Source of the DNA: a virus | Taxonomy: Duplodnaviria; Caudoviricetes | Virus record (IMG/VR): IMGVR_UViG_3300017763_003980 | Strand: one strand, 5' to 3' | Length of the DNA: 64,000 nt | Shown: positions 1 to 64,000 of the stretch, in pieces | How the letters are laid out: every line of letters begins with the position of its first letter | Position numbering within the stretch: position 1 is the first letter of the stretch | Made by a program: the position numbers and the translations under genes | Notes under the pieces: generated by a model | Database searches by the model: none | What the model saw: only the letters and a program-made list of their open reading frames with translations | What the model was told of the DNA's origin: nothing

Positions 1-67
1 ACACACTCTTTGCATTCATGTCAATTGCCGCAAGTATATCTTTTACTGGGAGTTTTTGCTGTGCCAT
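1..67 (-). CDS. 5' end of a gene running off the window edge (MAQQKLPVKDILAAIDMNAKSV...); possibly a clamp-loader small subunit (gp62-like)
   Basis: Translated by hand. ATG at 67 overlaps the 3' end of kdsB and the frame is open to the edge. The KLPxKDILAAID start resembles, from memory, gp62-like proteins of large T4-related phages. Only 22 codons are visible. Confidence 0.4.
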   Translation of the reverse strand, partial: MAQQKLPVKDILAAIDMNAKSV

Positions 68-723
68 TCTTCTAAGTCCTCCGGAGTATTAATCTCCATA
101 CCATTATATTGTACACTCAAAACTCCTACTTGCCAACCGTTTTTTAACCATCGGAGTTGTTCTAATTTTTCTACTTCTTCTTCCTGGGTTACTTCTAGTT
201 TACTATACAGTTCTAATGGATTACGTTTGTATCCATATACTCCCAGATGCCAGTCGCCATAACCAGTTAAGCCTCTGCCGAACCACAGTGCTTGATCACC
301 AGCACGTACCATTTTTACTGAACTTGGATCATTTTGTTTTTCTTCAGGCATTTGTGTATACACCGAAGTAACTGAATAATTTTTTAAATGCCAAATACAT
401 TTTTCAATAATATCAACAGTTACATCTGGCATATCACCTTGTACATTTATAAACTGTTTGTATTGGTCGAACCTACTATCTCTCAATACACCTGCACATC
501 TTTCAGTACCGTTTTCGTAAGGATCGTCATGTACAACTATATTTCCTTTAGGAAATAAACTAGCTATACGCTTACTATCTGTAAGCACAAAGGTGTCTAA
601 GCCCGTCTCTAAGCAACGATCGTATACTCTACGTATCATCGGTACTCCGTTAAGTAACTTCAACGGCTTTTCAGGGAAGCGTGTTGATGCTAACCTAGCC
701 GGTATTAGTATAGCTGTATTCAT
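43..723 (-). CDS. kdsB: 3-deoxy-D-manno-octulosonate cytidylyltransferase (CMP-Kdo synthetase)
   Basis: Motifs IPARLASTRFPEKPL, GTERC, INVQGD, HLGVYGY and EKLEQLRWL; directly downstream of kdsA. Confidence 0.95.
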   Translation of the reverse strand: MNTAILIPARLASTRFPEKPLKLLNGVPMIRRVYDRCLETGLDTFVLTDSKRIASLFPKGNIVVHDDPYENGTERCAGVLRDSRFDQYKQFINVQGDMPDVTVDIIEKCIWHLKNYSVTSVYTQMPEEKQNDPSSVKMVRAGDQALWFGRGLTGYGDWHLGVYGYKRNPLELYSKLEVTQEEEVEKLEQLRWLKNGWQVGVLSVQYNGMEINTPEDLEEWHSKNSQ

Positions 724-1477
724 GTATCTCTCCTACTACTCGATCAAAGTCCTCTAGCTTTAGCATATTAGGACCGTCACTTGGTGCATTATCTGGGTCA
801 GGGTGTACTTCTATAAAGAAATTCCTAATCCCCAAAGCACTACCTGCACGGCATAAGCCAGGAACGTAATCGCGATTACCGCCGCTACTGCCTCCAAGAC
901 CGCCTGGTTTCTGTACTCCGTGCGTGGCATCAAGTACCACAGGGGTGCTATAATTATGAAGCATATAGTCCAAACCAGTAAAGTCAACAACAAGAGTATT
1001 GTATCCAAAACTTGTTCCTCTCTCTGTTATCCAAACATCTTTAGCACCTTCTGTCTTTGATAGTATACCGTCCATGTCCCAAGGTGCAAGGAACTGGCCT
1101 TTCTTAATGTTTACAATTTTATCTGTAGCACAAGCCGCTTGTAGTAAATCAGTTTGTCTACATAAGAATGCAGGTATCTGTAGCACGTCTACAGCATCAT
1201 TGTAGTAGTTTACTATGTCTTTAATTTGTTCTACTGTATGAACGTCTGTGAGCGTCTTAGAGCCCACTACACCACGTATCTCTTGAAAGTCATGTAGTGT
1301 TGTATTAAAGCCTACTCCACGCTTGCCTTTCATGCTACTTCTATTAGCTTTATCAAAACTAGCTTTAAAATAATATTCTGCACCATACTTACGACATACA
1401 TCTGCACAATGTTGTGCAATCTCTAAGCTATGTTCTAAGCTTTCGTGTTGGCAAGGTCCTGCAATTATTCTAATCAT
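695..1477 (-). CDS. kdsA: Kdo-8-phosphate synthase
   Basis: Motifs IAGPC, FKASFDKANRSS, LQIPAFLCRQTDLL, NIKKGQFLAPWDM, ERGTSFGYNTLVVD, DATHGVQKPG and EVHPDPDNAPSDGPN. Confidence 0.97.
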   Translation of the reverse strand: MIRIIAGPCQHESLEHSLEIAQHCADVCRKYGAEYYFKASFDKANRSSMKGKRGVGFNTTLHDFQEIRGVVGSKTLTDVHTVEQIKDIVNYYNDAVDVLQIPAFLCRQTDLLQAACATDKIVNIKKGQFLAPWDMDGILSKTEGAKDVWITERGTSFGYNTLVVDFTGLDYMLHNYSTPVVLDATHGVQKPGGLGGSSGGNRDYVPGLCRAGSALGIRNFFIEVHPDPDNAPSDGPNMLKLEDFDRVVGEIHEYSYTNTG

Positions 1478-1929
1478 TATTCATTTCTCATTATTAAAGT
1501 TTCGTCGTCCCAAGATTCTTTCTGTACATAAGGCTTTGGTGGCATTGTAAATAATGCTCGTGTAAAGTATGGATAAACATTACTTGGCTTACGTGCAAAT
1601 ACTACCCATCTATGTCCCATTCCTTGTGTAAAAGTAGGATACGTTTCGTCTATGAAATCTAACATACTTGTGCCTGTAGTAAACACATCATCACATATTA
1701 AAGGAAAGTCGTCGGAGTTACCAGATGCATATTCGTTTAACGCTTCGGCTAGTTTTAGTCCTCCACGAGGTATACCAACTGCTTCACTGAATGGACGATC
1801 TTGATAATCCATAATCATCTTTGCTAGACACTTCCATTCTTCATCTGTAATAGCATCACATTCTAGTTTCCATTGAAGTGATAATCCTGCGTGGCTGGTA
1901 AAGTTACCAAGTTGAAATAGTTCTGTCAT
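1477..1929 (-). CDS. Type I phosphoribosyltransferase, orotate PRTase-like
   Basis: VGIPRGG and the PRPP-binding LICDDVFTTGTSM motif. Start moved to 1929 (SD AAGGAG, ATGA overlap with the upstream gene). Confidence 0.75.
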   Translation of the reverse strand: MTELFQLGNFTSHAGLSLQWKLECDAITDEEWKCLAKMIMDYQDRPFSEAVGIPRGGLKLAEALNEYASGNSDDFPLICDDVFTTGTSMLDFIDETYPTFTQGMGHRWVVFARKPSNVYPYFTRALFTMPPKPYVQKESWDDETLIMRNE

Positions 1930-2201
1930 TTGTTCTCCTTTGATAGTAAATAGATATCTAAAACTTTTGAAAGACATTTTTTTAATGTCTTGTTTGTTCT
2001 AGCCAGCTCTGTTATTTCTTGCCAGTCTTTATATGTAAACAAGTCTCCTTGTTCCTTTGCTTTAGCACGATTGATGCCATCTGCATCTCCGCCTATAATC
2101 CATCTCGGAATGTCTTTATAAGGTTCATCTCTGTAACGTGCATACACAACGTTATCAACTCTTTCGTATATAAGTGCTTCGCCAGTTATTAGATTACTCA
2201 T
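1926..2201 (-). CDS. Hypothetical protein (91 aa)
   Basis: Tightly packed in the operon, with overlapping start and stop codons on both sides. Confidence 0.7.
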   Translation of the reverse strand: MSNLITGEALIYERVDNVVYARYRDEPYKDIPRWIIGGDADGINRAKAKEQGDLFTYKDWQEITELARTNKTLKKCLSKVLDIYLLSKENK

Positions 2202-2560
2202 TATTTTACCGGTGTACCAATAGTGCGTCTTACAATGTCATCGTGATTGAACTCTGCCCAATATAGCTCAAATGCTACACCATCTTTTAGTCCTTCAAAC
2301 TGATGTATCTTGCCAGGTTTAACTTGTGTAAAGTCACCTGCTTTTAAAATAGTTTCATCGACTAAACCTTCTTGTGCGCCATCTTGCCAAACACGAATTA
2401 GCATTTCGCCTGACTCAACAAAGAAGCCATTCCATTTAAATTGATGTTCATGCTCTGAACATTTGTATCCTGCTTTATATTCAATACGGTGAAATTCTAA
2501 TACACCATTTGCATGGACTAACTCTGTGTTACCCCAAATTTTACCAGCTTTGATTCCCAT
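2201..2560 (-). CDS. Small cupin (sugar isomerase-like)
   Basis: KIWG start, cupin metal motif 1 SEHEHQFKWNGFFVESG and motif 2 VKPGKIHQF. Confidence 0.8.
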   Translation of the reverse strand: MGIKAGKIWGNTELVHANGVLEFHRIEYKAGYKCSEHEHQFKWNGFFVESGEMLIRVWQDGAQEGLVDETILKAGDFTQVKPGKIHQFEGLKDGVAFELYWAEFNHDDIVRRTIGTPVK

Positions 2561-2561
2561 T

Positions 2562-3176
2562 TTAATCTCCTTCTATATAGTCTTCAAATGCTTCTACTGC
2601 TTCTTCAAACGTTAAGTATCTTCTGCCTTCTAATTTTAAACTAGCTGGCACAAAACACAGTGTCCATCTTCCTTGTGTTGAATCTGGATTATAAGTTGAA
2701 TGTAGTCGTCCTACATTAACTAAACTTACTTTATTAGTATTCGCTTCGTGTACTAATTCACAATCTTCTTTTAATGCAACTAAATTATGGTGCGTCCTTT
2801 CTGAAAAATCATCTGATACAGCTTCACTACCTAACATTTCTTGTGCAGCATCTGTTCCTACAATTTGTTGTGCTTTGCTAGATTCCCACCATCTTATAGT
2901 TCCTGTATCAGGACCATATGTAATGTTTATTTTAGCACGATCATCAATAGTTACATCATCACAATGAATTGGTATCTCCCCGTGATTGGGAGGAGTATAA
3001 AACACTTCAGTATGGCAAGTATATAATCCTAATGAATTCAACCATGTTTCTACATTATTACACTTCCAGGGGTTAATGTCTTCATGTCTCCATTTTTCCG
3101 GAGTTGTATTTAAAACTTCTGGCTTTGTTATATCAAATGGAAGTTTTAAATATCTATGATAGATATTATCTCTCAT
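2562..3176 (-). CDS. Double-stranded beta-helix Fe(II)/2OG oxygenase-like protein
   Basis: HxD motif (IPIHCD), distal His (GRLHSTYN) and RWTLCF; clear paralog of the adjacent gene. Confidence 0.6.
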   Translation of the reverse strand: MRDNIYHRYLKLPFDITKPEVLNTTPEKWRHEDINPWKCNNVETWLNSLGLYTCHTEVFYTPPNHGEIPIHCDDVTIDDRAKINITYGPDTGTIRWWESSKAQQIVGTDAAQEMLGSEAVSDDFSERTHHNLVALKEDCELVHEANTNKVSLVNVGRLHSTYNPDSTQGRWTLCFVPASLKLEGRRYLTFEEAVEAFEDYIEGD

Positions 3177-3814
3177 CTACTTTCCTTTATATACGGGCCA
3201 AATGCTTCTAGTGATTCTTTAAATGTAAGATGACTACGCCCTAGATCATATTTTAATTTATGACTTATTGGTACAAAGCATAGTGTCCATCGGCCCTCTG
3301 TTGGATGCGGATTATATGTTGAATGAAATTGACCTACATTAACTAAACTAACTTTATTAGTAGATGCTTCGTGTACTAATTCGCAGTCTTCTTTTGCAGG
3401 GAACCAAAAGTGTTTATTTTTTATATTATCAAGTATTTCTTTTTTACCTTTAAAGATTTCTCCTACATTTGCCATCTTTTTTGATTCATTATGAGACCAC
3501 CATCTTGTAGTGCCTCCGACGGGACCCCATGTGATATTAATTTTTGAACGATTATCTATTTTTTTACCGTCAACATGTATAGGCAAAAATCCATTTGGAG
3601 GAGTATAATAAGCAACCACATCATTTATAAAAAGCCCTAGTTTGCCTAGAAAATTATTTAAATTTTTACAAATCCACGGATTAAGCTCTTGATGATACAT
3701 GCCCTCAGGTTGTGTATCACATACAGGGTGTTTTGTAATATCAAAAGGAAGGTTTAAATATCTGTGATAGATATTTTCACTGTCTAATTTTTTTTCTGTC
3801 GTCGACCATTCCAT
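3173..3814 (-). CDS. Double-stranded beta-helix Fe(II)/2OG oxygenase-like protein (tandem paralog)
   Basis: LPIHVD ... GQFHSTYN ... RWTLCF; shares NIYHRYL and DCELVHEAxTNKVSLVNVG with 2562..3176. Start set at 3814 (SD AAGGA). Confidence 0.6.
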   Translation of the reverse strand: MEWSTTEKKLDSENIYHRYLNLPFDITKHPVCDTQPEGMYHQELNPWICKNLNNFLGKLGLFINDVVAYYTPPNGFLPIHVDGKKIDNRSKINITWGPVGGTTRWWSHNESKKMANVGEIFKGKKEILDNIKNKHFWFPAKEDCELVHEASTNKVSLVNVGQFHSTYNPHPTEGRWTLCFVPISHKLKYDLGRSHLTFKESLEAFGPYIKESR

Positions 3815-3825
3815 GTTATTCCTTT

Positions 3826-4332
3826 CTAGATTAACTTTGAATATTCTATTACTTCGCATTGCCTACTTATGTCTTTAACAAAAAATGCACATCGAGGTTT
3901 GTCAGTAGTGTCAATCGGTATAGTAAGTAACTGTCCGTTTTTCATTTTGGGAAAGTACCATTTTACATCAGTATAGAAGTTTACAATATTTATAGGAGCA
4001 AAGTCCATTTTGTAACTTGATAATGGATTAAACATAAACGCTTCAAATCCTCTGTCATTAATACTTGTTAATGGTAGAATTTCTAAATCCATACCACTTT
4101 CGCTGCACCCTACAGCCAAACTCCAATCAACTGGCATAGTGATTTCTTGCCCGCCTATATTTAAAACCATAGCAGGAGCACTAAATGATTCTAAGAAAAT
4201 AAGAGGAACAAAAAAGAAATCAGGATTTGCAGGGTCAGAATTATCAAGTACGCTAAATCGAACATCATCGTCTATTTGTTCGGGTAAATCTTCTAAGCTA
4301 AAGCACTTATTTTCTAATGTTAGTATTCTCAT
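3826..4332 (-). CDS. Conserved hypothetical protein with a Hint (intein-like) sequence pattern
   Basis: RILTLENKCFSLEDL...RFSVLD...VLNIGGQEITMPVDW...LPLTSINDRG follows the Hint strand pattern by eye. The catalytic Cys1, TxxH and HN residues are absent. Confidence 0.45.
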   Translation of the reverse strand: MRILTLENKCFSLEDLPEQIDDDVRFSVLDNSDPANPDFFFVPLIFLESFSAPAMVLNIGGQEITMPVDWSLAVGCSESGMDLEILPLTSINDRGFEAFMFNPLSSYKMDFAPINIVNFYTDVKWYFPKMKNGQLLTIPIDTTDKPRCAFFVKDISRQCEVIEYSKLI

Positions 4333-4335
4333 ATA

Positions 4336-5799
4336 TTAATTCCAATCTACCTTTTCTATGGTGAAGGGGTATTGTGCCTCCTTATAGAACTTCTTACGTT
4401 GCGTCAAATGTCGCTTCGCAAACTTGCACGTAGAAGTTAGATCCCATATTTGAACGAAGTCTTTATCTTTAGCCTTTCTAACGCCTCTGCCTATTGATTG
4501 GATTACTCTTACAAAACTTTTGCCTGGTTCAATTAATACAAGATTAAATATCCTTGGTATATTAATACCAACAGCTGCAACACCATATGTAGCAATAATT
4601 ACCTTGTTTGTACCTTCTTTAATTTCGTCGTATGTGTCTTTCCTATCTTTTAATTTTACATCGCCTTTAACAAATGTTGAATCAGGAATAAGTTCCTGCA
4701 ACATTTCACCTGCACTAATTCTATCTACTAGTATTAGTGTATTGCCTGATTGTGATATTGAGTTTAACATTTTGCCTATATAGTCTATCCTGTCTTTATT
4801 CGTAACAAGATATTTTAATTCTTCTTGATAGTTGCTATGTGCAACAGTATCAATCAGTTGTACCACATTAACATGGCATTGAGCTAGTACGCCTTTGTCT
4901 TGTAGTTCCTTCGCACTAATTTCTCCTATAACTGGACCTAATGAAGCATGAATACTTTCAAACTCAAACTTCTCTTTAGGTACTGTACCAGTTAATCCCC
5001 AACGTATTGGAGCGTTACGTAGGTTGCGAGTCAACAAGTTTTTTAGAACTTCTGCTTTCGCTTGGTGTACTTCGTCAACAATAATAGTGCTTACACCTTC
5101 TAGGAATTCAGCTAGCCCTAGTACTGCTGTGCCGTCCTTGTGCTTCTTGTCAAGTATATTCAAACTTTGCCAAGTGCAAATAGTGTGAGTCTTACCTAAT
5201 TGTTTCCTGTCTCCGAAGTACACCCCTACGTCGAGCCCACAGTTGATATAGTCTTCTTCTGTTTGTGCTACTAATGATTTGTTAGGCACAATAACTATAC
5301 TACGACCGTAAGGCTCAGCTATATGTGATAGTGTTGCTGTTGTAATTGTTTTACCTGCGCCAGTAGCAATCTGTTGCAAGCTTTGTGGATTAGCAATAAA
5401 ATTATTAATTGCTTCTACTTGGTAATCTCTTAGTATAACTTCTTCACCTTCTGCTGGATGACCTTTTGGCCATACAACACCTTTGTCAGCCCAATAGCGT
5501 TCTGTTACTGGCTTAAAGTCTAAGGTAATAGGATGCCTGTCGTCTTGTATGTCAACAATCTCAACATTATTTCGTTGTAAAACTCCCACGATAGTATCAA
5601 GATGATTAACATATCCAGTACCACCAATACCGAAAAAATTAACTTTGCCATCCCATCTTCCTAACTTATATTGTGGCATATAGCGAGCGTAAGGAACTTC
5701 AAACTTGAGTGCATTCGCAATCTTTCTACGAACATCGACCTCAAGGCCTTCAAGTTTAATGTTAACCTCGTCTTGTATAATTAATCTACAACTAGCCAT
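4336..5799 (-). CDS. uvsW: SF2 DNA helicase, UvsW-like
   Basis: LRDYQ, ATGAGKT, VDEVH, GLTGT and QSIGRGVR; located near uvsX, uvsY and gp32. Confidence 0.9.
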   Translation of the reverse strand: MASCRLIIQDEVNIKLEGLEVDVRRKIANALKFEVPYARYMPQYKLGRWDGKVNFFGIGGTGYVNHLDTIVGVLQRNNVEIVDIQDDRHPITLDFKPVTERYWADKGVVWPKGHPAEGEEVILRDYQVEAINNFIANPQSLQQIATGAGKTITTATLSHIAEPYGRSIVIVPNKSLVAQTEEDYINCGLDVGVYFGDRKQLGKTHTICTWQSLNILDKKHKDGTAVLGLAEFLEGVSTIIVDEVHQAKAEVLKNLLTRNLRNAPIRWGLTGTVPKEKFEFESIHASLGPVIGEISAKELQDKGVLAQCHVNVVQLIDTVAHSNYQEELKYLVTNKDRIDYIGKMLNSISQSGNTLILVDRISAGEMLQELIPDSTFVKGDVKLKDRKDTYDEIKEGTNKVIIATYGVAAVGINIPRIFNLVLIEPGKSFVRVIQSIGRGVRKAKDKDFVQIWDLTSTCKFAKRHLTQRKKFYKEAQYPFTIEKVDWN

Positions 5800-6958
5800 A
5801 TATACTACTATGTCTCCTAAATGGACTTAGATACTCTTCTCTAAAAATAACTAAATCACATGTATCTGTAACAAAGGTATCTAATGTTTTATCAAGCATA
5901 CTATCAAAACATAATGCTACTGTTGGTTTACATTCACAGTTTACAAGAAGTTTGGGTAGTTTATCTTTACTAATATACACTATTTTTGTTGATTTGTCAA
6001 CCCAATTATTAACTTTTCTATCCTTGACTAAATGATTAAATCCTGCATTTTTATCATCTAATCTAAATAATACACTTTGTTGATCTGAATTTAGTATATC
6101 TCTATAGTACGTAAGCATAGAATGTAATTGTAATTCAGCTTTATCTTTACTAAGAATAACCAGCATAGGAAATCTATCAAGTTGCCATAAACTTCCTAGC
6201 AGTTGATCTAAAGTTTCTATACTAGGTTTGCTTTCGTATACAACAGTATTTCTAAATGCAATAGACTCTGTAATATTTTTTGGGTCTAGTACATCTATAT
6301 GTGCCAAACCGTATTTGAATTTTCTATCAGCATATTTTAAAAATGTGTCATCATTTAATTTTCCTATGTCTGATTCCATTAATTCTTTTGCTGATTGATT
6401 AACATTACGTATTTGCATATCAAAAATACCAGGAACATATTTTTCTTTTTGTGCTTCCATATGTTTCATTTCATGATATACCTCAACTAATTCAGTATCA
6501 ATTTTAAAACTTTTACCAGCAAATCTATTAAGGATATTTAAAACATTTATTTCTGTATAATCAAAGAAATGTTCATGTGATCCTTTTTTATGATTGTATC
6601 CTTTAGCTTTATGAGATATTTCATTAATTAGCATTATGTCGGATTTCTTAAAAGGAAACCTAACTTTAATTTTATCATTTTTTAATGTAATGTATTTTTC
6701 TCTGTTAATCTCTCGCAAAGGATGCCTTAGCTTATTAATTTCTAAGGGAATATCGGCGTTGTCAAACTGATCTTTATATGCAAGAAGTTTTGTTTGCATT
6801 AATGCAAACTGTCTATCTGTAAGTGCAGTTCCTTTAAATACTTGCCTGGCTATACTATGCATAATAGTATAGTCTTCTTTCATTAGAGAAAAATTGTCAG
6901 ATTCTTTTCTAAATCCAGCAAGTAGTTCAAGGCAGTCTTCTATAGTATTCTCAAGCAT
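5792..6958 (-). CDS. Hypothetical protein (388 aa), first gene of the sigma70-driven uvsW operon
   Basis: Long ORF overlapping the uvsW start, with a perfect sigma70 promoter directly upstream. The C-terminal half alternates alpha/beta, but no family was recognised. Confidence 0.8.
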   Translation of the reverse strand: MLENTIEDCLELLAGFRKESDNFSLMKEDYTIMHSIARQVFKGTALTDRQFALMQTKLLAYKDQFDNADIPLEINKLRHPLREINREKYITLKNDKIKVRFPFKKSDIMLINEISHKAKGYNHKKGSHEHFFDYTEINVLNILNRFAGKSFKIDTELVEVYHEMKHMEAQKEKYVPGIFDMQIRNVNQSAKELMESDIGKLNDDTFLKYADRKFKYGLAHIDVLDPKNITESIAFRNTVVYESKPSIETLDQLLGSLWQLDRFPMLVILSKDKAELQLHSMLTYYRDILNSDQQSVLFRLDDKNAGFNHLVKDRKVNNWVDKSTKIVYISKDKLPKLLVNCECKPTVALCFDSMLDKTLDTFVTDTCDLVIFREEYLSPFRRHSSIYG

Positions 6959-6963
6959 ACTAT

Positions 6964-6992
6964 ATTATAGCTTAAGAAAGCTTAGATGTCAA
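6964..6992 (-). promoter_or_regulatory. Consensus sigma70 promoter TTGACA-N17-TATAAT; predicted leaderless transcript
   Basis: On the minus strand, TTGACA at 6992-6987 and TATAAT at 6969-6964, only 5 nt before the ATG at 6958. Confidence 0.85.
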
Positions 6993-7820
6993 GTTCTTTA
7001 ATGGTATTCCTGCAGATATTTCATCTAATGTATATTCAGTATGTGCATAGTCATTGAGCCATTGTTGCCTATCTGGCATTTTTGGATTCATTATATCGTT
7101 TAAATTAAGATTACCTACATCATATGCTAAACTACTTGGTCCTACGAATGCAGGCTTACCTGCAATAATACTGTGTGGACCTGGGTTACTGCTCCAACAA
7201 ACTGTTGCCCATGCTGCTCTAACATCAAAGTCGTAGTCGTCGTATGTACTTTCTATTTTAGTAGGGGTTTGCCGTATAACATTTTTAAAATCATTCTCAA
7301 CATACTGTACAGGATATCTTGGATGGGGCCGCCAGTATATGGGCATATCAGTATGTTCACGAATTGTGTTAATAGTATTGCCTAACCATGCAGTCATATT
7401 AGGCATTAGTTCCCATTGCTGACTTTTTTCGTGTTGTCCGCATATAAGAATATAATCGCCCTCAGTTCGCCAATCTTTAAGATGTAGTCCTAGCTTATTA
7501 GCTCTTGTGTAGTCATTACCTGTTGGTCCGAAGTAGGCGTCGCGATTAATACCATTCAATCCTACTTTCCATGTAGTGCCTCTTTTTATACCGCCTACTT
7601 CAAGTACTATGGTTGGTTTTTTATTGTGTTGATTATCTTGCCATATACGTTTATTTGCAGCCATTCGGCCATGCCAAAGAACACTCCAAATAACATCAAC
7701 ATCACTGCTCCTATCATTATTGCTAACATCATAGCCAGCATCCATAAGACTGTTAGCAAAGGCATCAAAAACTGGTCGGCTATTGAGTGCGCCATAATCT
7801 CTCCATAAACTAAACTTCAT
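6972..7820 (-). CDS. KpsS/KpsC-like (capsule synthesis, GT107-type) GT-B glycosyltransferase, paralog 1
   Basis: YILICGQ, YWRPHP, WSSNPGPHSIIAGKPAFV and DRQQWLNDYA. Start set at 7820 (MKFSLW). Confidence 0.6.
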   Translation of the reverse strand: MKFSLWRDYGALNSRPVFDAFANSLMDAGYDVSNNDRSSDVDVIWSVLWHGRMAANKRIWQDNQHNKKPTIVLEVGGIKRGTTWKVGLNGINRDAYFGPTGNDYTRANKLGLHLKDWRTEGDYILICGQHEKSQQWELMPNMTAWLGNTINTIREHTDMPIYWRPHPRYPVQYVENDFKNVIRQTPTKIESTYDDYDFDVRAAWATVCWSSNPGPHSIIAGKPAFVGPSSLAYDVGNLNLNDIMNPKMPDRQQWLNDYAHTEYTLDEISAGIPLKNLTSKLS

Positions 7821-8658
7821 TCCAATATGCTTCCTGCCTTCGTTCCATGAGGTCTTTGTTTCTGCTACGTCCTTCTTTCTTTCTTGCACCTTTTAAGTGA
7901 TCTAACCATTTACCTAATTCACTGTTAATTAGAGGATGTCCGCCGCCTCCTGTCTTAGCAGGATTGTTGTAAATGTTTTCACTATAATCGTGTGCAGTAG
8001 GAAAGTCTGCTTTTAAATTATTAAGTATGTGTCCAAACACATAGCTGTCGTGCCATTCTTCCAATTTAAATATACCGTTATCGGCATCTTCGTATACTCT
8101 TTCAAACTCTTTAATAAATTCATGACATACAGGATGGTTCAAGTTAAGACCGTAAAATCCACACTCTGGCCATGTTTGTGATCCTTTACCTCGACCTACA
8201 TAAGTTATCCATGCGTTTTCTGGCAGCAAGTTTACAAAGTCATTGTAGGACCAAGGACTATGTACAAACGTATCTGCATCCATCCACACACACCAGTCCT
8301 TAGAGCGTGTTACAGCGTCATACACTGCGTATGTTTTATTAGCAAAGCGTACAGCGTCCCATTTAAATTCTTTATGCCAGTCACGAGGTCTACGTGCTTT
8401 AATATCATCTGGCGGTATACCATTTGCTTTTGGTACATCTTTCCAACGCTCTTTAAATGCTACGAGTTTAGGTAATGCTTCAGTAGCATCTAATATAGTA
8501 ATTTGATCTGGGTCTGGATTAACTGGAGTACAACCTTCTGCATATACTAACAGTTTAATACGCTTATCTATATTTTTTGCAAAACTATCTAAGAATCTCT
8601 GTCCATAAACTTCAAGTCCTTCTTTATGAAATGTTGTTAGTGCTGTTATATTTTTCAT
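7810..8658 (-). CDS. GT-A nucleotide-diphospho-sugar transferase
   Basis: DAVRFANKTYAV, DxD motif WMDADTF, ECGF and WHDSYVF; paralog of 15446..16231. Confidence 0.75.
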   Translation of the reverse strand: MKNITALTTFHKEGLEVYGQRFLDSFAKNIDKRIKLLVYAEGCTPVNPDPDQITILDATEALPKLVAFKERWKDVPKANGIPPDDIKARRPRDWHKEFKWDAVRFANKTYAVYDAVTRSKDWCVWMDADTFVHSPWSYNDFVNLLPENAWITYVGRGKGSQTWPECGFYGLNLNHPVCHEFIKEFERVYEDADNGIFKLEEWHDSYVFGHILNNLKADFPTAHDYSENIYNNPAKTGGGGHPLINSELGKWLDHLKGARKKEGRSRNKDLMERRQEAYWNEV

Positions 8659-9590
8659 CTTTTATCCGCCCATTGTCTAAGATGTTTCCATGCAGTCCCA
8701 TCTTTTAATTCGTCCAAACTCCAATGCATTTGTGCCATCTTTTCAATCCATGGTTGCCGATCAAAAGTTGTAATATTTTCTAAGTCAGCAAAGTTTGTAT
8801 GTGCAACATCTTTAGCTTGACTCCTAGGAGCATCTGTTAAAAATATAGGAACTCCTTCAATTGCTGCAACAACACCCGGACTTGAATTATGATTAACTAA
8901 ACAGTGTGCGGATGTAAGATCTTGCATTATACTATCTGCATTTGATACTCTAACATTAGGTAGTCTATATCTTACAATTGATCTTTTATGTTCTATTTGA
9001 TTTTTATCTCCTGGATGAAATCTTATGACAATAGCTCTATCAGAATATTTTCTAATTTCTTGAATAGTTCGTACTACCCAAGGAAGTAGTGGTTGGTTAT
9101 CCATACTCCAACCACCGTCACGTTGACAACAAATTAAAATATAATTGCCATTATTTTTCCAAGGTTTTATTTCTAATCCTAATTTATTTTTAATTAATTC
9201 CCATCGTTTAGGATCAGGCGCACCATTACAATACTCTCCTGTAGTTGGAAATATTCCATCATAACTGTATCTTAAAAACTTATTACTGTTACCAGGATCT
9301 GCATACAAAAATAAGTTTGCGTCAACTATAAGAGTTCGTTTACCTCTTTTTTGTTGATGTTCGATTACCCTACGTCTTAAATCTAAATGCTGTGATCTTT
9401 TACTACCAGGATGTACAAATCCCTGCATTACAGCTACGTCAGCATCTACAACATTGTAATCTGTTACAATAGTTCCTTCGTCGCCGCCTTTCCAAACACC
9501 TTCAATTGCGTTTACTATTATTGCTGGTTTTTCAGGGTTGGTGTTACCAGGTGGTATTCCCATAAGGTAACTTGCAACTGATATGCTCAT
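8655..9590 (-). CDS. KpsS/KpsC-like GT-B glycosyltransferase, paralog 2
   Basis: YILICCQ, IRFHP, NHNSSPGVVAAIEGVPIF and DRQPWIEKMAQMHW. Confidence 0.6.
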   Translation of the reverse strand: MSISVASYLMGIPPGNTNPEKPAIIVNAIEGVWKGGDEGTIVTDYNVVDADVAVMQGFVHPGSKRSQHLDLRRRVIEHQQKRGKRTLIVDANLFLYADPGNSNKFLRYSYDGIFPTTGEYCNGAPDPKRWELIKNKLGLEIKPWKNNGNYILICCQRDGGWSMDNQPLLPWVVRTIQEIRKYSDRAIVIRFHPGDKNQIEHKRSIVRYRLPNVRVSNADSIMQDLTSAHCLVNHNSSPGVVAAIEGVPIFLTDAPRSQAKDVAHTNFADLENITTFDRQPWIEKMAQMHWSLDELKDGTAWKHLRQWADKR

Positions 9591-10408
9591 CTGATTCCAT
9601 ACTCCCTCAGCGTCGGTAGCACAGTTCCTGCTACCATTTCTTGTGGATTATATTGACAATAACCTAACCAGTTTTGCCAACCTATTACTTTTTCTTCTTC
9701 TACATACAACGGATTTTCGATACTACTTAAATCAGTTCCGCAAGCAAAATCAGCAGCATTTGGTGCTAGTGTAAAACAAGGTATGCCATAGCCAATTGCT
9801 TCTGTTGCAGCTATACTATTATATGTTACTACAGCAAAAATATTATCTTCTTCAAATTGATGATATATGCTATTGTCTCTGACTCGTTCTCTTCTAAGGC
9901 CTTTGTTTCTTACAATTACTTCTCTATCAGTATATTTTTTTATTTCAGCAATAGTATTTTCAATCCATTCATCTCGTTTAATGCCATAAAAGGCACAAGG
10001 TTTATCGGATGGTGTAACTAACAATATAGCACTTCCATTTTTCTTCCAACCTTTAAATCTAATATCTTGGCTGTCAATGCAATTATTAAACCTATCTGCT
10101 GGTAGATCAAATCTTGGTTGGCTGTGTTGCATGCCGTTAGGTACAACACGATGCCAATGTTTCTTTTTGTTTAGATTTCCGATATACCCTGTATCTATAT
10201 AATAGTATGGACGCTTTTGAAACTCGCACATATTAACTGTTTTTCTCTGCGCCATACTACGAAATACAACAGGAATATTTGTATCCCAGTGTTGTAAAGC
10301 TTTCCATCCTGGTATCTCTTCAGATTGAGAACCTTGTGCAAAGCAACTAACAATAGCATCTCGCGTATCTATTGCTAACATCTCTGCACCTGTTTTTAGT
10401 TCAACCAT
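9587..10408 (-). CDS. KpsS/KpsC-like GT-B glycosyltransferase, paralog 3 (HP motif replaced)
   Basis: YYIDTGY, TYNSIAATEAIGYGIPCF and WQNWLGYCQY; has VRNK where the paralogs have RxHP. Confidence 0.55.
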   Translation of the reverse strand: MVELKTGAEMLAIDTRDAIVSCFAQGSQSEEIPGWKALQHWDTNIPVVFRSMAQRKTVNMCEFQKRPYYYIDTGYIGNLNKKKHWHRVVPNGMQHSQPRFDLPADRFNNCIDSQDIRFKGWKKNGSAILLVTPSDKPCAFYGIKRDEWIENTIAEIKKYTDREVIVRNKGLRRERVRDNSIYHQFEEDNIFAVVTYNSIAATEAIGYGIPCFTLAPNAADFACGTDLSSIENPLYVEEEKVIGWQNWLGYCQYNPQEMVAGTVLPTLREYGIR

Positions 10409-11084
10409 TATTCATCATCTCCTGGAGCTCTATTTTCCAAGTACTATGCCAGCCACAGTTTCGGTAATTTTCGAACCAAGGCCCCCCTTCTGTATAATGT
10501 AATGCTTTAGGTGAACCGTCTTTGCCTTCTTCATACCAATCAGTAAGCCAATTCCATTCATGACTAATTTGTCCTATTTCGGAGTCATCTAGCCAACTAA
10601 ATCTATGTAAGTATGCACCTGTAATTTCTGGATTGTTAACTAAATTTAGATCTAATTTTTTATTACTTGGATGCCCGCAATTAAATAATACAACACTAGA
10701 CCAGTTTTTGCGGGGATAAACTGTTTGTGTTTGTCCATCCATTTTTACTCCTTCTTTAGGAGTATAATCATGCTGAGCACACATAACTGCATACTTGTTA
10801 TCAGCTTGATCAAATAGTTCTTTAATATCTTCAATAAAAATAATATCACTATCACAGAACAATGCCCAGCCATCAAAATTACATAGTTCTGGTACTAAAA
10901 ATCTAGTGAAAGTAAATTCTGTGCTTGCTAGTTTATCTATTGGTCTTGAATACCAACCTTGTTCTCTTAATTCATTTTGCTTTAGTGGACGTACTTCTAC
11001 ATTCTTATTACGTGATTCAAGACTATGCTTACATACTTGATAAGCAATATCTTCCCTAGTATCATATCCTACAAATACTTTCAT
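10401..11084 (-). CDS. GT8-like GT-A glycosyltransferase (plant CDI-like family)
   Basis: VFVGYDTRE, STEFTFTRFLVP, FCDSDII, KNWSSVVLFNCGHP and HYTEGGPWF. Confidence 0.8.
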   Translation of the reverse strand: MKVFVGYDTREDIAYQVCKHSLESRNKNVEVRPLKQNELREQGWYSRPIDKLASTEFTFTRFLVPELCNFDGWALFCDSDIIFIEDIKELFDQADNKYAVMCAQHDYTPKEGVKMDGQTQTVYPRKNWSSVVLFNCGHPSNKKLDLNLVNNPEITGAYLHRFSWLDDSEIGQISHEWNWLTDWYEEGKDGSPKALHYTEGGPWFENYRNCGWHSTWKIELQEMMNNG

Positions 11085-11863
11085 TAATCCCTTCTCTCTA
11101 TATCTTCTTCAATGCATTCACTGCCCCATTGTATTTCAAGAATGTGTGCATTTTCTGTTCCGTAGTTGGCTGGTTTATGCCATACTTCTTTATCTATTTC
11201 ATATGGTAACGTGTGTGGTTTAAGTTGTACTACAGTTACATTGCCGTGCCATTCTGTTGTCATGTCCACAACACCTTCTAGTATTATCCACTGCTCTGAA
11301 CGTTTGAAATGTTTTTGATCACTTAGACTTTTGCCAGGATAAATTACAAGCTCTTTTACTTTGTAACCTTTTTCTGGTTTGTGATCTAACACACGCCAAT
11401 ATCCCCACTGTCGTTCTGTCTTTTGTGTTTTCCATTCGTCTAATATCCAGCTACTACTATTAGCTTTATTTTCGCCGCCTACTCCGTAAATAAATTTTAT
11501 ATTTTTATAATTGCCAAATAATTTCTCTTCTGGTACTGCTCCTTCTACTCTATCTCCGCCGTTAGCAAAAATTATTTCATCATTGGAATTAGTAGTAGAT
11601 TGAAGTAAAAATATAGCTCCACCTGCTGTGTCATCGTCATCATTAAAACTAATAACTCTATCTACTACACTAAGTTCTTTTATAATAGATAGTCTTTCTT
11701 CAAAAGGCATAAATGGTCTACCTTTTTTGCGTGTAAGCCAGTCATCTGAGTTAAGTCCAACAACTAGTTTTGTACCTAACTGTTTGGCAGCTTTAAAGTA
11801 AGCAATATGCCCACTATGTAGAGGATCAAATCCTCCGGTGACTAAAACGTACTTCTCTGTCAT
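11084..11863 (-). CDS. Cytidylyltransferase (HxGH family) fused to a mannose-6-phosphate-isomerase-type cupin
   Basis: N-terminal TGGFDPLHSGH, GLNSD and FANGGDR; C-terminal ERQWGYWRVL...SDQKHFKRSEQW...WH. Confidence 0.85.
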   Translation of the reverse strand: MTEKYVLVTGGFDPLHSGHIAYFKAAKQLGTKLVVGLNSDDWLTRKKGRPFMPFEERLSIIKELSVVDRVISFNDDDDTAGGAIFLLQSTTNSNDEIIFANGGDRVEGAVPEEKLFGNYKNIKFIYGVGGENKANSSSWILDEWKTQKTERQWGYWRVLDHKPEKGYKVKELVIYPGKSLSDQKHFKRSEQWIILEGVVDMTTEWHGNVTVVQLKPHTLPYEIDKEVWHKPANYGTENAHILEIQWGSECIEEDIERRD

Positions 11864-11868
11864 GCTAG

Positions 11869-11876
11869 TACTTATA
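11869..11876 (-). promoter_or_regulatory. Late-promoter variant TATAAGTA, 5 nt upstream of ATG
   Basis: One mismatch to the T4 late box TATAAATA; no SD before the ATG at 11863. Confidence 0.5.
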
Positions 11877-11900
11877 TTAGTAGTTAATGATTTTAAAATA

Positions 11901-12386
11901 TTATGGTTTGTATGCTGCTACACCTAAATGTTTTATTGTAGGTTTGTGTAATGATCTTATATTTGTATATCCGCATTGTTCTAGTAATGCTTTCATTTGA
12001 GGGTAGTTATAACCACTCTTGTGCAAATCCCAAGTTTCTCCCTTTTCAGCTTCTCTTTGCCATCCCCAGAAACCTGCTCTAGCATGTGCTATGTTCTTAC
12101 CTACTTGCCATTGATGTACATGAAAGTCCATATTAGGACAACGTATATCTATTTCACCACCTGATTGTAAAATATTAAAACATGCTTTGAGCCAACGTTC
12201 TCCTTGTTCGAATGTAAGATGTTCTATAAAGTGTCTTGAAAAGATATGTGTGACTGTATTAAATGGTATTAGTAAATCTATTTCATAAGCAGGACATACA
12301 TAATCTATTCCCGACAAATTTCTAATATCACAAGTTTTGTAATCTGGATAGGTTGGAGTCTCTCCGCAACCAAATTCTATTTTCAT
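11901..12386 (-). CDS. Class I SAM-dependent methyltransferase
   Basis: IEFGCG, IFSRHFIEH and LQSGG; short Methyltransf_11-like form. Confidence 0.75.
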   Translation of the reverse strand: MKIEFGCGETPTYPDYKTCDIRNLSGIDYVCPAYEIDLLIPFNTVTHIFSRHFIEHLTFEQGERWLKACFNILQSGGEIDIRCPNMDFHVHQWQVGKNIAHARAGFWGWQREAEKGETWDLHKSGYNYPQMKALLEQCGYTNIRSLHKPTIKHLGVAAYKP

Positions 12387-13342
12387 GTTGCAAAAAACTT
12401 TCTAACAAAGTTGTTTATAATTATAGACACGACTTTGTTGTTAACATGTCTTGGTGTGTTGTCTTCAAACAGTGTAGGGAAGTCTGTATGAGCTCCTACC
12501 CAACGTACCATTTCATAGCTAGGCCAGTAATAGCAAGTAGATGGATTATGTTGTGCAAAGAATTGATCAAGTGCTACACGTAACGTCGACTTACTTACAC
12601 AGTCACTAATCATCGTCGGTCTTCCCATAAAGGTTGCATTAAGTGGTACAGGACTAAGTGTAAAAATAACCTGAGTGTCTGCTCCAGCGTGAGTAGTAAT
12701 TAAATCGTAAATACGTTTCATATTATCTACGTTTTCTTGTACTGTACTAGTTACACATTCATGCTTGTCTGGATCAAAATATTTTGCAGGAACCCCACGC
12801 CAAAACACTTGTTTAGTGGCTCTATCTCGCCAAACTTCTGCTAATCCGAATGTAACTACTACCCCTTTTGTCTTTTTAAAATGCTCCAAGAGAGCCTTTT
12901 GTTCATCTTCAGGTTCCCATTTATACGCACCTGCTTGTGGATCGTTGTCATACCAATAAGCATCTGTACTACGATCTCCTGTAAGTGCCCATTCAAGATA
13001 TTGCCTTACTGCAAATGAATTATTAAGCCCTTCTGGTACATTTATGTAATCACTATTTTTTCCATTTGCTTTTAACCAGTTACGCAATCTTTCTGCAAAA
13101 CAACTTCCCATTGTAACTACTGTGCCGTCAGCTGGTATAGTAGGAGTTTTAGGTCCGTGACCTGTAAACACAAATTCTTCTGCTAGCTTTTCTAAATCGT
13201 CAAACTGAGATTTGTCTTTTGGAAAATAAGATATTAAATCGTTTGTGTGCCATTTGCTTTTTACTAAATCTATATTACCAGCTGACATTTTTCCGCTACC
13301 TTTTGAATTAGCAGTAGCATTTGCTAATCTAGCTTTAGCCAT
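12383..13342 (-). CDS. GSCFA-domain protein (SGNH-like, polysaccharide-associated)
   Basis: Signature MGSCFAE, VTFGLAEVW, TLSPVPL, SKSTLRVA, YWPSYE and RHV. Confidence 0.85.
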   Translation of the reverse strand: MAKARLANATANSKGSGKMSAGNIDLVKSKWHTNDLISYFPKDKSQFDDLEKLAEEFVFTGHGPKTPTIPADGTVVTMGSCFAERLRNWLKANGKNSDYINVPEGLNNSFAVRQYLEWALTGDRSTDAYWYDNDPQAGAYKWEPEDEQKALLEHFKKTKGVVVTFGLAEVWRDRATKQVFWRGVPAKYFDPDKHECVTSTVQENVDNMKRIYDLITTHAGADTQVIFTLSPVPLNATFMGRPTMISDCVSKSTLRVALDQFFAQHNPSTCYYWPSYEMVRWVGAHTDFPTLFEDNTPRHVNNKVVSIIINNFVRKFFAT

Positions 13343-13343
13343 A

Positions 13344-14264
13344 TTATATAATTCCCCTTAATAAGTGATACCATGGATCGCCTTTAGCAATTTCATCTTC
13401 TCTCCATTGACAGTAACCTAAGTTATTAAGCCATTGTTGTCGATCAAAATACTCTAAGTTTTCAAGTGTATTTAAGTTCTTATTAGAACATTCCCAAGCC
13501 ATTGAACTAGGGCATAAACTAAAAGTAGGTATGCCTTCGCATATACTTTCTGTTAGTGCATTACTATTAAAGCCTACTACTGCATATGCATTTTTAAAAT
13601 CTTCGTATAGTCCTGCTCCGCCTTCTAAGTTTCCAGAGCCATGCATATTTTTACTAATTGATATTCCGCTAGTGTCTATCTTTTCAAGTGCTTGTCTTTG
13701 CCTATCCATTCTAGCAGGATGCATTCTAGCAACAATAGGACGGTCAGTATACTTGCGTATTTCGTTAATAGTATTAGCAATAAAATTATCAAATGTTTTA
13801 TGTTTAGTCATTAAGTTTTTTAAACTACTATCGCCAGGGCGTTGCATTGCTAGTAATATATACTCACCGCCTTTTTTCCAGTCTTTTATTTCAATATTTT
13901 GATCTGCTTGTATTTGATTCCATCTATCGTCTGGACAGTTTTCGTTACAATAGTTTCCTTCATCTCTAAAATAACTTGTCCAACTCCATCTATGATATGC
14001 TTTAGGATGAGGAGGAAATGGCATGTTACGTCTAAACACACTACTTTCGACTACAATATATGGCTTCCCACTGTCGCGTATATATTCATACTGTGCTCTA
14101 TACTTTCTAAAGAATTTATTTTCTAATATATTTGCTTGTACAAATACATCAGCTTTTTCTATTATAGCTTGATTTTCCCAAGGTACAACTTTAAAATTAG
14201 GTAAGTGGGGAAGAGGGTGTGTTCTATATGAACCTTCTATTCCTACCACAAGCTTATCCAACAT
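13344..14264 (-). CDS. KpsS/KpsC-like GT-B glycosyltransferase, paralog 4
   Basis: QxxxD motif (MQRPGDSSL), ARMHP, FNSNALTESICEGIPTF and DRQQWLNNLGYCQW. Confidence 0.65.
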   Translation of the reverse strand: MLDKLVVGIEGSYRTHPLPHLPNFKVVPWENQAIIEKADVFVQANILENKFFRKYRAQYEYIRDSGKPYIVVESSVFRRNMPFPPHPKAYHRWSWTSYFRDEGNYCNENCPDDRWNQIQADQNIEIKDWKKGGEYILLAMQRPGDSSLKNLMTKHKTFDNFIANTINEIRKYTDRPIVARMHPARMDRQRQALEKIDTSGISISKNMHGSGNLEGGAGLYEDFKNAYAVVGFNSNALTESICEGIPTFSLCPSSMAWECSNKNLNTLENLEYFDRQQWLNNLGYCQWREDEIAKGDPWYHLLRGII

Positions 14265-14814
14265 TATTAAAATATAATCCTCTATTTTTTACAAAAGCTT
14301 TTTTACCCTTTTTACCTAAATTTAGTGTAGAATTTAGTCGTAAGAACCTTGTTTTGCTTTCGTCTAGTTTAAATCCGTTTTCTTCAAAACGTTCAATCCA
14401 ATAATCTTCTTCTTGTAGATTAACATGATGATGTCCGTTCCATCCTGGAGGTGCATATGTTACTACTACACTCTTTGCACGTTTAAAAGTATCCATGTAG
14501 TTGTTCATATACTGTTCTTCCACATGTTCTAAAAATTCTACACTCCATGCTAAATCATAAGTATCTTCTATCTGCGGGCTACCTTTAGTATAGTCGTGTA
14601 TAATAAAATAATTAGGATCAAATCGTGTTAACGTATAATCACCGTCAACGCCCATAGTGCGTAGTCCTTTGCTCTTAGCTAGTTCTACCATGCCGCCTGG
14701 TCCGCAACCTATATCAATAAAACTTTCTATGCCTTGATTAATTAACCATTGTAATGCACCTTCGTCTATGTGAGTTTTACCTTGGTGTCCTCCTAGGTGA
14801 GATTCTAATGTCAT
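14254..14814 (-). CDS. Class I SAM-dependent methyltransferase
   Basis: IDIGCGPG, GVDG and WSVEFLEHV. Confidence 0.85.
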   Translation of the reverse strand: MTLESHLGGHQGKTHIDEGALQWLINQGIESFIDIGCGPGGMVELAKSKGLRTMGVDGDYTLTRFDPNYFIIHDYTKGSPQIEDTYDLAWSVEFLEHVEEQYMNNYMDTFKRAKSVVVTYAPPGWNGHHHVNLQEEDYWIERFEENGFKLDESKTRFLRLNSTLNLGKKGKKAFVKNRGLYFNNVG

Positions 14815-15446
14815 TATACTATATACCTTTTTAGTTGATCCGTATATTTAGGATTATTTTTATGCTTATCGCCCTTTAAAGTAAGAAATACACTTTTTGG
14901 ATTTTGTTTACCCATGCATATCCATTCTTGAGGTGCTTCTTTGTATTGATGTAGGTTAGACAGTAATAAAAGAATATCTTGATCATGTCCGTATTCCCAT
15001 TTATGTGTCTTTGTAATTAATAGATTGTTTGCATAGTCTTGTCTAAATAATTCTGTACCCAAAGTTACGAATCCACATAGCCAAGGGTGTATAGCATTTT
15101 TCTTGTGATGTTTTAAAACTGTAACGTCTGACGTTACATCGATAAATTCTTCTTTTGTAAATTCTCTAGTACAGATACTATCAGCATCAAGTATCATTAC
15201 ATGTTCATTATTTGTAAATTTCTTTGCCGCTACTACGAATCTAACACCTTGTAAATAAGGAACGGTTACGTAGTCATATTGTTCTGTAGTATAATCTACA
15301 TAATCTAATTTATTTAATTTATCTGGATTTACTACATGACAATGCAATTGCAACCAATCGTGTGGGTTCAAATCGTGTATACTTTTTAATAAGTTATAAG
15401 CCCATTTATCATAATAATTTTGATCACATGCTACAAGTATATGCAT
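14814..15446 (-). CDS. GT-A glycosyltransferase (GT8-like)
   Basis: ILVACDQNY, ILDADSI (DxD) and HDQDIL. Confidence 0.65.
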   Translation of the reverse strand: MHILVACDQNYYDKWAYNLLKSIHDLNPHDWLQLHCHVVNPDKLNKLDYVDYTTEQYDYVTVPYLQGVRFVVAAKKFTNNEHVMILDADSICTREFTKEEFIDVTSDVTVLKHHKKNAIHPWLCGFVTLGTELFRQDYANNLLITKTHKWEYGHDQDILLLLSNLHQYKEAPQEWICMGKQNPKSVFLTLKGDKHKNNPKYTDQLKRYIV

Positions 15447-16231
15447 TACAAGCTCTGTATACTAAAACGCTTTAAAAATTTATTATGTAGTTTTTGTTTA
15501 CCTTTACCTTTACAATGAACCATATACTGATTAATGCCGCTGTTATTGAAAGGGCTTTTGTTGTTTACAGGATTAGGATTTAAATTTTTGAAACCTTCGT
15601 AGCCGCCAGCTTCATAGCTTAATCGCAATTGAAAAAAGATCCAACTATCGTGTGTTTCTCTCAATTCATCTAAATTGTTGCCTTCGTAGTATTCTTCGTA
15701 TGCTTCTAAGAAAGTTTTTGCTAAAGGAGTTTTTAAATTATACCCCATTAGTCCACATTCATCATATGCTGTTTTTGTATTTGATGGACGGCCGAGATAA
15801 GATATACAAGACTTTTGTGGAAATAGTTCAGCAAGCCATTCCATAGTAATATAGTCGTGCATAAGAACATCAGCATCTAACCAAATTAAATAATTTGTAT
15901 CACATACTTTAGCTTCTTCAAATATAGGAAATGTTTTATGAGCAAATTTAATTGCGTTCCATTTAAATTTCTTAGTATCTTTTACTGGAGCATCGCCGTT
16001 GTAGTGTGGATTATGCTTGTGTGTATTTTTAAATTTTACTAGTTTAGGACAAGTAGAATAAATGTCTTTAACAATAATCCTTTCTTTTAAGTTTCCAATA
16101 TCAATATCGTCTTCAGAATAAATTACAATTTTGACTTCGGGAGGCAAAAATTGAGCCCAGCTTTGGATATTGATTTTGGAAGTTTCGTCCCAGTATTTTT
16201 GATTAAGACTTGTAATGATTGTGTACAACAT
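15446..16231 (-). CDS. GT-A nucleotide-diphospho-sugar transferase
   Basis: NAIKFAHK, WLDADVL, ECGL, THDSWIF and HCKG; paralog of 7810..8658. Confidence 0.75.
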   Translation of the reverse strand: MLYTIITSLNQKYWDETSKINIQSWAQFLPPEVKIVIYSEDDIDIGNLKERIIVKDIYSTCPKLVKFKNTHKHNPHYNGDAPVKDTKKFKWNAIKFAHKTFPIFEEAKVCDTNYLIWLDADVLMHDYITMEWLAELFPQKSCISYLGRPSNTKTAYDECGLMGYNLKTPLAKTFLEAYEEYYEGNNLDELRETHDSWIFFQLRLSYEAGGYEGFKNLNPNPVNNKSPFNNSGINQYMVHCKGKGKQKLHNKFLKRFSIQSL

Positions 16232-16294
16232 ATAATTTCCTTGTACATATAATTATTATTGATAGGAGTTATATCATGTCAATTACGAATCTTT

Positions 16295-16750
16295 CTATAA
16301 ACTAGCATCCTCCATGCCTGCAACTCTTAGCTTAACTACATTAGTAATTTGCCATTGTTTTTGATCTAAGCCTTTAAGTAAGCCCAACCATTTGTTACGT
16401 ATAAGTGCAAATTCGTTTATAATTTTTTCATAATCAACAACATCACGTTCTCCGTCGACATATTTTTCTACATCACGACTTGATAATGCTCGTTGATAAT
16501 TTTCTAAATATTTTTTAAAAAATGAGCTACGCAATCTACGTAGCTCAATATTTAGATAGTTGAGTATTGCTTCAATTTCTTGAAGTTGATTAAATCTATG
16601 TTCGACGATTCCGGGCATTTCGGCAGCGGCACGTTCAACGTTTCCTTTTAGTTTAACCTCTTGACGTGCATCTTGTAATTCAGATTCAAAAAATGCTACT
16701 GCATCTGTAATTTTAGAAACGTCTCTTGAGATTTCACTATACCAACCCAT
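16295..16750 (-). CDS. uvsY: Recombination mediator UvsY
   Basis: Helical protein with ALSSRDVEKYVDGE and GLDQKQWQITN; two genes downstream of uvsX. Confidence 0.75.
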   Translation of the reverse strand: MGWYSEISRDVSKITDAVAFFESELQDARQEVKLKGNVERAAAEMPGIVEHRFNQLQEIEAILNYLNIELRRLRSSFFKKYLENYQRALSSRDVEKYVDGERDVVDYEKIINEFALIRNKWLGLLKGLDQKQWQITNVVKLRVAGMEDASL

Positions 16751-16752
16751 AC

Positions 16753-16983
16753 TTAATCCTCAAATTCATCGTAGTCATCATCGGTGTCTGCACTATCATC
16801 TAAGTAATAGTTTATTGCTTCATCTAATGAAGCACTTGACCCTAATGATGACACTAATGTTTCATCAGATACACCGTAGTCTGCAAGCATATCGACAAAC
16901 TTTTCAGCAACTACATCAATTTGCTTTTTGTCAACATATTCTTTAAACAAGTTCCAAATGTCTACTATCTCTTCTTCATTCAT
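16753..16983 (-). CDS. Small acidic hypothetical protein
   Basis: 76 aa between uvsX and uvsY, with a D/E-rich C-terminus. Confidence 0.7.
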   Translation of the reverse strand: MNEEEIVDIWNLFKEYVDKKQIDVVAEKFVDMLADYGVSDETLVSSLGSSASLDEAINYYLDDSADTDDDYDEFED

Positions 16984-18064
16984 TTACTGCTATCTCCTCG
17001 AGTTGGGTTTCATCGACTTCGTCTGTTACCTCAGCGGTATTTACCACATTAGCTTCTTTTAGTGCGAAATCCGACATTACCGTATCGAGGGCTGCTCCAG
17101 TCCAATTTTTTCTATACTCTAGTACTTCTTCGCCTGCACTAGTAGTATACTTTAAGCGGTTACCTTGCTTTTCAATTAAACCTTTTGCTTCAAATAATTC
17201 AACAAGCCCGCTGTAAGGATTCATACCTGTTTCATAAGGAATTTTAACCTGTACAGCTTCAAATGGTTTTGCATAACGTGTTTTCATAACTTTACAACCT
17301 GCACGTATACCCATTACTTGACTAATTTTATTACCGTCTTCATCTTCTTTTAGTTTAAGTTTTTTCATTGCAACAACAATACTACTTGCATAGATAAAGC
17401 CTTGTCCACCACTAATTTTATCATCAGGGTCAAACATATCTTGTGATGCATATGTGTGGTTAGTACATACTAGTCCTACATTATGCGAACCAATCATGTT
17501 TACTGTGTTACGTACTAATGAAGTAAGTGCTTTAGGTTTACGACCCATATCACCCTTCATATCACCTTTATTAAACTGATCTACGTCAGTAGGTGTAAGT
17601 AACATACCTAAACTATCAATAACAAACAGCACTTTAGGTCGATCTTCTTCGTCCATTGCCTTATAGTCATTCATAAATGTACTAATAGTTTTAGCTACGT
17701 CATCGATCATTGACATATTAAGTTTAAGAAGTTTTTCTTCACTTGTGTCAACATCTAATGCTTGTAACCAACTTTCGTCAAGTGCATTTTCACTATCAAT
17801 AAGAACAACAAAAATACCTTGATCTTGTGCGTGTTTTACAATATTACCTGCACAGAAATAACTTTTGCCTGCGCCTGATTCTCCTGCAAACACTGTTACC
17901 TTACCCATAGGAACACCTCTATTGAAGTCCCCACTAATAAGATAATTTAGTGCATACGAGCCTGTACTGATCCAATCAGTAGGATCGTTAAATCCAGCAC
18001 TCATGCCTGAGATGCTTTTTGTTAAGTCCTTACGGAACTTGCTAACGTCAAATGATTTAGCCAT
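16976..18064 (-). CDS. uvsX: RecA-like recombinase UvsX
   Basis: Walker A GESGAGKS, IDSENA, VIDSLG, TNHTY, SGGQGFIYASS and KTRYAKPF. Confidence 0.95.
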   Translation of the reverse strand: MAKSFDVSKFRKDLTKSISGMSAGFNDPTDWISTGSYALNYLISGDFNRGVPMGKVTVFAGESGAGKSYFCAGNIVKHAQDQGIFVVLIDSENALDESWLQALDVDTSEEKLLKLNMSMIDDVAKTISTFMNDYKAMDEEDRPKVLFVIDSLGMLLTPTDVDQFNKGDMKGDMGRKPKALTSLVRNTVNMIGSHNVGLVCTNHTYASQDMFDPDDKISGGQGFIYASSIVVAMKKLKLKEDEDGNKISQVMGIRAGCKVMKTRYAKPFEAVQVKIPYETGMNPYSGLVELFEAKGLIEKQGNRLKYTTSAGEEVLEYRKNWTGAALDTVMSDFALKEANVVNTAEVTDEVDETQLEEIAVNE

Positions 18065-18084
18065 AATTTCTCCTAATTAAAAGT

Positions 18085-18106
18085 AATGGGGGATTTCTCC
18101 CCCATT
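18085..18106 (-). terminator. Stem-loop (9-bp stem, GAAA loop) between gp32 and uvsX; probable partial terminator
   Basis: AATGGGGGA-GAAA-TCCCCCATT followed by ACTTTTAATT on the minus strand. Confidence 0.7.
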
Positions 18107-18111
18107 TTATC

Positions 18112-19104
18112 TTATGATTGTCTTGATCGAATCATTGCAAGAATGTCAGCAGCCTTATCGCCGCCTTCTCCTGCAGGTGCTGTCGCTGGCGCCGCTTCTG
18201 CTACTGGAGCAGGTGTTGGCTCTGCTACTGGAGCAGGTGCTTCTGCTACTGGAGCACTTTGGCTAGTAGCAGTTGCATTAGGTGATGCCGCTTTAGTTGG
18301 ATCACCAGTTCTAGCTTGCATTCCGCTTGGACGGAAGTAGTTGCTCCAACGATCAGGATCGTATGCTTCACCATCTACTGATGCTTCAAACATTTCTTTC
18401 ATGACCTTAATAGCCGTTTCGTCAGGCTTTTTAGGAAGGAAGTCTGTAAAATTAAACAGACCATTTGTGTTAACTGCATTCATTTCAGCATCACTTAACG
18501 GACGTTCTCTTCGAGCCCAGTTAGATGTTGAATAGTCTGCATATCCGCCTTTACTTGTTTTGTTAAGACGGAAGTCTACACCAGCAGTATAATCTGTTGG
18601 CAATTCTTCCATATCTGGATCCATAAGAGCCGCTTTAATAATTTGGAAAATTTGTGGACCAATAATAAAGCGTCTAATTGGATTTTCTGGAGTCTTATCG
18701 TCACCAAGTGGATTCTCAGTAACAAAGCCTTGGAAGATATAAGAACGCTTCTTCCAATACTTACGACCCATATCTTCAAGACTCGGATCTTTAAACCAAC
18801 CACGTACTTCGTTTAAGATATCACAAGTTTCACCATACATTTCCATGCATGGTACTTGTACTTGTACAGGACGTGAATCAGTTTCACCTTTAACTCCTGC
18901 GAACGGAAGTTTGATCATCAAACGTTCTGCCCAGAAAAAAGTGTTATCCTCGTTGCCATCAGGAAGGAATCTGAAAGTTGTACTTTCACCTTCTTTAATA
19001 TTCCAAAATGGGTAAATTGCGTTGTCGCCGCCGCTGTTAGAGTTACCGCTTGAGCGTGACTCTTGTTCTTTTAATTTAGCTCGAATTTCTGCTAATGATG
19101 CCAT
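18112..19104 (-). CDS. gp32: Single-stranded DNA-binding protein, gp32 family
   Basis: FRFLP, CDILNE, YWKKRSY, GVDFRL and YADYSTS; Pro/Ala linker; adjacent to uvsX. Confidence 0.9.
   Translation of the reverse strand: MASLAEIRAKLKEQESRSSGNSNSGGDNAIYPFWNIKEGESTTFRFLPDGNEDNTFFWAERLMIKLPFAGVKGETDSRPVQVQVPCMEMYGETCDILNEVRGWFKDPSLEDMGRKYWKKRSYIFQGFVTENPLGDDKTPENPIRRFIIGPQIFQIIKAALMDPDMEELPTDYTAGVDFRLNKTSKGGYADYSTSNWARRERPLSDAEMNAVNTNGLFNFTDFLPKKPDETAIKVMKEMFEASVDGEAYDPDRWSNYFRPSGMQARTGDPTKAASPNATATSQSAPVAEAPAPVAEPTPAPVAEAAPATAPAGEGGDKAADILAMIRSRQS
18197..18256 (+). repeat. Three copies of tctgctactggagca (coding APVAE linker in gp32)
   Basis: Copies at 18197, 18221 and 18242. Confidence 0.85.
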
Positions 19105-19170
19105 AGTTTTGCCTCCTATATGTGCCTATGATTAATTTAGTAGTGCCTAATTGTGCAATACATACTATGT

Positions 19171-19199
19171 ATTATACACTCTTATATTTAGCTTGTCAA
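19171..19199 (-). promoter_or_regulatory. Consensus sigma70 promoter for gp32-uvsX-uvsY
   Basis: TTGACA at 19199-19194, a 17-nt spacer, TATAAT at 19176-19171. Confidence 0.9.
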
Positions 19200-19212
19200 A
19201 CGGTTTTTTTGA

Positions 19213-20022
19213 TTATTTTTGGATGTAATTTTCTAGTACTGTAACATGAGCTTGCCAGGATAATGCAGTCAATATTCTAAAACTTACAGCCCATCTATCA
19301 TTATTACCTATATCAACAGTGTGGGGAACATCAGTACGTACTAGTGTAGCTTCTTGGCCTATATTGCATCGATCAAGTTCTTTTAGTCCTGCAATAGGCC
19401 AATCTTTGCTTTGATTATTAACAGTTGTATTAACCTTGCCTGTGTGTTTGTAGGTTGGTGTTTCGTACCAAACCATTTCTGCATCATCAGGATCTAAAGT
19501 CCAATTAATTGCTCCACCATGTAGTGTGCCCGTACTACTTACATCAACATGTGCTACTGAGTGTTGTGCATTTTTGTTTTTATAAAATAGTTGTACATGC
19601 CCAGGAAAAATATTAAAATCATGTTCTAAATATGTTAACCATTCTTTACTAAACAGTTTACTAGCATCTAGTGTCCATACTCCTCCTGTGTCAGCATTAT
19701 ATGATGCATGTTCTCCAGGTCTATAAGGATCTGATAATATATAGTCTTTTAGATCTACAATAAGTGGTGCTATGTCAATGTTTAGTTTGTGCCAGTAATT
19801 ATTAGCATTTGGAAGATTATCTAAATCTCTATCTTTGTGTAGGTCTATTAGTGTTTGTATAAACTTACGTTCTATTGTAATATCTATATCAAAATGTTTA
19901 TTAATTGTGTGTGATATTTCTTTTGCACTATAACCGTATTCATATAGATTTTTGATTACATAAGGATCTGATAGACTGTATCCTTGATCCACTAGTCTAT
20001 AGATATCTGTTTGACAATCCAA
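19213..20022 (-). CDS. Protein with a C-terminal DSBH Fe(II)/2OG oxygenase-like domain
   Basis: VAHVD ... AINW ... TLVRTDVPHTV ... RWAVSFR, the same family pattern as 2562..3814; extra N-terminal helical part. Confidence 0.55.
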   Translation of the reverse strand: MDCQTDIYRLVDQGYSLSDPYVIKNLYEYGYSAKEISHTINKHFDIDITIERKFIQTLIDLHKDRDLDNLPNANNYWHKLNIDIAPLIVDLKDYILSDPYRPGEHASYNADTGGVWTLDASKLFSKEWLTYLEHDFNIFPGHVQLFYKNKNAQHSVAHVDVSSTGTLHGGAINWTLDPDDAEMVWYETPTYKHTGKVNTTVNNQSKDWPIAGLKELDRCNIGQEATLVRTDVPHTVDIGNNDRWAVSFRILTALSWQAHVTVLENYIQK

Positions 20023-20023
20023 T

Positions 20024-22384
20024 TTATCTGACGCCGGCTAATTCCCGCATTCTATCGTATTCAGCATCTGTTTCCATTTGCTGGGGGTTTGCTTGCATTT
20101 GCCATTCTTCAAATTTTGCTTGAATTTGTTCTATAAATGCCTTAGCAGGTTCTATGAACTGCTCACCGTAGTCCTTCTCTATCATTGTAAGGACTGCTGT
20201 TTCGCCTTTTGGAAATTCGCCTGTTTCTTTATCAAAGTAACTAAGTATGAATTCGCCTATTGGTGTCTTTTGTTTCTTTTCAGCCTCGCCGTCGTCTTTA
20301 CTTATTGCACCATCTTTATCAATTTTGACATCCATAGTGTCATCTTCTTTTGTTCTATCAAAATCTGTTGTGTATAGATATTCTATTACAGGATATAGTG
20401 TGTTTACAATTTGATTGCCAAAGCGAGCATTTAGTCCTGATCCTGTCTCTGTTTCTAGTTTCTTTGCTTCGCCACGTAGTTTCATCATTGCTTCAATTGC
20501 TTGTTTAGCATTTTTATCTAGTCCGCTAAACCCATTTGTTCTTGCTTCAATAAACGAATACACATCCCATGTATCACCTACATATTGATTTGCTAAGTTG
20601 CCTTGATCGTCATCTTGGCCGCGTTCAATCTTTTTACCCATGCCACGTAGTGCGCCTAGTACTTCAACAGCATCTTGACTTGTATTAATGTATGCTTCTT
20701 CAAGATCGTTCTCTTCTATAGAGGCAGTTTGCATTTCGTCATCGTCTTTACTTTTGAGCATGTCAATTACTTTTTTGCCACCGTATAATAATGCAACTAC
20801 TGCTAGTGCAGGTAGTGCGTATTTTGCTGCCATTGCTGCAACTTGTTTGACAGCGCCGCCTCCTAAAAATGCTGAAATCTCACCTTGAATTGCTTCAATT
20901 CCACCTTCAGCTTTTGCAAGTATATCTGCTGCTGAAGTTGCAAGATCGTCTGCCATGTCGCCTACTGCATCGATAGCATCGCCTGCTTTTTTGCCAACAT
21001 ATGCTCCGCCGCCGATGACTCCTGTAGCAACTGGACGTTTAGCTGCGCCTGCAATAATTCTTGCACCTATTTGTGCAAGCTTTGGTGCTGCTATTCTTGC
21101 CGCAGTTATTAATGCAGGAATAGCTAATGCTGGAAGAAATTCGTCTGTACGTTGTTCTGTTTCCATATTCTTTTGTACGTTTTCCCAGTCATTACCTGCA
21201 GACTTGCCATACTTTGCAATAAATTCTTGTTTGCTCATTTCCTGTGCATCTTGGTGCATATCACTCATAGCGCCTTCACCAAACTGCCCCATCATTTCTT
21301 CAAAGCCATCTTCAAGTGCAATTTCTTCTTTTGTTTTCTTTTTCTTTTTATGGTTTCCGCCACAACCCATTTCACTTACAGTATCTTCTTGGACTAGATC
21401 TTCTGGACCCAGCTCTTTAGCTTTAGTTATTTCACTTACTAGCTTAAACACATAAGGGAATATATCTTTGAGCTCTTCGTTAAACTGTTTAATAGTAAGT
21501 TGATCAATCCAATTCTCAGCTACGTCAGTAGGAACATCTTCCATTACGGCCGGTGCAAAGGATTCAAATGCTTCTGCGTAGTAGTCTTTCTTTTGTAGAT
21601 TTTGTAGTGTCTTTTTAACCGTAACAATACGATCGTTTACAGCGTCAGTATACTCAGATAAACTTTCTGCCATCACAGCTGAACGACCCATATATCTTTT
21701 GAACTTACTTAATTTTGCTTGCTCTTCGGATAGGCTAACAATATGCTTACCAAAATCATCATATGCATTTCCGCCTTCAGCTACGTGGCGGGCCATTGCT
21801 CTTGCACCATTTAGATGTTTGTATGGATACTTGAAACGTTCACCTTCTGAACTTTCAATGTATATAGTGCCGACGTTTCTAGTACGTTCTGTTGCTTGCT
21901 CTTGATTAACACTTTCTGTATGTTTAATCACTAGCCGTGCATTGCCTACATCTTGGTAACTAATTCTACTAGTTCCATAGAGTTTTGATTCTGCCATTGT
22001 ATTGTCTCCGGTCCGCTTGGATAAAAATTTATAATCTCTTTTTGTTAGATTTGATTTTGTTATGTCTCTAATTGAAAATTCTAGCATACGCTTTTTTGCG
22101 AATAATCTTAACTCCTTTAAAAAGCCATACCAATTATCTTTTGTTAATGAATCTTCATTGGATATAAAATCTTTAGAAAATATAACAGTCATGCCTTCGT
22201 CTTGGGTTATATTTACACTTACATTTCCTAAAACTTTATCAGATTCTTTGTATTCAAAATCAAAAAAACGTGCTTGCGAAGGCTCGTTAATGACTTCTCC
22301 TGCTTCGTTGCCAATAGTAATACTTGGAAAACGTCCACGTATTTTATTAAAAAGATCTTCGCCTATTTTATCAAGTTCTTGCAT
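20024..22384 (-). CDS. Large modular protein, probable head-internal virion protein
   Basis: 786 aa behind a late box. The central part is a series of modules bounded by Glu-ending motifs, and the protein ends MRELAGVR. Confidence 0.5.
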   Translation of the reverse strand: MQELDKIGEDLFNKIRGRFPSITIGNEAGEVINEPSQARFFDFEYKESDKVLGNVSVNITQDEGMTVIFSKDFISNEDSLTKDNWYGFLKELRLFAKKRMLEFSIRDITKSNLTKRDYKFLSKRTGDNTMAESKLYGTSRISYQDVGNARLVIKHTESVNQEQATERTRNVGTIYIESSEGERFKYPYKHLNGARAMARHVAEGGNAYDDFGKHIVSLSEEQAKLSKFKRYMGRSAVMAESLSEYTDAVNDRIVTVKKTLQNLQKKDYYAEAFESFAPAVMEDVPTDVAENWIDQLTIKQFNEELKDIFPYVFKLVSEITKAKELGPEDLVQEDTVSEMGCGGNHKKKKKTKEEIALEDGFEEMMGQFGEGAMSDMHQDAQEMSKQEFIAKYGKSAGNDWENVQKNMETEQRTDEFLPALAIPALITAARIAAPKLAQIGARIIAGAAKRPVATGVIGGGAYVGKKAGDAIDAVGDMADDLATSAADILAKAEGGIEAIQGEISAFLGGGAVKQVAAMAAKYALPALAVVALLYGGKKVIDMLKSKDDDEMQTASIEENDLEEAYINTSQDAVEVLGALRGMGKKIERGQDDDQGNLANQYVGDTWDVYSFIEARTNGFSGLDKNAKQAIEAMMKLRGEAKKLETETGSGLNARFGNQIVNTLYPVIEYLYTTDFDRTKEDDTMDVKIDKDGAISKDDGEAEKKQKTPIGEFILSYFDKETGEFPKGETAVLTMIEKDYGEQFIEPAKAFIEQIQAKFEEWQMQANPQQMETDAEYDRMRELAGVR

Positions 22385-22388
22385 ATTG

Positions 22389-22396
22389 TATTTATC
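22389..22396 (-). promoter_or_regulatory. Late promoter GATAAATA, 4 nt upstream of ATG
   Basis: GATAAATA-CAAT-ATG (22384); no SD. Confidence 0.65.
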
Positions 22397-22403
22397 AACT
22401 CTG

Positions 22404-23984
22404 TTAATAGTTTGTACTAATGAAGATAGGCATGGGTGCTTCGTAATCTGCTATTTCTTCGGCTTGCGTAAAGGTATTATATATGCGTGGATCCCAATCT
22501 TTAAGCACAGCCATCATTCTAATAGCAAGTAGTGCGGCACTGATTAAATCATCTGTTTGCCCTAGTTTGGCTTGATAACTAGAGCCAGTTGCAACATAGT
22601 TTTTTAGTTCTGATATAAATGGTTTGCTGTGTATAATCATTTTATCATTTTCTATCATAGTTTTTAATCTACTACAAGCTGTTATTTTTGTACCGTGTGT
22701 AGTATTAAATCCTTTGCGGAACTTGCGTACATGTCCTTTACGCATGGGCTCACTTACAAATAGTCCTGGTATATTTTCTTCACCAAAATCGTTAATTACT
22801 ATTAATGCTGCTTCGCCGATGCCGTTGTTTTCAACACTCCAATAAAGGCCATTTTCATTGCCTGTTTCTTTTGTTATGTAACTGCATATATCAGACAATA
22901 CTCTTATTTGTCCAGGTATAGCTGTAGTATTGTGTTGCCATTCGGCTACTTGTTCATAGCTAGGTAATTCAAATACTTGTATAGCCGCATTGTCGCCACC
23001 TGTGCCCATACTAGGATCAAGTGCTACTGCATATGTAAATTCTGGAGTTGGCTTTTTGTACCAACGGGTTTGTCCCATATTTACTAAAGGACTATCGCCT
23101 TCCATTTCCGTAAGTATTAATGAACTAATAAGTGTTTCATCGAATACTAAGAATTCACAGTCATATTCTCGTCTAAATCTTTCTTCACCAATGCGTCCAA
23201 GTTCTTCTTCTTTCCACGCATCATCTCTGTCTGGATGTTCTTGCCAATAGCTTCTAAAACTATGAAATCCATTAACTCCAACTTCTTGTTCGTTACCATT
23301 TGCGTCGAATTTATCCTCTGCAAGTTTCCATATAGTAGCAAATGTATCTTCGTCTGAGTTTGGTGTACTTGTAAGAATAGCACGACCACCTGTTGCTAGT
23401 GTAGGTGATATTGATGTCCAAAAGTCTGTGGCAACATTAGGTTGTACAAATGCAAACTCGTCACAGTATAGTAATGAAATACTCATACCACGTCCTGTAT
23501 TGCCTGTTGTTGTAGCACTAACAATACGCGAACCGTTTTCAAATTCTATTGAGCCTTTATTATAGTTTGTTACTCCTGCACGTACATGATCTGCACACAA
23601 TTCATATCCATAGCGTATACGTTGCATAATTTCTTGTGCGCCTGTATACTTGTGAGCCGCAATAAGAATAGTTTGATCAGGTGTAAACATTGCATACCAT
23701 AATAGATATATTGCAGCACAAGTAGTTTTGCCTGTTTGCCTTGGCAACATGTTAATATTAAATCTATGGTCGTGATAACTTTTAAGTAGCCTGTCTTGAT
23801 ATTCAAAAGGCTCAAACAACAGTTTACCTTTTACAGGATGTTGTATGTATGCAAAATTACGTGCAAAGTAATCATATCCATCTTTAGGATCCATGCACTT
23901 CATAAGATCTTCTACTTGTTCATTAGTAAAGGTTTCTTTTTTGTTTGCTTTTTTGGTTAATACACCATCTAAACTTTTGCTCAT
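22404..23984 (-). CDS. gp17: Terminase large subunit (T4 gp17-like)
   Basis: LPRQTGKTT, GRGMSISLLYCDEFAF, STPN, RFRREYDCEF, ALDPSMG and DDLISA. Confidence 0.95.
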   Translation of the reverse strand: MSKSLDGVLTKKANKKETFTNEQVEDLMKCMDPKDGYDYFARNFAYIQHPVKGKLLFEPFEYQDRLLKSYHDHRFNINMLPRQTGKTTCAAIYLLWYAMFTPDQTILIAAHKYTGAQEIMQRIRYGYELCADHVRAGVTNYNKGSIEFENGSRIVSATTTGNTGRGMSISLLYCDEFAFVQPNVATDFWTSISPTLATGGRAILTSTPNSDEDTFATIWKLAEDKFDANGNEQEVGVNGFHSFRSYWQEHPDRDDAWKEEELGRIGEERFRREYDCEFLVFDETLISSLILTEMEGDSPLVNMGQTRWYKKPTPEFTYAVALDPSMGTGGDNAAIQVFELPSYEQVAEWQHNTTAIPGQIRVLSDICSYITKETGNENGLYWSVENNGIGEAALIVINDFGEENIPGLFVSEPMRKGHVRKFRKGFNTTHGTKITACSRLKTMIENDKMIIHSKPFISELKNYVATGSSYQAKLGQTDDLISAALLAIRMMAVLKDWDPRIYNTFTQAEEIADYEAPMPIFISTNY

Positions 23985-24001
23985 GCTATTTCCTTATACT
24001 A

Positions 24002-24793
24002 CTACTTATCTAACAAAAATGGATGATTTACTAAAGCTTCCTCTAAATATTGAGGTATCTTTTTACTTGAAAAATTAATTTTTTCCACAAATCCGTTAAT
24101 TTGATCTTCTAGTATTTTATAGTATTCTTCCTGCCAATTACTAGATTCTAAGTACTGTTTTTTTATGTCAAAGTTATTATTGTAATTTAAATTGAAAATA
24201 ATTTCTTGATCAAAATAGTCATTAAGCTTTTCATATGTTTTGTTTTTTTGTATCATATCTTCGAAATATATTTTGTCAATACACGAAATTGAATTTTCTA
24301 AGTCGTATGTTATTTTTACAATCTGATGTAAAAAAAACATTAACCTTGGAATAAAAGCTCTAATATTACTAAAATCATGTGCTAAATCTTTACTTGAATT
24401 TGCATAAATGTCTATACTATTTCCATTATTATTTGCAGCATATATTGCAGCAATTTTACTAAAAAGTGCTTGCCAAATATTTTTTCTGATAATAATTATC
24501 GGGCGGTATCCGTGATCTTTTACTAGATAAACAGGATGCACCATATCGCCCGTAATTAACTTAAAGCCGTTATACTTACTAACATAATGTTTTTCTACTT
24601 CTGCTAATTTGGATTGCCAATCTAATTCTATTTTAGAACTAAATGTAGCAAAAGGCTCAAATAATTCAGTTTCATTGTCTTTTATTTCGGCGGAAATTTT
24701 TTTATAGATATAGATGTTATCATAACTATTAAGAGTTTTGGCTAGTGCCGTTGTACCTGTTCTTGGAGCGCCTAATATAAAAAATTTATTCAT
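24002..24793 (-). CDS. PAPS-dependent sulfotransferase (Stf0/NodH-like)
   Basis: 5'-PSB loop GAPRTGTT and 3'-PB-like IIIRKNIWQALFS; YFED motif. Confidence 0.75.
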   Translation of the reverse strand: MNKFFILGAPRTGTTALAKTLNSYDNIYIYKKISAEIKDNETELFEPFATFSSKIELDWQSKLAEVEKHYVSKYNGFKLITGDMVHPVYLVKDHGYRPIIIIRKNIWQALFSKIAAIYAANNNGNSIDIYANSSKDLAHDFSNIRAFIPRLMFFLHQIVKITYDLENSISCIDKIYFEDMIQKNKTYEKLNDYFDQEIIFNLNYNNNFDIKKQYLESSNWQEEYYKILEDQINGFVEKINFSSKKIPQYLEEALVNHPFLLDK

Positions 24794-24796
24794 GCA

Positions 24797-25225
24797 CTAT
24801 CTACCTTTTGCTAGTTGTGCAATTTTATTTTTAATTTCTTCTAATGACAAACTAGCGAAAGATTTAATTATATGAGTAAGACCTTCAGATCTAATACTAA
24901 GTTCGTCAGCTATTTCATATATTTCTGCTGTTATTCTCCAAGACCTAGAACGAAAAAACTGCCTAGAGTCATTATGTAAGTCTTCTTGCATGAATGCGTC
25001 GAAGCAATCTTTATCTCTAAATATAGTTGTAATCTCTAAAGTACATCCATTATTTTTTAAAATAAGTCTTCTATCTACAACTTTCCTTTCACGCATGTAC
25101 TGTCTAGCAAGGCCTCTAATTCCTGTGCCTCCAGATTCCTCAAATTCAGATCCCCTATACCAAAAATCTTGAATAGACTTAGCATTTTTACCTTCTTCAG
25201 TAAATTCTTGTTTATAAACTATCAT
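24797..25225 (-). CDS. Hypothetical protein (142 aa)
   Basis: Own TAAATA box 5 nt upstream of the ATG; co-oriented with the sulfotransferase. Confidence 0.7.
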   Translation of the reverse strand: MIVYKQEFTEEGKNAKSIQDFWYRGSEFEESGGTGIRGLARQYMRERKVVDRRLILKNNGCTLEITTIFRDKDCFDAFMQEDLHNDSRQFFRSRSWRITAEIYEIADELSIRSEGLTHIIKSFASLSLEEIKNKIAQLAKGR

Positions 25226-25239
25226 GTGTGTATTTAATC

Positions 25240-25266
25240 AAAAAAATAGCGTCCGGAGACGCTATT
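25240..25266 (-). terminator. Rho-independent terminator
   Basis: AATAGCGTC-TCCG-GACGCTATT running into a T-run on the minus strand. Confidence 0.85.
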
Positions 25267-25287
25267 GAGTTTTATATCTGGGGGATA

Positions 25288-26550
25288 TTAGCCGCAGTGT
25301 GATGCGTATAGTTTTTCAAATTTTCCTTTACTACATCCATATTTTTCTGCTACTTTGTTGTACATTTCATGTTTAGCACAGCCACTAGCATTAAGTTTCA
25401 TCATTTCTTTTTTGCAGCCCATTTCGTCAAACTTTGCTGAGCCGTCACCTTTTTCTCCAGTTTTTTTGAATGGCGCTTCTGAAATAGATTCTTTCATTTC
25501 GTCTTTGCAATCTTTGCACATTTTTTTAAGTTTGTCTTGATCGCAATCTGGATACTTCTTACAAATTTCTGAAACACTCATTCCATCTTTGCAACATTTC
25601 ATTACTGCTGATTTTGATGGCATCTTAGCTTCTTCTTTTGCTTCGCCAACTTTTTTAGATTTTTTATCTTTTACTGCTTTTTTCATAGGCTCTTTTTTGT
25701 CGCCATCACCGTCAATATCAATATAATCTGGTTTTGCTTTCTTTTCACTGAGTGCTTTGTACAATGTTTCTTTAATATTTTCTAGTGCAGGGTTAACTGT
25801 TCTAATAGCTTTGCGAGGTTTCTTTGCATGTAAGTCGCTGCCGTCACGAATGTTATCTTCATAGTCCCCCATGTCACCACGGTCTGATGTTTCTTCACCT
25901 GGAGCACTATTTGCCCACTCATCTGTTTTACCGTCTTTAGCTTCTTTGTCTTTAATAGCTTTTACTAATTTAGGAGGTAATTTTTCTTGAGCTTTTGTAA
26001 TCTCATCAACATCGTCCTCGTCAGTCATTTTATCGCCAATGGCTGCACCTGCTGCACTTGGTAATGCGGCACCAATGGCACCACCTGCTGCTCCGCCTAA
26101 ACCTGCGCCTGCAAGTTTACCAGCAACACCTTTGCCCAATGCACTAGCTATTCCACTACCTGCTTTGGCTCCTAAACTTGCGCCTGCGCCTGACAACGCA
26201 CCTGTTGCGCCTGTAGCTGCACCAAGTCCTGCACCTAGTGCGCCGCCTGCTAATGTGCCTAGTAGTCCTGCTTGTAGATCTTGGTCGCCGTCTACATCAT
26301 CTCTACCTGGAATGCTTGGGTCATCATCTACAGCTGATCTAAATTTCTCTATATCATGACGCATTGGCATTGGCATATCGGCCGCTACTGGTTTTCCCAT
26401 ACCAGCGTTGCCTTGCATAGCTGAAATCATGTCTGCTATTTCTGCGCCTGTTTCTGCGTTGACAGTCAAGGAAGCAGCTTCATTTAATTGCTCTTTAGTA
26501 GAGTTTTCAATGTCTGTCATTTGTTTAATTAAATCTTTCATATTGCTCAT
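25288..26550 (-). CDS. Modular, probable head-internal protein with a glycine zipper, a DxDxDG motif and Cys/Lys-rich C-terminal modules
   Basis: Start moved to 26550 (SD GGAGG). About 80-aa GxxxG-rich segment, DIDGDGDKKE, and many hydrophobic-x-E boundaries. Confidence 0.55.
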   Translation of the reverse strand: MSNMKDLIKQMTDIENSTKEQLNEAASLTVNAETGAEIADMISAMQGNAGMGKPVAADMPMPMRHDIEKFRSAVDDDPSIPGRDDVDGDQDLQAGLLGTLAGGALGAGLGAATGATGALSGAGASLGAKAGSGIASALGKGVAGKLAGAGLGGAAGGAIGAALPSAAGAAIGDKMTDEDDVDEITKAQEKLPPKLVKAIKDKEAKDGKTDEWANSAPGEETSDRGDMGDYEDNIRDGSDLHAKKPRKAIRTVNPALENIKETLYKALSEKKAKPDYIDIDGDGDKKEPMKKAVKDKKSKKVGEAKEEAKMPSKSAVMKCCKDGMSVSEICKKYPDCDQDKLKKMCKDCKDEMKESISEAPFKKTGEKGDGSAKFDEMGCKKEMMKLNASGCAKHEMYNKVAEKYGCSKGKFEKLYASHCG

Positions 26551-26554
26551 TTGT

Positions 26555-27118
26555 TTAGCCTCCCACGACTGCTTTAGTATTTTGTTTATGGCCTTCGATA
26601 TCTTTTGACTCACCTTGTGGTGCGCCTTCGTTGCCAGCGGCTGCATCACGCTCATTGCGAGCAGTTTCTAATTCTTTAAGTAAATCCATTGTTCTGTTAT
26701 CTGCTACTTCATTTTGTGCAGATTCACCACCCATATCTTCTTGTGTTAGCAATACATCATATGGAGCATCTGTAACTTCTTCTTGGTATGCTTCTCGAGG
26801 ATCTTCTGGATTGCGTACAATAATATGACTTTGTGGAACGCCACAGCAATTTCCTAAGTAGTTTTGTAATACCTGTGTAGTAGTAGGATATTCTACTTCC
26901 GCTTCGAAAAAAGTAACTTCTGTATTTTCTAATTGTGGGAAGTCCAACGGACGTTTTTGTATTGGTGTTGCCTTACCGGTGCTAAAACTTAGCACATTAA
27001 ATTTTTGTAATACAGATTCTAAACGATCTGCAATACCTTCAGGTAATTCACCGGCAATACCAATATTAAACGAATACGTTGTTTTTGATTCTTGTAATAT
27101 TTGTGCAAATGATTTCAT
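26555..27118 (-). CDS. Probable virion head protein with a capsid-targeting-like N-terminus
   Basis: MKSFAQILQE resembles the T4 internal-protein CTS MKTYQEFIAE; late box GATAAATA at 27147-27140. Confidence 0.5.
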   Translation of the reverse strand: MKSFAQILQESKTTYSFNIGIAGELPEGIADRLESVLQKFNVLSFSTGKATPIQKRPLDFPQLENTEVTFFEAEVEYPTTTQVLQNYLGNCCGVPQSHIIVRNPEDPREAYQEEVTDAPYDVLLTQEDMGGESAQNEVADNRTMDLLKELETARNERDAAAGNEGAPQGESKDIEGHKQNTKAVVGG

Positions 27119-27138
27119 CTTGATTCCTCTACTATAAA

Positions 27139-27642
27139 CTATTTATCTTTATCTAACCCTTTTAGCTTCTCTAATAAGCTATTTCGATCAGTAACAACAT
27201 AGCCTTGACCGTTGATAATTCCTTCTTCTCCGGTACTATTTTCTTTGTCTATTTTCTCTTTTTTAAGTTGTAAGTCTATCATTTTAAGCTTTTTGTCAAG
27301 TTTTGCAGTTTTTGCGTCTAATGAAGTTTTTAACATGCCGCCTGCAACTTCGAATACTCTGCTAGCATAACGTGATTCAACATTCATTCCTAGATCCATT
27401 AAATCATCATACGCTGTTAATGCTCGTTGTGCAATATCATTTAGTTCATCATCAGCCATATTACCAAGTCCTTTAACAGCTGGCAATGCACTAGCAATCT
27501 TATCAAACTCTTCTATATCACGAAAAGCTTCTTGTTGTTTTTCTAATTCATATGACTTTTGTTCTGATTCTTGAGCTTTAGCAGTTTCAATAATTTCTTT
27601 TGAATCAGGTAAATTTAGTAAATCTTCTAATTTTTTAGTCAT
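27139..27642 (-). CDS. Probable terminase small subunit (gp16-like)
   Basis: Helical 167-aa protein with SRVFEVAGGML, a coiled coil and VVTDRNSLL near the C-terminus, as in gp16-type proteins; late box upstream. Confidence 0.55.
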   Translation of the reverse strand: MTKKLEDLLNLPDSKEIIETAKAQESEQKSYELEKQQEAFRDIEEFDKIASALPAVKGLGNMADDELNDIAQRALTAYDDLMDLGMNVESRYASRVFEVAGGMLKTSLDAKTAKLDKKLKMIDLQLKKEKIDKENSTGEEGIINGQGYVVTDRNSLLEKLKGLDKDK

Positions 27643-27683
27643 AGTTACTATCCATTATGTGCTACTATATTTATTCAAAAAAA

Positions 27684-28121
27684 TTACTTTCTGCCGCCAG
27701 TATGGAATATATCGTCTTCTGTTACTATTCTAAATAGTATACCTTTTTGTTTGCACCAAGCTCTAGCAGATTCCCATTTAGCTTGATTTACTACCCATGA
27801 TGCTTTATTGTATCTACTATTTCCTGTTTTTTCTTTAAGTACTTGATTTTTTGGTTTTACTTCTATTAATTCTACTCTTTGTTTGCCTCGGCGATCGGCG
27901 TATACAATAAAAAAATCTGGCACGTAAATTGTTTGTTTGCCTGATAAAGGATTTCTGTAAGGTATTCTTACTGCTTCACTAGCCCACTGTGATATAGCGT
28001 TATGCTCATCACAGAATTTCATAAATGTAAATTCCCAACCTGAACGATATGTTGGTGATCTTGTTCCTACATACTTGGAGGGATTTTTTAAGTTATATTT
28101 CCCTTGGGCAAAATGAGCCAT
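27684..28121 (-). CDS. gp4: Head completion nuclease, gp4-like (TnsA N-terminal PD-(D/E)xK fold)
   Basis: YRSGWE, WASE, IPY, YVPDF and LIEVKP. Confidence 0.8.
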   Translation of the reverse strand: MAHFAQGKYNLKNPSKYVGTRSPTYRSGWEFTFMKFCDEHNAISQWASEAVRIPYRNPLSGKQTIYVPDFFIVYADRRGKQRVELIEVKPKNQVLKEKTGNSRYNKASWVVNQAKWESARAWCKQKGILFRIVTEDDIFHTGGRK

Positions 28122-28122
28122 G

Positions 28123-28500
28123 TCACACTATTATGTTCCGTTGATCAAAAAGTTCTTGCTCTGACTTTGATCTAAAACCTAACATACTTGTTTTTTGTCT
28201 ATTCTGATTTAATATTTGAGCTAGTACATTGTTAAGTTGTACATCATCAATACCATTAAGTGTGTCTAGTAATTCAAAAACTGGGACTTCATCTATAGAT
28301 GCTTGTTGCAAAATTACACTTGACGTATTGATAGCAGCAAGCTTATCAAAACCTCTCTTTAAGAAATAACCAATTACTGCATCTACTTCACTTGCATTAT
28401 AATTTATTTCTGTTTTAAAATAATTATTGAAAAATTTTCTTTGATCATCACTATTAGATTTATTAAAAGTAGTGCCTGTATTTTGATCTGAACTTACCAT
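28123..28500 (-). CDS. Hypothetical protein in the structural cluster
   Basis: Tight packing between the gp48/54-like gene and gp4. Confidence 0.7.
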   Translation of the reverse strand: MVSSDQNTGTTFNKSNSDDQRKFFNNYFKTEINYNASEVDAVIGYFLKRGFDKLAAINTSSVILQQASIDEVPVFELLDTLNGIDDVQLNNVLAQILNQNRQKTSMLGFRSKSEQELFDQRNIIV

Positions 28501-29792
28501 TATATAGATATTCCTCTAGTAGAATCAATTGCATCAGTTGCTATACGCTGTAGTTTGATGTCTCCGTTAGTTGCTCTTGTTACTAATTCATCTTCTATTG
28601 CGGTTTTAGCTGGAACAAGACTAGCTCTATATGTAGATACTGTTTGTCCTGGTATAGCGTTACTGTTTAACGATCTAGTAACAAAGCTCCTTTTTGCTCC
28701 TGCGTTAATCTCAAATGTATTTCTTATTGTATCAACATCTAATATTCTGCCACGCCTTCTTTCTAATGTGCTTCTATCTTCTGGCTGACGTCTAGAGATA
28801 GTTGGAATACGAGATCCTGCTAACCCGCCTGGTTGCGGTACAGAAAATAGATCCCTCAAACCTGCTCCTATCATGCCTAATGCTCCGTTTTCGTTTCTAA
28901 GAATACTATTACTCCTAGAATCAGGGTTTGAAGTTCTTGGTAATATAGAACCCATACCTTTATTAAGAAACCTATCAAATAATTTAGGTAACGCATCAAA
29001 CCCACTTGAAAATCCTGGATCACCGTACGATAGTGGACTCATTACGTTATCGTATCTTGTTTCTTCATCTGTAAATCCTATAGGCTGTCCGCCTTCGCCG
29101 ACTGATCCATTTGAATATACTACACTTTCATATGCTACAGAAATACTGTTTGCATTAAACCCGCTACCGTCTGCTGACTCTACATCTCCGTGATCAAATT
29201 GTGTAATTAGTGGATTAATAAGTGTATAAGAAAACCATTGTCTTCTTGCAAGTTGATAAATCCTTATATTTTTAAAAAACGGATTATACTTATCGTTATT
29301 CAATCCGTAATTAGGAACTAGTGTATCGTATTTGTCTCTTGCATTATAGGCATTTTGTGATCCAAAAAAGCTGGAAAAGAATCCACCTTGATCTCTATGA
29401 TTGCCATCTACAAAGTAATACATGTAGTAATCTTCTAGCAATCCCCTAGTTAGTCCTAGATTATCGTCATGAAATTGAATAGTTACGTCTTGATAGTCAA
29501 TCCTTGTTTGCATATTCTTTTTTCGATTGTACTGCTGTTTGTTCTCTACAGATACACGATATCCAGGTAAGTCTGCTTGTTTTACTAAAACACCGATTTC
29601 TTTTTTATGCTGGTCTGTGTTACCAGCATTGCCGCTAGCTTCACCAGTTAACTCAAAAACTACATGATATAGGAATTTAGTTTTAGGAGCCAACGCGAAG
29701 TTGTGCTCAGTATATAACTGATGAGCATGACGTGCATCTCTAAGATGTACATCATTGCTTGAATTAAACAAATAAGGATCTTTAAAACTCAT
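28500..29792 (-). CDS. Tail-tube-fold baseplate protein (gp48/gp54-like)
   Basis: Tube-like pattern FLYHVVF, VKQADLP, QYNRK, VTIQFHDD, YTLINP and ISVAYE; follows the tail tube gene; GATAAATA 5 nt before the ATG. Confidence 0.65.
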   Translation of the reverse strand: MSFKDPYLFNSSNDVHLRDARHAHQLYTEHNFALAPKTKFLYHVVFELTGEASGNAGNTDQHKKEIGVLVKQADLPGYRVSVENKQQYNRKKNMQTRIDYQDVTIQFHDDNLGLTRGLLEDYYMYYFVDGNHRDQGGFFSSFFGSQNAYNARDKYDTLVPNYGLNNDKYNPFFKNIRIYQLARRQWFSYTLINPLITQFDHGDVESADGSGFNANSISVAYESVVYSNGSVGEGGQPIGFTDEETRYDNVMSPLSYGDPGFSSGFDALPKLFDRFLNKGMGSILPRTSNPDSRSNSILRNENGALGMIGAGLRDLFSVPQPGGLAGSRIPTISRRQPEDRSTLERRRGRILDVDTIRNTFEINAGAKRSFVTRSLNSNAIPGQTVSTYRASLVPAKTAIEDELVTRATNGDIKLQRIATDAIDSTRGISI

Positions 29793-29826
29793 ACTAATAT
29801 TTATCCATAGTATAAACTGCGTATAT

Positions 29827-29865
29827 AAAAAAAGCGGAAGTAATTAAAAACTACTCCCGCTTTTT
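29827..29865 (-). terminator. Rho-independent terminator after the tail tube gene
   Basis: GCGGGAGTA...TACTTCCGC stem (one G:U) flanked by A- and T-runs. Confidence 0.8.
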
Positions 29866-29886
29866 AAAAGCCAATCTAGATAAAGG

Positions 29887-30528
29887 TTATGTTACCTGTG
29901 TGCCGCCTGATGCTGCTGTTAACGCTCTGGTAGTAATTTCACCAATACCGTTAATATCTTCTTCTGCACCAAACTGTATAGCATTATCATAACGAATACT
30001 TAATGACGTAGTCACTGCTTCGTTAGTTGCATATGCTAGTGTATTATAGTTTGCTGATTCAATGTAGCAACCAATTAAATGGAATCTATCAATTACTGCT
30101 GCTCCGTTAGCACCGTTACCACCATCTAGAATTTCAATTCTAGTTTGGAATTTGTAAGTACCACTAGATACTGCACTAGACTGTTCAAAGAAATCAAACT
30201 GTCTTTGTAACTGTTGTCCAATAATTTTTTGAACATTGTTGTTAGCATCCTCACGCAATGTAAGTGTAACTGGTTCCCAAGTGTGCTTACCTGCTAGGTA
30301 AGTTCTTGAATTATAAGCATCAAGTGTCATTTGTTCAAAACTAATGTTTGGTCTTGTGACATCTTGTACTTGTCTTGTAATCTCTCTAACACCATCTGGA
30401 CCGCCAGTTGTGCCAAAGTTATCTAAAAATACCCTAAAGCGATATTGTAACTTAGGCATCAATAATGATGAGTTAGAATTCGCGCCTTCTGTAGGTATCG
30501 AAATATTTTGTAAAGTTGTGATTGGCAT
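29887..30528 (-). CDS. gp19: Tail tube protein (gp19-like)
   Basis: PKLQYRFRV, YLAGKHTWEPVTLTL and GCYIESANY; directly after the sheath gene. Confidence 0.9.
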   Translation of the reverse strand: MPITTLQNISIPTEGANSNSSLLMPKLQYRFRVFLDNFGTTGGPDGVREITRQVQDVTRPNISFEQMTLDAYNSRTYLAGKHTWEPVTLTLREDANNNVQKIIGQQLQRQFDFFEQSSAVSSGTYKFQTRIEILDGGNGANGAAVIDRFHLIGCYIESANYNTLAYATNEAVTTSLSIRYDNAIQFGAEEDINGIGEITTRALTAASGGTQVT

Positions 30529-30553
30529 TTTCTCTATTCTCCTAATACATTAT

Positions 30554-30561
30554 TATTTATA
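30554..30561 (-). promoter_or_regulatory. Exact T4 late box TATAAATA upstream of the tail tube gene
   Basis: Reads tatttata on the plus strand. Confidence 0.8.
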
Positions 30562-30604
30562 CGTTTATGAAGGGCAATTTCTCACCCTTCATTAACTGCG
30601 TATA

Positions 30605-33600
30605 TTATCCTAATGCTGCAATTTCACCTGTGTTTTTAATTCTAAGCGGTATGTAAATAAATTCAATCGCCTTAACTGGTTCTATAGCAACGTCTAAGTA
30701 CAGCTCGTTTTTATCAATCCTTGCTGGTGTGTTATTTGATTCATCACACACTGTAACAAAGTCGTAAAGTGCTCTAAGACTTACTAACTCTAACATTAGC
30801 TGATCTGCAGCCGCTTTGATCTGATCACGTGTGATCTTATCGTTTGGCTCAAACAAGTAAGGTTTAGCAAGTAATTCTAACTGTGTTCTTAGATATACTA
30901 CAAGTCTTGCTACGTTTACTCTGTCTAATGCACTTGCATTTCTAGCACGAGTCTTTTGTCCAAATACTACCAATCCTGCTCCATTTAAGAATGTAATTGG
31001 ATTAATTTTATTTGTATAAAGTGTATCACGCTGTCCAGTGTTTAGTGCAACTGATTTAAACTCGCCTTCGCTAGTAATATAACCACTTGATGTTGCATTT
31101 GATACTCCGCCACGTCTTGTACCTGCTGGTGCAAACCAGGGGAACGCCACTTGGTCATTAAGTACAATAGTTCTTAGTGCCATATGACTTGCTGGAACAA
31201 CAATGTTATTACCTGCGTTATCGCTTGAAAATCCTGCTGGATAGTACATGCCTAGATATTCATCATAGCTTACTGCTCCATTATCATTATCTTCAAGTGC
31301 TCCTCTGACGTTGCTAGCCCATTCATTTAATGATGTAGCATCTGGTGTTAGTCTAAATGGTGAGTCACCTACAACAAACGCTGTTAAACGTCTATCTGTA
31401 TTTAGAGTAACCATTTCACCGATCAGTTCAGGATAACCTGGACATGCCATTAAGTTAAACTGACGTGATTCTTCGTCACGTATATCAGTATTACCATTAA
31501 CCATTGCTTGCAATGCTTGTGTAACTGATTTACGTTGTGCATGACGACCAAATGTACCAGATCCATCTTCGTTGTTACCTGAGTCAGTTACCCATCTGTG
31601 CGGATAGTAACTTGCCATTGATACATCACTCATTCTTAAATTTAATGCTGTTAGGTCTATACTATTTCTATCAAACCGCTTAACATTAAATCCACTTCTG
31701 CGTAAGTTCCATAGCAACATACCTTTTGGATATAGTGCTGGATCTGGACAATCTGGATCTAAGAAGTTGCTTGTAAGTAACTCTGGAATTGTTCCGGATG
31801 GTGATGTAGTGCTTGTGCCACCGTCTGTACCAAATCTAGCATCACCAAATAATATACCATTTTCTGTTGTTTGATCTGCTTTATCAAGCAGTACAAATTT
31901 AGAAGTAGTACCGTTATATCTATATACAGCCGGATAAGCATCTACGCTTGCTGTACTAATCCAAAGATCACCATCAACAAGTGCAGTTAAATCTGACTGT
32001 GTAGTTGGTTCTTTAGCTGCTACAATTGGTCCTGCTGGATCACAATTTTGATAAGCTGCTACATAGTTATGATAACCAACCCATGTTGTACCATTATGAA
32101 TTAACATGTCTACTTCATCAACTATTGAACTATACCATAGAGTGCCGTCTTCTGTTAAGCTCTTAGGTCCAGTAATTGAAGCTGTATATGTTAGCTCTTT
32201 CCAGTTTGAAGCAACCCAGTCACTTGCAGTATCACCTGTTGGTGCTGTATACAAGTTACCTGTGCCTGTTCCGTTAGCAAAGTTATATACACTAAAGCCT
32301 GCTAATGCTAATGCACTATCAGTATCTTTAATTCTAATTTCGCCACCTAATTTGTGTGAAATAGATACTCTATTACTTGAATCAACTGTAGCAACAACAT
32401 TTGTAAATCCTGCTGCGTTAATTTGACCTGCAATTACATCTGCGTCACCTGCTGCTGCAGTTGTTGTTACTGAAATAGTTTTAGCACTATCTAATGCTAA
32501 AGTAGCTGCTAATGACTCTTGTAAAGTAAATGTTCTAGTAGCGGCAGTAAGTTGAGTTGTAATAGCTGTACCAGTTATTACTGTTGCTCCTGTTGCTGCC
32601 CTAGTATAAATTTTACTAGTAGCAATTACCGGACTTACTTCTTCTACATTTGTGTTTACATATAACCCGCCAAGTGCAATAGTTTTACCGCCACCGGATT
32701 TGTCAAGCCCGTAAATTGCAGCTTGTCCTGTGTCATAAACTGGTGCTAGTACATTTGACCAAAGTTGAGTAGCAGTTGAATACTTTTTAACTTTGTAATT
32801 TGCTCCACCATTTGGAGTAGTAGTTTTCAGCCACAAGCTTCCGGTTGGTGCTGGTTCACTATCTCCTGTTTTATATTGTGGAACACTTGTATGTGGTGCA
32901 ATAGTAAGCTTTGGAGCTTCATAAGTTGCTGCTGTTATACCTGCTACTGTAAGGATAGTTCCTGTACCGTTTGCAATTACAACGTCTGCACCAGTTGAAT
33001 GTATTTGTAGTTTACCATCAACAGCTGCAGCACTTACACCCGAAATTGCCGCTGAGTTAATGTCACTAACTAAGCTAGCTACTGTTGTACCAGCTAGTGT
33101 AACTGTATTAGTATTAATAACAATAGTATTACCATTTATATAAGTTGGGTTAGATGCTGTTCCTACTACAGCTGGATGACTTGCTGCCCACGCTGTTGAA
33201 CCAACTGCTACCCAGCTACCTGCTGCGCCTGCCGCAGTTACATGACCTGGTGTTTTATAGTAGTACTTGTTAGTAGTAGTAGTTGCATCTATACAGTATT
33301 CACCAATTGCACCAATTGACGTTTTTGGCACGCCTAATGCTAGATCTGATGTTGCTGTAATTACTTTAGTTGGTGCTTTAGTTGTAAATGATTGTCCGCC
33401 TAAAGTAGTTGCTAAGGCGCCATTCCATTCTAAAAGTCCATAAAGTGTGTTGCCTACGTCAAACCAATATGCTCCGTCTGCTGGCTCTCCGCCTGGCGCA
33501 GTTGCACTTGCTTCTAATTTTGCTAAGTCTAAATCGGCTCTTACTACATATGCTCTATTAGTTACTCCTAATAATGAGTAAGCAGCTTGTAAGCCATATT

Positions 33601-33871
33601 CGTTTAATTCTCCGCCGTGTATCATATTGCCATTAGCATCTGAATAAAAAGTTGGATCTCCAAAAGTTTCACCAAGCTCTCTTTGGCTAGTGAGTAAGTA
33701 AGGTTTCCCCGCATTTGCTTTAATTGTGCCTGCGGCAGTTCCTGCACCGGAACTGGATTTTTTATTGGAAGCTGTAGCAACAAAAATCATCGGTACTGTT
33801 CCAGCTGCTGCTGGAGTGTAGAAGCTCTCATCGATTACTTTGACTTCTACGCCTGGTGATACTAATGCCAT
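30605..33871 (-). CDS. gp18: Tail sheath protein (gp18-like), enlarged to 1088 aa
   Basis: MALVSPGVEV, FGDP, YVVRAD, WFAPAGTRRG, LYTNKINPI, FGQKT, RVNVARL, FEPND and PVKAIEFIYI. Confidence 0.95.
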   Translation of the reverse strand: MALVSPGVEVKVIDESFYTPAAAGTVPMIFVATASNKKSSSGAGTAAGTIKANAGKPYLLTSQRELGETFGDPTFYSDANGNMIHGGELNEYGLQAAYSLLGVTNRAYVVRADLDLAKLEASATAPGGEPADGAYWFDVGNTLYGLLEWNGALATTLGGQSFTTKAPTKVITATSDLALGVPKTSIGAIGEYCIDATTTTNKYYYKTPGHVTAAGAAGSWVAVGSTAWAASHPAVVGTASNPTYINGNTIVINTNTVTLAGTTVASLVSDINSAAISGVSAAAVDGKLQIHSTGADVVIANGTGTILTVAGITAATYEAPKLTIAPHTSVPQYKTGDSEPAPTGSLWLKTTTPNGGANYKVKKYSTATQLWSNVLAPVYDTGQAAIYGLDKSGGGKTIALGGLYVNTNVEEVSPVIATSKIYTRAATGATVITGTAITTQLTAATRTFTLQESLAATLALDSAKTISVTTTAAAGDADVIAGQINAAGFTNVVATVDSSNRVSISHKLGGEIRIKDTDSALALAGFSVYNFANGTGTGNLYTAPTGDTASDWVASNWKELTYTASITGPKSLTEDGTLWYSSIVDEVDMLIHNGTTWVGYHNYVAAYQNCDPAGPIVAAKEPTTQSDLTALVDGDLWISTASVDAYPAVYRYNGTTSKFVLLDKADQTTENGILFGDARFGTDGGTSTTSPSGTIPELLTSNFLDPDCPDPALYPKGMLLWNLRRSGFNVKRFDRNSIDLTALNLRMSDVSMASYYPHRWVTDSGNNEDGSGTFGRHAQRKSVTQALQAMVNGNTDIRDEESRQFNLMACPGYPELIGEMVTLNTDRRLTAFVVGDSPFRLTPDATSLNEWASNVRGALEDNDNGAVSYDEYLGMYYPAGFSSDNAGNNIVVPASHMALRTIVLNDQVAFPWFAPAGTRRGGVSNATSSGYITSEGEFKSVALNTGQRDTLYTNKINPITFLNGAGLVVFGQKTRARNASALDRVNVARLVVYLRTQLELLAKPYLFEPNDKITRDQIKAAADQLMLELVSLRALYDFVTVCDESNNTPARIDKNELYLDVAIEPVKAIEFIYIPLRIKNTGEIAALG

Positions 33872-33908
33872 TTTTATTTCTCCTATAAGGGTGTAGTTCT
33901 TCTAATTG

Positions 33909-33916
33909 TATTTATA
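33909..33916 (-). promoter_or_regulatory. Exact T4 late box TATAAATA upstream of the sheath gene
   Basis: Reads tatttata on the plus strand; SD GGAG downstream. Confidence 0.8.
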
Positions 33917-33983
33917 TTATTATCACTAAAACCATATGCATATCATGCCAAAAAAGGTGCCAAAAAGGTGAGATAAATATAGT

Positions 33984-34319
33984 ATGAGACCTTTATGCAC
34001 TTGTAAACAACGCCCGGCAGCAATAAACTATAAAAAGAACGGAAAGACGTATTATAGAAAATTATGTGAACGTTGTTTAAGGAATGGAGTAGGACATGGT
34101 ATACCTAAATGGAAACAGTTAGGATATGAAAAGAAAAACTATTGTGAAAAATGTAATTTCAAAAGCAATCATGAAGAACAGTTTGATGTGTTTCATATAG
34201 ACGGAGATTTACAAAATTGTAGACCGACTAACTTAAAAACAATTTGTGCTAACTGCCAACGTATTACGCAAAAATCTGGGGTTCGCTGGAAACAAGGTGA
34301 TCTTCGACCTGACTTTTAA
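33984..34319 (+). CDS. Zn-binding HNH-like protein
   Basis: CxC, CxxC, CEKC, then FHIDGDLQNCRPTNLKTICANCQ; GATAAATA 4 nt before the ATG. Confidence 0.65.
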   Translation: MRPLCTCKQRPAAINYKKNGKTYYRKLCERCLRNGVGHGIPKWKQLGYEKKNYCEKCNFKSNHEEQFDVFHIDGDLQNCRPTNLKTICANCQRITQKSGVRWKQGDLRPDF

Positions 34320-34899
34320 GATCTTCAATTGTACCATCATTGTATAAAATAGAATCAAATTTATCGTTAGTATCTATCCACTTATATTCGCTAGCATGAA
34401 TATCATATGCTGACATAAGATTACTATCGTTATGATTATCTAAAATTGCACTGCCAAACCATTCAGGATCAGAACCACGCTTTACTTGCCAAATTTCTCC
34501 GCCGAGATCTCGAATAACATTTTGTTCATTACGAAATCTTACATCAGGAATAACAAATTCTGTGTCAGGATTATTAATTATTTTTTGCTTTACCATACTA
34601 ACCCATATGCCGTCATAAAATCCATTACGCATGCAGTCAGTACCAAACTCTTGTAATACTAATCTAGGTGTAATAATTCTTCCTGTTTCTTTAGTCCAAA
34701 AGTCATCTTGTTCTTCTCGCCATTGCCTTGATCCAGGAGTATCTCCTTCTAGCAGTGGTCTGTTCCAGCCGAATAGTTCTGATACAGCGTCTTTTAATTT
34801 GTCTGCAAATGATATTTTTTCAAAACCGTATGTGTCTACAAGGTGATCGCTCACTGTACCTTTACCAGAACCAATAAGTCCACAGATACCAATAATCAT
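34264..34899 (-). CDS. gp1: Deoxynucleoside monophosphate kinase (gp1-like)
   Basis: GLIGSGKGT, SFADKLKD, TPRLVLQEFGTD, VIPDVRFRNE and HASE. Confidence 0.92.
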   Translation of the reverse strand: MIIGICGLIGSGKGTVSDHLVDTYGFEKISFADKLKDAVSELFGWNRPLLEGDTPGSRQWREEQDDFWTKETGRIITPRLVLQEFGTDCMRNGFYDGIWVSMVKQKIINNPDTEFVIPDVRFRNEQNVIRDLGGEIWQVKRGSDPEWFGSAILDNHNDSNLMSAYDIHASEYKWIDTNDKFDSILYNDGTIEDLKSQVEDHLVSSEPQIFA

Positions 34900-34930
34900 A
34901 CAAAGTCTCCTAAGTTAGTAGTATCTATAT

Positions 34931-34959
34931 ATTATACGATATTTTTAACGAGTTGTCAA
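34931..34959 (-). promoter_or_regulatory. Consensus sigma70 promoter for the dNMP kinase
   Basis: TTGACA at 34959-34954, a 17-nt spacer, TATAAT at 34936-34931. Confidence 0.9.
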
Positions 34960-34966
34960 GTGATTT

Positions 34967-35725
34967 TTAACCAATAGTAAAGCCGTAGCCTACACCGCCG
35001 CCAACTGCTAGAGCTACATCAGCTTCTAGCTTTTCTATTTCGGCTTGTGCTTCTGCTTTAAGGGCGTCACCATTTAATGTACTACCGCCTGCTGGACCAG
35101 CAATAGTAGCAAATTTTGAACGTGCCTCGCCTAGCATATATTTACAGCTAGCAAGAGTATAATCTTTAATCCATTGGCTAGCTAAGTAATCTAGTAGTAA
35201 TTGTTCGTCTGGTCTATAGTTATATGCGTAAAGCAAAATTTCTTCGCTTGCTGCAGGCCGTTGTAGTAGAGTTAACTTTTTAGTAGTTGTGTTCCATTTA
35301 AATTCAATAAATGAACCAAACATTCTGCCTACTAATTCTTGGTGTTGAGAAAATAAATCATATGTTGCTAATCCTCCCATTTTTGAACCTGATAACAAAT
35401 AAGTATTTGTATATGCCATATTAAATGGTTCAAATAATGAGCCGCCATCGCCGCCGCCTGTACGTGATCCTATTGAGCGTCTGAAAAGCTTCCTAACTTC
35501 TATTACTTCATTAGGTAATGTATATTCATTCTGATCTTCGACACAAGTTAAAAACAAGTATGATTCTTCTACGGAATTATCTGATCTTTGTCTAAATTTA
35601 CTCAATGCTTTATCTAATGCTGTTTCGTAATGAATAGGATCTAATTCTACGTCAATCATTCCGCCACCCAATGAGGCGTTTACGTAATCATATACATTTT
35701 GCTTTGCTGTTGTGAGTGATGTCAT
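34967..35725 (-). CDS. gp13: Neck protein (gp13-like)
   Basis: LGGGMIDVELD, WIKDYTLA, MLGEARSKF and GGSTLNG. Confidence 0.85.
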   Translation of the reverse strand: MTSLTTAKQNVYDYVNASLGGGMIDVELDPIHYETALDKALSKFRQRSDNSVEESYLFLTCVEDQNEYTLPNEVIEVRKLFRRSIGSRTGGGDGGSLFEPFNMAYTNTYLLSGSKMGGLATYDLFSQHQELVGRMFGSFIEFKWNTTTKKLTLLQRPAASEEILLYAYNYRPDEQLLLDYLASQWIKDYTLASCKYMLGEARSKFATIAGPAGGSTLNGDALKAEAQAEIEKLEADVALAVGGGVGYGFTIG

Positions 35726-35743
35726 TCTTTACTCTCCATATAG

Positions 35744-35764
35744 TATTTATCGTATCGATAAATA
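35744..35764. promoter_or_regulatory. Back-to-back GATAAATA late promoters forming a 9-bp inverted repeat
   Basis: TATTTATCG-TAT-CGATAAATA between the divergent gp13 and gp14 genes. Confidence 0.8.
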
Positions 35765-35769
35765 TACAT

Positions 35770-36930
35770 ATGCCAAGACTATCTTTATATAAACCAGAAC
35801 GCGGCAATGATTATCATTTTTTGGACAGACAAATCCAAGAAATGTTTACTGTTGGCGGAACTGATATTAACATACACAAATATTTAGGTGCAAAAAATCC
35901 TAGTACTGCGGAATCAACAGCAGACCAACCTAGATATGACGCAGTAAAAGAAACCAACATACAAGACTTACTATTTCTTGAAAATAGAGATAGGAAATAC
36001 GATCCTGACGTTTATACAATGCGAGCTGTATATAATGTACAGGATATTGATTTTGATCTATCACAATTTGGTTTATTTTTAAGCAATGATACATTGTTTA
36101 TGACTATACACATAAACAGTAGTGTAAAAACTCTTGGTAGAAAAATTATGAGCGGTGACGTTATAGAATTGCCGCATTTAACTGACGAGTATGCTCTAAA
36201 CGATTATGACGTAGCATTAAAACGCTTTTATGTTGTAGAAGATGTAAATCGTGCTGCAGAAGGATTTAGTCAAACTTGGTATCCACATTTATATAGGCTC
36301 AAGCTAAAACAAATATACGATACACAAGAATACAAAGAAATTTTAGATTTACCTGCAAGCGAAAATTCAGACAGCACTCTTAGAGATGTATTATCTACAT
36401 ATGAAAAAGAAATGCAAATCAACAGGGCAGTTGTCGCACAAGCAGAATTAGATGCGCCTAAGAGTGGATTTGATATAAGTCATTTTTATACTGTTGCAAA
36501 AAATGATGACGGTTCTGTTGCGTTACAAACTGCTGATCAAGAAGACTTAGATGCGTCAATGATTAACACTACAGCTGACGAAATAGCTGATAGGCCAGAT
36601 CGAGAGGGATATTCAGGATATCTTGTAGGCACAGGAGATGTTGCTCCTAATGGTGCACCTTTTGGATTTGGCATTGCATTTCCTAGAGATAATATGGATG
36701 GCGACTTCTTTTTGCGTACAGACTTTTTACCTAACAGAATGTTTAAATATGATGGCAATAGATGGGTAAAACAAAATGACGACATTAGAATGACACTAAG
36801 TAACACACTTGAAAAGCAAACACAAAAATCAAGCTTTATAAACAATACTAATCAAAGCACTATAAACGGCGAAGTTGTTGAAGAGCGTCAAAGCCTGTCT
36901 AAGGCACTTAGACCAAAAAAGGATAACTAA
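35770..36930 (+). CDS. gp14: Neck protein (gp14-like)
   Basis: Start moved to 35770 (MPRLSLY). DLLFLENRDRKY, DLSQFG and GDVIELPHL; divergent from gp13. Confidence 0.75.
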   Translation: MPRLSLYKPERGNDYHFLDRQIQEMFTVGGTDINIHKYLGAKNPSTAESTADQPRYDAVKETNIQDLLFLENRDRKYDPDVYTMRAVYNVQDIDFDLSQFGLFLSNDTLFMTIHINSSVKTLGRKIMSGDVIELPHLTDEYALNDYDVALKRFYVVEDVNRAAEGFSQTWYPHLYRLKLKQIYDTQEYKEILDLPASENSDSTLRDVLSTYEKEMQINRAVVAQAELDAPKSGFDISHFYTVAKNDDGSVALQTADQEDLDASMINTTADEIADRPDREGYSGYLVGTGDVAPNGAPFGFGIAFPRDNMDGDFFLRTDFLPNRMFKYDGNRWVKQNDDIRMTLSNTLEKQTQKSSFINNTNQSTINGEVVEERQSLSKALRPKKDN

Positions 36931-38354
36931 TGCGACATTTTTATGACGGACAAATAAGACGTTACACTACTCAAATGATGCGTATTCTAAGTAACTTCCC
37001 TGTGATAGATGGTGATGGGCAAACCAAAGATGTGCCTGTTATGTATGGAGATTTAACTAGGCAGGTAGCTAATATTATAAGAGAGAACAGCGAAAATAAA
37101 TTACCTAGTGCTCCTAGAATTAGCGTTTATATAACTGGGCTAGAACTAGATAAAGATAGACTAACAGATGCTACATATACTAGAAAAACTAATATACGAG
37201 AAAGAGCATATGATGATGTTAATAAAGAATATTTAAATACTGAAGGTAAATCTTATACTGTAGAACGCCTAATACCTACACCATATTTAATGAGAGTAAA
37301 CGCTGATATTTGGGCAAGCAATACTGATCAAAAACTGCAATTACTAGAACAGATACTAGTGTTGTTTAATCCTAGTTTAGAAATGCAAACTACAGATAAC
37401 TTTATTGACTGGACTAGTATTACTGCCGTAATTTTAGAAAATGTACAATGGAGTAGCAGAAGTGTTCCTGTAGGAATCGATACAGAAATTGACATTGCTA
37501 CACTAACATTTAGTTTGCCAATTTACATTAGTCCTCCGACTAAAGTTCGTAAAATGGGTGTTATTACAAATATTATTACTAGCATGTTTGATGAAACTAC
37601 TGGTACAATCGAAGATGGAGTATCACGTCCTGAATTAAATGCTTACGATGATGTAAGCTTGCCGGGCACATCTACAGACAGCAGAGGCACTAGAGTTGAT
37701 TCATTAGTAGGCGGTCATAGTGCTAATGTAAACTTTGCACAGTGGGGAGTATATGTTAATCAAGGATCTGCACAACTTGTAGCAAATGGAATGGTTGGTG
37801 TTAAAAATTGGAGAGAGATATTTACAGCATTGCCTGGTACTTATGCCGCAGGTGTAAGTAGAATATACTTAACTAGTAATGATAACACAAAAACGGTTAC
37901 AGGTACATTTGCACTAAATCCTTTAGATGAAGGTTCTATTGCTATTGATTTTGATACAGACAGTTTCCCTTCAGATGATATTATTAGTAGTGCATTAGGT
38001 GATAGGACATCAATAGATTATATTATAGATCCTTTAAATTATGATCCTACATCTATTAAGACATCTGGGTTACGTATATTACTTCTAGATGATATAGGTG
38101 GCGCTTCTGCTACACAAGTATCTTCAGCTTGGGCTAATGATAACGGTACTGGCTTAGTTGCTAGTGCGAATGATATTGTAGAGTGGGATGGTAGCAAATG
38201 GAATATTATCTTTGATGCTTCAACTATAACTTCTACAACATATGTAACAAATTTAAATACACAAGTACAATATAGATTCAAAAACAATGAATGGTTACTA
38301 AGTATTGACGGTGACTATCCAGTTGGCACATGGAGAATTGATCTCTTTGGCTAA
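36930..38354 (+). CDS. gp15: Tail terminator / sheath stabiliser (gp15-like) with a C-terminal extension
   Basis: HFYDGQIRRY, VPVMYG, PTPY, QLLEQILVLFNP and IATLTF. Confidence 0.8.
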   Translation: MRHFYDGQIRRYTTQMMRILSNFPVIDGDGQTKDVPVMYGDLTRQVANIIRENSENKLPSAPRISVYITGLELDKDRLTDATYTRKTNIRERAYDDVNKEYLNTEGKSYTVERLIPTPYLMRVNADIWASNTDQKLQLLEQILVLFNPSLEMQTTDNFIDWTSITAVILENVQWSSRSVPVGIDTEIDIATLTFSLPIYISPPTKVRKMGVITNIITSMFDETTGTIEDGVSRPELNAYDDVSLPGTSTDSRGTRVDSLVGGHSANVNFAQWGVYVNQGSAQLVANGMVGVKNWREIFTALPGTYAAGVSRIYLTSNDNTKTVTGTFALNPLDEGSIAIDFDTDSFPSDDIISSALGDRTSIDYIIDPLNYDPTSIKTSGLRILLLDDIGGASATQVSSAWANDNGTGLVASANDIVEWDGSKWNIIFDASTITSTTYVTNLNTQVQYRFKNNEWLLSIDGDYPVGTWRIDLFG

Positions 38355-38362
38355 TTATTTGT

Positions 38363-38803
38363 ATGGATGCAAATATAGTATGTAGTGGAGCCTTATTTTA
38401 TACACTATCAACAAATAGATTTTTATTTTTACACCGTAGAAATGGTAAAAAATCTGATGTTTGGGGATTAGTTGGTGGCACAAATGAAGGTACAGAAACA
38501 CCCTGGGAAGGTTTGAAACGAGAAATTGTTGAAGAAATAGGTGATGTTACTACTATTAAAAAAACACTTCCGTTAGAAAGTTTCCTCAGCAATGACAAAA
38601 AATTCCTGTTCCATACATATCTATGCGTAGTAAAAGATGAATTTATTCCGCAATTAAATAAAGAACATGATGGATATGCTTGGTGTAGTTTTACAAAATG
38701 GCCAAAGCCTTTACATCATGGATTGCGTAATACCCTCCAAAGTAAAATTAATCTTAGCAAGTTAGAAACTGTCTTTCAAACTATTAATTTACTTGACAAT
38801 TAA
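38363..38803 (+). CDS. NUDIX hydrolase
   Basis: Nudix box GGTNEGTETPWEGLKREIVEEIG; LNKEH. Confidence 0.9.
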   Translation: MDANIVCSGALFYTLSTNRFLFLHRRNGKKSDVWGLVGGTNEGTETPWEGLKREIVEEIGDVTTIKKTLPLESFLSNDKKFLFHTYLCVVKDEFIPQLNKEHDGYAWCSFTKWPKPLHHGLRNTLQSKINLSKLETVFQTINLLDN

Positions 38804-38821
38804 TACAAACGGTAGTATAAT
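38793..38821 (+). promoter_or_regulatory. Consensus sigma70 promoter for the heptose operon; predicted leaderless transcript
   Basis: TTGACA at 38793-38798, a 17-nt spacer, TATAAT at 38816-38821, and ATG 6 nt later at 38828. Confidence 0.9.
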
Positions 38822-38827
38822 AAAATT

Positions 38828-39976
38828 ATGAAAGTTCTAGTTCTTGGTGATGTAATAATTGACAAATATATTTACGGTACTTCTACTCGTATTAGTCCGG
38901 AAGCACCAGTGCCTATTGTTAACCTAGATAATATAAAAACTTCTTTAGGTGGTGCAGGACTTGTAGTTGAAAATCTCAAAAGTTTAGGTGTAGATGTTAC
39001 ACTTTTACAAACCAATCAACCAAGAAGTACTAAAACCAGAATTATTTCAGACGGGCATTATGTAACACGATTAGATGAAGACGAGAAAGCAGACAGCGAA
39101 GCTGTACTACGAAATGTCTTAAGCAGTGATTTTTCACAGTATGAATATGTTATATTAAGTGATTACAACAAAGGGGTGTTAACACATTCTAACAGGATTA
39201 TAGAGCATATAAACAGTCAAGGTTGTAAAGTTATTGTAGATCCTAAACGCCATCGTAAGTGTTATGAAGGTGCATGGTTAGTTAAACCTAATGCTAAAGA
39301 ATATAAAGATTTTGGTTTTGATAAACATAAAGGTAATATAATAACAACTAGTGCAAATGGTGCAGTATCAGCAAAGTTTGAAGATGAAACACATTTTATA
39401 ATTCCAGAACAAGTAGAAGTAAATGATGTTACCGGCGCAGGTGATTGTTTTCTTGCTGCCTTTGTATATGGACTAACACAGGATAAAACTATTAAGCAGT
39501 GTTTAGAGCTTGCTACTAAAGGTGCAACTGAAAGTGTTAAACATTTAGGCACGTATATATTATCAAAAACTGACTTAGAAGATACTATTGTGTTTACTAA
39601 TGGGTGTTTTGATATACTGCATATTGGCCATTTAAAACTGCTTAGACACGCTCGTAGCTTGGGAAATAGACTTATAGTAGCTATTAACAGTGACGCAAGT
39701 GTTAAGCGTTTAAAAGGAGAAACTAGACCCATTAATAGTCAAGAAACTAGAAAAGAAACACTAGAACAATTAAGCATAGTTGACGAAGTTATAATTTTTG
39801 ATGAGGATACTCCTTATGAAATAATTAAGGAAATTAAACCTAGTATAATTGTAAAAGGTGGAGATTATACTGTAGAAACAGTAGTTGGAAATGATTTAGC
39901 AGAAGTTGCAATATTTCCAAAAGTAGACGGGTATTCTACTACTCAAATTGTAAAGGATATAAAAGTTGGAAATTGA
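38828..39976 (+). CDS. hldE: Bifunctional heptose-7-phosphate kinase / heptose-1-phosphate adenylyltransferase
   Basis: RISPEAPVP, LSDYNKG, VDPK, DVTGAGD (PfkB), then FTNGCFDILHIGH, INSDASVKRLKG and VKGGDY. Confidence 0.95.
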   Translation: MKVLVLGDVIIDKYIYGTSTRISPEAPVPIVNLDNIKTSLGGAGLVVENLKSLGVDVTLLQTNQPRSTKTRIISDGHYVTRLDEDEKADSEAVLRNVLSSDFSQYEYVILSDYNKGVLTHSNRIIEHINSQGCKVIVDPKRHRKCYEGAWLVKPNAKEYKDFGFDKHKGNIITTSANGAVSAKFEDETHFIIPEQVEVNDVTGAGDCFLAAFVYGLTQDKTIKQCLELATKGATESVKHLGTYILSKTDLEDTIVFTNGCFDILHIGHLKLLRHARSLGNRLIVAINSDASVKRLKGETRPINSQETRKETLEQLSIVDEVIIFDEDTPYEIIKEIKPSIIVKGGDYTVETVVGNDLAEVAIFPKVDGYSTTQIVKDIKVGN

Positions 39977-40598
39977 GATTAAGAATAATAAAGTTATAGT
40001 GCAAAACGCATTAAACGATGGAGAATTTTCAAATATAAGACATATTTTCTATGGCTATGATATACCTTGGTCGTACAACGATGGAATTGTAAACACTGAG
40101 GATATGAGTGATTTTCAATTTGTACATTTAGTATTTGATCACAGTAAAGCAGGTTACGGACCTATATGGGATAGTATAGTTCCTATTTTGGAAAAACTAA
40201 CACCGTCAAATGTAGTAAGGATTAAAGCTAATTTGCGTCCAAGAACAGGTGACATAGAAGCTAGTGGGTTTCATTGTGATGTTTGGATGCCCGGGGCTCT
40301 TACTGCTATATATTATCTTGATACAAACAACGGATATACAGAATTTAAAGATGGTGATAAGATTGCCAGTGTAGAAAATCAACTAGTAGTATTTCCTTCA
40401 AACTTACCACATCTAGGAACTAGTTGTACTGATCAAAATAGAAGAGTTATAATTAATTTTAATTTCTTTCCAACTACAGGATTATTAAATGCAACTGAGA
40501 TAAATCCTTCTGTAAATCCAATTACTGATCCTTTACTATCTGACACTGATAAAGAATATCACAGACATTGGGCTAAACCTATGAAGGGACTTCTATGA
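39966..40598 (+). CDS. Fe(II)/2OG oxygenase
   Basis: GFHCD, YYLDTNNGYT, VVFPSNLPH and RVIINFN; TTG start overlapping the end of hldE. Confidence 0.75.
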   Translation: MEIEIKNNKVIVQNALNDGEFSNIRHIFYGYDIPWSYNDGIVNTEDMSDFQFVHLVFDHSKAGYGPIWDSIVPILEKLTPSNVVRIKANLRPRTGDIEASGFHCDVWMPGALTAIYYLDTNNGYTEFKDGDKIASVENQLVVFPSNLPHLGTSCTDQNRRVIINFNFFPTTGLLNATEINPSVNPITDPLLSDTDKEYHRHWAKPMKGLL

Positions 40599-41413
40599 AA
40601 ATATTAGTCACAGGATACAAAGGATTTATAGGGCAAAATGTATGCAATTATCTTTTAACTCAAGGACATGATGTTGAAGGATGGGAATATATGGATAATG
40701 CTGTACCTGATCCTAGTGCATATGATTGGGTAATACATCTTGGTGCAATTACTAGTACAACTTATACCGATGTAGATCGTATAATAGATCAAAATTTTGA
40801 ATACAGTATGAGATTGCTACAGGTTTGTGAAAACTATGGAACAAACTTTCAATATGCATCAAGTGCTAGTGTGTATGGTCCTACAACACATTTTACTGAA
40901 GATGGCCCTTTGCTACCACAAAGTCCTTATGCTTGGAGCAAGTATTTGTTTGATAGATTTGTAAAGCAACACAAGGATGAATTTACAGTACTTGTACAAG
41001 GATTTAGATATTTTAATGTATATGGTCCAGGAGAACACGATAAAGGTGATCAAGCTTCGCCTTATACTAAGTTTACAAAACAAGCACAAGAAGATGGCGA
41101 GATCAAAGTTTTTCAACTTAGTGAACATTACAAAAGAGATTTTGTATGCGTAAGAGATATTTGTAGAGTACACGAAAAAATGCTTAGTGTTGATTCTAGT
41201 GACATTTACAATGTTGGTACTGGTGTTGCAGAAAGTTTTGAAACTGTAGCACAAACTATTGCTAAAAAATACAATGCTACAATAAAATATATCCCAATTC
41301 CAGATAACATTAAAAATCAATATCAAAAATATACGTGTGCCAACATTGACAAATTAAATAGTGTTATAGATATGGAATGGACTAGTATAAAGGATTATAT
41401 TAATGAAAATTAG
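40595..41413 (+). CDS. hldD: ADP-L-glycero-D-manno-heptose 6-epimerase
   Basis: TGYKGFIG, HLGA, YASSASVYG, YAWSK, RYFNVYGP and RDFVCV; located within the heptose operon. Confidence 0.85.
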   Translation: MKILVTGYKGFIGQNVCNYLLTQGHDVEGWEYMDNAVPDPSAYDWVIHLGAITSTTYTDVDRIIDQNFEYSMRLLQVCENYGTNFQYASSASVYGPTTHFTEDGPLLPQSPYAWSKYLFDRFVKQHKDEFTVLVQGFRYFNVYGPGEHDKGDQASPYTKFTKQAQEDGEIKVFQLSEHYKRDFVCVRDICRVHEKMLSVDSSDIYNVGTGVAESFETVAQTIAKKYNATIKYIPIPDNIKNQYQKYTCANIDKLNSVIDMEWTSIKDYINEN

Positions 41414-42086
41414 AATTGACCAGTTCGATGTTATCTTACCATTTGGTTGTGCAATCTATCAATCTAAATTTACTAAAGATGAGCTAGATTTTTTAAAAAT
41501 GCTAGCTGAAGATTCTAGAGAAGGTAAAAACGCAAGTGAAAAACTAGTTGGTAATATACAAACACAAACAGAACCTGTAGTAAAAGATAAAAATACTCAA
41601 GAAAGATTTTCTGAAATATTACATCCTCATATAGTAAACTACTTAACTGTAGACCAAAAAAGACAAAAAGTAATGTATGAAAATTCTATTAGGCCACCAG
41701 ATTTTGTCGATGAAGAAGATATGCAAAATGTTAATTATGACTTAGGTACTGGACCCTGGTTTAACTACATGTGGGAAAATGAATTTAATCCGTTGCATGC
41801 ACATCACGGTTCAATAAGTGGAATAGCAATGATTCAAGTTCCTACAGAAATAAAAAATGAAAGATATAATACTGAAACTCCCAACTACGAAACACATGGA
41901 GATTTAGAATGGGTCGATGGAAATAATCATTATAAAGTTATACCCGAAGAAGGAAGTATTTTCTTATTTCCATCGCATTTAAAACATATAGTATATCCTT
42001 GGCACAGTCATGTAGAGAGAATTACATCTAGCTGGAATATATTTAACATAGAGTATCCTAAGAAAATTGAGATTGCATATGAGTAG
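41403..42086 (+). CDS. Fe(II)/2OG oxygenase-like protein
   Basis: NPLHAH, EEGSIFLFPSHLKHIVYP and RITSSWN. Confidence 0.7.
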   Translation: MKIRIDQFDVILPFGCAIYQSKFTKDELDFLKMLAEDSREGKNASEKLVGNIQTQTEPVVKDKNTQERFSEILHPHIVNYLTVDQKRQKVMYENSIRPPDFVDEEDMQNVNYDLGTGPWFNYMWENEFNPLHAHHGSISGIAMIQVPTEIKNERYNTETPNYETHGDLEWVDGNNHYKVIPEEGSIFLFPSHLKHIVYPWHSHVERITSSWNIFNIEYPKKIEIAYE

Positions 42087-42468
42087 ATTAGAAGGTCATG
42101 TAAAAAAGGGATGGGGTTACGAACTTATATGGGCTACAAATGACAAATACTGTGGTAAGATAATGGTGTTTGAAAAAGTAGGTGCAAAGTTCAGTATGCA
42201 TTTTCATCATGAAAAAGATGAAACATGGTTTGTAAATAGTGGCAAATTTAAAGTCAGATGGATAGACACTAGTAACGCAATGATGTTTGAAAAAGAATTA
42301 AATGAAGGAGATACCTGGCATAATCCTCCTTTACAACCTCATCAACTAGAAGCACTAGAGCCTATGAGCTCAGTAACAGAAGTAAGTACACCAGATTCAG
42401 TTGAAGATAATTATAGACTTATACCAGGAGATAGTCAATCTGCAGACACGGAAATTAGCAATGATTGA
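42079..42468 (+). CDS. Small cupin (sugar isomerase-like)
   Basis: KGWGYE, SMHFHHEKDETW and PLQPHQ. Start moved to 42079. Confidence 0.8.
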   Translation: MSRLEGHVKKGWGYELIWATNDKYCGKIMVFEKVGAKFSMHFHHEKDETWFVNSGKFKVRWIDTSNAMMFEKELNEGDTWHNPPLQPHQLEALEPMSSVTEVSTPDSVEDNYRLIPGDSQSADTEISND

Positions 42469-43081
42469 TATTGCATGGAGCAATGACATTGATAGGGGCC
42501 CTAATTGGATTGCTCCAAAGTGTGTAGTTGGATTGGATAGGGATGGTGTTATTAATAAAGATTTAGGTACTTATTGCTATAAGAGTAAAGATTTTGAACC
42601 TATTGAAGGTAGCATAGAAGCTATTTCTCAATTACGTCAACTAGGACATAAAGTTGTAATTATTACAAATCAAGGAGGCATAGAGAACGGATTATTTACT
42701 GAAGATGACGTAGATAATTTACATAATCATTTATTTGAACTACTTGGCGAAGCAGGATGTCAAAGTATAGATGGCATTTATTATAGTGCTAGTAGCCGAA
42801 AAAATGATATGTATGCAAAGCCTAATATAGGTATGTTCAAACGTTGCGAAAAAGAAGTTCCGCATGTAAAATTTAATCAAGGATATTATGTAGGTGATAA
42901 AATATCTGATTTAAAGGCAGCTATGAAAGTTGGTGCAAAGCCAATACTAGTACGCACAGGATACGGAAAAGAAACTGAAGAATTAATTAACAAACGATTT
43001 ACTTATAAGTCAATAAAAAAGCGTACCAAAGTATTTGATACGCTTTTAGATTTTGTTAATTATCTTACAGATCAAGCCTGA
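42461..43081 (+). CDS. gmhB: D,D-heptose-1,7-bisphosphate phosphatase (HAD)
   Basis: LDRDGVIN, ITNQGGI, KPNIGM and VGDKISDL. Start moved to 42461. Confidence 0.9.
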   Translation: MIDIAWSNDIDRGPNWIAPKCVVGLDRDGVINKDLGTYCYKSKDFEPIEGSIEAISQLRQLGHKVVIITNQGGIENGLFTEDDVDNLHNHLFELLGEAGCQSIDGIYYSASSRKNDMYAKPNIGMFKRCEKEVPHVKFNQGYYVGDKISDLKAAMKVGAKPILVRTGYGKETEELINKRFTYKSIKKRTKVFDTLLDFVNYLTDQA

Positions 43082-46000
43082 GCTTCTCCCCACTTAATAA
43101 TAATATTTGAATTAATATCTGAACCTGTCACTTTATACACATTAATAGCTAACACGTCTGGACCATTTGGAAATGTACCTCTACCGCCTAATGGAGTGTT
43201 TGTAAGTTCTTTTAGATCTTTTAGATCTAGTGTAGAACGTTCTCCTGGCACAGCAATAAATGAGAATACAGTTTCGCCTGGTCTAGCAAACGGTGGTTGT
43301 TCAAATGTAACTTCAACTGTACCTGAGCTTAGTGCTAGTGTACCTGTATATGAGTTGTTAAAGTTTATCTCATAAAACGTATTCCCGCCCCAAGTAATAC
43401 TTTGTATACTGTTTATATAAGTGTTAGCAGGGAATGTCAATCCGTTGTTACCACCAGTAACCGCAGTGCCAACAATAGCCGATGCACTATCAACACTTGA
43501 TGTAGTAAAGTAACCATAGTTTTTGTTTACAAGTGCTGCATTAAATGTAACGGTAAAGTGGTTGGATGAGCTACCGCTGATCTGTCCTGAGAGTCGCCTT
43601 GATAGTCTAAAGTATGCCCAATCATTTGAATTTTGTCCACTGATGTAACCATAATCAATAGTAGTATTAGCTGGAATATTTGTGCCTGTAATAACCTTAC
43701 CTTCAACAATACTTGTATCAGTTGTACCAAAGGTAGCAAAGTATTCTTGTGGATTGATGTAAATGTAATAGTTATTATTATAACCACCAACATAGCTAGG
43801 TCTAGTACCAAACTGTCCTGTAATCGAAGCCACAGATGTTATGTTAGCTGTAGTAGCTGATGTACCATCTGTCCATGTAACACCACCACCAGATGCAATT
43901 TGTGCAAAACTAGGCTGACCACCTTGTGCCACACCATTTAGTCCTGTCCAGTTAACGTCACTTGGATTAAGAGGATAGTTGTTAGGATTTAGCACACCTT
44001 CGATAACAATACCCCCGGAACCTGTATCTGATGTCACCTCAAGTCCGTTAAGTAGTAATTGTGCTCTATTAAGCAGTTCTCGCTCTCCTAAGTCACCTGT
44101 AATAGCGTTAGAAACACTAGGTGCTAGTCGCATCATAAATGCAGTCTGTTTAGTTGTACTAACTGTGATTCCTGTTTCAGCGTAACTAAAAATGTAACCT
44201 CTATCTTCATCAAATCCGCCATCTGTAAGGAACGCACTACCCCAGTGACTAATAAGTGGTGTAATTGTTTGTGAAATAATAACAACACCTGTTCTAGCTA
44301 GGTGTGTTACTGCTGAGCCTCCTGTGTAACTACGTTCTGCTCCTGCTTGGAATGTAAGTAAATTAGCAGCTCTGCTTACACCAGTTAGTGTATTTGTTTC
44401 TTTGTTGTTAGCTGTGTACGTCATTACTTCGTTGTCAATGTATACAGTTGCTTGGTATGGAAAGAAGCTGCTATCTTCTAATTCAATAGTAGTTTGACTT
44501 GCATCCATTTGAGTTTTTAACTTTCCTGGAGGACCTTCGTTAGTAACTTCGTAACGCACAGGCAAGTTACCTGAACGCATAAATGCTTCTGTGTTTACGT
44601 TTGAATTACGCATTCTATGTGCAAAAACAAAATTACCATTTGAACCACGTACCATCCAATCAATAAATCCAGCACCATACCATGTATACTGAATTCCAAT
44701 CATCTGCATCTTAGCAATGTCCATATTATAACCGCTTGGACCAGTGCCATCTAATCTGTCTAAGTTAAACTCACTTTGTTTGGCTTTTTTATCACTTACT
44801 AGTGCTACTTTTGCACCTGTAATGTTTATAACGCCGCGCCAGTCTGGTGTTACTGACATTGCAGTATCACTACTAACATGACTTACAACGTGTGTCATAC
44901 CTTTGATAATAATTCTATCACCGGCCTTTAATTGATCTCTAAATCTAGTGTTTGTCCCTACAATAGCATTTTCATCTACATTAAGTGCAATAGTTCCGGC
45001 AATTTGTTTTGTTCCTGTACGCTGTACTGCACTAATTTGTGTACCATCAAACTCCCAGAAAATTCCGTTTTGATCGTCAAATATTCCAGAACGTACAGTA
45101 GCGCCATGCCAGCTTACAACACTCATTTGTGCAGAAAATCCTAGTACTGCTGTAGTTGCACCCAATCTACGTTTTGCTCGTACTTTAAATGTTCTTTCGT
45201 CTACAACTGATGAAACTGTATAATCAAACTCTTCGCCAACACCTGTGCTAACGCCGCTGTTGTATCCTTCTGTTTCTATTCCTAGTAAACGTATTACACC
45301 ACCTACTTGTACACCGTGATCGTTATCATCTGTAGTAATAGTAATTAAACTATCAAGTTCTACACCATCTGCTACTACACTCTGTAGATCGTAACTTGGT
45401 GCAAATAGAGCACCAGTTGTATACATAATACCTTTACCTGACTGGTATCTAATATACTTTTTACTTTGACGTATTGCTTGTGCTCCATGTTGTGGACCGC
45501 CAGTACCTAGCTGTACGCCTCCGTCATATGGTCTATGCACAAAGAAGCTGTCTGGCCTCGGATATACAATTCCTTGTAGTACGTTACTTGCATCTACTGT
45601 AATTGCTCCAGTAGTTCTAGCTTGATATCTTAAACTAGTAACACTAGGCACCTCTGTTGCAAAAAATGAGCCGCTAGCTAGTTCGTGATTATTTGTACCA
45701 CTATCACTTGTAATATTTACAATAAATGTATCGCCTGGAACTAATCCGTGTGCCGCAGGCCAGTTCATATCAATAGTAGCTAGAGCTGCGTAGCTTATTG
45801 TTTGATCTACATTAATAAAAGACGATGTGGCTTCTGATACTGTAATTGTGGAAATAATATCAATATTTGTGCCAGGATTAGCAATAGTATAATTTGCAGC
45901 TACACTAGTAATACCTCCATTACTTGCACCGTTTACATACAGCTCTACGTCATTAAGGGGAGATGATCCTTCTAATAATGTACCTGGAATATTAATTCTA

Positions 46001-49000
46001 TCGCCTACTTTATATCCAGAACCTGTTGAAAAAATACTAATATTATCATAAGAACTAAAATTTCTTCTTAAACTAAACGTTGCACTTGTACCTACATTTG
46101 GTTGATTTGTCCCTGTTACTGCGAATGGTCCTGTTGGTTGTGCTGCTGTTCCTGTTATTGTTATGCCAGTTATTCTACCAGCTGCAACATCGTCAATTGA
46201 TGTAACTGTAGCTATTGCATCATTAGCAGGTGTTGCACCTCTTAAATTAGTTCCTAATAATTTAAGCTGTTGTCCAATATTATACCCTAGCCCTCCAGGA
46301 TTTTCAATCTGTATATTAGTATATTCAGTATCAGATAGCTCAACTGTAAATGTTGTTCCTGTACCTTGTCTAGCTGATCCGCTAACAGAGTTAGCAGTTC
46401 TTCCGTTATACGAAGTACCTGTAGTAGTATATGTTAAAATTGCACCATTAGCATCAACACTAACAATAGTGCCTGTAATATCGTTTGCTGGTGTTGCTCC
46501 TCCTAGTCCTGGTGCATTACCAGCAATAGTAAAAGTTTCTCCTGCAAGATAATTAAGTCCTCCACCGCCTGTGACAGTATAGCTTGCTCCGTTTATTGTT
46601 ACAGTAAATGTTGCTCCGCCATCTCCACCTGCTGTGTTAGAAGTAAAAGGTACTGTAGTATATTGATCAGATCTTTGTGGCGCAGAATTAGTAGTAAAGT
46701 CTATAGCCGAGATAGAACCTACTGCACCTACACTGGCTGCATTAAAGGTAATGTTAGCACCACCACCTCCGCCTAATACAGCATCAGCAATAGTAATTGT
46801 ATCTCCAGCAGTTACGCCTGTGCCTGCACTTACAATTGTAATTTCGTTTATATCAACATCGCCTGCTGTAGTGATACTTGCTACATCAAATGTTAACGCT
46901 GCGGCACCACCGCCTCCTAGATTAGCATCAGCAATAGTAATTGTATCACTTACCGCATTAGCAGAACCTATTGTAGCAATAGTAATACTTACTATCGAGC
47001 CGCCGCCACCTACTTGTATATTAAATGTGCCAACTGTACCTGAGCCACTACTTGTACCAGTTACGCCATTGTATGTTCCTAATGTACGACTAGCATCAGC
47101 AGCACCAATATTGTTTACACTAGTAATTCCTCCTGCAGGTCTTACAATAACATTATATGTAGATCCACCACCGCCTGTGCTTGCTACACCATTGTATGTA
47201 CCAGGAGTTCTGTTTGCAGGAACTTGTGTAAGGGTATTAATACTGAGTACCTCTCCGCCTGACGTCACTCCTGTAACAGTTACATAATTATTATTAAATT
47301 CTGAGGCGCCCGTAGGCTGAATTACATCTCCTGCTAATACAATAGTTTCCCCTATTAAGTAGCCGGATCCTGCATTATTAATAGTTACTCCAGTATATAC
47401 GCCATTCAAGTATGTAACATTAAAGTTTCCATTTATGCCTGCACCACCGTATGCTTCGTGTGAAACAACACCTAAATTAGCATAACCATTAAAACTTAAT
47501 CCTGATATGTCTGCTGTATTAATATCACCATCACTGTTAACACTAGTAACCACTAGTGTAACATCGTTTGCTGGAGTGTCGCCTCCGAAATCAGTTCCTA
47601 AGAATTTTATATTATCTCCAACCGCATAATTCAACCCGCCGTTAGTAATACTATTAAGTACATATTGGTTACTTGAATCTTGTGATGGAGAAATACTAAA
47701 TTCTGCACCATTACCATTAAATCCTACATTACTACCAGACACAGCACTATATGACACAATATTACCAAATCTTGGACTTGTAAAGTTACCGCTAAACTGT
47801 ATTCCTTTACCGCTTGCGCCTACACCTACTGTTTGTACATAAATTGCTGAGCCATCACCTCTATCTACCGCTTGGTTAACAGCTATTCCTGTAGTACTTT
47901 CTACTTCAAGTGTATCAGTACCTATAGCTGTTGTTGCTGTTGTAGTTGGTGTTAAAAATGTTCCTCCGCCAGCACTAGTATCAATTATTTGGGTAGCTTG
48001 AGAACCTACAGGAAGTCCAGCATGAGATAATGGAGAGCCAACTTCTGGAGCAGCTCCATCAAATGGGATAATTGTGCTACCAGGTAATACTGATAACTGT
48101 GTTACAAAACTACCAGATGACCCGTTACTTGCTATAGAAAAATCTGGCTGGCCGATGCTTGCTCCTGTATAAAACCCTGCTTTTCTTAGCTGACAATACG
48201 TAGTTACAAGCACTTCGCCATTAGATGTACCAACTTTAGCTTTTGCAAAGTAAGTAAATGTTTTATTTGTAGGTACAGTGTTTACAATAAAAGATCCTTC
48301 AGCCCTTGCTGCGCCAACAACACTATCTTCTAATGCTTTAATTGTAATAGGTTGCCCTGGCTCAAAGCCGTGTGCAACTACTGTTGTAACTGTAATTAAG
48401 CTTGCACCAATACCTGATGTACCTGAACTTGCATCTGTTACAACATTTTCTACTGCTGTGTTTGTCGCTGGTATTTCGTATACACTTGGATATCCGCGTA
48501 ACGTGCCAATAGCAGACCATTTAGTTGGCTGTAGACCATACTCAAAGTCAGCATCAAGCATACTTAAAGGATTAGCAATACGCATACGTTCAATAGCATC
48601 TGTGCCAAAGTCATATGGTCTAGTTGTTACAACACTTTTTCCATTTTCAACCTGTTCAACAAATACTTGTAAATGATCTGTTGATAGGTGCGAGCTTGTG
48701 TCGTAATTAAACCAAATTTTAGTTATAGCATCAGTAGTTTGTAAATAAGTGCTAAAATCCTTATCATATCCTTTAGTAATTAATTTTGCATCAGCACCGT
48801 TTTCAGAATTTGAAAAGTTATAAATAATTTCATTTTTTGTAGTATTAGTTATAAGAAGTAATTCATCTAATCCCCAACGCCCTTGTACTTTTATACTACC
48901 AACACCGCTTTCAACAAGTGTCGGAAGTTGATCAAGGCCTAGTGTAATAACATCGATAATAATAGCACTAAGTTCATTAATTCTAGGAATTGCACCAGCT

Positions 49001-49449
49001 TCGGCATTATCGCCACTAGTATCAGTTGTTTGAATTACTCCTGTTTGATTACCAGAGTATGCAGTATTAGTAAAAATATAATCTCTAATTATTTCTTTTA
49101 TTTTGGCATGAGTTTGTATTTCAGGCTGTCGGTCGCCGTCAACTTGTGCTACAGAGCCTTCCCAATAATAACTTGCTATTTTTCTTGTTTCTTCATTGCC
49201 ACTATATCGTAAATCCCACAAGTAAGCATCAATTACATATCCTACATCTCTTTCACATTTAGCTTCGTTATATACATACCCTGCAAATCCTGTTGCGTTC
49301 GCAGCCACTTGTGCAGCTATCCATGCTGTTGCTTCTTTTTGTATATAATACTTGTTACCATATAGTAGAGCATATGCATTTGGATAAACATATCCTGTTC
49401 TACTCATTCCTGGCTTGAAGACGTAATCTTTTATCTGTGTTTTTGCCAT
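43072..49449 (-). CDS. Very large virion structural protein (tail fibre/baseplate appendage), 2125 aa
   Basis: KCERDVGY and DADFEYG motifs typical of large T4-like phage structural proteins; Gly/Thr/Ser-rich central repeats. Confidence 0.8.
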   Translation of the reverse strand: MAKTQIKDYVFKPGMSRTGYVYPNAYALLYGNKYYIQKEATAWIAAQVAANATGFAGYVYNEAKCERDVGYVIDAYLWDLRYSGNEETRKIASYYWEGSVAQVDGDRQPEIQTHAKIKEIIRDYIFTNTAYSGNQTGVIQTTDTSGDNAEAGAIPRINELSAIIIDVITLGLDQLPTLVESGVGSIKVQGRWGLDELLLITNTTKNEIIYNFSNSENGADAKLITKGYDKDFSTYLQTTDAITKIWFNYDTSSHLSTDHLQVFVEQVENGKSVVTTRPYDFGTDAIERMRIANPLSMLDADFEYGLQPTKWSAIGTLRGYPSVYEIPATNTAVENVVTDASSGTSGIGASLITVTTVVAHGFEPGQPITIKALEDSVVGAARAEGSFIVNTVPTNKTFTYFAKAKVGTSNGEVLVTTYCQLRKAGFYTGASIGQPDFSIASNGSSGSFVTQLSVLPGSTIIPFDGAAPEVGSPLSHAGLPVGSQATQIIDTSAGGGTFLTPTTTATTAIGTDTLEVESTTGIAVNQAVDRGDGSAIYVQTVGVGASGKGIQFSGNFTSPRFGNIVSYSAVSGSNVGFNGNGAEFSISPSQDSSNQYVLNSITNGGLNYAVGDNIKFLGTDFGGDTPANDVTLVVTSVNSDGDINTADISGLSFNGYANLGVVSHEAYGGAGINGNFNVTYLNGVYTGVTINNAGSGYLIGETIVLAGDVIQPTGASEFNNNYVTVTGVTSGGEVLSINTLTQVPANRTPGTYNGVASTGGGGSTYNVIVRPAGGITSVNNIGAADASRTLGTYNGVTGTSSGSGTVGTFNIQVGGGGSIVSITIATIGSANAVSDTITIADANLGGGGAAALTFDVASITTAGDVDINEITIVSAGTGVTAGDTITIADAVLGGGGGANITFNAASVGAVGSISAIDFTTNSAPQRSDQYTTVPFTSNTAGGDGGATFTVTINGASYTVTGGGGLNYLAGETFTIAGNAPGLGGATPANDITGTIVSVDANGAILTYTTTGTSYNGRTANSVSGSARQGTGTTFTVELSDTEYTNIQIENPGGLGYNIGQQLKLLGTNLRGATPANDAIATVTSIDDVAAGRITGITITGTAAQPTGPFAVTGTNQPNVGTSATFSLRRNFSSYDNISIFSTGSGYKVGDRINIPGTLLEGSSPLNDVELYVNGASNGGITSVAANYTIANPGTNIDIISTITVSEATSSFINVDQTISYAALATIDMNWPAAHGLVPGDTFIVNITSDSGTNNHELASGSFFATEVPSVTSLRYQARTTGAITVDASNVLQGIVYPRPDSFFVHRPYDGGVQLGTGGPQHGAQAIRQSKKYIRYQSGKGIMYTTGALFAPSYDLQSVVADGVELDSLITITTDDNDHGVQVGGVIRLLGIETEGYNSGVSTGVGEEFDYTVSSVVDERTFKVRAKRRLGATTAVLGFSAQMSVVSWHGATVRSGIFDDQNGIFWEFDGTQISAVQRTGTKQIAGTIALNVDENAIVGTNTRFRDQLKAGDRIIIKGMTHVVSHVSSDTAMSVTPDWRGVINITGAKVALVSDKKAKQSEFNLDRLDGTGPSGYNMDIAKMQMIGIQYTWYGAGFIDWMVRGSNGNFVFAHRMRNSNVNTEAFMRSGNLPVRYEVTNEGPPGKLKTQMDASQTTIELEDSSFFPYQATVYIDNEVMTYTANNKETNTLTGVSRAANLLTFQAGAERSYTGGSAVTHLARTGVVIISQTITPLISHWGSAFLTDGGFDEDRGYIFSYAETGITVSTTKQTAFMMRLAPSVSNAITGDLGERELLNRAQLLLNGLEVTSDTGSGGIVIEGVLNPNNYPLNPSDVNWTGLNGVAQGGQPSFAQIASGGGVTWTDGTSATTANITSVASITGQFGTRPSYVGGYNNNYYIYINPQEYFATFGTTDTSIVEGKVITGTNIPANTTIDYGYISGQNSNDWAYFRLSRRLSGQISGSSSNHFTVTFNAALVNKNYGYFTTSSVDSASAIVGTAVTGGNNGLTFPANTYINSIQSITWGGNTFYEINFNNSYTGTLALSSGTVEVTFEQPPFARPGETVFSFIAVPGERSTLDLKDLKELTNTPLGGRGTFPNGPDVLAINVYKVTGSDINSNIIIKWGEAQA
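45930..47660 (-). repeat. About seven imperfect coding repeats GxGYxxGDxIxxxGxxLGGxTPAND
   Basis: For example GLNYAVGDNIKFLGTDFGGDTPAND, GLNYLAGETFTIAG..GGATPAND, GLGYNIGQQLKLLGTNLRGATPAND and GSGYKVGDRINIPG..GSSPLND. Confidence 0.75.
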
Positions 49450-49455
49450 ATTATT

Positions 49456-50322
49456 CTAAATCCCAAATGCTATTGCAAACGCTGTCGACGTTGTATCTAC
49501 ATATTTTTTGTTAGGCACTGCATTAATTCCTGTAACTGCTCCGCTTAGTGTAGCTGTTGTAAATGCAGCTGTTGACGGTGTTGTTGCTCCGATAGTTGAG
49601 TTATCTATTGCACTGTTATTTATAGGACCTACTATCCTACCAGCAACACTATCGATTAGTAATGTGCTATCATCTGAAAAAACTGAGCCTTTTAAATCAC
49701 CCGTCACTCCCCCGGTAGCTGAAATCATATTAGCTACACTCATAGTTCCGCCTACATTTACATTTCCTTGTATTCCTGTTCCGCCTGTAACCTTTAAGGC
49801 ACCAGTTGTTGTACTAGTACTTGCTGTTGAGTCAGTAATACCTACTGTACTAAAATTTCTTGCTTGATCTAAAACTGTAATAACGCCACGCACACTGCCG
49901 GAAGAATTACCATAATAAAGAGTATCTGGAGCACTTAATGGAACGGTCCATGTAAGCCTTCCGGATGATTTATTTAGTGCCGAAGCTCCAACAGTACTAT
50001 CACTGTGACGTAGTCCGTTACTATAGTTTATAGCTGGATCTACTGCACTAAAAATATTAAATGTAAGAGTAGTAAATGCTAAATCAAATGTACTAGTTTG
50101 ATTTCTAAAAACCGTAATAGGAGGTTGATCTATTACTTGTCCATCAAATCTAAAATTACCATTGCTTTCTATAAAATCAAAGTCAGCTGCAATACCTTGC
50201 TCGTCTGCATTAACAGACAACGTTAAAGTAGTTGCAGTAATGTTTCCTGCCGCATCAACAGTAAAACTAGGGCTTTTAAAGCCGAAGTCTGATCTTAAAG
50301 GTGTATTAACAGTCGTTGACAT
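49456..50322 (-). CDS. Fibre-like virion protein
   Basis: STSTTTGALKVTGGTGIQGNVNVGG, LKGSVFSDDS and NKKYVD fibre motifs; late box upstream. Confidence 0.7.
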   Translation of the reverse strand: MSTTVNTPLRSDFGFKSPSFTVDAAGNITATTLTLSVNADEQGIAADFDFIESNGNFRFDGQVIDQPPITVFRNQTSTFDLAFTTLTFNIFSAVDPAINYSNGLRHSDSTVGASALNKSSGRLTWTVPLSAPDTLYYGNSSGSVRGVITVLDQARNFSTVGITDSTASTSTTTGALKVTGGTGIQGNVNVGGTMSVANMISATGGVTGDLKGSVFSDDSTLLIDSVAGRIVGPINNSAIDNSTIGATTPSTAAFTTATLSGAVTGINAVPNKKYVDTTSTAFAIAFGI

Positions 50323-50361
50323 TTGTTACTCCATATAGTATATTTAGCCTACTTAGGAATG

Positions 50362-50763
50362 TCAACTAGTTAACGGATTTTGATTTTGAAAGTAATTTGC
50401 AGTGAAAATAAACTTAGCACCTTCGTATCCTGTCTTAGCTGATATTAATAAGTCTACATACGATTGGTTAACTGTTACTGATAAGTCTACAAGATCATTA
50501 CCCAAATTACTTCGACCAACTACACTTAGATTAGCATAATCCACACCGACTGCAACAATACATTTTACAATTTCTTTATTGGCATTGTTATAATCAATTG
50601 AAATAGTAAATTCTGCTGCACTAAATTCGCCGGCGTGCCAACGCTCTACTTGTGTGTTTGTGTAAGCTTGTTTCCAGGGTCCGTTGTGAGAAGTAGCACC
50701 ATTGTTTGTTACTAATAGTGTTTTTTTGATACCTTCTTTAAAGTAATTTGCGATATTAAACAT
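50362..50763 (-). CDS. Small beta-rich hypothetical protein, probably structural
   Basis: GATAAATA at 50789-50782 with an SD; lies among the tail genes. Confidence 0.65.
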   Translation of the reverse strand: MFNIANYFKEGIKKTLLVTNNGATSHNGPWKQAYTNTQVERWHAGEFSAAEFTISIDYNNANKEIVKCIVAVGVDYANLSVVGRSNLGNDLVDLSVTVNQSYVDLLISAKTGYEGAKFIFTANYFQNQNPLTS

Positions 50764-50787
50764 AATGATCCTTTGTCATTATATTTA

Positions 50788-52614
50788 TCAGTTATTCCAT
50801 ACTGTAATAAGCTTGTTAAATTCAGGCAAATATAAATATTCAATATCACTAGTAGATAGAGTACGTATAGCATCATCTAAGGTTTCTACTAATGGTTCTC
50901 CTCCTAAATTAAAACTTGTGTTAAAGATGATAGGAACGCCTGTTTTTTCTTTGAATGTTTTTATAATATCGTAGTAATGAGGATTTTGTTCTCTACTTAC
51001 TGTTTGAATCCTGCATGTACCGTCAACGTGTATAATAGCAGGAATTTTCTCTTCGACTCCTGGTTGACAATTTACAGCATACATCATCGTAGGTGAACTT
51101 TCCATGCCACGCAGATCAAACCATTCATGTGCATCCTCTTCAAGTATACTACCAGCAAATGGTCTAAAATATTCTCTACGTTTAATTTCGTTTACAAAGT
51201 CTTTGCCGTCTTCAAATGTTGGATCAAACATTAAGCTTCTATTTCCTAATGCACGTGGTCCATTTTCAGATCTGCCTTGAAAGTTTGCAACAATATTCTT
51301 AGAAGTCATTAGTGCTACAACATCTTCGTGTGTAGCGTCTTTTATTTCTGCGTCATATTTTTCTACTGTGCTATAAACATCTTGTTCTGAATATTCGTAT
51401 TTAGGTCCTAAAAATACATCATTAGCACGATTATTTACTTTTGTATCTTGACTAATTTTATAGTGTTGATACAATGCCGCCCCCATCGCTGTTCCGGCAT
51501 CATTAGAAATAGGTTCTACATAAATTTCAATACCTTCATCTTTTAAAGCATCTAAGTAATGATAATTTGCAACACAATTTAATCCATATCCGCCGCTAAT
51601 TACAACTTTGTTTTGTTTTGATATTTTCACAGCATGTCTAATAAGTTTTACTACAGCCTCTTGTGTCGCTTGCTGTACAGCATATGCCAAATCTCTTCTA
51701 TTTTGCAAATATGTAACATCGTCTTGATCAAATTCTAGATCAACCTCATCACTATTTAATTCTTTATATTGTGGCATATTGATTACAGCACCATTAGGAT
51801 ATCTTGGAACAATTAAATTTCTATTAGTAAGAGGTATATTCATATTACTATCATTATCCATAATAGAAGGAATATTATCATTAGGTTTGCCGTAAGGTGA
51901 TAGCCCCATTGTTTTTCCAGCTTCAATTGCTGTAAATCCGCAATATTCTGTAACAGCTTCATATGCTTTTACAATTCCTGCACGATCGTGCATAAATGTA
52001 TTATACACTGCACCCGGGTCGTCCCAGCCATCACCGCCCCAGTTATCAATGTTAACAGAAGGTATTGCATCTCTAGCGCCTAAACTTTTATGCAAAGTTT
52101 TAAAGTTTGCTGGGTAATTACATTTATAAATGCTTTCAGTTTCCCATATAGTCATTTGATCATTTTGATGTTGTAAAGGGAAAAATGTTCCAGCGCCGTC
52201 AACAATAAGTGCAACTGCACTATCAAATCCTGATCTATAAAATGCCATTGCGGCATGCATTTTATGATGGTGCATAGCTACATCAACTACTTGACCTTCT
52301 GTTCGAGGATCTTCTGAATTTCTTCTAGGGGTCTCAATCAGTCCTATTTTTCTTGCAAGACCGCTATACACATCTTCACCAGAATAATCTAATATTCCTG
52401 CGGTATTTAATGGAGTAGTATGACAAATAACCAAATGATCAAGTTTATCAGTATACTCTTTAATTTTAAGCATACTAGCTAATGCGCCGCCATCGTACTT
52501 TAAACGTGTTAGTCTTTCTTCTTCAATACTGAATACAATCTTGCCATCTTTAAGTAAGCATACTCCTGAGTTATGCCCTCTAGCTACACCTGCAATCCAA
52601 ACTGGCTTAGTCAT
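50788..52614 (-). CDS. O-carbamoyltransferase (NodU/CmcH/TobZ family)
   Basis: GHNS, EEERLTR, HHKMHA, DGAG, GKTMGLSPYG, GGYGLNCVAN, GPRALGNRS, KRREYFRPFA and NTSFN. Confidence 0.95.
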   Translation of the reverse strand: MTKPVWIAGVARGHNSGVCLLKDGKIVFSIEEERLTRLKYDGGALASMLKIKEYTDKLDHLVICHTTPLNTAGILDYSGEDVYSGLARKIGLIETPRRNSEDPRTEGQVVDVAMHHHKMHAAMAFYRSGFDSAVALIVDGAGTFFPLQHQNDQMTIWETESIYKCNYPANFKTLHKSLGARDAIPSVNIDNWGGDGWDDPGAVYNTFMHDRAGIVKAYEAVTEYCGFTAIEAGKTMGLSPYGKPNDNIPSIMDNDSNMNIPLTNRNLIVPRYPNGAVINMPQYKELNSDEVDLEFDQDDVTYLQNRRDLAYAVQQATQEAVVKLIRHAVKISKQNKVVISGGYGLNCVANYHYLDALKDEGIEIYVEPISNDAGTAMGAALYQHYKISQDTKVNNRANDVFLGPKYEYSEQDVYSTVEKYDAEIKDATHEDVVALMTSKNIVANFQGRSENGPRALGNRSLMFDPTFEDGKDFVNEIKRREYFRPFAGSILEEDAHEWFDLRGMESSPTMMYAVNCQPGVEEKIPAIIHVDGTCRIQTVSREQNPHYYDIIKTFKEKTGVPIIFNTSFNLGGEPLVETLDDAIRTLSTSDIEYLYLPEFNKLITVWNN

Positions 52615-52626
52615 ATTTTTTCTATC

Positions 52627-53562
52627 CTAATTAATATCTTTTTTAATTTCTTCAACAATATGTTTTTCTATTTGATCATTCATTTGCATTATACCTTCAT
52701 TTACTCTATCTGAATATTCATCAATTGTAATACGTATAGGACTGTAAACTCTTGATATTTCTCCCATATCAAGAACATTAAAAAAGTCGCAATCAGGATA
52801 AGATGTATTAATAGGAAAAGTACTTCCTATAATAACAGTACTTGGTACATCAAATGCATAAGCCATATGCTGTCCTACACTGTCACAACCTACAAAATGA
52901 TCTGCTTCTGCAATAATTGAACACCAAGTTCTAAGATCTATTCCTTGAGGCACTGCAATTTGTCTGTCAACGCCATGTTTTTTAAAGTCAATTGCTAGCT
53001 CTCCCATAAAAATAATTGCATAATCATTACTAATATTTTTTATAATATTAATTAAGTTAGTTGGTTCAATACTTCTACCGCTATAATCAGTAAGTGTTCC
53101 GTTTTGTTCTGTAATTCCTCTACCAAACGGTTGAATAACGATAGCTTTTTCACATTTAGTTTTTTCTTTTACTTCTTTAATTACTTGGCCAGCTTGTAGC
53201 AGTTCACCTTTACTAAGTCTAATAGTTGGTTTAGGTAAATCTCTAATGCCTTTATTATTAATAGCAATATCATATGCTTGTGCTAAACTACATTTTTGGT
53301 TATAATATTCCCAAACTCTGTAAGGTTCAGGACTTGCTAAATTCATATCTTTTAACTTATCTTCAAACAAGTTTTTATGCCAATGATCATATGCTTTAGC
53401 ATGTAGTAAAGGGTGTCCTTTAAAAAAATCTGTGCCGCCTTCACATATAATTAGAAAATCGTCATCTGGATTTTCTTCATGAAATTTTTCTAGTGCAGGT
53501 ATTGAACATACTACTCTTCCTGCGCCACCGTTAACAAAAAATGCTGTGTTTCTTTCTGACAT
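52627..53562 (-). CDS. GT9 (ADP-heptose heptosyltransferase-like) glycosyltransferase
   Basis: GGAGRVVCSIPAL, VIQPFG and ADHFVGCDSVGQHMAYAFDVPSTVIIG. Confidence 0.75.
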   Translation of the reverse strand: MSERNTAFFVNGGAGRVVCSIPALEKFHEENPDDDFLIICEGGTDFFKGHPLLHAKAYDHWHKNLFEDKLKDMNLASPEPYRVWEYYNQKCSLAQAYDIAINNKGIRDLPKPTIRLSKGELLQAGQVIKEVKEKTKCEKAIVIQPFGRGITEQNGTLTDYSGRSIEPTNLINIIKNISNDYAIIFMGELAIDFKKHGVDRQIAVPQGIDLRTWCSIIAEADHFVGCDSVGQHMAYAFDVPSTVIIGSTFPINTSYPDCDFFNVLDMGEISRVYSPIRITIDEYSDRVNEGIMQMNDQIEKHIVEEIKKDIN

Positions 53563-53614
53563 ATTTCTAAAATCCTATTGTTATAAACTGTGTACTTAAT
53601 TACAACTACATGAA

Positions 53615-53622
53615 TATTTATA
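53615..53622 (-). promoter_or_regulatory. Exact T4 late box TATAAATA upstream of the GT9-carbamoyltransferase pair
   Basis: Reads tatttata on the plus strand, just downstream of the hairpin at 53652. Confidence 0.75.
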
Positions 53623-53651
53623 TATGAATTATTTTAGAGATGGTCAAAGTG

Positions 53652-53671
53652 AAAGGCGCCTAAGCGCCTTT
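53652..53671 (-). terminator. Terminator-like hairpin ending the Cys-rich/chaperone operon
   Basis: AAAGGCGC-TTAG-GCGCCTTT followed by CACTTTG. Confidence 0.7.
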
Positions 53672-53692
53672 GACTGTGTAAGTTTTAAGTGT

Positions 53693-54754
53693 TTAATCTA
53701 GTAAATCTGAAACATCAATATATAGTTCATGCGATGTATCATGGAAATATTTTTTCATTTCTGGATCTGCGATTTCATCTACTAAATGATCTGGATTATC
53801 ATCATCTGCTCTAGCTTCTACAAAATCAACATCTTGAACAAAATCAGGTTTAACAGGATTAGAATCCCACTGTGTTTTCCAAGGATCAACTTGCTTAATT
53901 TTAGTAAGTGTAACTTTTGCTCCTGTACCTGCACCGTTAGTTACGAAGAAACATTCAGTATATGTAGCTGCTTCGGGGTGATATAATGCTCGTTTATTAG
54001 AAGCAGTAAATCCTGTGATAGCTCCATCACCATCAACTGCATCAACAGTTATTTTAACTTCATCAACTACTGTAGTATTTTTATATTTAGGATCTTGTAC
54101 TAGTAGTACATCACCTACTGCGTATCCAGTTCCACCTGTAGGAATAGTTGCTGTCCAGTCAACACCAGTTAGTTCTAACACATCTCTCAAATACTGTTTG
54201 TGTGCTGTTACTGCATTATATAGATCAGTTGGTAAATCGTCTGATAAAGTTTTGTCTGCTACTGCTAAAAGAACATTTCTAAAAGCAATTCTTTCTGGCC
54301 ACGTTATAAAAGGTTTTTTCCAAGGGTATGGTTTTACAAAATCTTTTGCAATAGGATCATACACTATTTCACTCATTTCATATGCGTGTGCAGGATCAGG
54401 AAATGCATCACTAGTATGTTTTCTTGTTTGTCCTGGAACATCTTCTTCTTTGTCTGGAATAGCCTGTTGTGATGTGCCTCCGAATATGCTACAAATCTCA
54501 GGATTATCTTTTGCGTCTACTTCTATTAGATAACAGTCTGTGTTGCCCGGCATTGGCAAATTTCCATCGTATACCAACTTTGCAGCGATTTCATCTGGAT
54601 ATTCTGAATGTATAGTATTTGTTGTATTGTTAATCCATAAATATTTTTTAGCAGGACCTTTATACTTTATCCTACCAATTTTGTTTTGATCAGCAGTTTG
54701 ATGATATTGTTCATCTGGAACCGGATATTCAAATTGTATTGTTATTTCACTCAT
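53693..54754 (-). CDS. Tail fibre assembly chaperone-like protein with an inserted fibre-type module
   Basis: RNVLLAVADKTLSDDLP..HKQYLRD (Tfa-like); paralog of 56376..57053. Confidence 0.6.
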   Translation of the reverse strand: MSEITIQFEYPVPDEQYHQTADQNKIGRIKYKGPAKKYLWINNTTNTIHSEYPDEIAAKLVYDGNLPMPGNTDCYLIEVDAKDNPEICSIFGGTSQQAIPDKEEDVPGQTRKHTSDAFPDPAHAYEMSEIVYDPIAKDFVKPYPWKKPFITWPERIAFRNVLLAVADKTLSDDLPTDLYNAVTAHKQYLRDVLELTGVDWTATIPTGGTGYAVGDVLLVQDPKYKNTTVVDEVKITVDAVDGDGAITGFTASNKRALYHPEAATYTECFFVTNGAGTGAKVTLTKIKQVDPWKTQWDSNPVKPDFVQDVDFVEARADDDNPDHLVDEIADPEMKKYFHDTSHELYIDVSDLLD

Positions 54755-54763
54755 AATTTTTCC

Positions 54764-55558
54764 TTACCAATAGACCACATAAATCATACCGCCTGCACCC
54801 GGAGAACCACATCTACATTCGTTGCCGTGTGTCCAAGCTGTCTGACCACCACCTGCTGGATGATACGCTTGAAAATAGCAAGCCTGTCCGCAACAACTAC
54901 TATAGCTGCCGCATACTCCGCCGTGACAACTTTGACAACAAGTGCTTGTTCCTTGAGGTCTTAGTCCTGGTGTTCCGTATCCTGAACCCATATACTGAAA
55001 TCCATAATGATAGCAGAATTGATTACTTTGTTGTAAACCAGTTGTATTACTATATGTTTGTAGTCTTGTAATGCTGCCAGAATCATATTGGCATCCGCCA
55101 CAACATGTACAAGTTGAACAACAACTATAGCATCCTGATGCGGAAAAACAATGGTTTCTATCCATACAATATCCGCCTTCTATACAAACACACCATTGGC
55201 CACTTACACATGCATAAGAAGGACATCCTTGATATCCACAAATGTTACCGTTGCTTGTATTACTAGTTCCAGCGGAACAAAAACAAACCTGCTGTCCTGG
55301 AGTAACATTTACAAAGTATTTTGCATATCCTCCGCTATAGCCGCCTTTGCCTTGCATACAACAACATGATCTTCCTCCAGAACTACCGCCACTCCAAATT
55401 TCAAAAACCATTTTAGATCTAGTTGCTGGTACTGTCCATACGTATGCACAGCCGCCGTTCTGCTCTAACCACGTGTTGGTGTTTTCTAATAAAAATTCTG
55501 CAGGTGTAGTAGTGCTTCCTTCTTCGTACCCGTATAATAAATCTTTTAAATTAGCCAT
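54764..55558 (-). CDS. Cys/Gly-rich tail-tip-like protein (30 Cys in 264 aa)
   Basis: WTVP...EIWSGG...CCC...GAGGMIYVVY glycine-rich fibre-tip frame. Confidence 0.65.
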   Translation of the reverse strand: MANLKDLLYGYEEGSTTTPAEFLLENTNTWLEQNGGCAYVWTVPATRSKMVFEIWSGGSSGGRSCCCMQGKGGYSGGYAKYFVNVTPGQQVCFCSAGTSNTSNGNICGYQGCPSYACVSGQWCVCIEGGYCMDRNHCFSASGCYSCCSTCTCCGGCQYDSGSITRLQTYSNTTGLQQSNQFCYHYGFQYMGSGYGTPGLRPQGTSTCCQSCHGGVCGSYSSCCGQACYFQAYHPAGGGQTAWTHGNECRCGSPGAGGMIYVVYW

Positions 55559-55580
55559 TTATTGTGTCCTTTATTTTTCA

Positions 55581-56366
55581 TTATGATGTTTGCGTCCAAT
55601 GAATTACTACTAAGCCACCTGCGCCTGGATTTCCGTAATTTGGGTTCCAATCACCGTGATTTGTAGCAGTTGGTCCGCCTCCACCTGGAAAATGAGCATA
55701 TCCGCCACCGCAGCAACCATGGCACATTGAGGAACAAAAATCTTTACTTTGTCTAAAATTTCCGCCTGTCATTGGAGCACTAGGCATATAACCAAAAGCC
55801 GAGTTATGACAATTAGAGCCTCCTTTAGCAGCGCCGCCGAATCCACAAATTCCCATAGTGCCACAGTAACTACCACATTGTATACTTGAACAACCGTTGT
55901 AGTTACAATTATCGCCAAAGTAGCATCGAGATCCGCCACCGAGTCCGCCTTCTGCACATACTACATTTGCTGTTTCTGATTCTCCATATACATAACTTGG
56001 ACATCCTTTACAACCTATGCAGGTTCTATCTGTACATCCTGTGGTTCCTCCAGCACAAACCCTATATACACGGGTCTCTAATGATGTTCCTGGTGTAGGG
56101 TGTTGAACAATTTTTCTTGTGTACGATCCTGATCCGCCTGGCCATCCTTGAAAACAACAACAAGCGCCGGCACCACCGCCACCGCCGCCCCACATTTCAA
56201 CTGTAAACCATGTTACTCCAGTAGGAACAGTCCATGCACAACAACAACCTCCGTTGTTTCCGGAGTCAACGCTTGTGTGGTACACAACTAGGTTATGATG
56301 CGTAATTGTACCACCACCGCCTCCGCCGGCGTTAGCATATTGTAATAGTGTTGACAGTGCTGACAT
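55581..56366 (-). CDS. Cys/Gly-rich tail-tip-like protein (23 Cys in 261 aa)
   Basis: GGCCCAWTVP...EMWGGGGGG..CCC...GAGGLVVIHW. Confidence 0.65.
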   Translation of the reverse strand: MSALSTLLQYANAGGGGGGTITHHNLVVYHTSVDSGNNGGCCCAWTVPTGVTWFTVEMWGGGGGGAGACCCFQGWPGGSGSYTRKIVQHPTPGTSLETRVYRVCAGGTTGCTDRTCIGCKGCPSYVYGESETANVVCAEGGLGGGSRCYFGDNCNYNGCSSIQCGSYCGTMGICGFGGAAKGGSNCHNSAFGYMPSAPMTGGNFRQSKDFCSSMCHGCCGGGYAHFPGGGGPTATNHGDWNPNYGNPGAGGLVVIHWTQTS

Positions 56367-56375
56367 ATTCTACTC

Positions 56376-57053
56376 CTAAACCTTTGTATCTGGTGCTGAA
56401 GGCATTGGAACTTTCCACGGATCAACTTCATCCGATTCACCTTTTTTATATGTAGCCGGCAAGTCTCTTAGTGCTGCTCTATGAGCTACCCACGCTGCTT
56501 TTATTGATTCAGGCATATCAGGTGAAATTTTACTGTCTGAACTTTCTAGCATACTATTTCGGTTAGCTATTAGTGTATCCCATGTTTGTGGTGCAGGAAT
56601 ATATGGTGGAGTTTTCCACTCTTCTGCTGATAAATCATATTCTAAAGTAGTTACACCGTGATATGTTTCTAAAACCTCTGGCTTTGAGTTTGTTTCCCAA
56701 GTTCCGCCGCCTGGCACATCTTCTGTTACTTTAGACTGTCCTGGATAAGTAATTGTTGTGTCGCCTGGTCCTATTATTACTAGTATAAGCGGATCATCAG
56801 CAAAAGTTACTTCGACTCTAGTTGTGCCTGTTGGAACTGGTATATTTTCTCCATCGCTTACATCTTCGGTATCAGCACCAACTCTAGACATTTTTCCTTT
56901 ATTATCACCATCAGTATCAACAAACACCCAAGTTCTATGTGGGCCAGTATATTTTGCTGTTACTGTTTTGCCTTCACTGTCGTCTTGCGAAAAGATTTCA
57001 TTTGGTACTTTGTACGTAAAATCTTGTTCAGTAATTATTGTATTCTCTGGCAT
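56376..57053 (-). CDS. Tail fibre assembly chaperone-like protein
   Basis: RNSMLESSD...PDMP...WVAHRAALRDLP; TAAATA box and SD upstream. Confidence 0.65.
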   Translation of the reverse strand: MPENTIITEQDFTYKVPNEIFSQDDSEGKTVTAKYTGPHRTWVFVDTDGDNKGKMSRVGADTEDVSDGENIPVPTGTTRVEVTFADDPLILVIIGPGDTTITYPGQSKVTEDVPGGGTWETNSKPEVLETYHGVTTLEYDLSAEEWKTPPYIPAPQTWDTLIANRNSMLESSDSKISPDMPESIKAAWVAHRAALRDLPATYKKGESDEVDPWKVPMPSAPDTKV

Positions 57054-57077
57054 TTGTTTTTCCTCTTATTCGTTTAT

Positions 57078-57875
57078 TTAACTGCTGTATGCTACTATGA
57101 TTAAGCCGCCGGCTCCGAACTGTCCGTGATCGTGTGTTCCACCGCATGATACTGCTGAATATGAACTTCCTCCTGGAAATGCTGTTCTAATTCCGTCGCC
57201 GTTGTGTTTATTTCGTCCACTGCCTTGCCAAGTAGTGTCGCATAAATTATATGATCTCATACCACCTTGGCCCCATCCACCGTCTGAATAATACCAGTAG
57301 TCAGTGTGACAGTAAGTATTTCTCTTGCCCATTTGTCCTGTGCCGTTCCAGCCATAATCTTTAGCTGCTGCGCCTGGTTGCCAGCTTGCGCTGCTGCCGC
57401 CTTGTATTCTTCCCCAGCAACATGAATAGTTACTAAACGGACTTGAAAATCCAGGTTGGCTTGAACCTTGTTCTCCACCGCAGGCACAACCTACAGTAGT
57501 TCCCGTCCAATTTTCTTGTACATAGGTACTGCAGCCGCCACAGCCAACATTACTGTTATCATATGCACAACAAGATGTGCCGCCTGCACAAAATCTATAT
57601 TGACAACCAGGTGTAACATCAAGTCTTTTAAACGTAAACTGTCCTGAAGTACCTGAATGTGACTGAAATGCACAACAACATCCACTATTTCCACTTGAGC
57701 CTCCACCGTACATCCACATCTTCATTGATGTTGTTCCAGCCGGTACAGTCCAAAGACAGCAACACCCACCGTTGGACACACTGTTTAAACTTGTATGGTA
57801 AATTGCAAAATAGTTTGGTATACCTCCGCCGGCAGTTGGCGTAAGTGAGTTAAGTATAGTAGAAAGAGTTGCCAT
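57078..57875 (-). CDS. Cys/Gly-rich tail-tip-like protein (19 Cys in 265 aa)
   Basis: GGCCCLWTVP...MYGGG..GCCC...GAGGLIIVAY. Confidence 0.65.
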   Translation of the reverse strand: MATLSTILNSLTPTAGGGIPNYFAIYHTSLNSVSNGGCCCLWTVPAGTTSMKMWMYGGGSSGNSGCCCAFQSHSGTSGQFTFKRLDVTPGCQYRFCAGGTSCCAYDNSNVGCGGCSTYVQENWTGTTVGCACGGEQGSSQPGFSSPFSNYSCCWGRIQGGSSASWQPGAAAKDYGWNGTGQMGKRNTYCHTDYWYYSDGGWGQGGMRSYNLCDTTWQGSGRNKHNGDGIRTAFPGGSSYSAVSCGGTHDHGQFGAGGLIIVAYSS

Positions 57876-57886
57876 AGTTTATTCCT

Positions 57887-58207
57887 TTATGATCCCGCTA
57901 TAACCCAACCGTATGTAGAACCGGTATAGGTTAAAATTGGAGATGCGTTATTAATATCTATCACAAGATCTGAAGCTGCATTTTGTATCTCTTCCCCGTT
58001 ACGTCCTACTGTAATATTATTTGTGCCTGCAACACCAGTTACGTCTATGATTTGCACAGTGTCTTCTACAGTTGGTGTAGCTGGCAGGGTAATTGTAATA
58101 CTACCCGCTGTACAAATAATACGTTCATTAGCTTTAGCAGTGACACTACTACTTGTAACAACGTTAGTTGTTGAGTAATTCAATGTGCTTGTTAAATATC
58201 GTCCCAT
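57887..58207 (-). CDS. Stand-alone fibre module (gp34 N-terminal-repeat-like beta domain)
   Basis: ITITLPATP...IIDVTG...NNITVGRNG..I...DLVID...LTY...GW. Confidence 0.6.
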   Translation of the reverse strand: MGRYLTSTLNYSTTNVVTSSSVTAKANERIICTAGSITITLPATPTVEDTVQIIDVTGVAGTNNITVGRNGEEIQNAASDLVIDINNASPILTYTGSTYGWVIAGS

Positions 58208-58228
58208 TTTATTTGTCCTTTAATATAT

Positions 58229-58546
58229 TTATGCCGCTGTCTCAATTCCAAATGCAACAACACTTACGTTTGCTCCACTTGATCTTGCTACAATTAATTG
58301 TCCGGCTCCTAAAATAATACCAGTACGTTCTAACACGTTCCTTGGTAGCAATTCGACATCGTACTCTAAGTACTCGTCAAGTCCCGGCGTTGCTGTATCA
58401 CAAATAGCCAAACGAACCACTATGGCTGAGTTTCCTCTGTTGGTCATTGAAACACTAGCAACAGTATATGTACTTGCTGGGCAAGTATAGATAGTTGTAT
58501 CTGCACCTGCACTTAAATCAGCTGTTCCTATTCTTCCTGTGGCCAT
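58229..58546 (-). CDS. Small beta-sandwich virion protein (hypothetical)
   Basis: 105 aa, beta-rich, translationally packed between fibre genes. Confidence 0.6.
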   Translation of the reverse strand: MATGRIGTADLSAGADTTIYTCPASTYTVASVSMTNRGNSAIVVRLAICDTATPGLDEYLEYDVELLPRNVLERTGIILGAGQLIVARSSGANVSVVAFGIETAA

Positions 58547-58558
58547 TTGTTATTTCTC

Positions 58559-61500
58559 CTAAGCATTTAAAAACATATTCAGTGCGACCGGTGTACCACT
58601 TATGCCGCCTGTATAGTTTACGTTTGTTGTTATATTTATCTCTTGATTGGTTGTATGAGATATTGTCTGACCACTTATATTAACTTGGCCAGCTGTGAGT
58701 GAGTTTACATTTAGTTCACCTGCTCCGCCACCTATTTGACTTGATATGTAAGTCTTGATAGCTCGCTGTGTTGGTACAATACTGTCACTGTTGGCTGTAA
58801 ATGTGCCATCAGTTGAAAACTCAGTAATAGTAGCACTAGTACCACCTAATGATATCTCGCCTAATTGCAGTTCTTGCAAACCGCTTACGTTAAACGCATC
58901 AGCGTTTAATGTTGCTCTACCAGTTGACTGTTCAACACTGAATAATTCGCCAACTCTAAAGTTACCATCTTGGTCAGTTGAAGTATAAAATACTCTACCG
59001 CCTCCAAAGTCTTTTGTTTCGTCTGCTTGATCAGCAGCTGTACTTGGAGTTCCTGGGTAGTTAGTAGTAGTAACTCCTCCAGTACCTACATCTAAGAAGT
59101 CATGTCCTGTTAATCGTACCTGACTATATCTAGATCTAATTGTTACAGCTTCATTGTGTTCTGGAGCATCTGTAACACTTACTGTTGGACTTACTTGTAA
59201 TAGTGCAGAGTAATTACTTCCGCTACCTGAAACCTGTGTTACGCCCACTAGCTTGAGCCATGTGTTTGAGATGCCAGCAATTTCTACGTTTGCACCTTCT
59301 ACTGGTACTGATGTTAGTCCATCAACTTTAATAAACTGTCCTGGCTGATAAAAATCAGCATAACCGTTAGCTGATGCTACTGTTGCTGTAGCAGTATCAT
59401 ATCCTGTACCTCTATTACTAAATGTCGGTTGTCCAAGTACTCCGTCTCCTGTTCTAACTGTGTGAGGAGCTTCAACAGTGTTATTAGGATCAGTAATAGC
59501 CATTGTAGGTGTTGAGCTATATCCTGAACCAGGATGCCATATTCTTATTTGTGTAATTTTACCGTCTTCAACTTTAGCTCTTGCTTTTGCAATATCAGCA
59601 TATGCACTAACACCACCACCACTGAATACTAGTCTTGGTTCAATAACATATTCGGTTGTCGAATCAAGTGCAGAAGCAATACTTGCGCCATATACACTAT
59701 CCCATCCTGAAGAACCGTCACTGTTTTTAAGAACAGTAGCTATTTTAGTTCCTGAGTTATATGCATCAATATATGCATATTGACCCGCTCCAGTGCCACT
59801 TACAATCCAAATAGCCATACCTGCGTAAACTGCACTTCCGTTTGAGTCTGTATTACTAATTGTAATCTGAGTCGCTGTTCCTGCTTGTGCAGTATTAGTT
59901 GCTGTGATATATCCTGCTCCACCAATATTACTTGCTGGATCAGTAAGCCTTACTTCATATACAGCACCGTTGTACACATTTTCTGCACTTATTGCTGCAT
60001 CGTTATTACCGCCAACAATAGTAGTTGTTGTGTCGCCATCAGCATAGTTAACACCAGCATTTGTATATTCAAATAGTAAAATTTGATTTTTATCAGTTAA
60101 TACATTTTTAATATTAGCTTCTGTTGATTGGTTGGTAACTGTTCCTGTAATTGGTGTTTCTGTTGCATCAATGCCTTCTGCTACACAACCAAAGTCACCA
60201 TATGACGAGTTACCGTTTGTAGCTCTTATCTTACCACCATGTTCTGACAAATAACCTATGTGTGCAAAATAACTGAATACACTAACAAGTTCTGCTCTTC
60301 CTAAGTTAGTAACCCATGCTCCAATACCTTCGTCAATAATCTGTGTAAAATCATTTGCTACAATAGAGTCGTTACCGCCATCATGTATATCACCGTCAAT
60401 TTTTAAACCAATACATTTTGTACCAAATGTAGTAACATTTTGTATATAAGGAGATCTACTAGCTATCCATGCTTTTGTATCAGCTGGTCCATAGCCTGGA
60501 TCAAGACTTACAAAGGCGCCTGCTGTTGGTCGTTTGGTTCCATACGCATTAGCACCGCCTAGTGTACCTACTAGTCCGCTTACTGTACAGTTTCTTAATC
60601 CTGTTGCGTTACGCATAAAGAACATATTCTCAGTTGTACTACCGCTAACTGAATTAGCATATAGTAATGCAGCTGAAAGTGTTCTCCAATTACCTGTCCA
60701 AATTAAATCATATTTTATAGCATCTAAGTATCTATTTACATCTCTGGTACAGGCTGCAATAGTATACGTATAGCTTGGATATGTCACCGCAATATAAGCA
60801 TGTACTTCAGCTATTAAAAATGCTCTGTTTGCTTCAATACATTCTACTGCATATGTGTAACCTGTTGAATATTCAGCTGTTTCAGATCCTCTTGTGGTTG
60901 GAACTGTTGAATCACCTGATACTCCATTTACTCGGTAATCAATGTAATCTTCTAATTCTTGAAATAAAGCTTGAGCCGCTTGACCAGCTGCTGAACTACC
61001 AGCAGGTCTTGTTGTAACTTGTGACTCAGCATTACCTGTTGACTTTGTTATTGCACTATTAGCAACAATGTCGTCTATAATTGTTTTTAGTCTCTGTATA
61101 GCTGCAATACTTTTTGGAACATCTGTAGCTTGTGTTTGTACACCTGCAGGTATTATTTTTGTTGAACGTAATTCATCTCCAATCACCGCAGTATTTGCTG
61201 GAACAAGTATAGGTAATGTTTCTGCAAAGGTCCCACTCTTTACATATAAAGAGTTATTAGGAATAACTGCTGCTGTCATTGCAGATACATTGCCTGCTGT
61301 AACAGCTGCTTTAAGTATACCTGCTAAACTTGTAGCAGTTGATAGATCATCTGCAAGTTCTGCTTGTGCTGCTTCAGTTTGTTGTGTAGCTGTAGTATTG
61401 CCAGTAAGTGTTTGATAATTTTGTGCAGGTGCTACATTACTTAATACTGCATCAGCTACAACTAATACCCTATCAATCATTGCGTTAAATTCAGCAGTTT

Positions 61501-63331
61501 TTCCTGTGATGCTAGCATCTGCGTGAATTGCAGTTGTAAGTTTTCTAGTCTCTACATTACCTCCATGACTTAAATCATAAATTAATGCATCAACTAATCT
61601 GCCAACCAAAATAAGCCATGTTGCTTTAGTATACGTAAAGGATCCTGTATACGGACTTGTGTTATTTGCTATTCCATGATCCACAAATTCAACAGCATCA
61701 TGTTGTATAAAACTCTTGTTGATGTGTAATAATCTTTTTGCAGCTGGACGTTCTGCTCCGTCCCAAATTTGTTGTGTAGCGTATTGTATAGTTTTCCATG
61801 GACGGTCTAAAGTCAATCCATAATCACTTGCTGGACTATCAACACCTGTAGTATTTTGTACATAGTAAACATTATTAAGTGCGCCAAAGTATCCCCATTC
61901 TGGAGCATTTCCTGCTGTGTTTACTTTTAATACTTGTCCTTGTGTTCCAATTGGTAATCTTGTTGGACCTGAACCACCATAGTAAACTAAGTCGCCTTGT
62001 GTTGTTAAGTTTCCTGATTCTGCACCTGCAATTAAAACATTCCAGTACACACCGCCTGTATCATTGTCTGGGCGTTTAGGAGTATCTGATGTATGGGCTA
62101 ATATACAAACATAGCTGTTTGCACCATATTTTATAGAATCACCTTTGTCATAAAGTGTTGCTGATGACCAAGTATTTTTCCACTTGAATCCTTCGTTTAG
62201 TAGCTCCCAATATGTATTATTGGGCGGACGTTGCCCTGTATGATCTAATATACATAGATATGTAAAGCCACCTAATCTTACTACATCGCCAACTCTATAT
62301 TCTTCTGAAGAACTATCATCTCCCCAGTCTTGGGCATGTTTAAATCCTGTTGTAAATAAATCCCAGTCTGTAGTATTAGTTGACGGATGTCCTTGCCCTA
62401 CATTATTTGTTTTGGATACGTATGAATAACCACCATAAGTAACAAAGTCACCTGGTTGATAAGTTACTGTACCGCTCCATGTATCTTCAAATTCTAAACC
62501 TTCAACAAACTGTGACCATTTACCCTCGTCAGCAGCGAATGTTGCTTGGCTTGTATGATAAGTTGTGCAAATCCATGTTCCGCCACCATATTTAACAATA
62601 TCGTTAATTTTATAGCGTGTACTAGATGCCCAATCTACTTTATACTCTAAACCTTTGTTTAAATAATCCCATTTTGATTGGTCGTTTTCTAAACCAAGTG
62701 CATCTGACGCAGCTGATGTATGTCCTTCGTTTGCAACATATAGCTGTCCACCGTATCGAACAATATCATTGACTCTATATCTAATCCCAGTAGCCCAGTT
62801 ATTTTTCCAGAAAAATCCTTCGGAAAATATATTCCACTTAGCTTGGTCCGCTTCTAATCCTAGTGTGTCATTTCCTGCAGAAGTGTGCTGAGTAACACAG
62901 ACATACACTGTACCGTTATATTTTGCAATATCGTTTACTTTGTATCTAGTGCTTACAGTCCAATCAGCTTTGTAATCAAATCCTTCTGCAAACAAGTCCC
63001 AACTTGCTGCATTTGCTTCTAGACCATCTGTAAGATTTGCTGCAGAAGTATGTTCTGCGTTTGCAACATATAAATATCCGCCATACTTTACAATGTCATT
63101 AATTTTGTAAAGTGTACTAAAAGTCCAGTCACCTTTCCATTCAGTACCATCGGAAATTTTATTCCAGTATGTTGCTTGACTAGTTGAAAACAGAGCCGGT
63201 GCTGTGTGTCCTTTAATACAAATATATGTATTACCACCGTTTCTAACGATATCATCTTTGTAGTAGGTTGTTGAAAGGGTCCATGTTCCCTTCCATATAA
63301 ACCTAATTCTACCTAACTTAAATTCAGCCAT
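58559..63331 (-). CDS. Large virion structural/fibre protein (1590 aa) with N-terminal carbohydrate-binding-like repeats
   Basis: MAEFKLGRIRF start, eight W..Y..D.V.YGG..Y.C...H repeats, a CTRDV motif and a C-terminal GHDFLD...FYTSTDQDGNFRVG domain. Confidence 0.8.
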   Translation of the reverse strand: MAEFKLGRIRFIWKGTWTLSTTYYKDDIVRNGGNTYICIKGHTAPALFSTSQATYWNKISDGTEWKGDWTFSTLYKINDIVKYGGYLYVANAEHTSAANLTDGLEANAASWDLFAEGFDYKADWTVSTRYKVNDIAKYNGTVYVCVTQHTSAGNDTLGLEADQAKWNIFSEGFFWKNNWATGIRYRVNDIVRYGGQLYVANEGHTSAASDALGLENDQSKWDYLNKGLEYKVDWASSTRYKINDIVKYGGGTWICTTYHTSQATFAADEGKWSQFVEGLEFEDTWSGTVTYQPGDFVTYGGYSYVSKTNNVGQGHPSTNTTDWDLFTTGFKHAQDWGDDSSSEEYRVGDVVRLGGFTYLCILDHTGQRPPNNTYWELLNEGFKWKNTWSSATLYDKGDSIKYGANSYVCILAHTSDTPKRPDNDTGGVYWNVLIAGAESGNLTTQGDLVYYGGSGPTRLPIGTQGQVLKVNTAGNAPEWGYFGALNNVYYVQNTTGVDSPASDYGLTLDRPWKTIQYATQQIWDGAERPAAKRLLHINKSFIQHDAVEFVDHGIANNTSPYTGSFTYTKATWLILVGRLVDALIYDLSHGGNVETRKLTTAIHADASITGKTAEFNAMIDRVLVVADAVLSNVAPAQNYQTLTGNTTATQQTEAAQAELADDLSTATSLAGILKAAVTAGNVSAMTAAVIPNNSLYVKSGTFAETLPILVPANTAVIGDELRSTKIIPAGVQTQATDVPKSIAAIQRLKTIIDDIVANSAITKSTGNAESQVTTRPAGSSAAGQAAQALFQELEDYIDYRVNGVSGDSTVPTTRGSETAEYSTGYTYAVECIEANRAFLIAEVHAYIAVTYPSYTYTIAACTRDVNRYLDAIKYDLIWTGNWRTLSAALLYANSVSGSTTENMFFMRNATGLRNCTVSGLVGTLGGANAYGTKRPTAGAFVSLDPGYGPADTKAWIASRSPYIQNVTTFGTKCIGLKIDGDIHDGGNDSIVANDFTQIIDEGIGAWVTNLGRAELVSVFSYFAHIGYLSEHGGKIRATNGNSSYGDFGCVAEGIDATETPITGTVTNQSTEANIKNVLTDKNQILLFEYTNAGVNYADGDTTTTIVGGNNDAAISAENVYNGAVYEVRLTDPASNIGGAGYITATNTAQAGTATQITISNTDSNGSAVYAGMAIWIVSGTGAGQYAYIDAYNSGTKIATVLKNSDGSSGWDSVYGASIASALDSTTEYVIEPRLVFSGGGVSAYADIAKARAKVEDGKITQIRIWHPGSGYSSTPTMAITDPNNTVEAPHTVRTGDGVLGQPTFSNRGTGYDTATATVASANGYADFYQPGQFIKVDGLTSVPVEGANVEIAGISNTWLKLVGVTQVSGSGSNYSALLQVSPTVSVTDAPEHNEAVTIRSRYSQVRLTGHDFLDVGTGGVTTTNYPGTPSTAADQADETKDFGGGRVFYTSTDQDGNFRVGELFSVEQSTGRATLNADAFNVSGLQELQLGEISLGGTSATITEFSTDGTFTANSDSIVPTQRAIKTYISSQIGGGAGELNVNSLTAGQVNISGQTISHTTNQEINITTNVNYTGGISGTPVALNMFLNA
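62020..63300 (-). repeat. Eight tandem ~50-55 aa coding repeats, CBM5/12-like
   Basis: For example WTFSTLYKINDIVKYGGYLYVANAEHTS, WTVSTRYKVNDIAKYNGTVYVCVTQHTS and WATGIRYRVNDIVRYGGQLYVANEGHTS. Confidence 0.8.
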
Positions 63332-63361
63332 TTAACGCTCCATAATCCTTATATATATTTA

Positions 63362-64000
63362 TCAATACCCACCACCATCAAGTGAGTTACCACTATCTGT
63401 GCCATGTCCAAAATACTGTAGTGCTGCTAAATCACCTTTTGCAGCTTTTGTATGATGTGCTTGTGCAGTAAATGTAATTCCTAAAGTAGCATCTGTACTT
63501 GTAATTCTATTTGTATCAATTTGCACTGTTCCTGCAACCAATGCAGTAGCATTAGCACTACTAGTTCCGCCGGACACTCTTGATTCAAGATATCTGCCTA
63601 TTGCTTTTTGTGTAGGCACAATGTTATTAGCATTAGCAACAAATGTAGGTTCTTTAGAAAACTCATTAATTACAACCTGTGTTCCTCCTACTACAATTCC
63701 ACCTAATGTTAATTGTGAAAGTCCTGACAGATTAAATTGTGATGCATTTATTGTAATGATACCAGTGTCTTGTTCAACTTTAAATTGCTCACCAACTCTG
63801 AAGTTACCATCTTGATCAGTTGAAGTATAAAATACTCTACCTGCGTTAGCTTCTCTAACTTCATTTTCTTGTTTTGGATCGTTTGCTGCATCATAGCCTT
63901 CAACGTATCTATTAGGATAATCTGTGCTTGTTTGATTACCTGAACCTATGTCTAAGAAATCGTGTCCTGTTAACCTTACTTGACTATACTGTTGTCTTAT
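63362..64000 (-). CDS. 3' end (213 codons) of another large structural protein, paralogous to the C-terminus of 58559..63331
   Basis: Translated by hand, the frame is open from the edge: IRQQYSQVRLTGHDFLDIG...RVFYTSTDQDGNFRVGEQF...VPTQKAI. The 85-aa track ORF is only its tail. Confidence 0.9.
   Translation of the reverse strand: MRQQYSQVRLTGHDFLDIGSGNQTSTDYPNRYVEGYDAANDPKQENEVREANAGRVFYTSTDQDGNFRVGEQFKVEQDTGIITINASQFNLSGLSQLTLGGIVVGGTQVVINEFSKEPTFVANANNIVPTQKAIGRYLESRVSGGTSSANATALVAGTVQIDTNRITSTDATLGITFTAQAHHTKAAKGDLAALQYFGHGTDSGNSLDGGGY

Follow-up and report, generated by a model that had tools for sequence, protein, structure and literature searches.

This DNA, analysed as a window of 64,000 nucleotides, comes from an uncultured giant (T4-like jumbo) marine phage that is widespread and carries two conserved, separable glycan gene modules. 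The modules should make Kdo and heptose donors and attach these sugars to some acceptor. We consider the enzymatic part of this explanation, taken alone, to be probable; the explanation as a whole, in which the acceptor is most likely the phage particle, is tentative. The evidence consists of family and fold assignments, paralogy, motif states, synteny, and promoter motifs with their conservation, and from it we infer the donor sugars used, the replacement of missing SIS isomerases by cupins, and the acceptor. The T4-like context, proposed earlier from the sequence alone, is backed by genes in the window for gp32, UvsX, UvsW, a T4-type TerL, gp15, a sheath protein, and a dNMP kinase. The same sequence-only reading had described one LPS-core-like system. 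Kdo and heptose modules occur separately: cyanophages P-SSM2 and S-CAM1 have the heptose module only, and no Kps-like gene is seen on three partial contigs that carry KdsA in other lineages. The arrangement reads as two separable modules in preference to a single joint system. The sequence-only reading was confirmed in part as an observation (most of its listed genes hold), and its interpretation is partly supported. Identification is solid for KdsA, the carbamoyltransferase, a GSCFA protein, and one methyltransferase, and KdsB, HldE, HldD, and GmhB match their own families best with scores below cut-off. Support is at the level of a lead for the sulfotransferase, the second methyltransferase, and all but one of the four "GT-A" calls.

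The first module would supply CMP-Kdo through KdsA, KdsB, and a linked small cupin, all on the minus strand. KdsA (Kdo-8-phosphate synthase, 695..1477) passes both NCBIfam equivalog cut-offs, with 330 bits for NF003543 (cut-off 242) and 320 bits for TIGR01362 (cut-off 314). The KdsB-like CMP-Kdo synthetase (43..723) matches Pfam CTP_transf_3 at 1.7e-28, and its best five NCBIfam matches are all KdsB models, at 170 bits and thus below the cut-off of 193. No KdsD, KdsC, or GmhA gene is present in the 64-kb window. In 35 of 40 related loci, a homologue of the small cupin (2201..2560, Pfam Cupin_2) lies no more than 10 kb from KdsA, with three or more different gene orders; the cupin is a candidate stand-in for the missing arabinose-5-phosphate isomerase.

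The second module would make ADP-heptose with HldE, HldD, a cupin, and GmhB, encoded on the plus strand. The HldE-like bifunctional heptose-7-phosphate kinase/heptose-1-phosphate adenylyltransferase (38828..39976; Pfam PfkB and CTP_transf_like) has a shortened kinase domain and reaches 305 bits with NCBIfam HldE, below the cut-off of 521. Scores are also below cut-off for the HldD-like ADP-heptose 6-epimerase, which has a short-chain dehydrogenase fold (40595..41413; TIGR02197, 224 bits vs 275), and for the GmhB-like heptose-1,7-bisphosphate phosphatase (42401..43081; NF006506, 140 bits vs 178), which occurs in 30 of 54 related HldE loci. The cupin of this operon (42067..42468, Pfam cupin) was found in 50 of the 54 loci and in P-SSM2 and S-CAM1, and HldE, HldD, and the cupin occur together in 50. 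There is no SIS-fold gene, and the cupin is a candidate substitute for the absent GmhA isomerase. Two 2OG-Fe(II) oxygenase genes interleaved with HldD (39966..40598 and 41403..42086; Pfam) are accessory, with homologues in only nine and five of the 54 loci, and possibly tailor the heptose. This enzyme inventory supports the earlier proposal of a phage that produces both donors, CMP-Kdo and ADP-heptose, itself and has transferase-like enzymes to match.

Heptose would be used by a GT9-fold transferase (52627..53562, minus strand) that has no Pfam hit, matches PHROG 8954 at 1e-143, and is 47%–56% identical to genes of P-SSM2 and S-CAM1. Its fold model aligns to 3tov with a VIA Z of 19.1 (264 residues), to WaaF with 16.9, to WaaC with 15.7, and to TibC with 15.5; other GT-B folds reach at most 13.1. 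The model suggests that the gene probably encodes a heptosyltransferase. A NodU/CmcH-type O-carbamoyltransferase (50788..52614, minus strand; Pfam Carbam_trans_C 3e-58, Carbam_trans_N 3e-29) follows it in all 77 related loci in which the DNA continues. Fibre genes flank the pair in every case, across at least three rearrangements, and P-SSM2 and S-CAM1 have it embedded among fibre genes in the same order. This invariant pair would add a heptose and then carbamoylate it, the same chemistry as in the carbamoyl-heptose of the Pseudomonas LPS inner core, where WapO carbamoylates the second heptose (PMC8005017). Fibre-like genes 3' of the pair (43072..50763, minus strand), recognized by synteny in 44–72 of 80 loci and by composition, encode proteins of 133 aa, 288 aa (26% Ser+Thr), and 2125 aa (20% Ser+Thr), the last homologous to a virion structural protein of S-CAM1. 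The acceptors had been pictured as Ser/Thr-rich virion proteins; the enrichment in these neighbouring fibres is moderate, at 20%–26%, and a composition check found no mucin-like tracts in them. They are candidate acceptors only.

The likely consumers of CMP-Kdo lie in a glycan island on the minus strand, fixed between uvsX and uvsW and found at the same place in 38 loci. It is surrounded by genes for replication and recombination and not by structural genes. Four KpsS/KpsC-like genes in the island (TRANSFERASES; genes 6972, 8655, 9587, and 13344) are real paralogues with 26%–30% identity in the paralogue alignment, and Pfam and PHROG gave no hit for any of them. Each has its own motif type, kept among orthologues down to about 30%–40% identity. 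The full set of Glu, QxxxD, and HP is present only in gene 13344 (13344..14264; Glu73, QRPGD with Asp145, His182-Pro183), and the other three are altered consistently within their orthologue groups and lack the nucleophile Asp. Gene 6972 (6972..7889, QHEKS and HP) has Ser at that position, a state kept in 31 of 31 orthologues, and gene 8655 (8655..9590, QRDGG and HP) has Gly. Gene 9587 (9587..10408, PSDKP/RNKG) has lost both Q and HP; its orthologues share the loss, so the protein probably has no catalytic activity or a different mechanism. The fold model of 13344 (pLDDT 88) has KpsC, WbbB, and KrkA as its top 27 Foldseek matches, with VIA Z of 14.6 (253 residues), 12.4, and 10.9, respectively. 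Its whole-length matches are all retaining beta-Kdo transferases, and by this model gene 13344 is the best candidate for a true enzyme of that type.

Checks of the other glycosyltransferase calls supported GT8 for gene 10401, in addition to the GT9 and KpsC/WbbB/KrkA folds; the remaining GT-A calls rest on DxD motifs, language-model neighbours, and sub-threshold hits. Gene 10401 (10401..11084) scores 25.7 bits with Pfam GT8, just above the cut-off of 24.3, and matches PHROG 28018 at 1e-49. Its homologue in CcrColossus (gp129, 34% identity) adjoins a Kps-like gene, and that in S-SCSM2R (48%) lies near KdsA/KdsB. Gene 7810 (7810..8658; WMDADT) is the most conserved gene of the island and a probable GT-A transferase, judged by atlas neighbours named nucleotide-diphospho-sugar transferase and a Pfam hit of only E 0.095. 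Its probable GT-A paralogue at 15446..16231 (28% identity) is accessory (13 of 38 island loci). A possible GT-A gene (14814..15446; ILDADS) has a sub-cut-off match to DUF6492 (E 0.005); a DUF6492 gene also occurs in an unrelated Kps-like cassette. A fusion of a nucleotidyltransferase (RfaE domain II/TagD-like by Pfam and NCBIfam) and a PMI-type cupin (11084..11863; CTP_transf_like 2e-14, MannoseP_isomer 3.5e-16) is found in 35 of the 38 loci; it is the first gene of the island core, which runs from 11863 down to 6972. A SAM methyltransferase (14254..14814; Methyltransf_23 and Methyltransf_11) is kept in 32 loci, a possible, weakly matched methyltransferase (11901..12386; Methyltransf_11, E 0.026) in 14, and an accessory GSCFA-family gene (12383..13342; Pfam 2.6e-35) in seven, with a sulfotransferase in its place in one relative. 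The possible sulfotransferase of this phage (24002..24793, minus strand; Sulfotransfer_3, 2e-4 over 26 residues, below cut-off) is a weak candidate whose link to the glycan genes is hypothetical. Together, gene 13344, the three altered-site paralogues, the GT8 and further probable GT-A enzymes, the nucleotidyltransferase–cupin fusion, and the methyltransferases would build a short, partly methylated oligosaccharide with Kdo.

The earlier proposal that donors are made early and transferred late stood in part. Perfect sigma70 promoters of the early type (TTGACA-N17-TATAAT) occur four times in the window (0.04 expected), and, as had been noted, two of these (12/12 matches, kept in relatives) head the donor units. 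The promoter at 6964..6992 (minus strand) serves the h388-uvsW...kdsA-kdsB unit, with an ATG 5 nt past the -10 box in leaderless geometry; that at 38793..38821 (plus strand) serves the heptose operon, with an ATG 6 nt past the -10 box, and is kept upstream of HldE wherever HldE follows NUDIX. Among the transferase units, late-type boxes precede GT9-CarbT and the island core. Of the 14 minus-strand ATAAATA sites, 11 have a start codon no more than 70 nt downstream (0.8 expected), and the 133-aa fibre-like gene has its own box at 50788. The reported box TATAAATA is real and canonical (53615..53622, minus strand), heads GT9-CarbT, and is conserved in closer relatives only; a terminator-like hairpin (53652-53671) lies just upstream. 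The late-type box TATAAGTA before the island core (11869..11876, minus strand), followed by 5 nt and ATG (leaderless), is borne out by relatives, which have canonical [CT]ATAAATA-N5-ATG there. A third proposed box, ATAATTA near 16250, is instead the -10 element of a sigma70-like promoter (TTGACA-N16-AATAAT, 16255..16282, minus strand; 11/12 match) that lies between genes, 24 nt ahead of the start codon. This promoter precedes the island front (15446, 14814, 13344, and others), so these transferases do not fit late expression, and relatives show translational coupling of the front to the uvsX/h151 unit. Some relatives have GT9-CarbT after TTGACA-N17-TATCAT, and others, like the cyanophages, have HldE and the carbamoyltransferase gene directly coupled. 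Comparison across related phages indicates that the gene modules are conserved and the early-supply/late-transfer division is not.

Decoration of the virion, above all of tail-fibre proteins for the second module, is the leading reading of the acceptor, although we put it at somewhat under an even chance. Its best support appears to be gene position, not timing: GT9-CarbT is embedded in fibre genes and adjacent in all 77 loci, and in CcrColossus a cassette of Kps-like, GT8, methyltransferase, and GT9 genes immediately follows a tail gene and precedes lysis genes. Conserved late boxes before GT9 and the island core also favour it. GT9-fold enzymes such as TibC can modify proteins; to our knowledge, characterized Kps-like and GT9 relatives have glycolipid or glycan acceptors in every case but TibC/Aah. 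Several observations count against a virion target, namely the position of the island among replication and recombination genes, the sigma70-like promoter and uvsX/h151 coupling of a front that includes the fully equipped 13344, the sigma70-type promoter of GT9-CarbT in some relatives, and fibres lacking mucin-like acceptor tracts. The missing KdsD, KdsC, and GmhA and the three paralogues without the nucleophile also count against the explanation as a whole. Receptor-binding gene neighbours equally suit receptor masking, which belongs to a rather unlikely alternative, the standard "lock-out" interpretation of phage LPS genes (PMC12801897, PMC5332604). Here, soluble phage enzymes acting on the inner side of the host membrane would attach Kdo, heptose, and carbamoyl groups to lipid A-core or another glycolipid exported by host transport, with no phage exporter required, and would mask receptors (superinfection exclusion or fewer progeny lost on debris) or stabilize the cell. 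The solved relatives KpsC, WbbB, KrkA, WaaC, and WaaF all use glycolipid or glycan acceptors, WapO acts on an LPS core (PMC8005017), the donor operons and island front have early-type promoters, and masking genes could co-evolve with adjoining receptor-binding fibres. However, cyanobacterial LPS is without Kdo and heptose (PMC4515613), which makes a canonical LPS-core acceptor unlikely for the cyanophage copies and explains why such phages carry donor pathways. It also fits poorly with the "host-mimicking" glycan proposed earlier, which is unsupported. In this lineage, the late boxes before GT9-CarbT and the island core imply a timing that is late for a surface change, and strict embedding in fibre modules and a cassette between tail and lysis genes, as in CcrColossus, are unusual for exclusion genes.

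Transfer of Kdo or heptose by some of the enzymes to a modified base of phage DNA is improbable. Metagenomic phage gene clusters make 5hmC-Kdo and 5hmC-heptose, and phage transferases can add these sugars to 5hmC (bioRxiv 10.1101/2023.12.21.572611); the island and kdsA/kdsB lie among gp32, uvsX, uvsW, and dNMP kinase with early promoters, and near KdsA one other lineage carries a gene resembling thymidylate synthase. Yet no gene for a cytosine or uracil hydroxymethylase or a C5-methyltransferase, and no recognized TET/JBP gene, is found in the 64-kb window, eight transferase-like genes plus methyltransferases far exceed known DNA systems, and GT9-CarbT lies in fibre genes. We give still less credence to a metabolic helper that boosts host LPS precursor supply, or to inert "stuffer" DNA with no dedicated product. 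For cyanophage LPS genes, Sullivan et al. 2010 left the choice between function and stuffer DNA undecided (PMC3037559). The pathways do look incomplete, but the donor genes are accompanied by dedicated transferases, the cupins co-travel with KdsA and HldE, and gene order, catalytic motifs, and promoters are kept in dozens of loci at 60%–90% identity. The families are also very large (4600 Kps-like representatives at 50% clustering, 3843 hits for GT9, and 4255 homologues of 7810), which argues against junk DNA.

An uncultured T4-like jumbo phage is the source of the window, in which gp32, UvsX, UvsW, gp15, a 1088-aa sheath protein, a large terminase of T4 type, and a dNMP kinase serve as markers. 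Among cultured phages, Pseudomonas phage PA5oct has the closest terminase (54% identity), and a megablast search with 44 kb of window sequence detected no close DNA relative among deposited phages. DNA near-identical to the window was identified in seawater and viral metagenomes from at least 10 studies, and orthologs of its genes occur on contigs of up to ~346 kb. Exact matches to pieces of kdsA and of the island (the Kdo genes at ~6972–16231, between uvsX and uvsW) were found at low depth in contigs from four RNA libraries (three studies), where DNA carry-over is possible and the contigs give no timing, strand, or level.

The glycan genes of this phage are read as two separable modules rather than as one joint system. 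Module 1 comprises the island and kdsA/kdsB. Its gene order was recovered in 38 related loci: UvsX, h151, island, h388, UvsW, h168, cupin, h91, KdsA, and KdsB, where h151, h388, h168, and h91 are conserved flanking proteins. The island has a constant core of 13344 (minus-strand genes are named by their first coordinate), a nucleotidyltransferase-cupin fusion, a GT8 gene, 9587, 8655, 7810, and 6972, and extras that vary by locus (15446 or 14814, methyltransferases, GSCFA, a sulfotransferase, and an SDR). Module 2 comprises a plus-strand heptose operon (HldE, 38828–39976; HldD, 40595–41413; a cupin, 42067–42468; GmhB, 42401–43081) and a minus-strand pair coding for a GT9-fold transferase (52627–53562) and a NodU/CmcH-type carbamoyltransferase (50788–52614). 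The two genes are adjacent in this order in each of the 77 loci with continuing DNA, and the pair always lies between fiber-gene blocks, across at least three rearrangements; the heptose operon adjoins either the 2125-aa fiber gene or the pair itself. Conservation of the gene set across relatives, a check proposed in the sequence-only reading, came out positive for the island core and for the pair. The single LPS-core-like system proposed there was not upheld, because the heptose module occurs in the cyanophages P-SSM2 and S-CAM1 without KpsS/KpsC-like (Kps-like) genes. Three partial contigs of other lineages (34%–77% complete) bear KdsA and no Kps-like gene, which at that completeness indicates only that the two are not always neighbors. 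In an unrelated metagenomic cassette, a Kps-like fusion accompanies WavE, DUF6492, and GT2 genes.

Two smaller features of the island were observed. The 7810-type gene (7810–8658, minus strand) is inverted in most relatives (L097–L167), where a conserved GTTAAATA box of its own lies upstream, about 25–30 nt ahead of a Shine-Dalgarno sequence and ATG. The h151 gene that follows uvsX (16295–16750, minus strand) codes for a conserved 151-aa protein without a Pfam match and contains a terminator-like hairpin (16523–16547); it may be a UvsY-like mediator, given its size and location.

The four TRANSFERASES genes of the island core (6972, 8655, 9587, and 13344) are paralogs with 26%–30% identity. 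None has a Pfam or PHROG match, and none reaches Pfam PF05159 (Capsule_synth) at E values up to 0.01. A profile of the four paralogs identified a family with 4,600 representatives at 50% clustering, almost all unannotated, and PF05159 matched two of 67 sampled members. The AlphaFold model of 13344 (pLDDT 88) has retaining beta-Kdo transferases as all of its top 27 Foldseek matches. Whole-length alignments were obtained with KpsC (Z 14.6, 253 residues aligned, rmsd 4.1), WbbB (Z 12.4), and KrkA (Z 10.9), whereas other GT-B folds align with one domain of the model only. This match was computed on 13344, to which the other three are tied by their sequence identity. When a diverse Kps-like profile was compared to PDB sequences, WbbB ranked first at an E value of only 0.28, with RxHP aligned to His265-Pro266 of WbbB.

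In retaining beta-Kdo transferases, the nucleophile is the Asp of a QxxxD motif, with His serving as acid and Glu as base (PMC10148158, PMC9587256). All three residues are present in 13344 (Glu73, Asp145 in QRPGD, and His182-Pro183), and its predicted donor is CMP-Kdo, for which the sole argument is the co-encoded KdsA and KdsB. The QxxxD position reads QRDGG in 8655, QHEKS in 6972, and PSDKP in 9587. Across the family, the nucleophile position is Asp in 28 of 67 members, Ser in 20, and Gly in 13, while an acidic residue (Glu or Asp) occupies position 73 in 66 of 67 members and the HP motif is found in 61 of 67 and in three of the four paralogs (it is missing from 9587). Each altered motif state is kept within its own orthologous group, indicating stable functional types rather than decay. 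In 9587 (9587–10408, minus strand), the active-site Gln and His-Pro are lost in all orthologs (PSxK and RxKP instead), and it looks like a maintained copy that is non-catalytic or re-purposed. A "moved nucleophile," in which an acidic residue located two positions ahead of the missing Asp acts as a substitute, was considered and rejected, as the pattern is absent across the family. Of the four KpsS/KpsC-like transferases originally proposed, paralogy, the fold, and the full catalytic set of 13344 stand, but the nucleophile Asp is absent in three.

In whole-length fold, Glu base, QxxxD nucleophile, and HP histidine, 13344 resembles KpsC/KpsS (GT107), WbbB (GT99), and KrkA (GT140) (PMC10148158, PMC9587256, PMC12887879). 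CMP-Kdo supply is likewise encoded alongside, and several Kps-like modules stand side by side, comparable to dual-module KpsC. In contrast to these enzymes, the phage proteins form an essentially viral family with about 10%–14% sequence identity to them and no PF05159 match, and are single-domain proteins of about 300 aa without a membrane-anchoring tail. Three of the four paralogs lack the Asp, one of these also lacking the Gln and HP, and the setting differs in lacking kpsMTED export genes as well as any lyso-phosphatidylglycerol or O-antigen context.

The donor-synthesis genes kdsA/kdsB and hldE/hldD/gmhB were identified as proposed. KdsA scores above both NCBIfam equivalog cut-offs. For KdsB, HldE, HldD, and GmhB, the best match is their own family, yet scores are under the curated NCBIfam cut-offs, which marks them as divergent phage versions; HldE has 382 aa compared to about 475 aa, with a shortened kinase domain. 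Both pathways are incomplete within the window: the CMP-Kdo pathway (KdsD, KdsA, KdsC, and KdsB) lacks an SIS-type isomerase and a KdsC phosphatase, and the ADP-L-glycero-D-manno-heptose pathway (GmhA, HldE, GmhB, and HldD) lacks GmhA (SIS fold). A cupin of 119 aa (2201–2560, minus strand) is a candidate non-SIS arabinose-5-phosphate isomerase. Among 40 related loci, 35 have a homolog of it close to KdsA, arranged as KdsA-KdsB-cupin, as KdsA-cupin-KdsB, or with the cupin 1–3 kb upstream (L168–L208). The cupin of the heptose operon has homologs in 50 of 54 HldE loci and in P-SSM2 and S-CAM1. We infer that these two small cupins may supply the missing isomerase steps of both pathways. The P-SSM2 gene annotated as "phosphoheptose isomerase" gives no evidence for a GmhA, having weak HAD-type matches alone (E 0.025–0.14).

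Other genes near the donor genes were also recorded. A NUDIX hydrolase gene (38363–38803, plus strand) is ahead of HldE in 47 of 54 related loci and ahead of the GT9-carbamoyltransferase pair in some relatives; possibly it controls ADP-sugar levels. The stretch from uvsW to kdsA (2562–3859 and 1477–1977, minus strand) codes for two paralogous proteins with an HxD...H pattern and no family match (204 and 228 aa) and for a 166-aa protein in which a PRPP-binding-like motif was noted (Pribosyltran, E 0.06); all three vary in presence among relatives. In one locus from another phage lineage (L195:8930–18096), KdsA lies upstream of UvsX together with a cytidylyltransferase-like gene, a PEP carboxykinase that possibly supplies PEP for KdsA, the cupin, a divergent thymidylate-synthase-like gene, and a UDP-glucose dehydrogenase; KdsB was not seen in its vicinity.

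In Module 2, the GT9 assignment agrees with the model comparison, in which GT9 structures outrank all other GT-B folds (3tov, Z 19.1; WaaF, 16.9; WaaC, 15.7; TibC, 15.5; next non-GT9 fold, 13.1). The model has a pLDDT of 74 with two low-confidence loops, and the protein has no Pfam (PF01075) or NCBIfam match. Some homologs are named heptosyltransferase (JGI) or GT9 (NCBI), and PF01075 is found on 22% of members of a nearby Atlas cluster. Use of ADP-heptose is predicted solely from linkage to HldE, HldD, and GmhB. The carbamoyltransferase has both expected NodU/CmcH O-carbamoyltransferase domains, a Kae1-like N-terminal domain (Carbam_trans_N, 103 bits, cut-off 24) and a YrdC-like C-terminal domain (Carbam_trans_C, 197 bits, cut-off 27), and scores far under the NodU equivalog cut-off. 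Among the four GT-A transferases proposed from sequence, 10401 (GT8) is the only one above a Pfam threshold. The other three (7810, 15446, and 14814) have DxD motifs, language-model neighbors, and sub-threshold matches as their basis, and profile comparison of the 7810 family with 10401 gave no relation (probability 4%), so 7810 and 15446 are not confirmed as GT-A by alignment. Neither sequence nor profile searches of PDB sequences returned a significant match for the GT9 protein, 10401, the cupin, the 7810 family, or the Kps-like set. In PHROGs, Kps-like and 7810-type proteins are not represented by any family, and none of the transferases has a membrane helix.

Cyanomyovirus "LPS gene" clusters were reportedly described by Sullivan et al. 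in 2005, and the usual guess for the role of phage "LPS genes" has been host-surface remodeling. Such clusters occur in the large cyanomyoviruses P-SSM2, S-SSM7, and S-CAM1 (PMC3037559). P-SSM2 and S-CAM1 have fiber genes, a GT9-like gene (PSSM2_307), a Nol-like carbamoyltransferase, a heptose adenylyltransferase and kinase, a cupin, an epimerase, and a further fiber gene, with the same content and fiber-embedded position as in the window and 39%–56% identity to its proteins. Cyanophage HldE is split, co-oriented, and coupled with the carbamoyltransferase gene, whereas in the window the heptose genes make up their own sigma70-driven operon, which converges on the 2125-aa fiber gene. P-SSM2 and S-CAM1 have no Kps-like island, and most cyanophages have no KdsA/KdsB; among the cyanophage records, both were found in S-SCSM2R only, which also has a GT8 homolog. 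The Pseudomonas inner core enzymes (WaaC/WaaF and WapO, PA5005; PMC8005017) similarly combine a GT9-fold transferase, a NodU/CmcH-type carbamoyltransferase, and ADP-heptose supply, and the predicted phage product is a carbamoyl-heptose. In the phage, however, the pair is an invariable two-gene unit embedded in tail-fiber genes, and heptose kinases and a core ligase are absent. Caulobacter phage CcrColossus (gp126–gp131) has a Kps-like gene (gp128), a GT8 homolog (gp129, 34% identity), a methyltransferase, and a GT9 in one block; unlike the window, it has no donor-synthesis genes and one Kps-like copy rather than four, and the cassette lies between tail and lysis genes, whereas the island lies between recombination genes.

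The window has four perfect copies of TTGACA-N17-TATAAT compared to 0.04 expected, before gp32, dNMP kinase, h388/uvsW, and hldE. The last two, conserved in relatives, match the proposal that donor units stand behind perfect sigma70 promoters. On the minus strand, 11 of 14 ATAAATA copies are no more than 70 nt upstream of a start codon (0.8 expected), including sites before the GT9 gene and a 133-aa gene, and ATAAATA marks late genes. There is no canonical ATAAATA box between 3993 and 22395. At 11869, however, TATAAGTA-N5-ATG occupies the same place as [CT]ATAAATA-N5-ATG in relatives, in agreement with the late-type box proposed there, and so the island core very probably has a late, leaderless promoter. 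ATG follows the -10 or late box by 5–7 nt with no Shine-Dalgarno sequence at 6958–6992, 38793–38830, and 11861–11876, a geometry kept in relatives that suggests leaderless mRNAs. The third late box, proposed near 16250, is instead part of TTGACA-N16-AATAAT, and the island front is translationally coupled to h151 in most relatives. Early supply followed by late transfer, as proposed, is consistent with the boxes before GT9 and the island core, but the pattern is not universal: in some relatives the GT9-carbamoyltransferase pair is driven from TTGACA-N17-TATCAT, and in others, as in cyanophages, HldE is coupled directly to the carbamoyltransferase gene.

The most probable enzymatic reading, which we consider likely, is that Module 1 would build a Kdo-containing, partly methylated oligosaccharide, and that Module 2 would add heptose and then carbamoylate it, as in the Pseudomonas inner core (PMC8005017). 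The acceptor can be assigned more tentatively. The phage particle is the favored acceptor, at somewhat under an even chance, based on the fiber embedding, the position of the CcrColossus cassette, and the late boxes. With neither Kdo nor heptose in cyanobacterial LPS (PMC4515613), the cyanophage copies are unlikely to act on a canonical core acceptor. This absence would also explain why phages supply their own donors, and it supports the particle as target. Chloroviruses, mimiviruses, and mycobacteriophages provide a parallel, as particle glycosylation in these viruses also involves virus-encoded sugar-nucleotide synthesis and transferases; for mycobacteriophages, capsid and tail glycosylation was reportedly described by Freeman et al. 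in 2023 (cited in PMC11256854). We know of no T4-like phage of Gram-negative hosts for which a particle glycan has been shown. Viral Kdo synthesis has a predicted precedent in CroV (PMC9614988) and Fadolivirus, with Kdo use in CroV itself only predicted, and the enzymes of chloroviruses, mimiviruses, CroV, and mycobacteriophages belong to other families than those in the window.

Arguing against the particle are the early-type island front, the position of the island among recombination genes, and the activity of all solved relatives except TibC on glycolipids. Also against it, the fiber proteins are only moderately Ser/Thr-rich, where the proposal had Ser/Thr-rich virion acceptors. A host envelope glycolipid would suit the glycolipid-active relatives, and, as a further point against the particle, a location next to receptor-binding genes also suits receptor masking; we regard this acceptor as rather unlikely. 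Phage 5hmC is glycosylated with Kdo or heptose by LPS-enzyme-related transferases that use CMP-Kdo or nucleotide-heptose (bioRxiv 10.1101/2023.12.21.572611), so DNA is an acceptor that is real in principle. The usual partner genes (a cytosine methyltransferase, a TET-type oxygenase, and T4 beta-GT-like transferases) were not recognized in the window, and a DNA acceptor is improbable. A role as helper or inert cargo is very improbable, and the remaining probability falls to something else. Taken to its full extent, the particle reading would have a very abundant marine T4-like lineage and large cyanophages making LPS-type sugars and coating their own tail fibers with carbamoyl-heptose and methylated oligo-Kdo, with cupins taking over the initial step of both pathways from SIS isomerases and a virus-specific Kdo-transferase-like radiation that swapped out the catalytic Asp in most copies. 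This combined scenario is doubtful as a whole.

Earlier publications cover both the "LPS genes" of cyanophages and predicted Kdo pathways of viruses (PMC3037559, PMC12801897, PMC5332604, PMC9614988). A literature search turned up nothing on the cupin partners, on the invariant linkage of the GT9-carbamoyltransferase pair to fiber genes, or on the viral Kps-like family and its four stable active-site types. The analysis splits phage "LPS genes" into two defined modules, names 13344 (Asp145) as a testable catalytic candidate, and ties the GT9-carbamoyltransferase pair to tail-fiber genes across distant phage lineages. Should the particle prove to be the target, abundant marine phages would have self-supplied virion glycosylation, with a bearing on host range, particle decay or grazing rate, and phage engineering. 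A host-surface or DNA target would instead make these enzymes a new chemistry for exclusion or anti-restriction. Because cultured carriers exist (P-SSM2, S-SSM7, S-CAM1, S-SCSM2R, and CcrColossus), the question of the target is directly testable.

Additional genes were observed outside the two modules. Three fiber-module proteins of about 260 aa (54764–57875, minus strand) have 30, 23, and 19 cysteines and alternate with tail-assembly-chaperone-like genes. A TnsA-like endonuclease gene (27684–28121, minus strand) lies among structural genes, and an HNH endonuclease gene (33984–34319, plus strand) lies between the sheath and dNMP kinase genes with an opposite-strand overlap with the latter; both are kept in relatives.

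Follow-up and report, generated by a model that had tools for sequence, protein, structure and literature searches.

Which enzyme could open the route to the sugar donor ADP-heptose in a giant ocean phage whose DNA encodes the later enzymes of that route? The synthesis of ADP-heptose is a textbook five-step pathway. In the viral DNA analysed here, a stretch of 64 kb which we refer to as the window, one operon holds hldE, hldD, gmhB, a cupin gene and two genes for 2OG oxygenases (Table 1). According to the initial annotation, every ADP-heptose step but the first is encoded, and this reading is sustained by our searches, in which HldE, HldD and GmhB were all matched and no GmhA- or KdsD-like ORF was found within the window (hmmsearch and phmmer, E<=10, with a positive control that worked). 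From the missing step, the gene linkage and a complementary distribution, we hypothesize with moderate confidence that the cupin is a sedoheptulose-7-phosphate isomerase replacing GmhA, an enzyme treated as universal and as a marker for heptose-making capacity, including in surveys of cross-kingdom heptose immune agonists (PMC11461863).

Gene context and sequence features of the cupin

The cupin ORF runs from an ATG at 42079 to a TGA at 42466-42468 and encodes 129 amino acids; translation probably does not begin at the TTG found further upstream (42067), given that the alignments with homologues start from the ATG. The observation of a putative metal-binding cupin coupled to gmhB holds, for the ORF is real, its metal motif is complete and it overlaps by 8 nt both gmhB (ATG at 42461) and the 2OG-oxygenase gene that ends at 42086. 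The protein matches Cupin_2 in Pfam (PF07883, E 4.2e-7, 30.0 bits against a cut-off of 27.2) and, when its sequence is aligned to the ligand positions of OxdC, residues H41, H43, E48 and H88 make up the full metal motif, by which the cupin is predicted to bind a metal through both cupin motifs (His, His, Glu, His). K27 and R113 are conserved across the cupin family, some members of which have lost metal ligands. AlphaFold2 predicts one jelly roll of 11 strands with high confidence (pLDDT 94.3).

Similarity to known sugar isomerase families is faint. The Pfam match to PF01050 is weak (E 1.1e-3, 19.5 bits, under the cut-off of 23.6, and confined to residues 7-69), the match to TIGR01479 (E 5e-4) lies far under its cut-off, and relatives of the cupin carry the JGI name mannose-6-phosphate isomerase-like. 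No match to the D-lyxose/D-mannose isomerase family PF07385 appeared in Pfam at E<=0.01, the relatives showing faint matches only, and the Pfam results at the same threshold included none to the RmlC or FdtA families. Neither Pfam nor NCBIfam gave a match to GmhA/SIS_2 (PF13580, TIGR00441), and the fold is that of a cupin, not SIS.

Table 1. Features of the window discussed in the text
Feature	Position	Strand	Basis
KdsB (Kdo cluster)	43-723		
KdsA (Kdo cluster)	695-1477		
Third cupin, beside Kdo genes	2201..2560	-	Cupin_2, E 3.5e-7
HldC-like adenylyltransferase fused to type II PMI-like cupin	11084..11863	-	PF01467, E 2.3e-14; PF01050, E 3.5e-16
Nudix hydrolase, opening the + strand block	38363..38803	+	PF00293, E 5.3e-15
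HldE: fusion of a PfkB heptose-7-P kinase and a heptose-1-P adenylyltransferase	38828..39976	+	PF00294 and PF01467; NF008454, E 6.7e-91
2OG-Fe(II) oxygenase-like protein	39966..40598	+	PF13640, E 1.8e-4, under cut-off
HldD-like ADP-heptose 6-epimerase (short-chain dehydrogenase family)	40595..41413	+	TIGR02197, E 2.7e-66; PF01370, E 7.4e-38
2OG-Fe(II) oxygenase (2OG-FeII_Oxy_5)	41403..42086	+	PF13759, E 8.3e-12
Cupin, candidate sedoheptulose-7-P isomerase	42079..42468	+	Cupin_2 match, three-His/one-Glu metal site, context
GmhB: heptose-1,7-bisphosphate 7-phosphatase (HAD-IIIA)	42461..43081	+	NF006506, E 4.1e-41
Fibre-like structural protein, 2125 aa, converging on the operon	43072..49449	-	ORF
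NodU/CmcH-type carbamoyltransferase	50788..52614	-	PF16861, E 3e-58; PF02543, E 3e-29

The matches of HldE, HldD and GmhB fall under the NCBIfam curated cut-offs, each model being the best match of its protein. The first oxygenase-like gene shares 11 nt with hldE and 4 nt with hldD. Both the Nudix hydrolase gene and that of the 2125-aa protein (76% identity) occupy the same position in a relative of 335 kb, and the composition and neighbors of the latter protein suggest a structural role. A gene annotated as 'Nol-like carbamoyltransferase' also adjoins the heptose modules of P-SSM2, S-CAM3, S-SSM7 and Bellamy.

Search for a SIS isomerase in related genomes

The initial annotation had allowed that gmhA could lie elsewhere or be supplied by the host. 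As far as the phage genome is concerned, the former is contradicted by its relatives, given that neither a SIS nor a SIS_2 domain occurs in a 357.6-kb relative that is 100% complete by CheckV and whose cupin is 74% identical, nor in the phage contig of 335 kb, which shares the operon. Likewise, no SIS isomerase was found in 15 other complete phage genomes bearing the cupin family; the complete cyanomyophage genomes with a heptose module lack a SIS_2 domain (7/7). Supply by the host may apply to phages and is weakened by a bacterium that carries hldE-hldD-cupin-gmhB and in which GmhA was not found. For cyanophages, it is also made less likely by the statement of a review that heptose is absent from the LPS of cyanobacteria (PMC4515613).

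Linkage and distribution of the cupin

With proximity of GmhA scored within 10 kb, the best 80 window-type viral loci have near the cupin HldD in 80/80, the adenylyltransferase in 78/80, the kinase in 76/80 and GmhA in 0/80, and the best 80 P-SSM2-type loci have the kinase in 68/80, the adenylyltransferase in 64/80, HldD in 69/80, a mini-HAD phosphatase in 70/80 and again GmhA in 0/80; the best 80 of each scan are close relatives and the cyanomyophage records are related, so these instances of linkage are partly dependent on one another. The order of the genes is shuffled between modules, the cupin remaining inside the module. A sister subfamily, approximately 50% identical, is mostly found apart from heptose genes: among its best 80 loci an adenylyltransferase lies within 10 kb in 15, a kinase in one and GmhA in two, and the neighbors in one locus are UvdE and PhoH. 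Nevertheless, the complete sister-type genomes keep an HldC-like adenylyltransferase (8/8), mostly with an adjacent heptose kinase (5/8; no kinase was found in 3/8), and none has SIS_2 (0/8). In the reverse direction, the cupin was found in 0/18 viral records with GmhA and heptose genes, Caulobacter phage Cr30 included (positive control, 5/5), and in a phage collection the 36 records with the cupin and the 12 with GmhA do not overlap. Routine co-occurrence of cupin and gmhA in the same loci, which the initial annotation had named as the observation that would speak against its proposal, was thus not seen in either direction. The two are not strictly exclusive, because a bona fide GmhA and a cupin of the family lie within about 5 kb of each other on two viral contigs, 26-28 kb in length (L129/L335 and L154/L263).

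Fusions occur within the family: an adenylyltransferase precedes the cupin in P0239 and follows it in P0246, a mini-HAD domain precedes it in P0181, P0211 and P0140, and one member, P0156, is fused to an Asp/Arg hydroxylase-type domain. No fusion to a short-chain dehydrogenase was found when the proteins of the module were matched against 34 longer family members.

In P-SSM2 and other cyanomyophages, the cupin accompanies heptose kinase, adenylyltransferase, phosphatase and epimerase genes, and the 'LPS gene' cassette of these viruses, T4-GC 304-308 (gp309-313 of P-SSM2 and equivalents), is the same five-function module as that of the window. Its cupin, gp312 in P-SSM2, is 36-44% identical to ours, and carbamoyltransferase and tail-fibre genes usually adjoin it. 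The cassette has separate kinase and adenylyltransferase genes and a mini-HAD phosphatase of 106-115 aa, whereas in the window HldE is fused, GmhB is of full length and two oxygenase genes are interleaved. Two names carried by the cyanophage genes look wrong. The 'phosphoheptose isomerase' beside the cupin, at first sight a refuting co-occurrence, is ruled out as such by Pfam and by its sequence, being a HAD phosphatase of 106-115 aa with DxDGT, TAR, GKP and DDK motifs; therefore, for the five genes to fit the five steps, the isomerase would have to be the cupin. The name 'cysteine dioxygenase', given in RefSeq to the cyanophage cupin homologues, was rejected, as no match to such a family exists in Pfam.

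Among cellular genomes, one Comchoanobacterales MAG of an intracellular bacterium carries hldE-hldD-cupin-gmhB; it also encodes a Dot/Icm secretion system as well as KdsD and a GT9 glycosyltransferase. GmhA was not found in this single MAG, which may be incomplete. Ten HldE-bearing genomes of its order include seven with GmhA (adjacent to hldE in three) and one, the same MAG, with the cupin; the only other cupin-like match in the order is a single 37%-identical protein from a genome without HldE. A class-level sample gave the cupin in 2/300 genomes, one of which (G081) encodes GmhA as well as a cupin of 42% identity. A single-protein scan of genome contigs gave six loci with the cupin, of which at least two (L088 and L089) belong to phage contigs that had been binned with a MAG, L090 being the only clearly bacterial one, the cellular distribution of the cupin being sparsely sampled by these counts. 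As a candidate substitute for GmhA the cupin is supported by its linkage, by complete relatives free of SIS and by its distribution, and it is from these that we infer an activity.

Structural comparisons

A total of 141 PDB chains matched the cupin model at Z>=8; the best matches listed are cupins, and no RmlC-like epimerase is among the fold matches listed. The best fold match is the C-terminal cupin domain of CapF from the S. aureus capsule system (2zkl, 3vhr; Z 15.3, rmsd 2.2 A over 112 residues), for which the Foldseek value (E 5.6e-8) reflects a shared fold only. This domain binds metal, belongs to a sugar-nucleotide pathway and works beside a short-chain dehydrogenase, as the window cupin would; however, the profile similarity is low (E 0.06), and the fusions found in the family of the window cupin are to a phosphatase or an adenylyltransferase, not to a dehydrogenase. 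CapF acts on a UDP-4-keto sugar, and its cupin domain is fused to its dehydrogenase domain. Further matches are the cupin PMI of T. kodakarensis (7zvy, 110 aa; Z 13.8, rmsd 2.8 A over 105 residues), a D-lyxose isomerase (Z 13.4) and the cupin PGI of Thermococcus/Pyrococcus (1j3p; Z 12.6), along with a profile match to 2y0o (E 4.7e-5) that covers only the C-terminal 40 residues. The archaeal PMI and PGI, which turn a ketose phosphate into an aldose phosphate, are also metallo-cupins with one domain and of comparable size, but their identity to the window cupin is approximately 14-15%, the profile E is approximately 0.4, and many functionally unrelated cupins score equally. The cupin domain of type II PMI (PF01050), which forms the C-terminal half of ManC and other GMP/PMI enzymes (TIGR01479), shares with the window cupin an N-terminal W-G, the S-x-[HQ]-x-H...E motif and a C-terminal E...D...R. 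The reaction of PMI is the counterpart, for six carbons, of the one proposed here, and PMI is likewise linked or fused to a nucleotidyltransferase of its own pathway, although that pathway is mannose rather than heptose, and the first ligand, a His in the window cupin, is a Gln in the PF01050-type fusion of the window.

GmhA (LpcA; SIS fold, TIGR00441, PF13580), for which the cupin would substitute in the same reaction and the same place of the pathway, is as closely associated with genes for heptose kinase and adenylyltransferase in other viral loci as the cupin is here. The two proteins are nevertheless not of the same family: GmhA has a Rossmann-like SIS fold and about 190 aa, against a jelly roll of 129 aa, with no sequence similarity between them. 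Assigning the reaction of the cupin by its fold was attempted and abandoned, as single-sequence, profile and fold searches of solved structures singled out none. The fold does not assign the reaction because the best match is an epimerase domain and other top ones are dioxygenases or decarboxylases, with quercetinase and oxalate decarboxylase among the top Foldseek and profile matches. Nonetheless, the weak PMI hits, the JGI names and the fold matches to PMI, PGI and lyxose isomerase make isomerase chemistry plausible for the cupin.

Proposed reaction and alternative explanations

By analogy with the cupin phosphoglucose and phosphomannose isomerases, on which our mechanism is modelled, the cupin would be a metal-dependent aldose-ketose isomerase catalysing the first ADP-heptose step, from sedoheptulose-7-phosphate to D-glycero-D-manno-heptose-7-phosphate. 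A divalent metal bound by H41, H43, E48 and H88 would hold the open-chain sugar by its O1 and O2, a proton would be moved between C1 and C2 by a carboxylate base via a cis-enediolate, and K27 and R113 are candidates for binding the 7-phosphate; the substrate, the stereochemistry of the product, the metal and the catalytic residues are those that we infer. The product would then pass to the kinase domain of HldE, to GmhB, to the adenylyltransferase domain of HldE and to HldD, and the resulting ADP-heptose would probably serve to decorate the virion fibre or a host surface glycan.

The two contigs bearing both GmhA and the cupin, together with the CapF-like fold, prevent the isomerase assignment from being settled. 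Both observations would also suit a tailoring enzyme resembling CapF or the Campylobacter heptose cupin epimerases, which would act on a heptose intermediate or on ADP-heptose, maybe with the HldD-like dehydrogenase, and leave the supply of heptose-7-phosphate to a host GmhA. An HldD-like dehydrogenase gene does often adjoin the cupin, and the two oxygenases of the operon suggest a modified product. We nevertheless consider this role unlikely, since the cupin has a full three-His/one-Glu site and no RmlC/FdtA Pfam match, its fusion partners are the adenylyltransferase and the phosphatase but never the dehydrogenase, and the bacterium with the cupin cluster and without GmhA would have no source of heptose-7-phosphate. 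Moreover, the absence of the cupin from all 18 GmhA modules would be odd for a tailoring enzyme, which should not depend on the route to heptose-7-phosphate, and the review cited above on cyanobacterial LPS argues against host supply.

It is quite improbable, in our opinion, that the family consists of general phage sugar-phosphate isomerases, for instance a phosphomannose isomerase (fructose-6-phosphate to mannose-6-phosphate) or an enzyme of broad specificity, that reside in heptose operons through a shared role in glycan building. The missing step might then fall to the fusion at 11084-11863, whose PMI-like cupin could be the true isomerase and which matches PF01050 far better than the operon cupin does. 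Such generality would agree with the weak PMI-domain matches, with a sister subfamily mostly away from heptose genes and with the presence in the window of three such cupins beside three different sets of sugar-activation genes. However, no phosphomannomutase or GDP-mannose pyrophosphorylase was found among the operon genes scanned, three lineages and a bacterium show a very tight linkage of the cupin to heptose genes, and even the complete sister-type genomes retain the HldC-like adenylyltransferase, in most cases with its kinase, and lack SIS_2. We give very little credence to a cupin devoid of any sugar-isomerase role, that is, a dioxygenase or lyase dependent on metal, or else a partner of the two 2OG oxygenases that is not itself catalytic and would take part, e.g., in modifying a fibre protein before glycosylation. 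The quercetinase and oxalate decarboxylase matches, which would favor it, rest on the generic metal motif, and the RefSeq name of the cyanophage homologues is not backed by any cysteine dioxygenase family match in Pfam; the fusion of P0156 to a hydroxylase-type domain also points in this direction, but no oxygenase gene adjoins the cupin in several of the cyanophage modules or in the cluster of the bacterium.

Other cupins of the window and wider implications

The parallel drawn in the initial annotation with the Kdo cluster, in which a cupin is present and KdsD is not, was confirmed for the window as regards KdsB, KdsA and the third cupin, and no KdsD-like ORF was found there. The Kdo-cluster cupin and the heptose cupin share a pattern of WG, S-x-H-x-H, G, H, E and D, and among the best 80 viral loci related to the former KdsA is near in 48 and a SIS gene in none. 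No paralogue of the heptose cupin was found in the window by tblastn, the other two cupins being related to it at the level of profiles and motifs only; the fused one also matches TIGR02199 (E 2.3e-19) and TIGR01479 (E 1.7e-14). We tentatively propose that a virus-dominated family of mini-cupins may have displaced SIS isomerases in both pathways to LPS-core sugars, with one paralogue in place of GmhA and another, beside KdsA/KdsB, in place of KdsD (ribulose-5-phosphate to arabinose-5-phosphate), in which case no SIS enzyme would take part in making ADP-heptose and CMP-Kdo in large marine phages and in at least one intracellular bacterium.

In a literature search outside which most subscription journals fell, no paper was found on a cupin sedoheptulose-7-phosphate isomerase or on a link between a cupin and cyanophage heptose genes. 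If the replacement of GmhA by the cupin is true, it would represent a clear case of non-orthologous displacement, and it would explain how the pathway operates in dozens of cyanophages (P-SSM2, S-SM2, S-CAM1/3, S-SSM7) and in abundant giant ocean phages, with hosts whose LPS reportedly lacks heptose. Two propagated annotations would be corrected, namely 'phosphoheptose isomerase' on a mini-HAD phosphatase and 'cysteine dioxygenase' on the cupin, and the cupin sugar-phosphate isomerases would gain a new class of substrate.

Results

The stretch comes from the genome of a large marine phage of T4-like type, with ~35% G+C, and includes genes for baseplate, fibre and sheath-like proteins. Related fragments in IMG/VR, 92-169 kb long, have completeness ratings of 28-47%, and one complete relative measures 357.6 kb. 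Its heptose genes form a tightly packed block, with overlaps of 4-11 nt at all junctions from HldE through GmhB, and the ATG of the cupin gene lies 8 nt within the preceding gene and its stop 8 nt within gmhB. The product passes the Pfam Cupin_2 threshold, retains the classical metal-ligand set (H41, H43, E48 and H88) and is modelled as a single confident jelly roll (pLDDT 94.3), which confirms the initial annotation of a cupin inside the ADP-heptose operon coupled to gmhB. As in cyanophages, the operon has a carbamoyltransferase and a fibre-like protein (2125 aa) for neighbors, and this setting suggests that the heptose is attached to a virion fibre or to a glycan of the host surface. The carbamoyltransferase, of NodU/CmcH type, lies ~8 kb from the operon, past the fibre-like protein; the same gene adjoins the heptose cassette in P-SSM2, S-CAM3, S-SSM7 and Bellamy, a recurrent proximity that hints at a carbamoylated heptose glycan.

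Location of the features discussed in the window and in related loci
Feature	Location	Strand	Remark
Nudix	38363-38803	+	packed block
HldE	38828-39976	+	packed block
2OG oxygenase, first	39966-40598	+	packed block
HldD	40595-41413	+	packed block
2OG oxygenase, second	41403-42086	+	packed block
Heptose cupin	42079-42468	+	packed block
GmhB	42461-43081	+	packed block
Carbamoyltransferase	50788-52614	-	
Kdo gene set	43-2560	-	KdsB, KdsA, 166-aa protein, cupin
166-aa protein	1477-1977		
Kdo cupin	2201-2560		
GT8-like glycosyltransferase	10401-11084		
HldC-like/PMI cupin fusion	11084-11863	-	259 aa
GSCFA protein	12383-13342		
Methyltransferase	14254-14814		
T4-GC 306, P-SSM2 gp311	L003:6652-6996		HAD motifs, no SIS match
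T4-GC 306, S-CAM3	L001:5688-6008		HAD motifs, no SIS match
T4-GC 306, P-TIM68	L007:7333-7671		HAD motifs, no SIS match
Transketolase-like, P-TIM68	L007:3908-5053		
Class II aldolase, S-SM2	L004:4358-5032		
Class II aldolase, Bellamy	L006:3844-4437		
GmhA and cupin	L129:9884-15652		IMG/VR contig
GmhA and cupin	L154:9959-16007		IMG/VR contig

No GmhA- or KdsD-like frame is present in the entire window, by a search whose positive control worked, and the phage-wide absence of such an isomerase was judged from relatives. A 335-kb T4-like phage contig, misbinned into a Neomarinimicrobiota MAG, carries the same operon with a cupin 89% identical to that of the window. Neither SIS nor SIS_2 is encoded on it, the SIS genes of the MAG being located on other contigs. 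Likewise, a viral genome of 357,559 bp rated 100% complete encodes the cupin at 74% identity and displays no SIS or SIS_2 match. The possibility, raised initially, that gmhA is encoded elsewhere in the phage genome is therefore very unlikely for this lineage. Both the 335-kb contig (PBPT01000016.1) and a 153-kb contig of the same MAG (PBPT01000082.1) harbor a T4-type major capsid protein together with the operon, and are phage contigs.

A tblastn search of the phage collection recovered homologues of the cupin from 36 records, each a cyanophage or a marine virus, at 30-44% identity (mostly 36-44%). In cyanophages they sit within the "LPS gene" cassette T4-GC 304-308, which comprises an adenylyltransferase, a PfkB kinase, a gene labelled "phosphoheptose isomerase", the cupin, itself labelled "cysteine dioxygenase" or "nucleotidyltransferase", and an HldD-like epimerase. 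At just 106-115 aa, the product of the "phosphoheptose isomerase" gene (T4-GC 306) shows no match to SIS and bears the four HAD phosphatase motifs (DxDGT, TAR, GKP and DDK). Judged by these motifs, T4-GC 306 products are probably minimal heptose-bisphosphate phosphatases and the isomerase label, still listed in the cyanophage literature (PMC7378029), probably wrong; the cassette was consequently rejected as a case of cupin and GmhA occurring together. Five genes then match five steps, but only with the cupin counted as the isomerase. All seven complete cyanomyophage genomes that carry the cassette lack SIS_2 in any frame. Beside or close to the cassette is a gene for a transketolase-like protein in P-TIM68 and one for a class II aldolase in S-SM2 and Bellamy; either product could supply the pathway with sedoheptulose-7-P or a related sugar phosphate.

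Linkage was counted within 10 kb of the cupin in 80 loci per seed type. Around window-type cupins HldD was found in 80, an adenylyltransferase in 78, a kinase in 76 and a mini-HAD in 5; for P-SSM2-type cupins the counts were 69, 64, 68 and 70, respectively. GmhA, whose routine co-occurrence was named beforehand as the pattern that would count against the proposal, was found in none of these 160 loci, which as close relatives of the seeds represent few lineages and not 160 independent observations. More telling than the counts is the gene order, which is shuffled across lineages (hldE-hldD-cupin-gmhB, hldE-cupin-gmhB-hldD, adenylyltransferase-cupin-kinase-hldD) with the cupin always inside the module. 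True GmhA does occur in some viral heptose modules, for instance as kinase-GmhA-adenylyltransferase and in Caulobacter phage Cr30, and a cupin-family profile run over the full records of 18 viruses of this kind found no cupin (positive control, 5/5 recovered). In the phage collection the 36 records with the cupin and the 12 with GmhA do not overlap, and thus heptose modules usually carry either one or the other. Two viral contigs of 26-28 kb, L129 and L154, are unexplained exceptions that weaken the isomerase reading: each encodes, ~5 kb apart, a protein bearing the complete GmhA signature and a cupin of the family, and in L154 the cupin gene overlaps an adenylyltransferase gene.

The cupin also occurs in a genuinely bacterial genome, a 1.3-Mb "Candidatus Comchoanobacterales" MAG (356,902-bp contig) of intracellular type, as indicated by Dot/Icm secretion and an ankyrin protein, which also encodes KdsD and a GT9 glycosyltransferase. 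Its cluster reads hldE-hldD-cupin-gmhB, and no GmhA was detected in this single, possibly incomplete MAG. The cupin is 65% identical to that of the window, more than HldE (38%), HldD (48%) or GmhB (47%), and these sequence identities suggest that the cluster was exchanged between phages and bacteria. HldE is present in 10 of 31 genomes of the order; seven of the ten have GmhA, directly beside hldE in three, one is the cupin-bearing MAG and two have neither. The sole other cupin-like match in the order, 37% identical, comes from a genome without HldE.

Discussion

We consider it reasonably probable that the heptose cupin is the isomerase for the sedoheptulose-7-P step. Cupin PGI and PMI enzymes use a cis-enediolate mechanism, and by analogy the cupin would act as a metal-dependent aldose-ketose isomerase converting sedoheptulose-7-P to D-glycero-D-manno-heptose-7-P, after which HldE, GmhB and HldD would complete ADP-heptose. 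The reaction is not assignable from fold. The closest match is the cupin domain of CapF (Z 15.3), an epimerase acting on a nucleotide-sugar intermediate, followed in a near tie by quercetinase, KdgF, a 110-aa archaeal PMI (Z 13.8), lyxose isomerase (13.4) and cupin PGI (12.6). In keeping with the CapF match, the cupin might be a tailoring epimerase, with heptose-7-P made by host GmhA; we regard this as unlikely, and the bacterial cluster lacking GmhA argues against the host supplying the step, even if it rests on one MAG. A role unrelated to sugar isomerization is the least credible reading. Sequence-profile matches are mostly to oxalate decarboxylase, through the metal motif, and the PMI-domain match is below threshold, both of which weaken the isomerase reading. 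Fusions place the cupin in the pathway and indicate co-expression, without identifying its step. With the family clustered at 50% identity, the fused representatives comprise adenylyltransferase+cupin, cupin+adenylyltransferase and three mini-HAD+cupin forms, and no dehydrogenase fusion; some may be no more than adjacent overlapping genes. Another family protein (P0156, 321 aa) joins a cupin to a 2OG oxygenase domain of Asp/Arg beta-hydroxylase type, mirroring the adjacency of oxygenase and cupin in the operon.

Somewhat more doubtful than the epimerase is a general sugar-phosphate isomerase, the heptose step being performed by another protein. A sister subfamily, ~50% identical and found in other large T4-like phages, is usually distant from heptose genes (in one locus next to UvdE, near PhoH), and being mostly unlinked it weakens the heptose-isomerase reading. 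Eight complete genomes of this type all encode an HldC-like adenylyltransferase, only five a heptose kinase and none SIS_2. Furthermore, the window encodes another isomerase candidate, predicted from its domains, in which an HldC-like adenylyltransferase (TIGR02199, E 2e-19) is fused to a type II PMI cupin (PF01050, E 3.5e-16), much clearer in PMI type than the heptose cupin. It adjoins the GT8-like glycosyltransferase, with the GSCFA protein and the methyltransferase farther away, and may be a second pairing of an isomerase with a nucleotidyltransferase, serving a different activated sugar. Four family members in the cupin alignment (P0134, P0136, P0147 and P0149; 43-50% identical) have lost at least one metal ligand (H41 to I/T/M, E48 to K/R, H88 to Y/V/A) and are, from these substitutions, probably inactive or repurposed paralogues.

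The parallel drawn initially with the Kdo cluster holds as an observation. The second cupin lies ~0.7 kb from KdsA and KdsB in a gene set with no recognizable KdsC or KdsD, whose 166-aa protein has a phosphoribosyltransferase-like motif and no Pfam match. In 80 related viral loci KdsA is near this cupin in 48, KdsB in 41 and a SIS gene in none, and the lack of a SIS domain in the complete 357.6-kb relative is pertinent here too. In the phage collection this cupin most closely matches those of the heptose modules, and the case for its replacing KdsD is weaker than that for heptose.

Our literature search found no published description of a cupin sedoheptulose-7-P isomerase. The heptose cupin is no member of the GmhA family and at most works alike; its best placement is as a novel form within the cupin sugar-phosphate isomerases, a claim open to direct bench testing.
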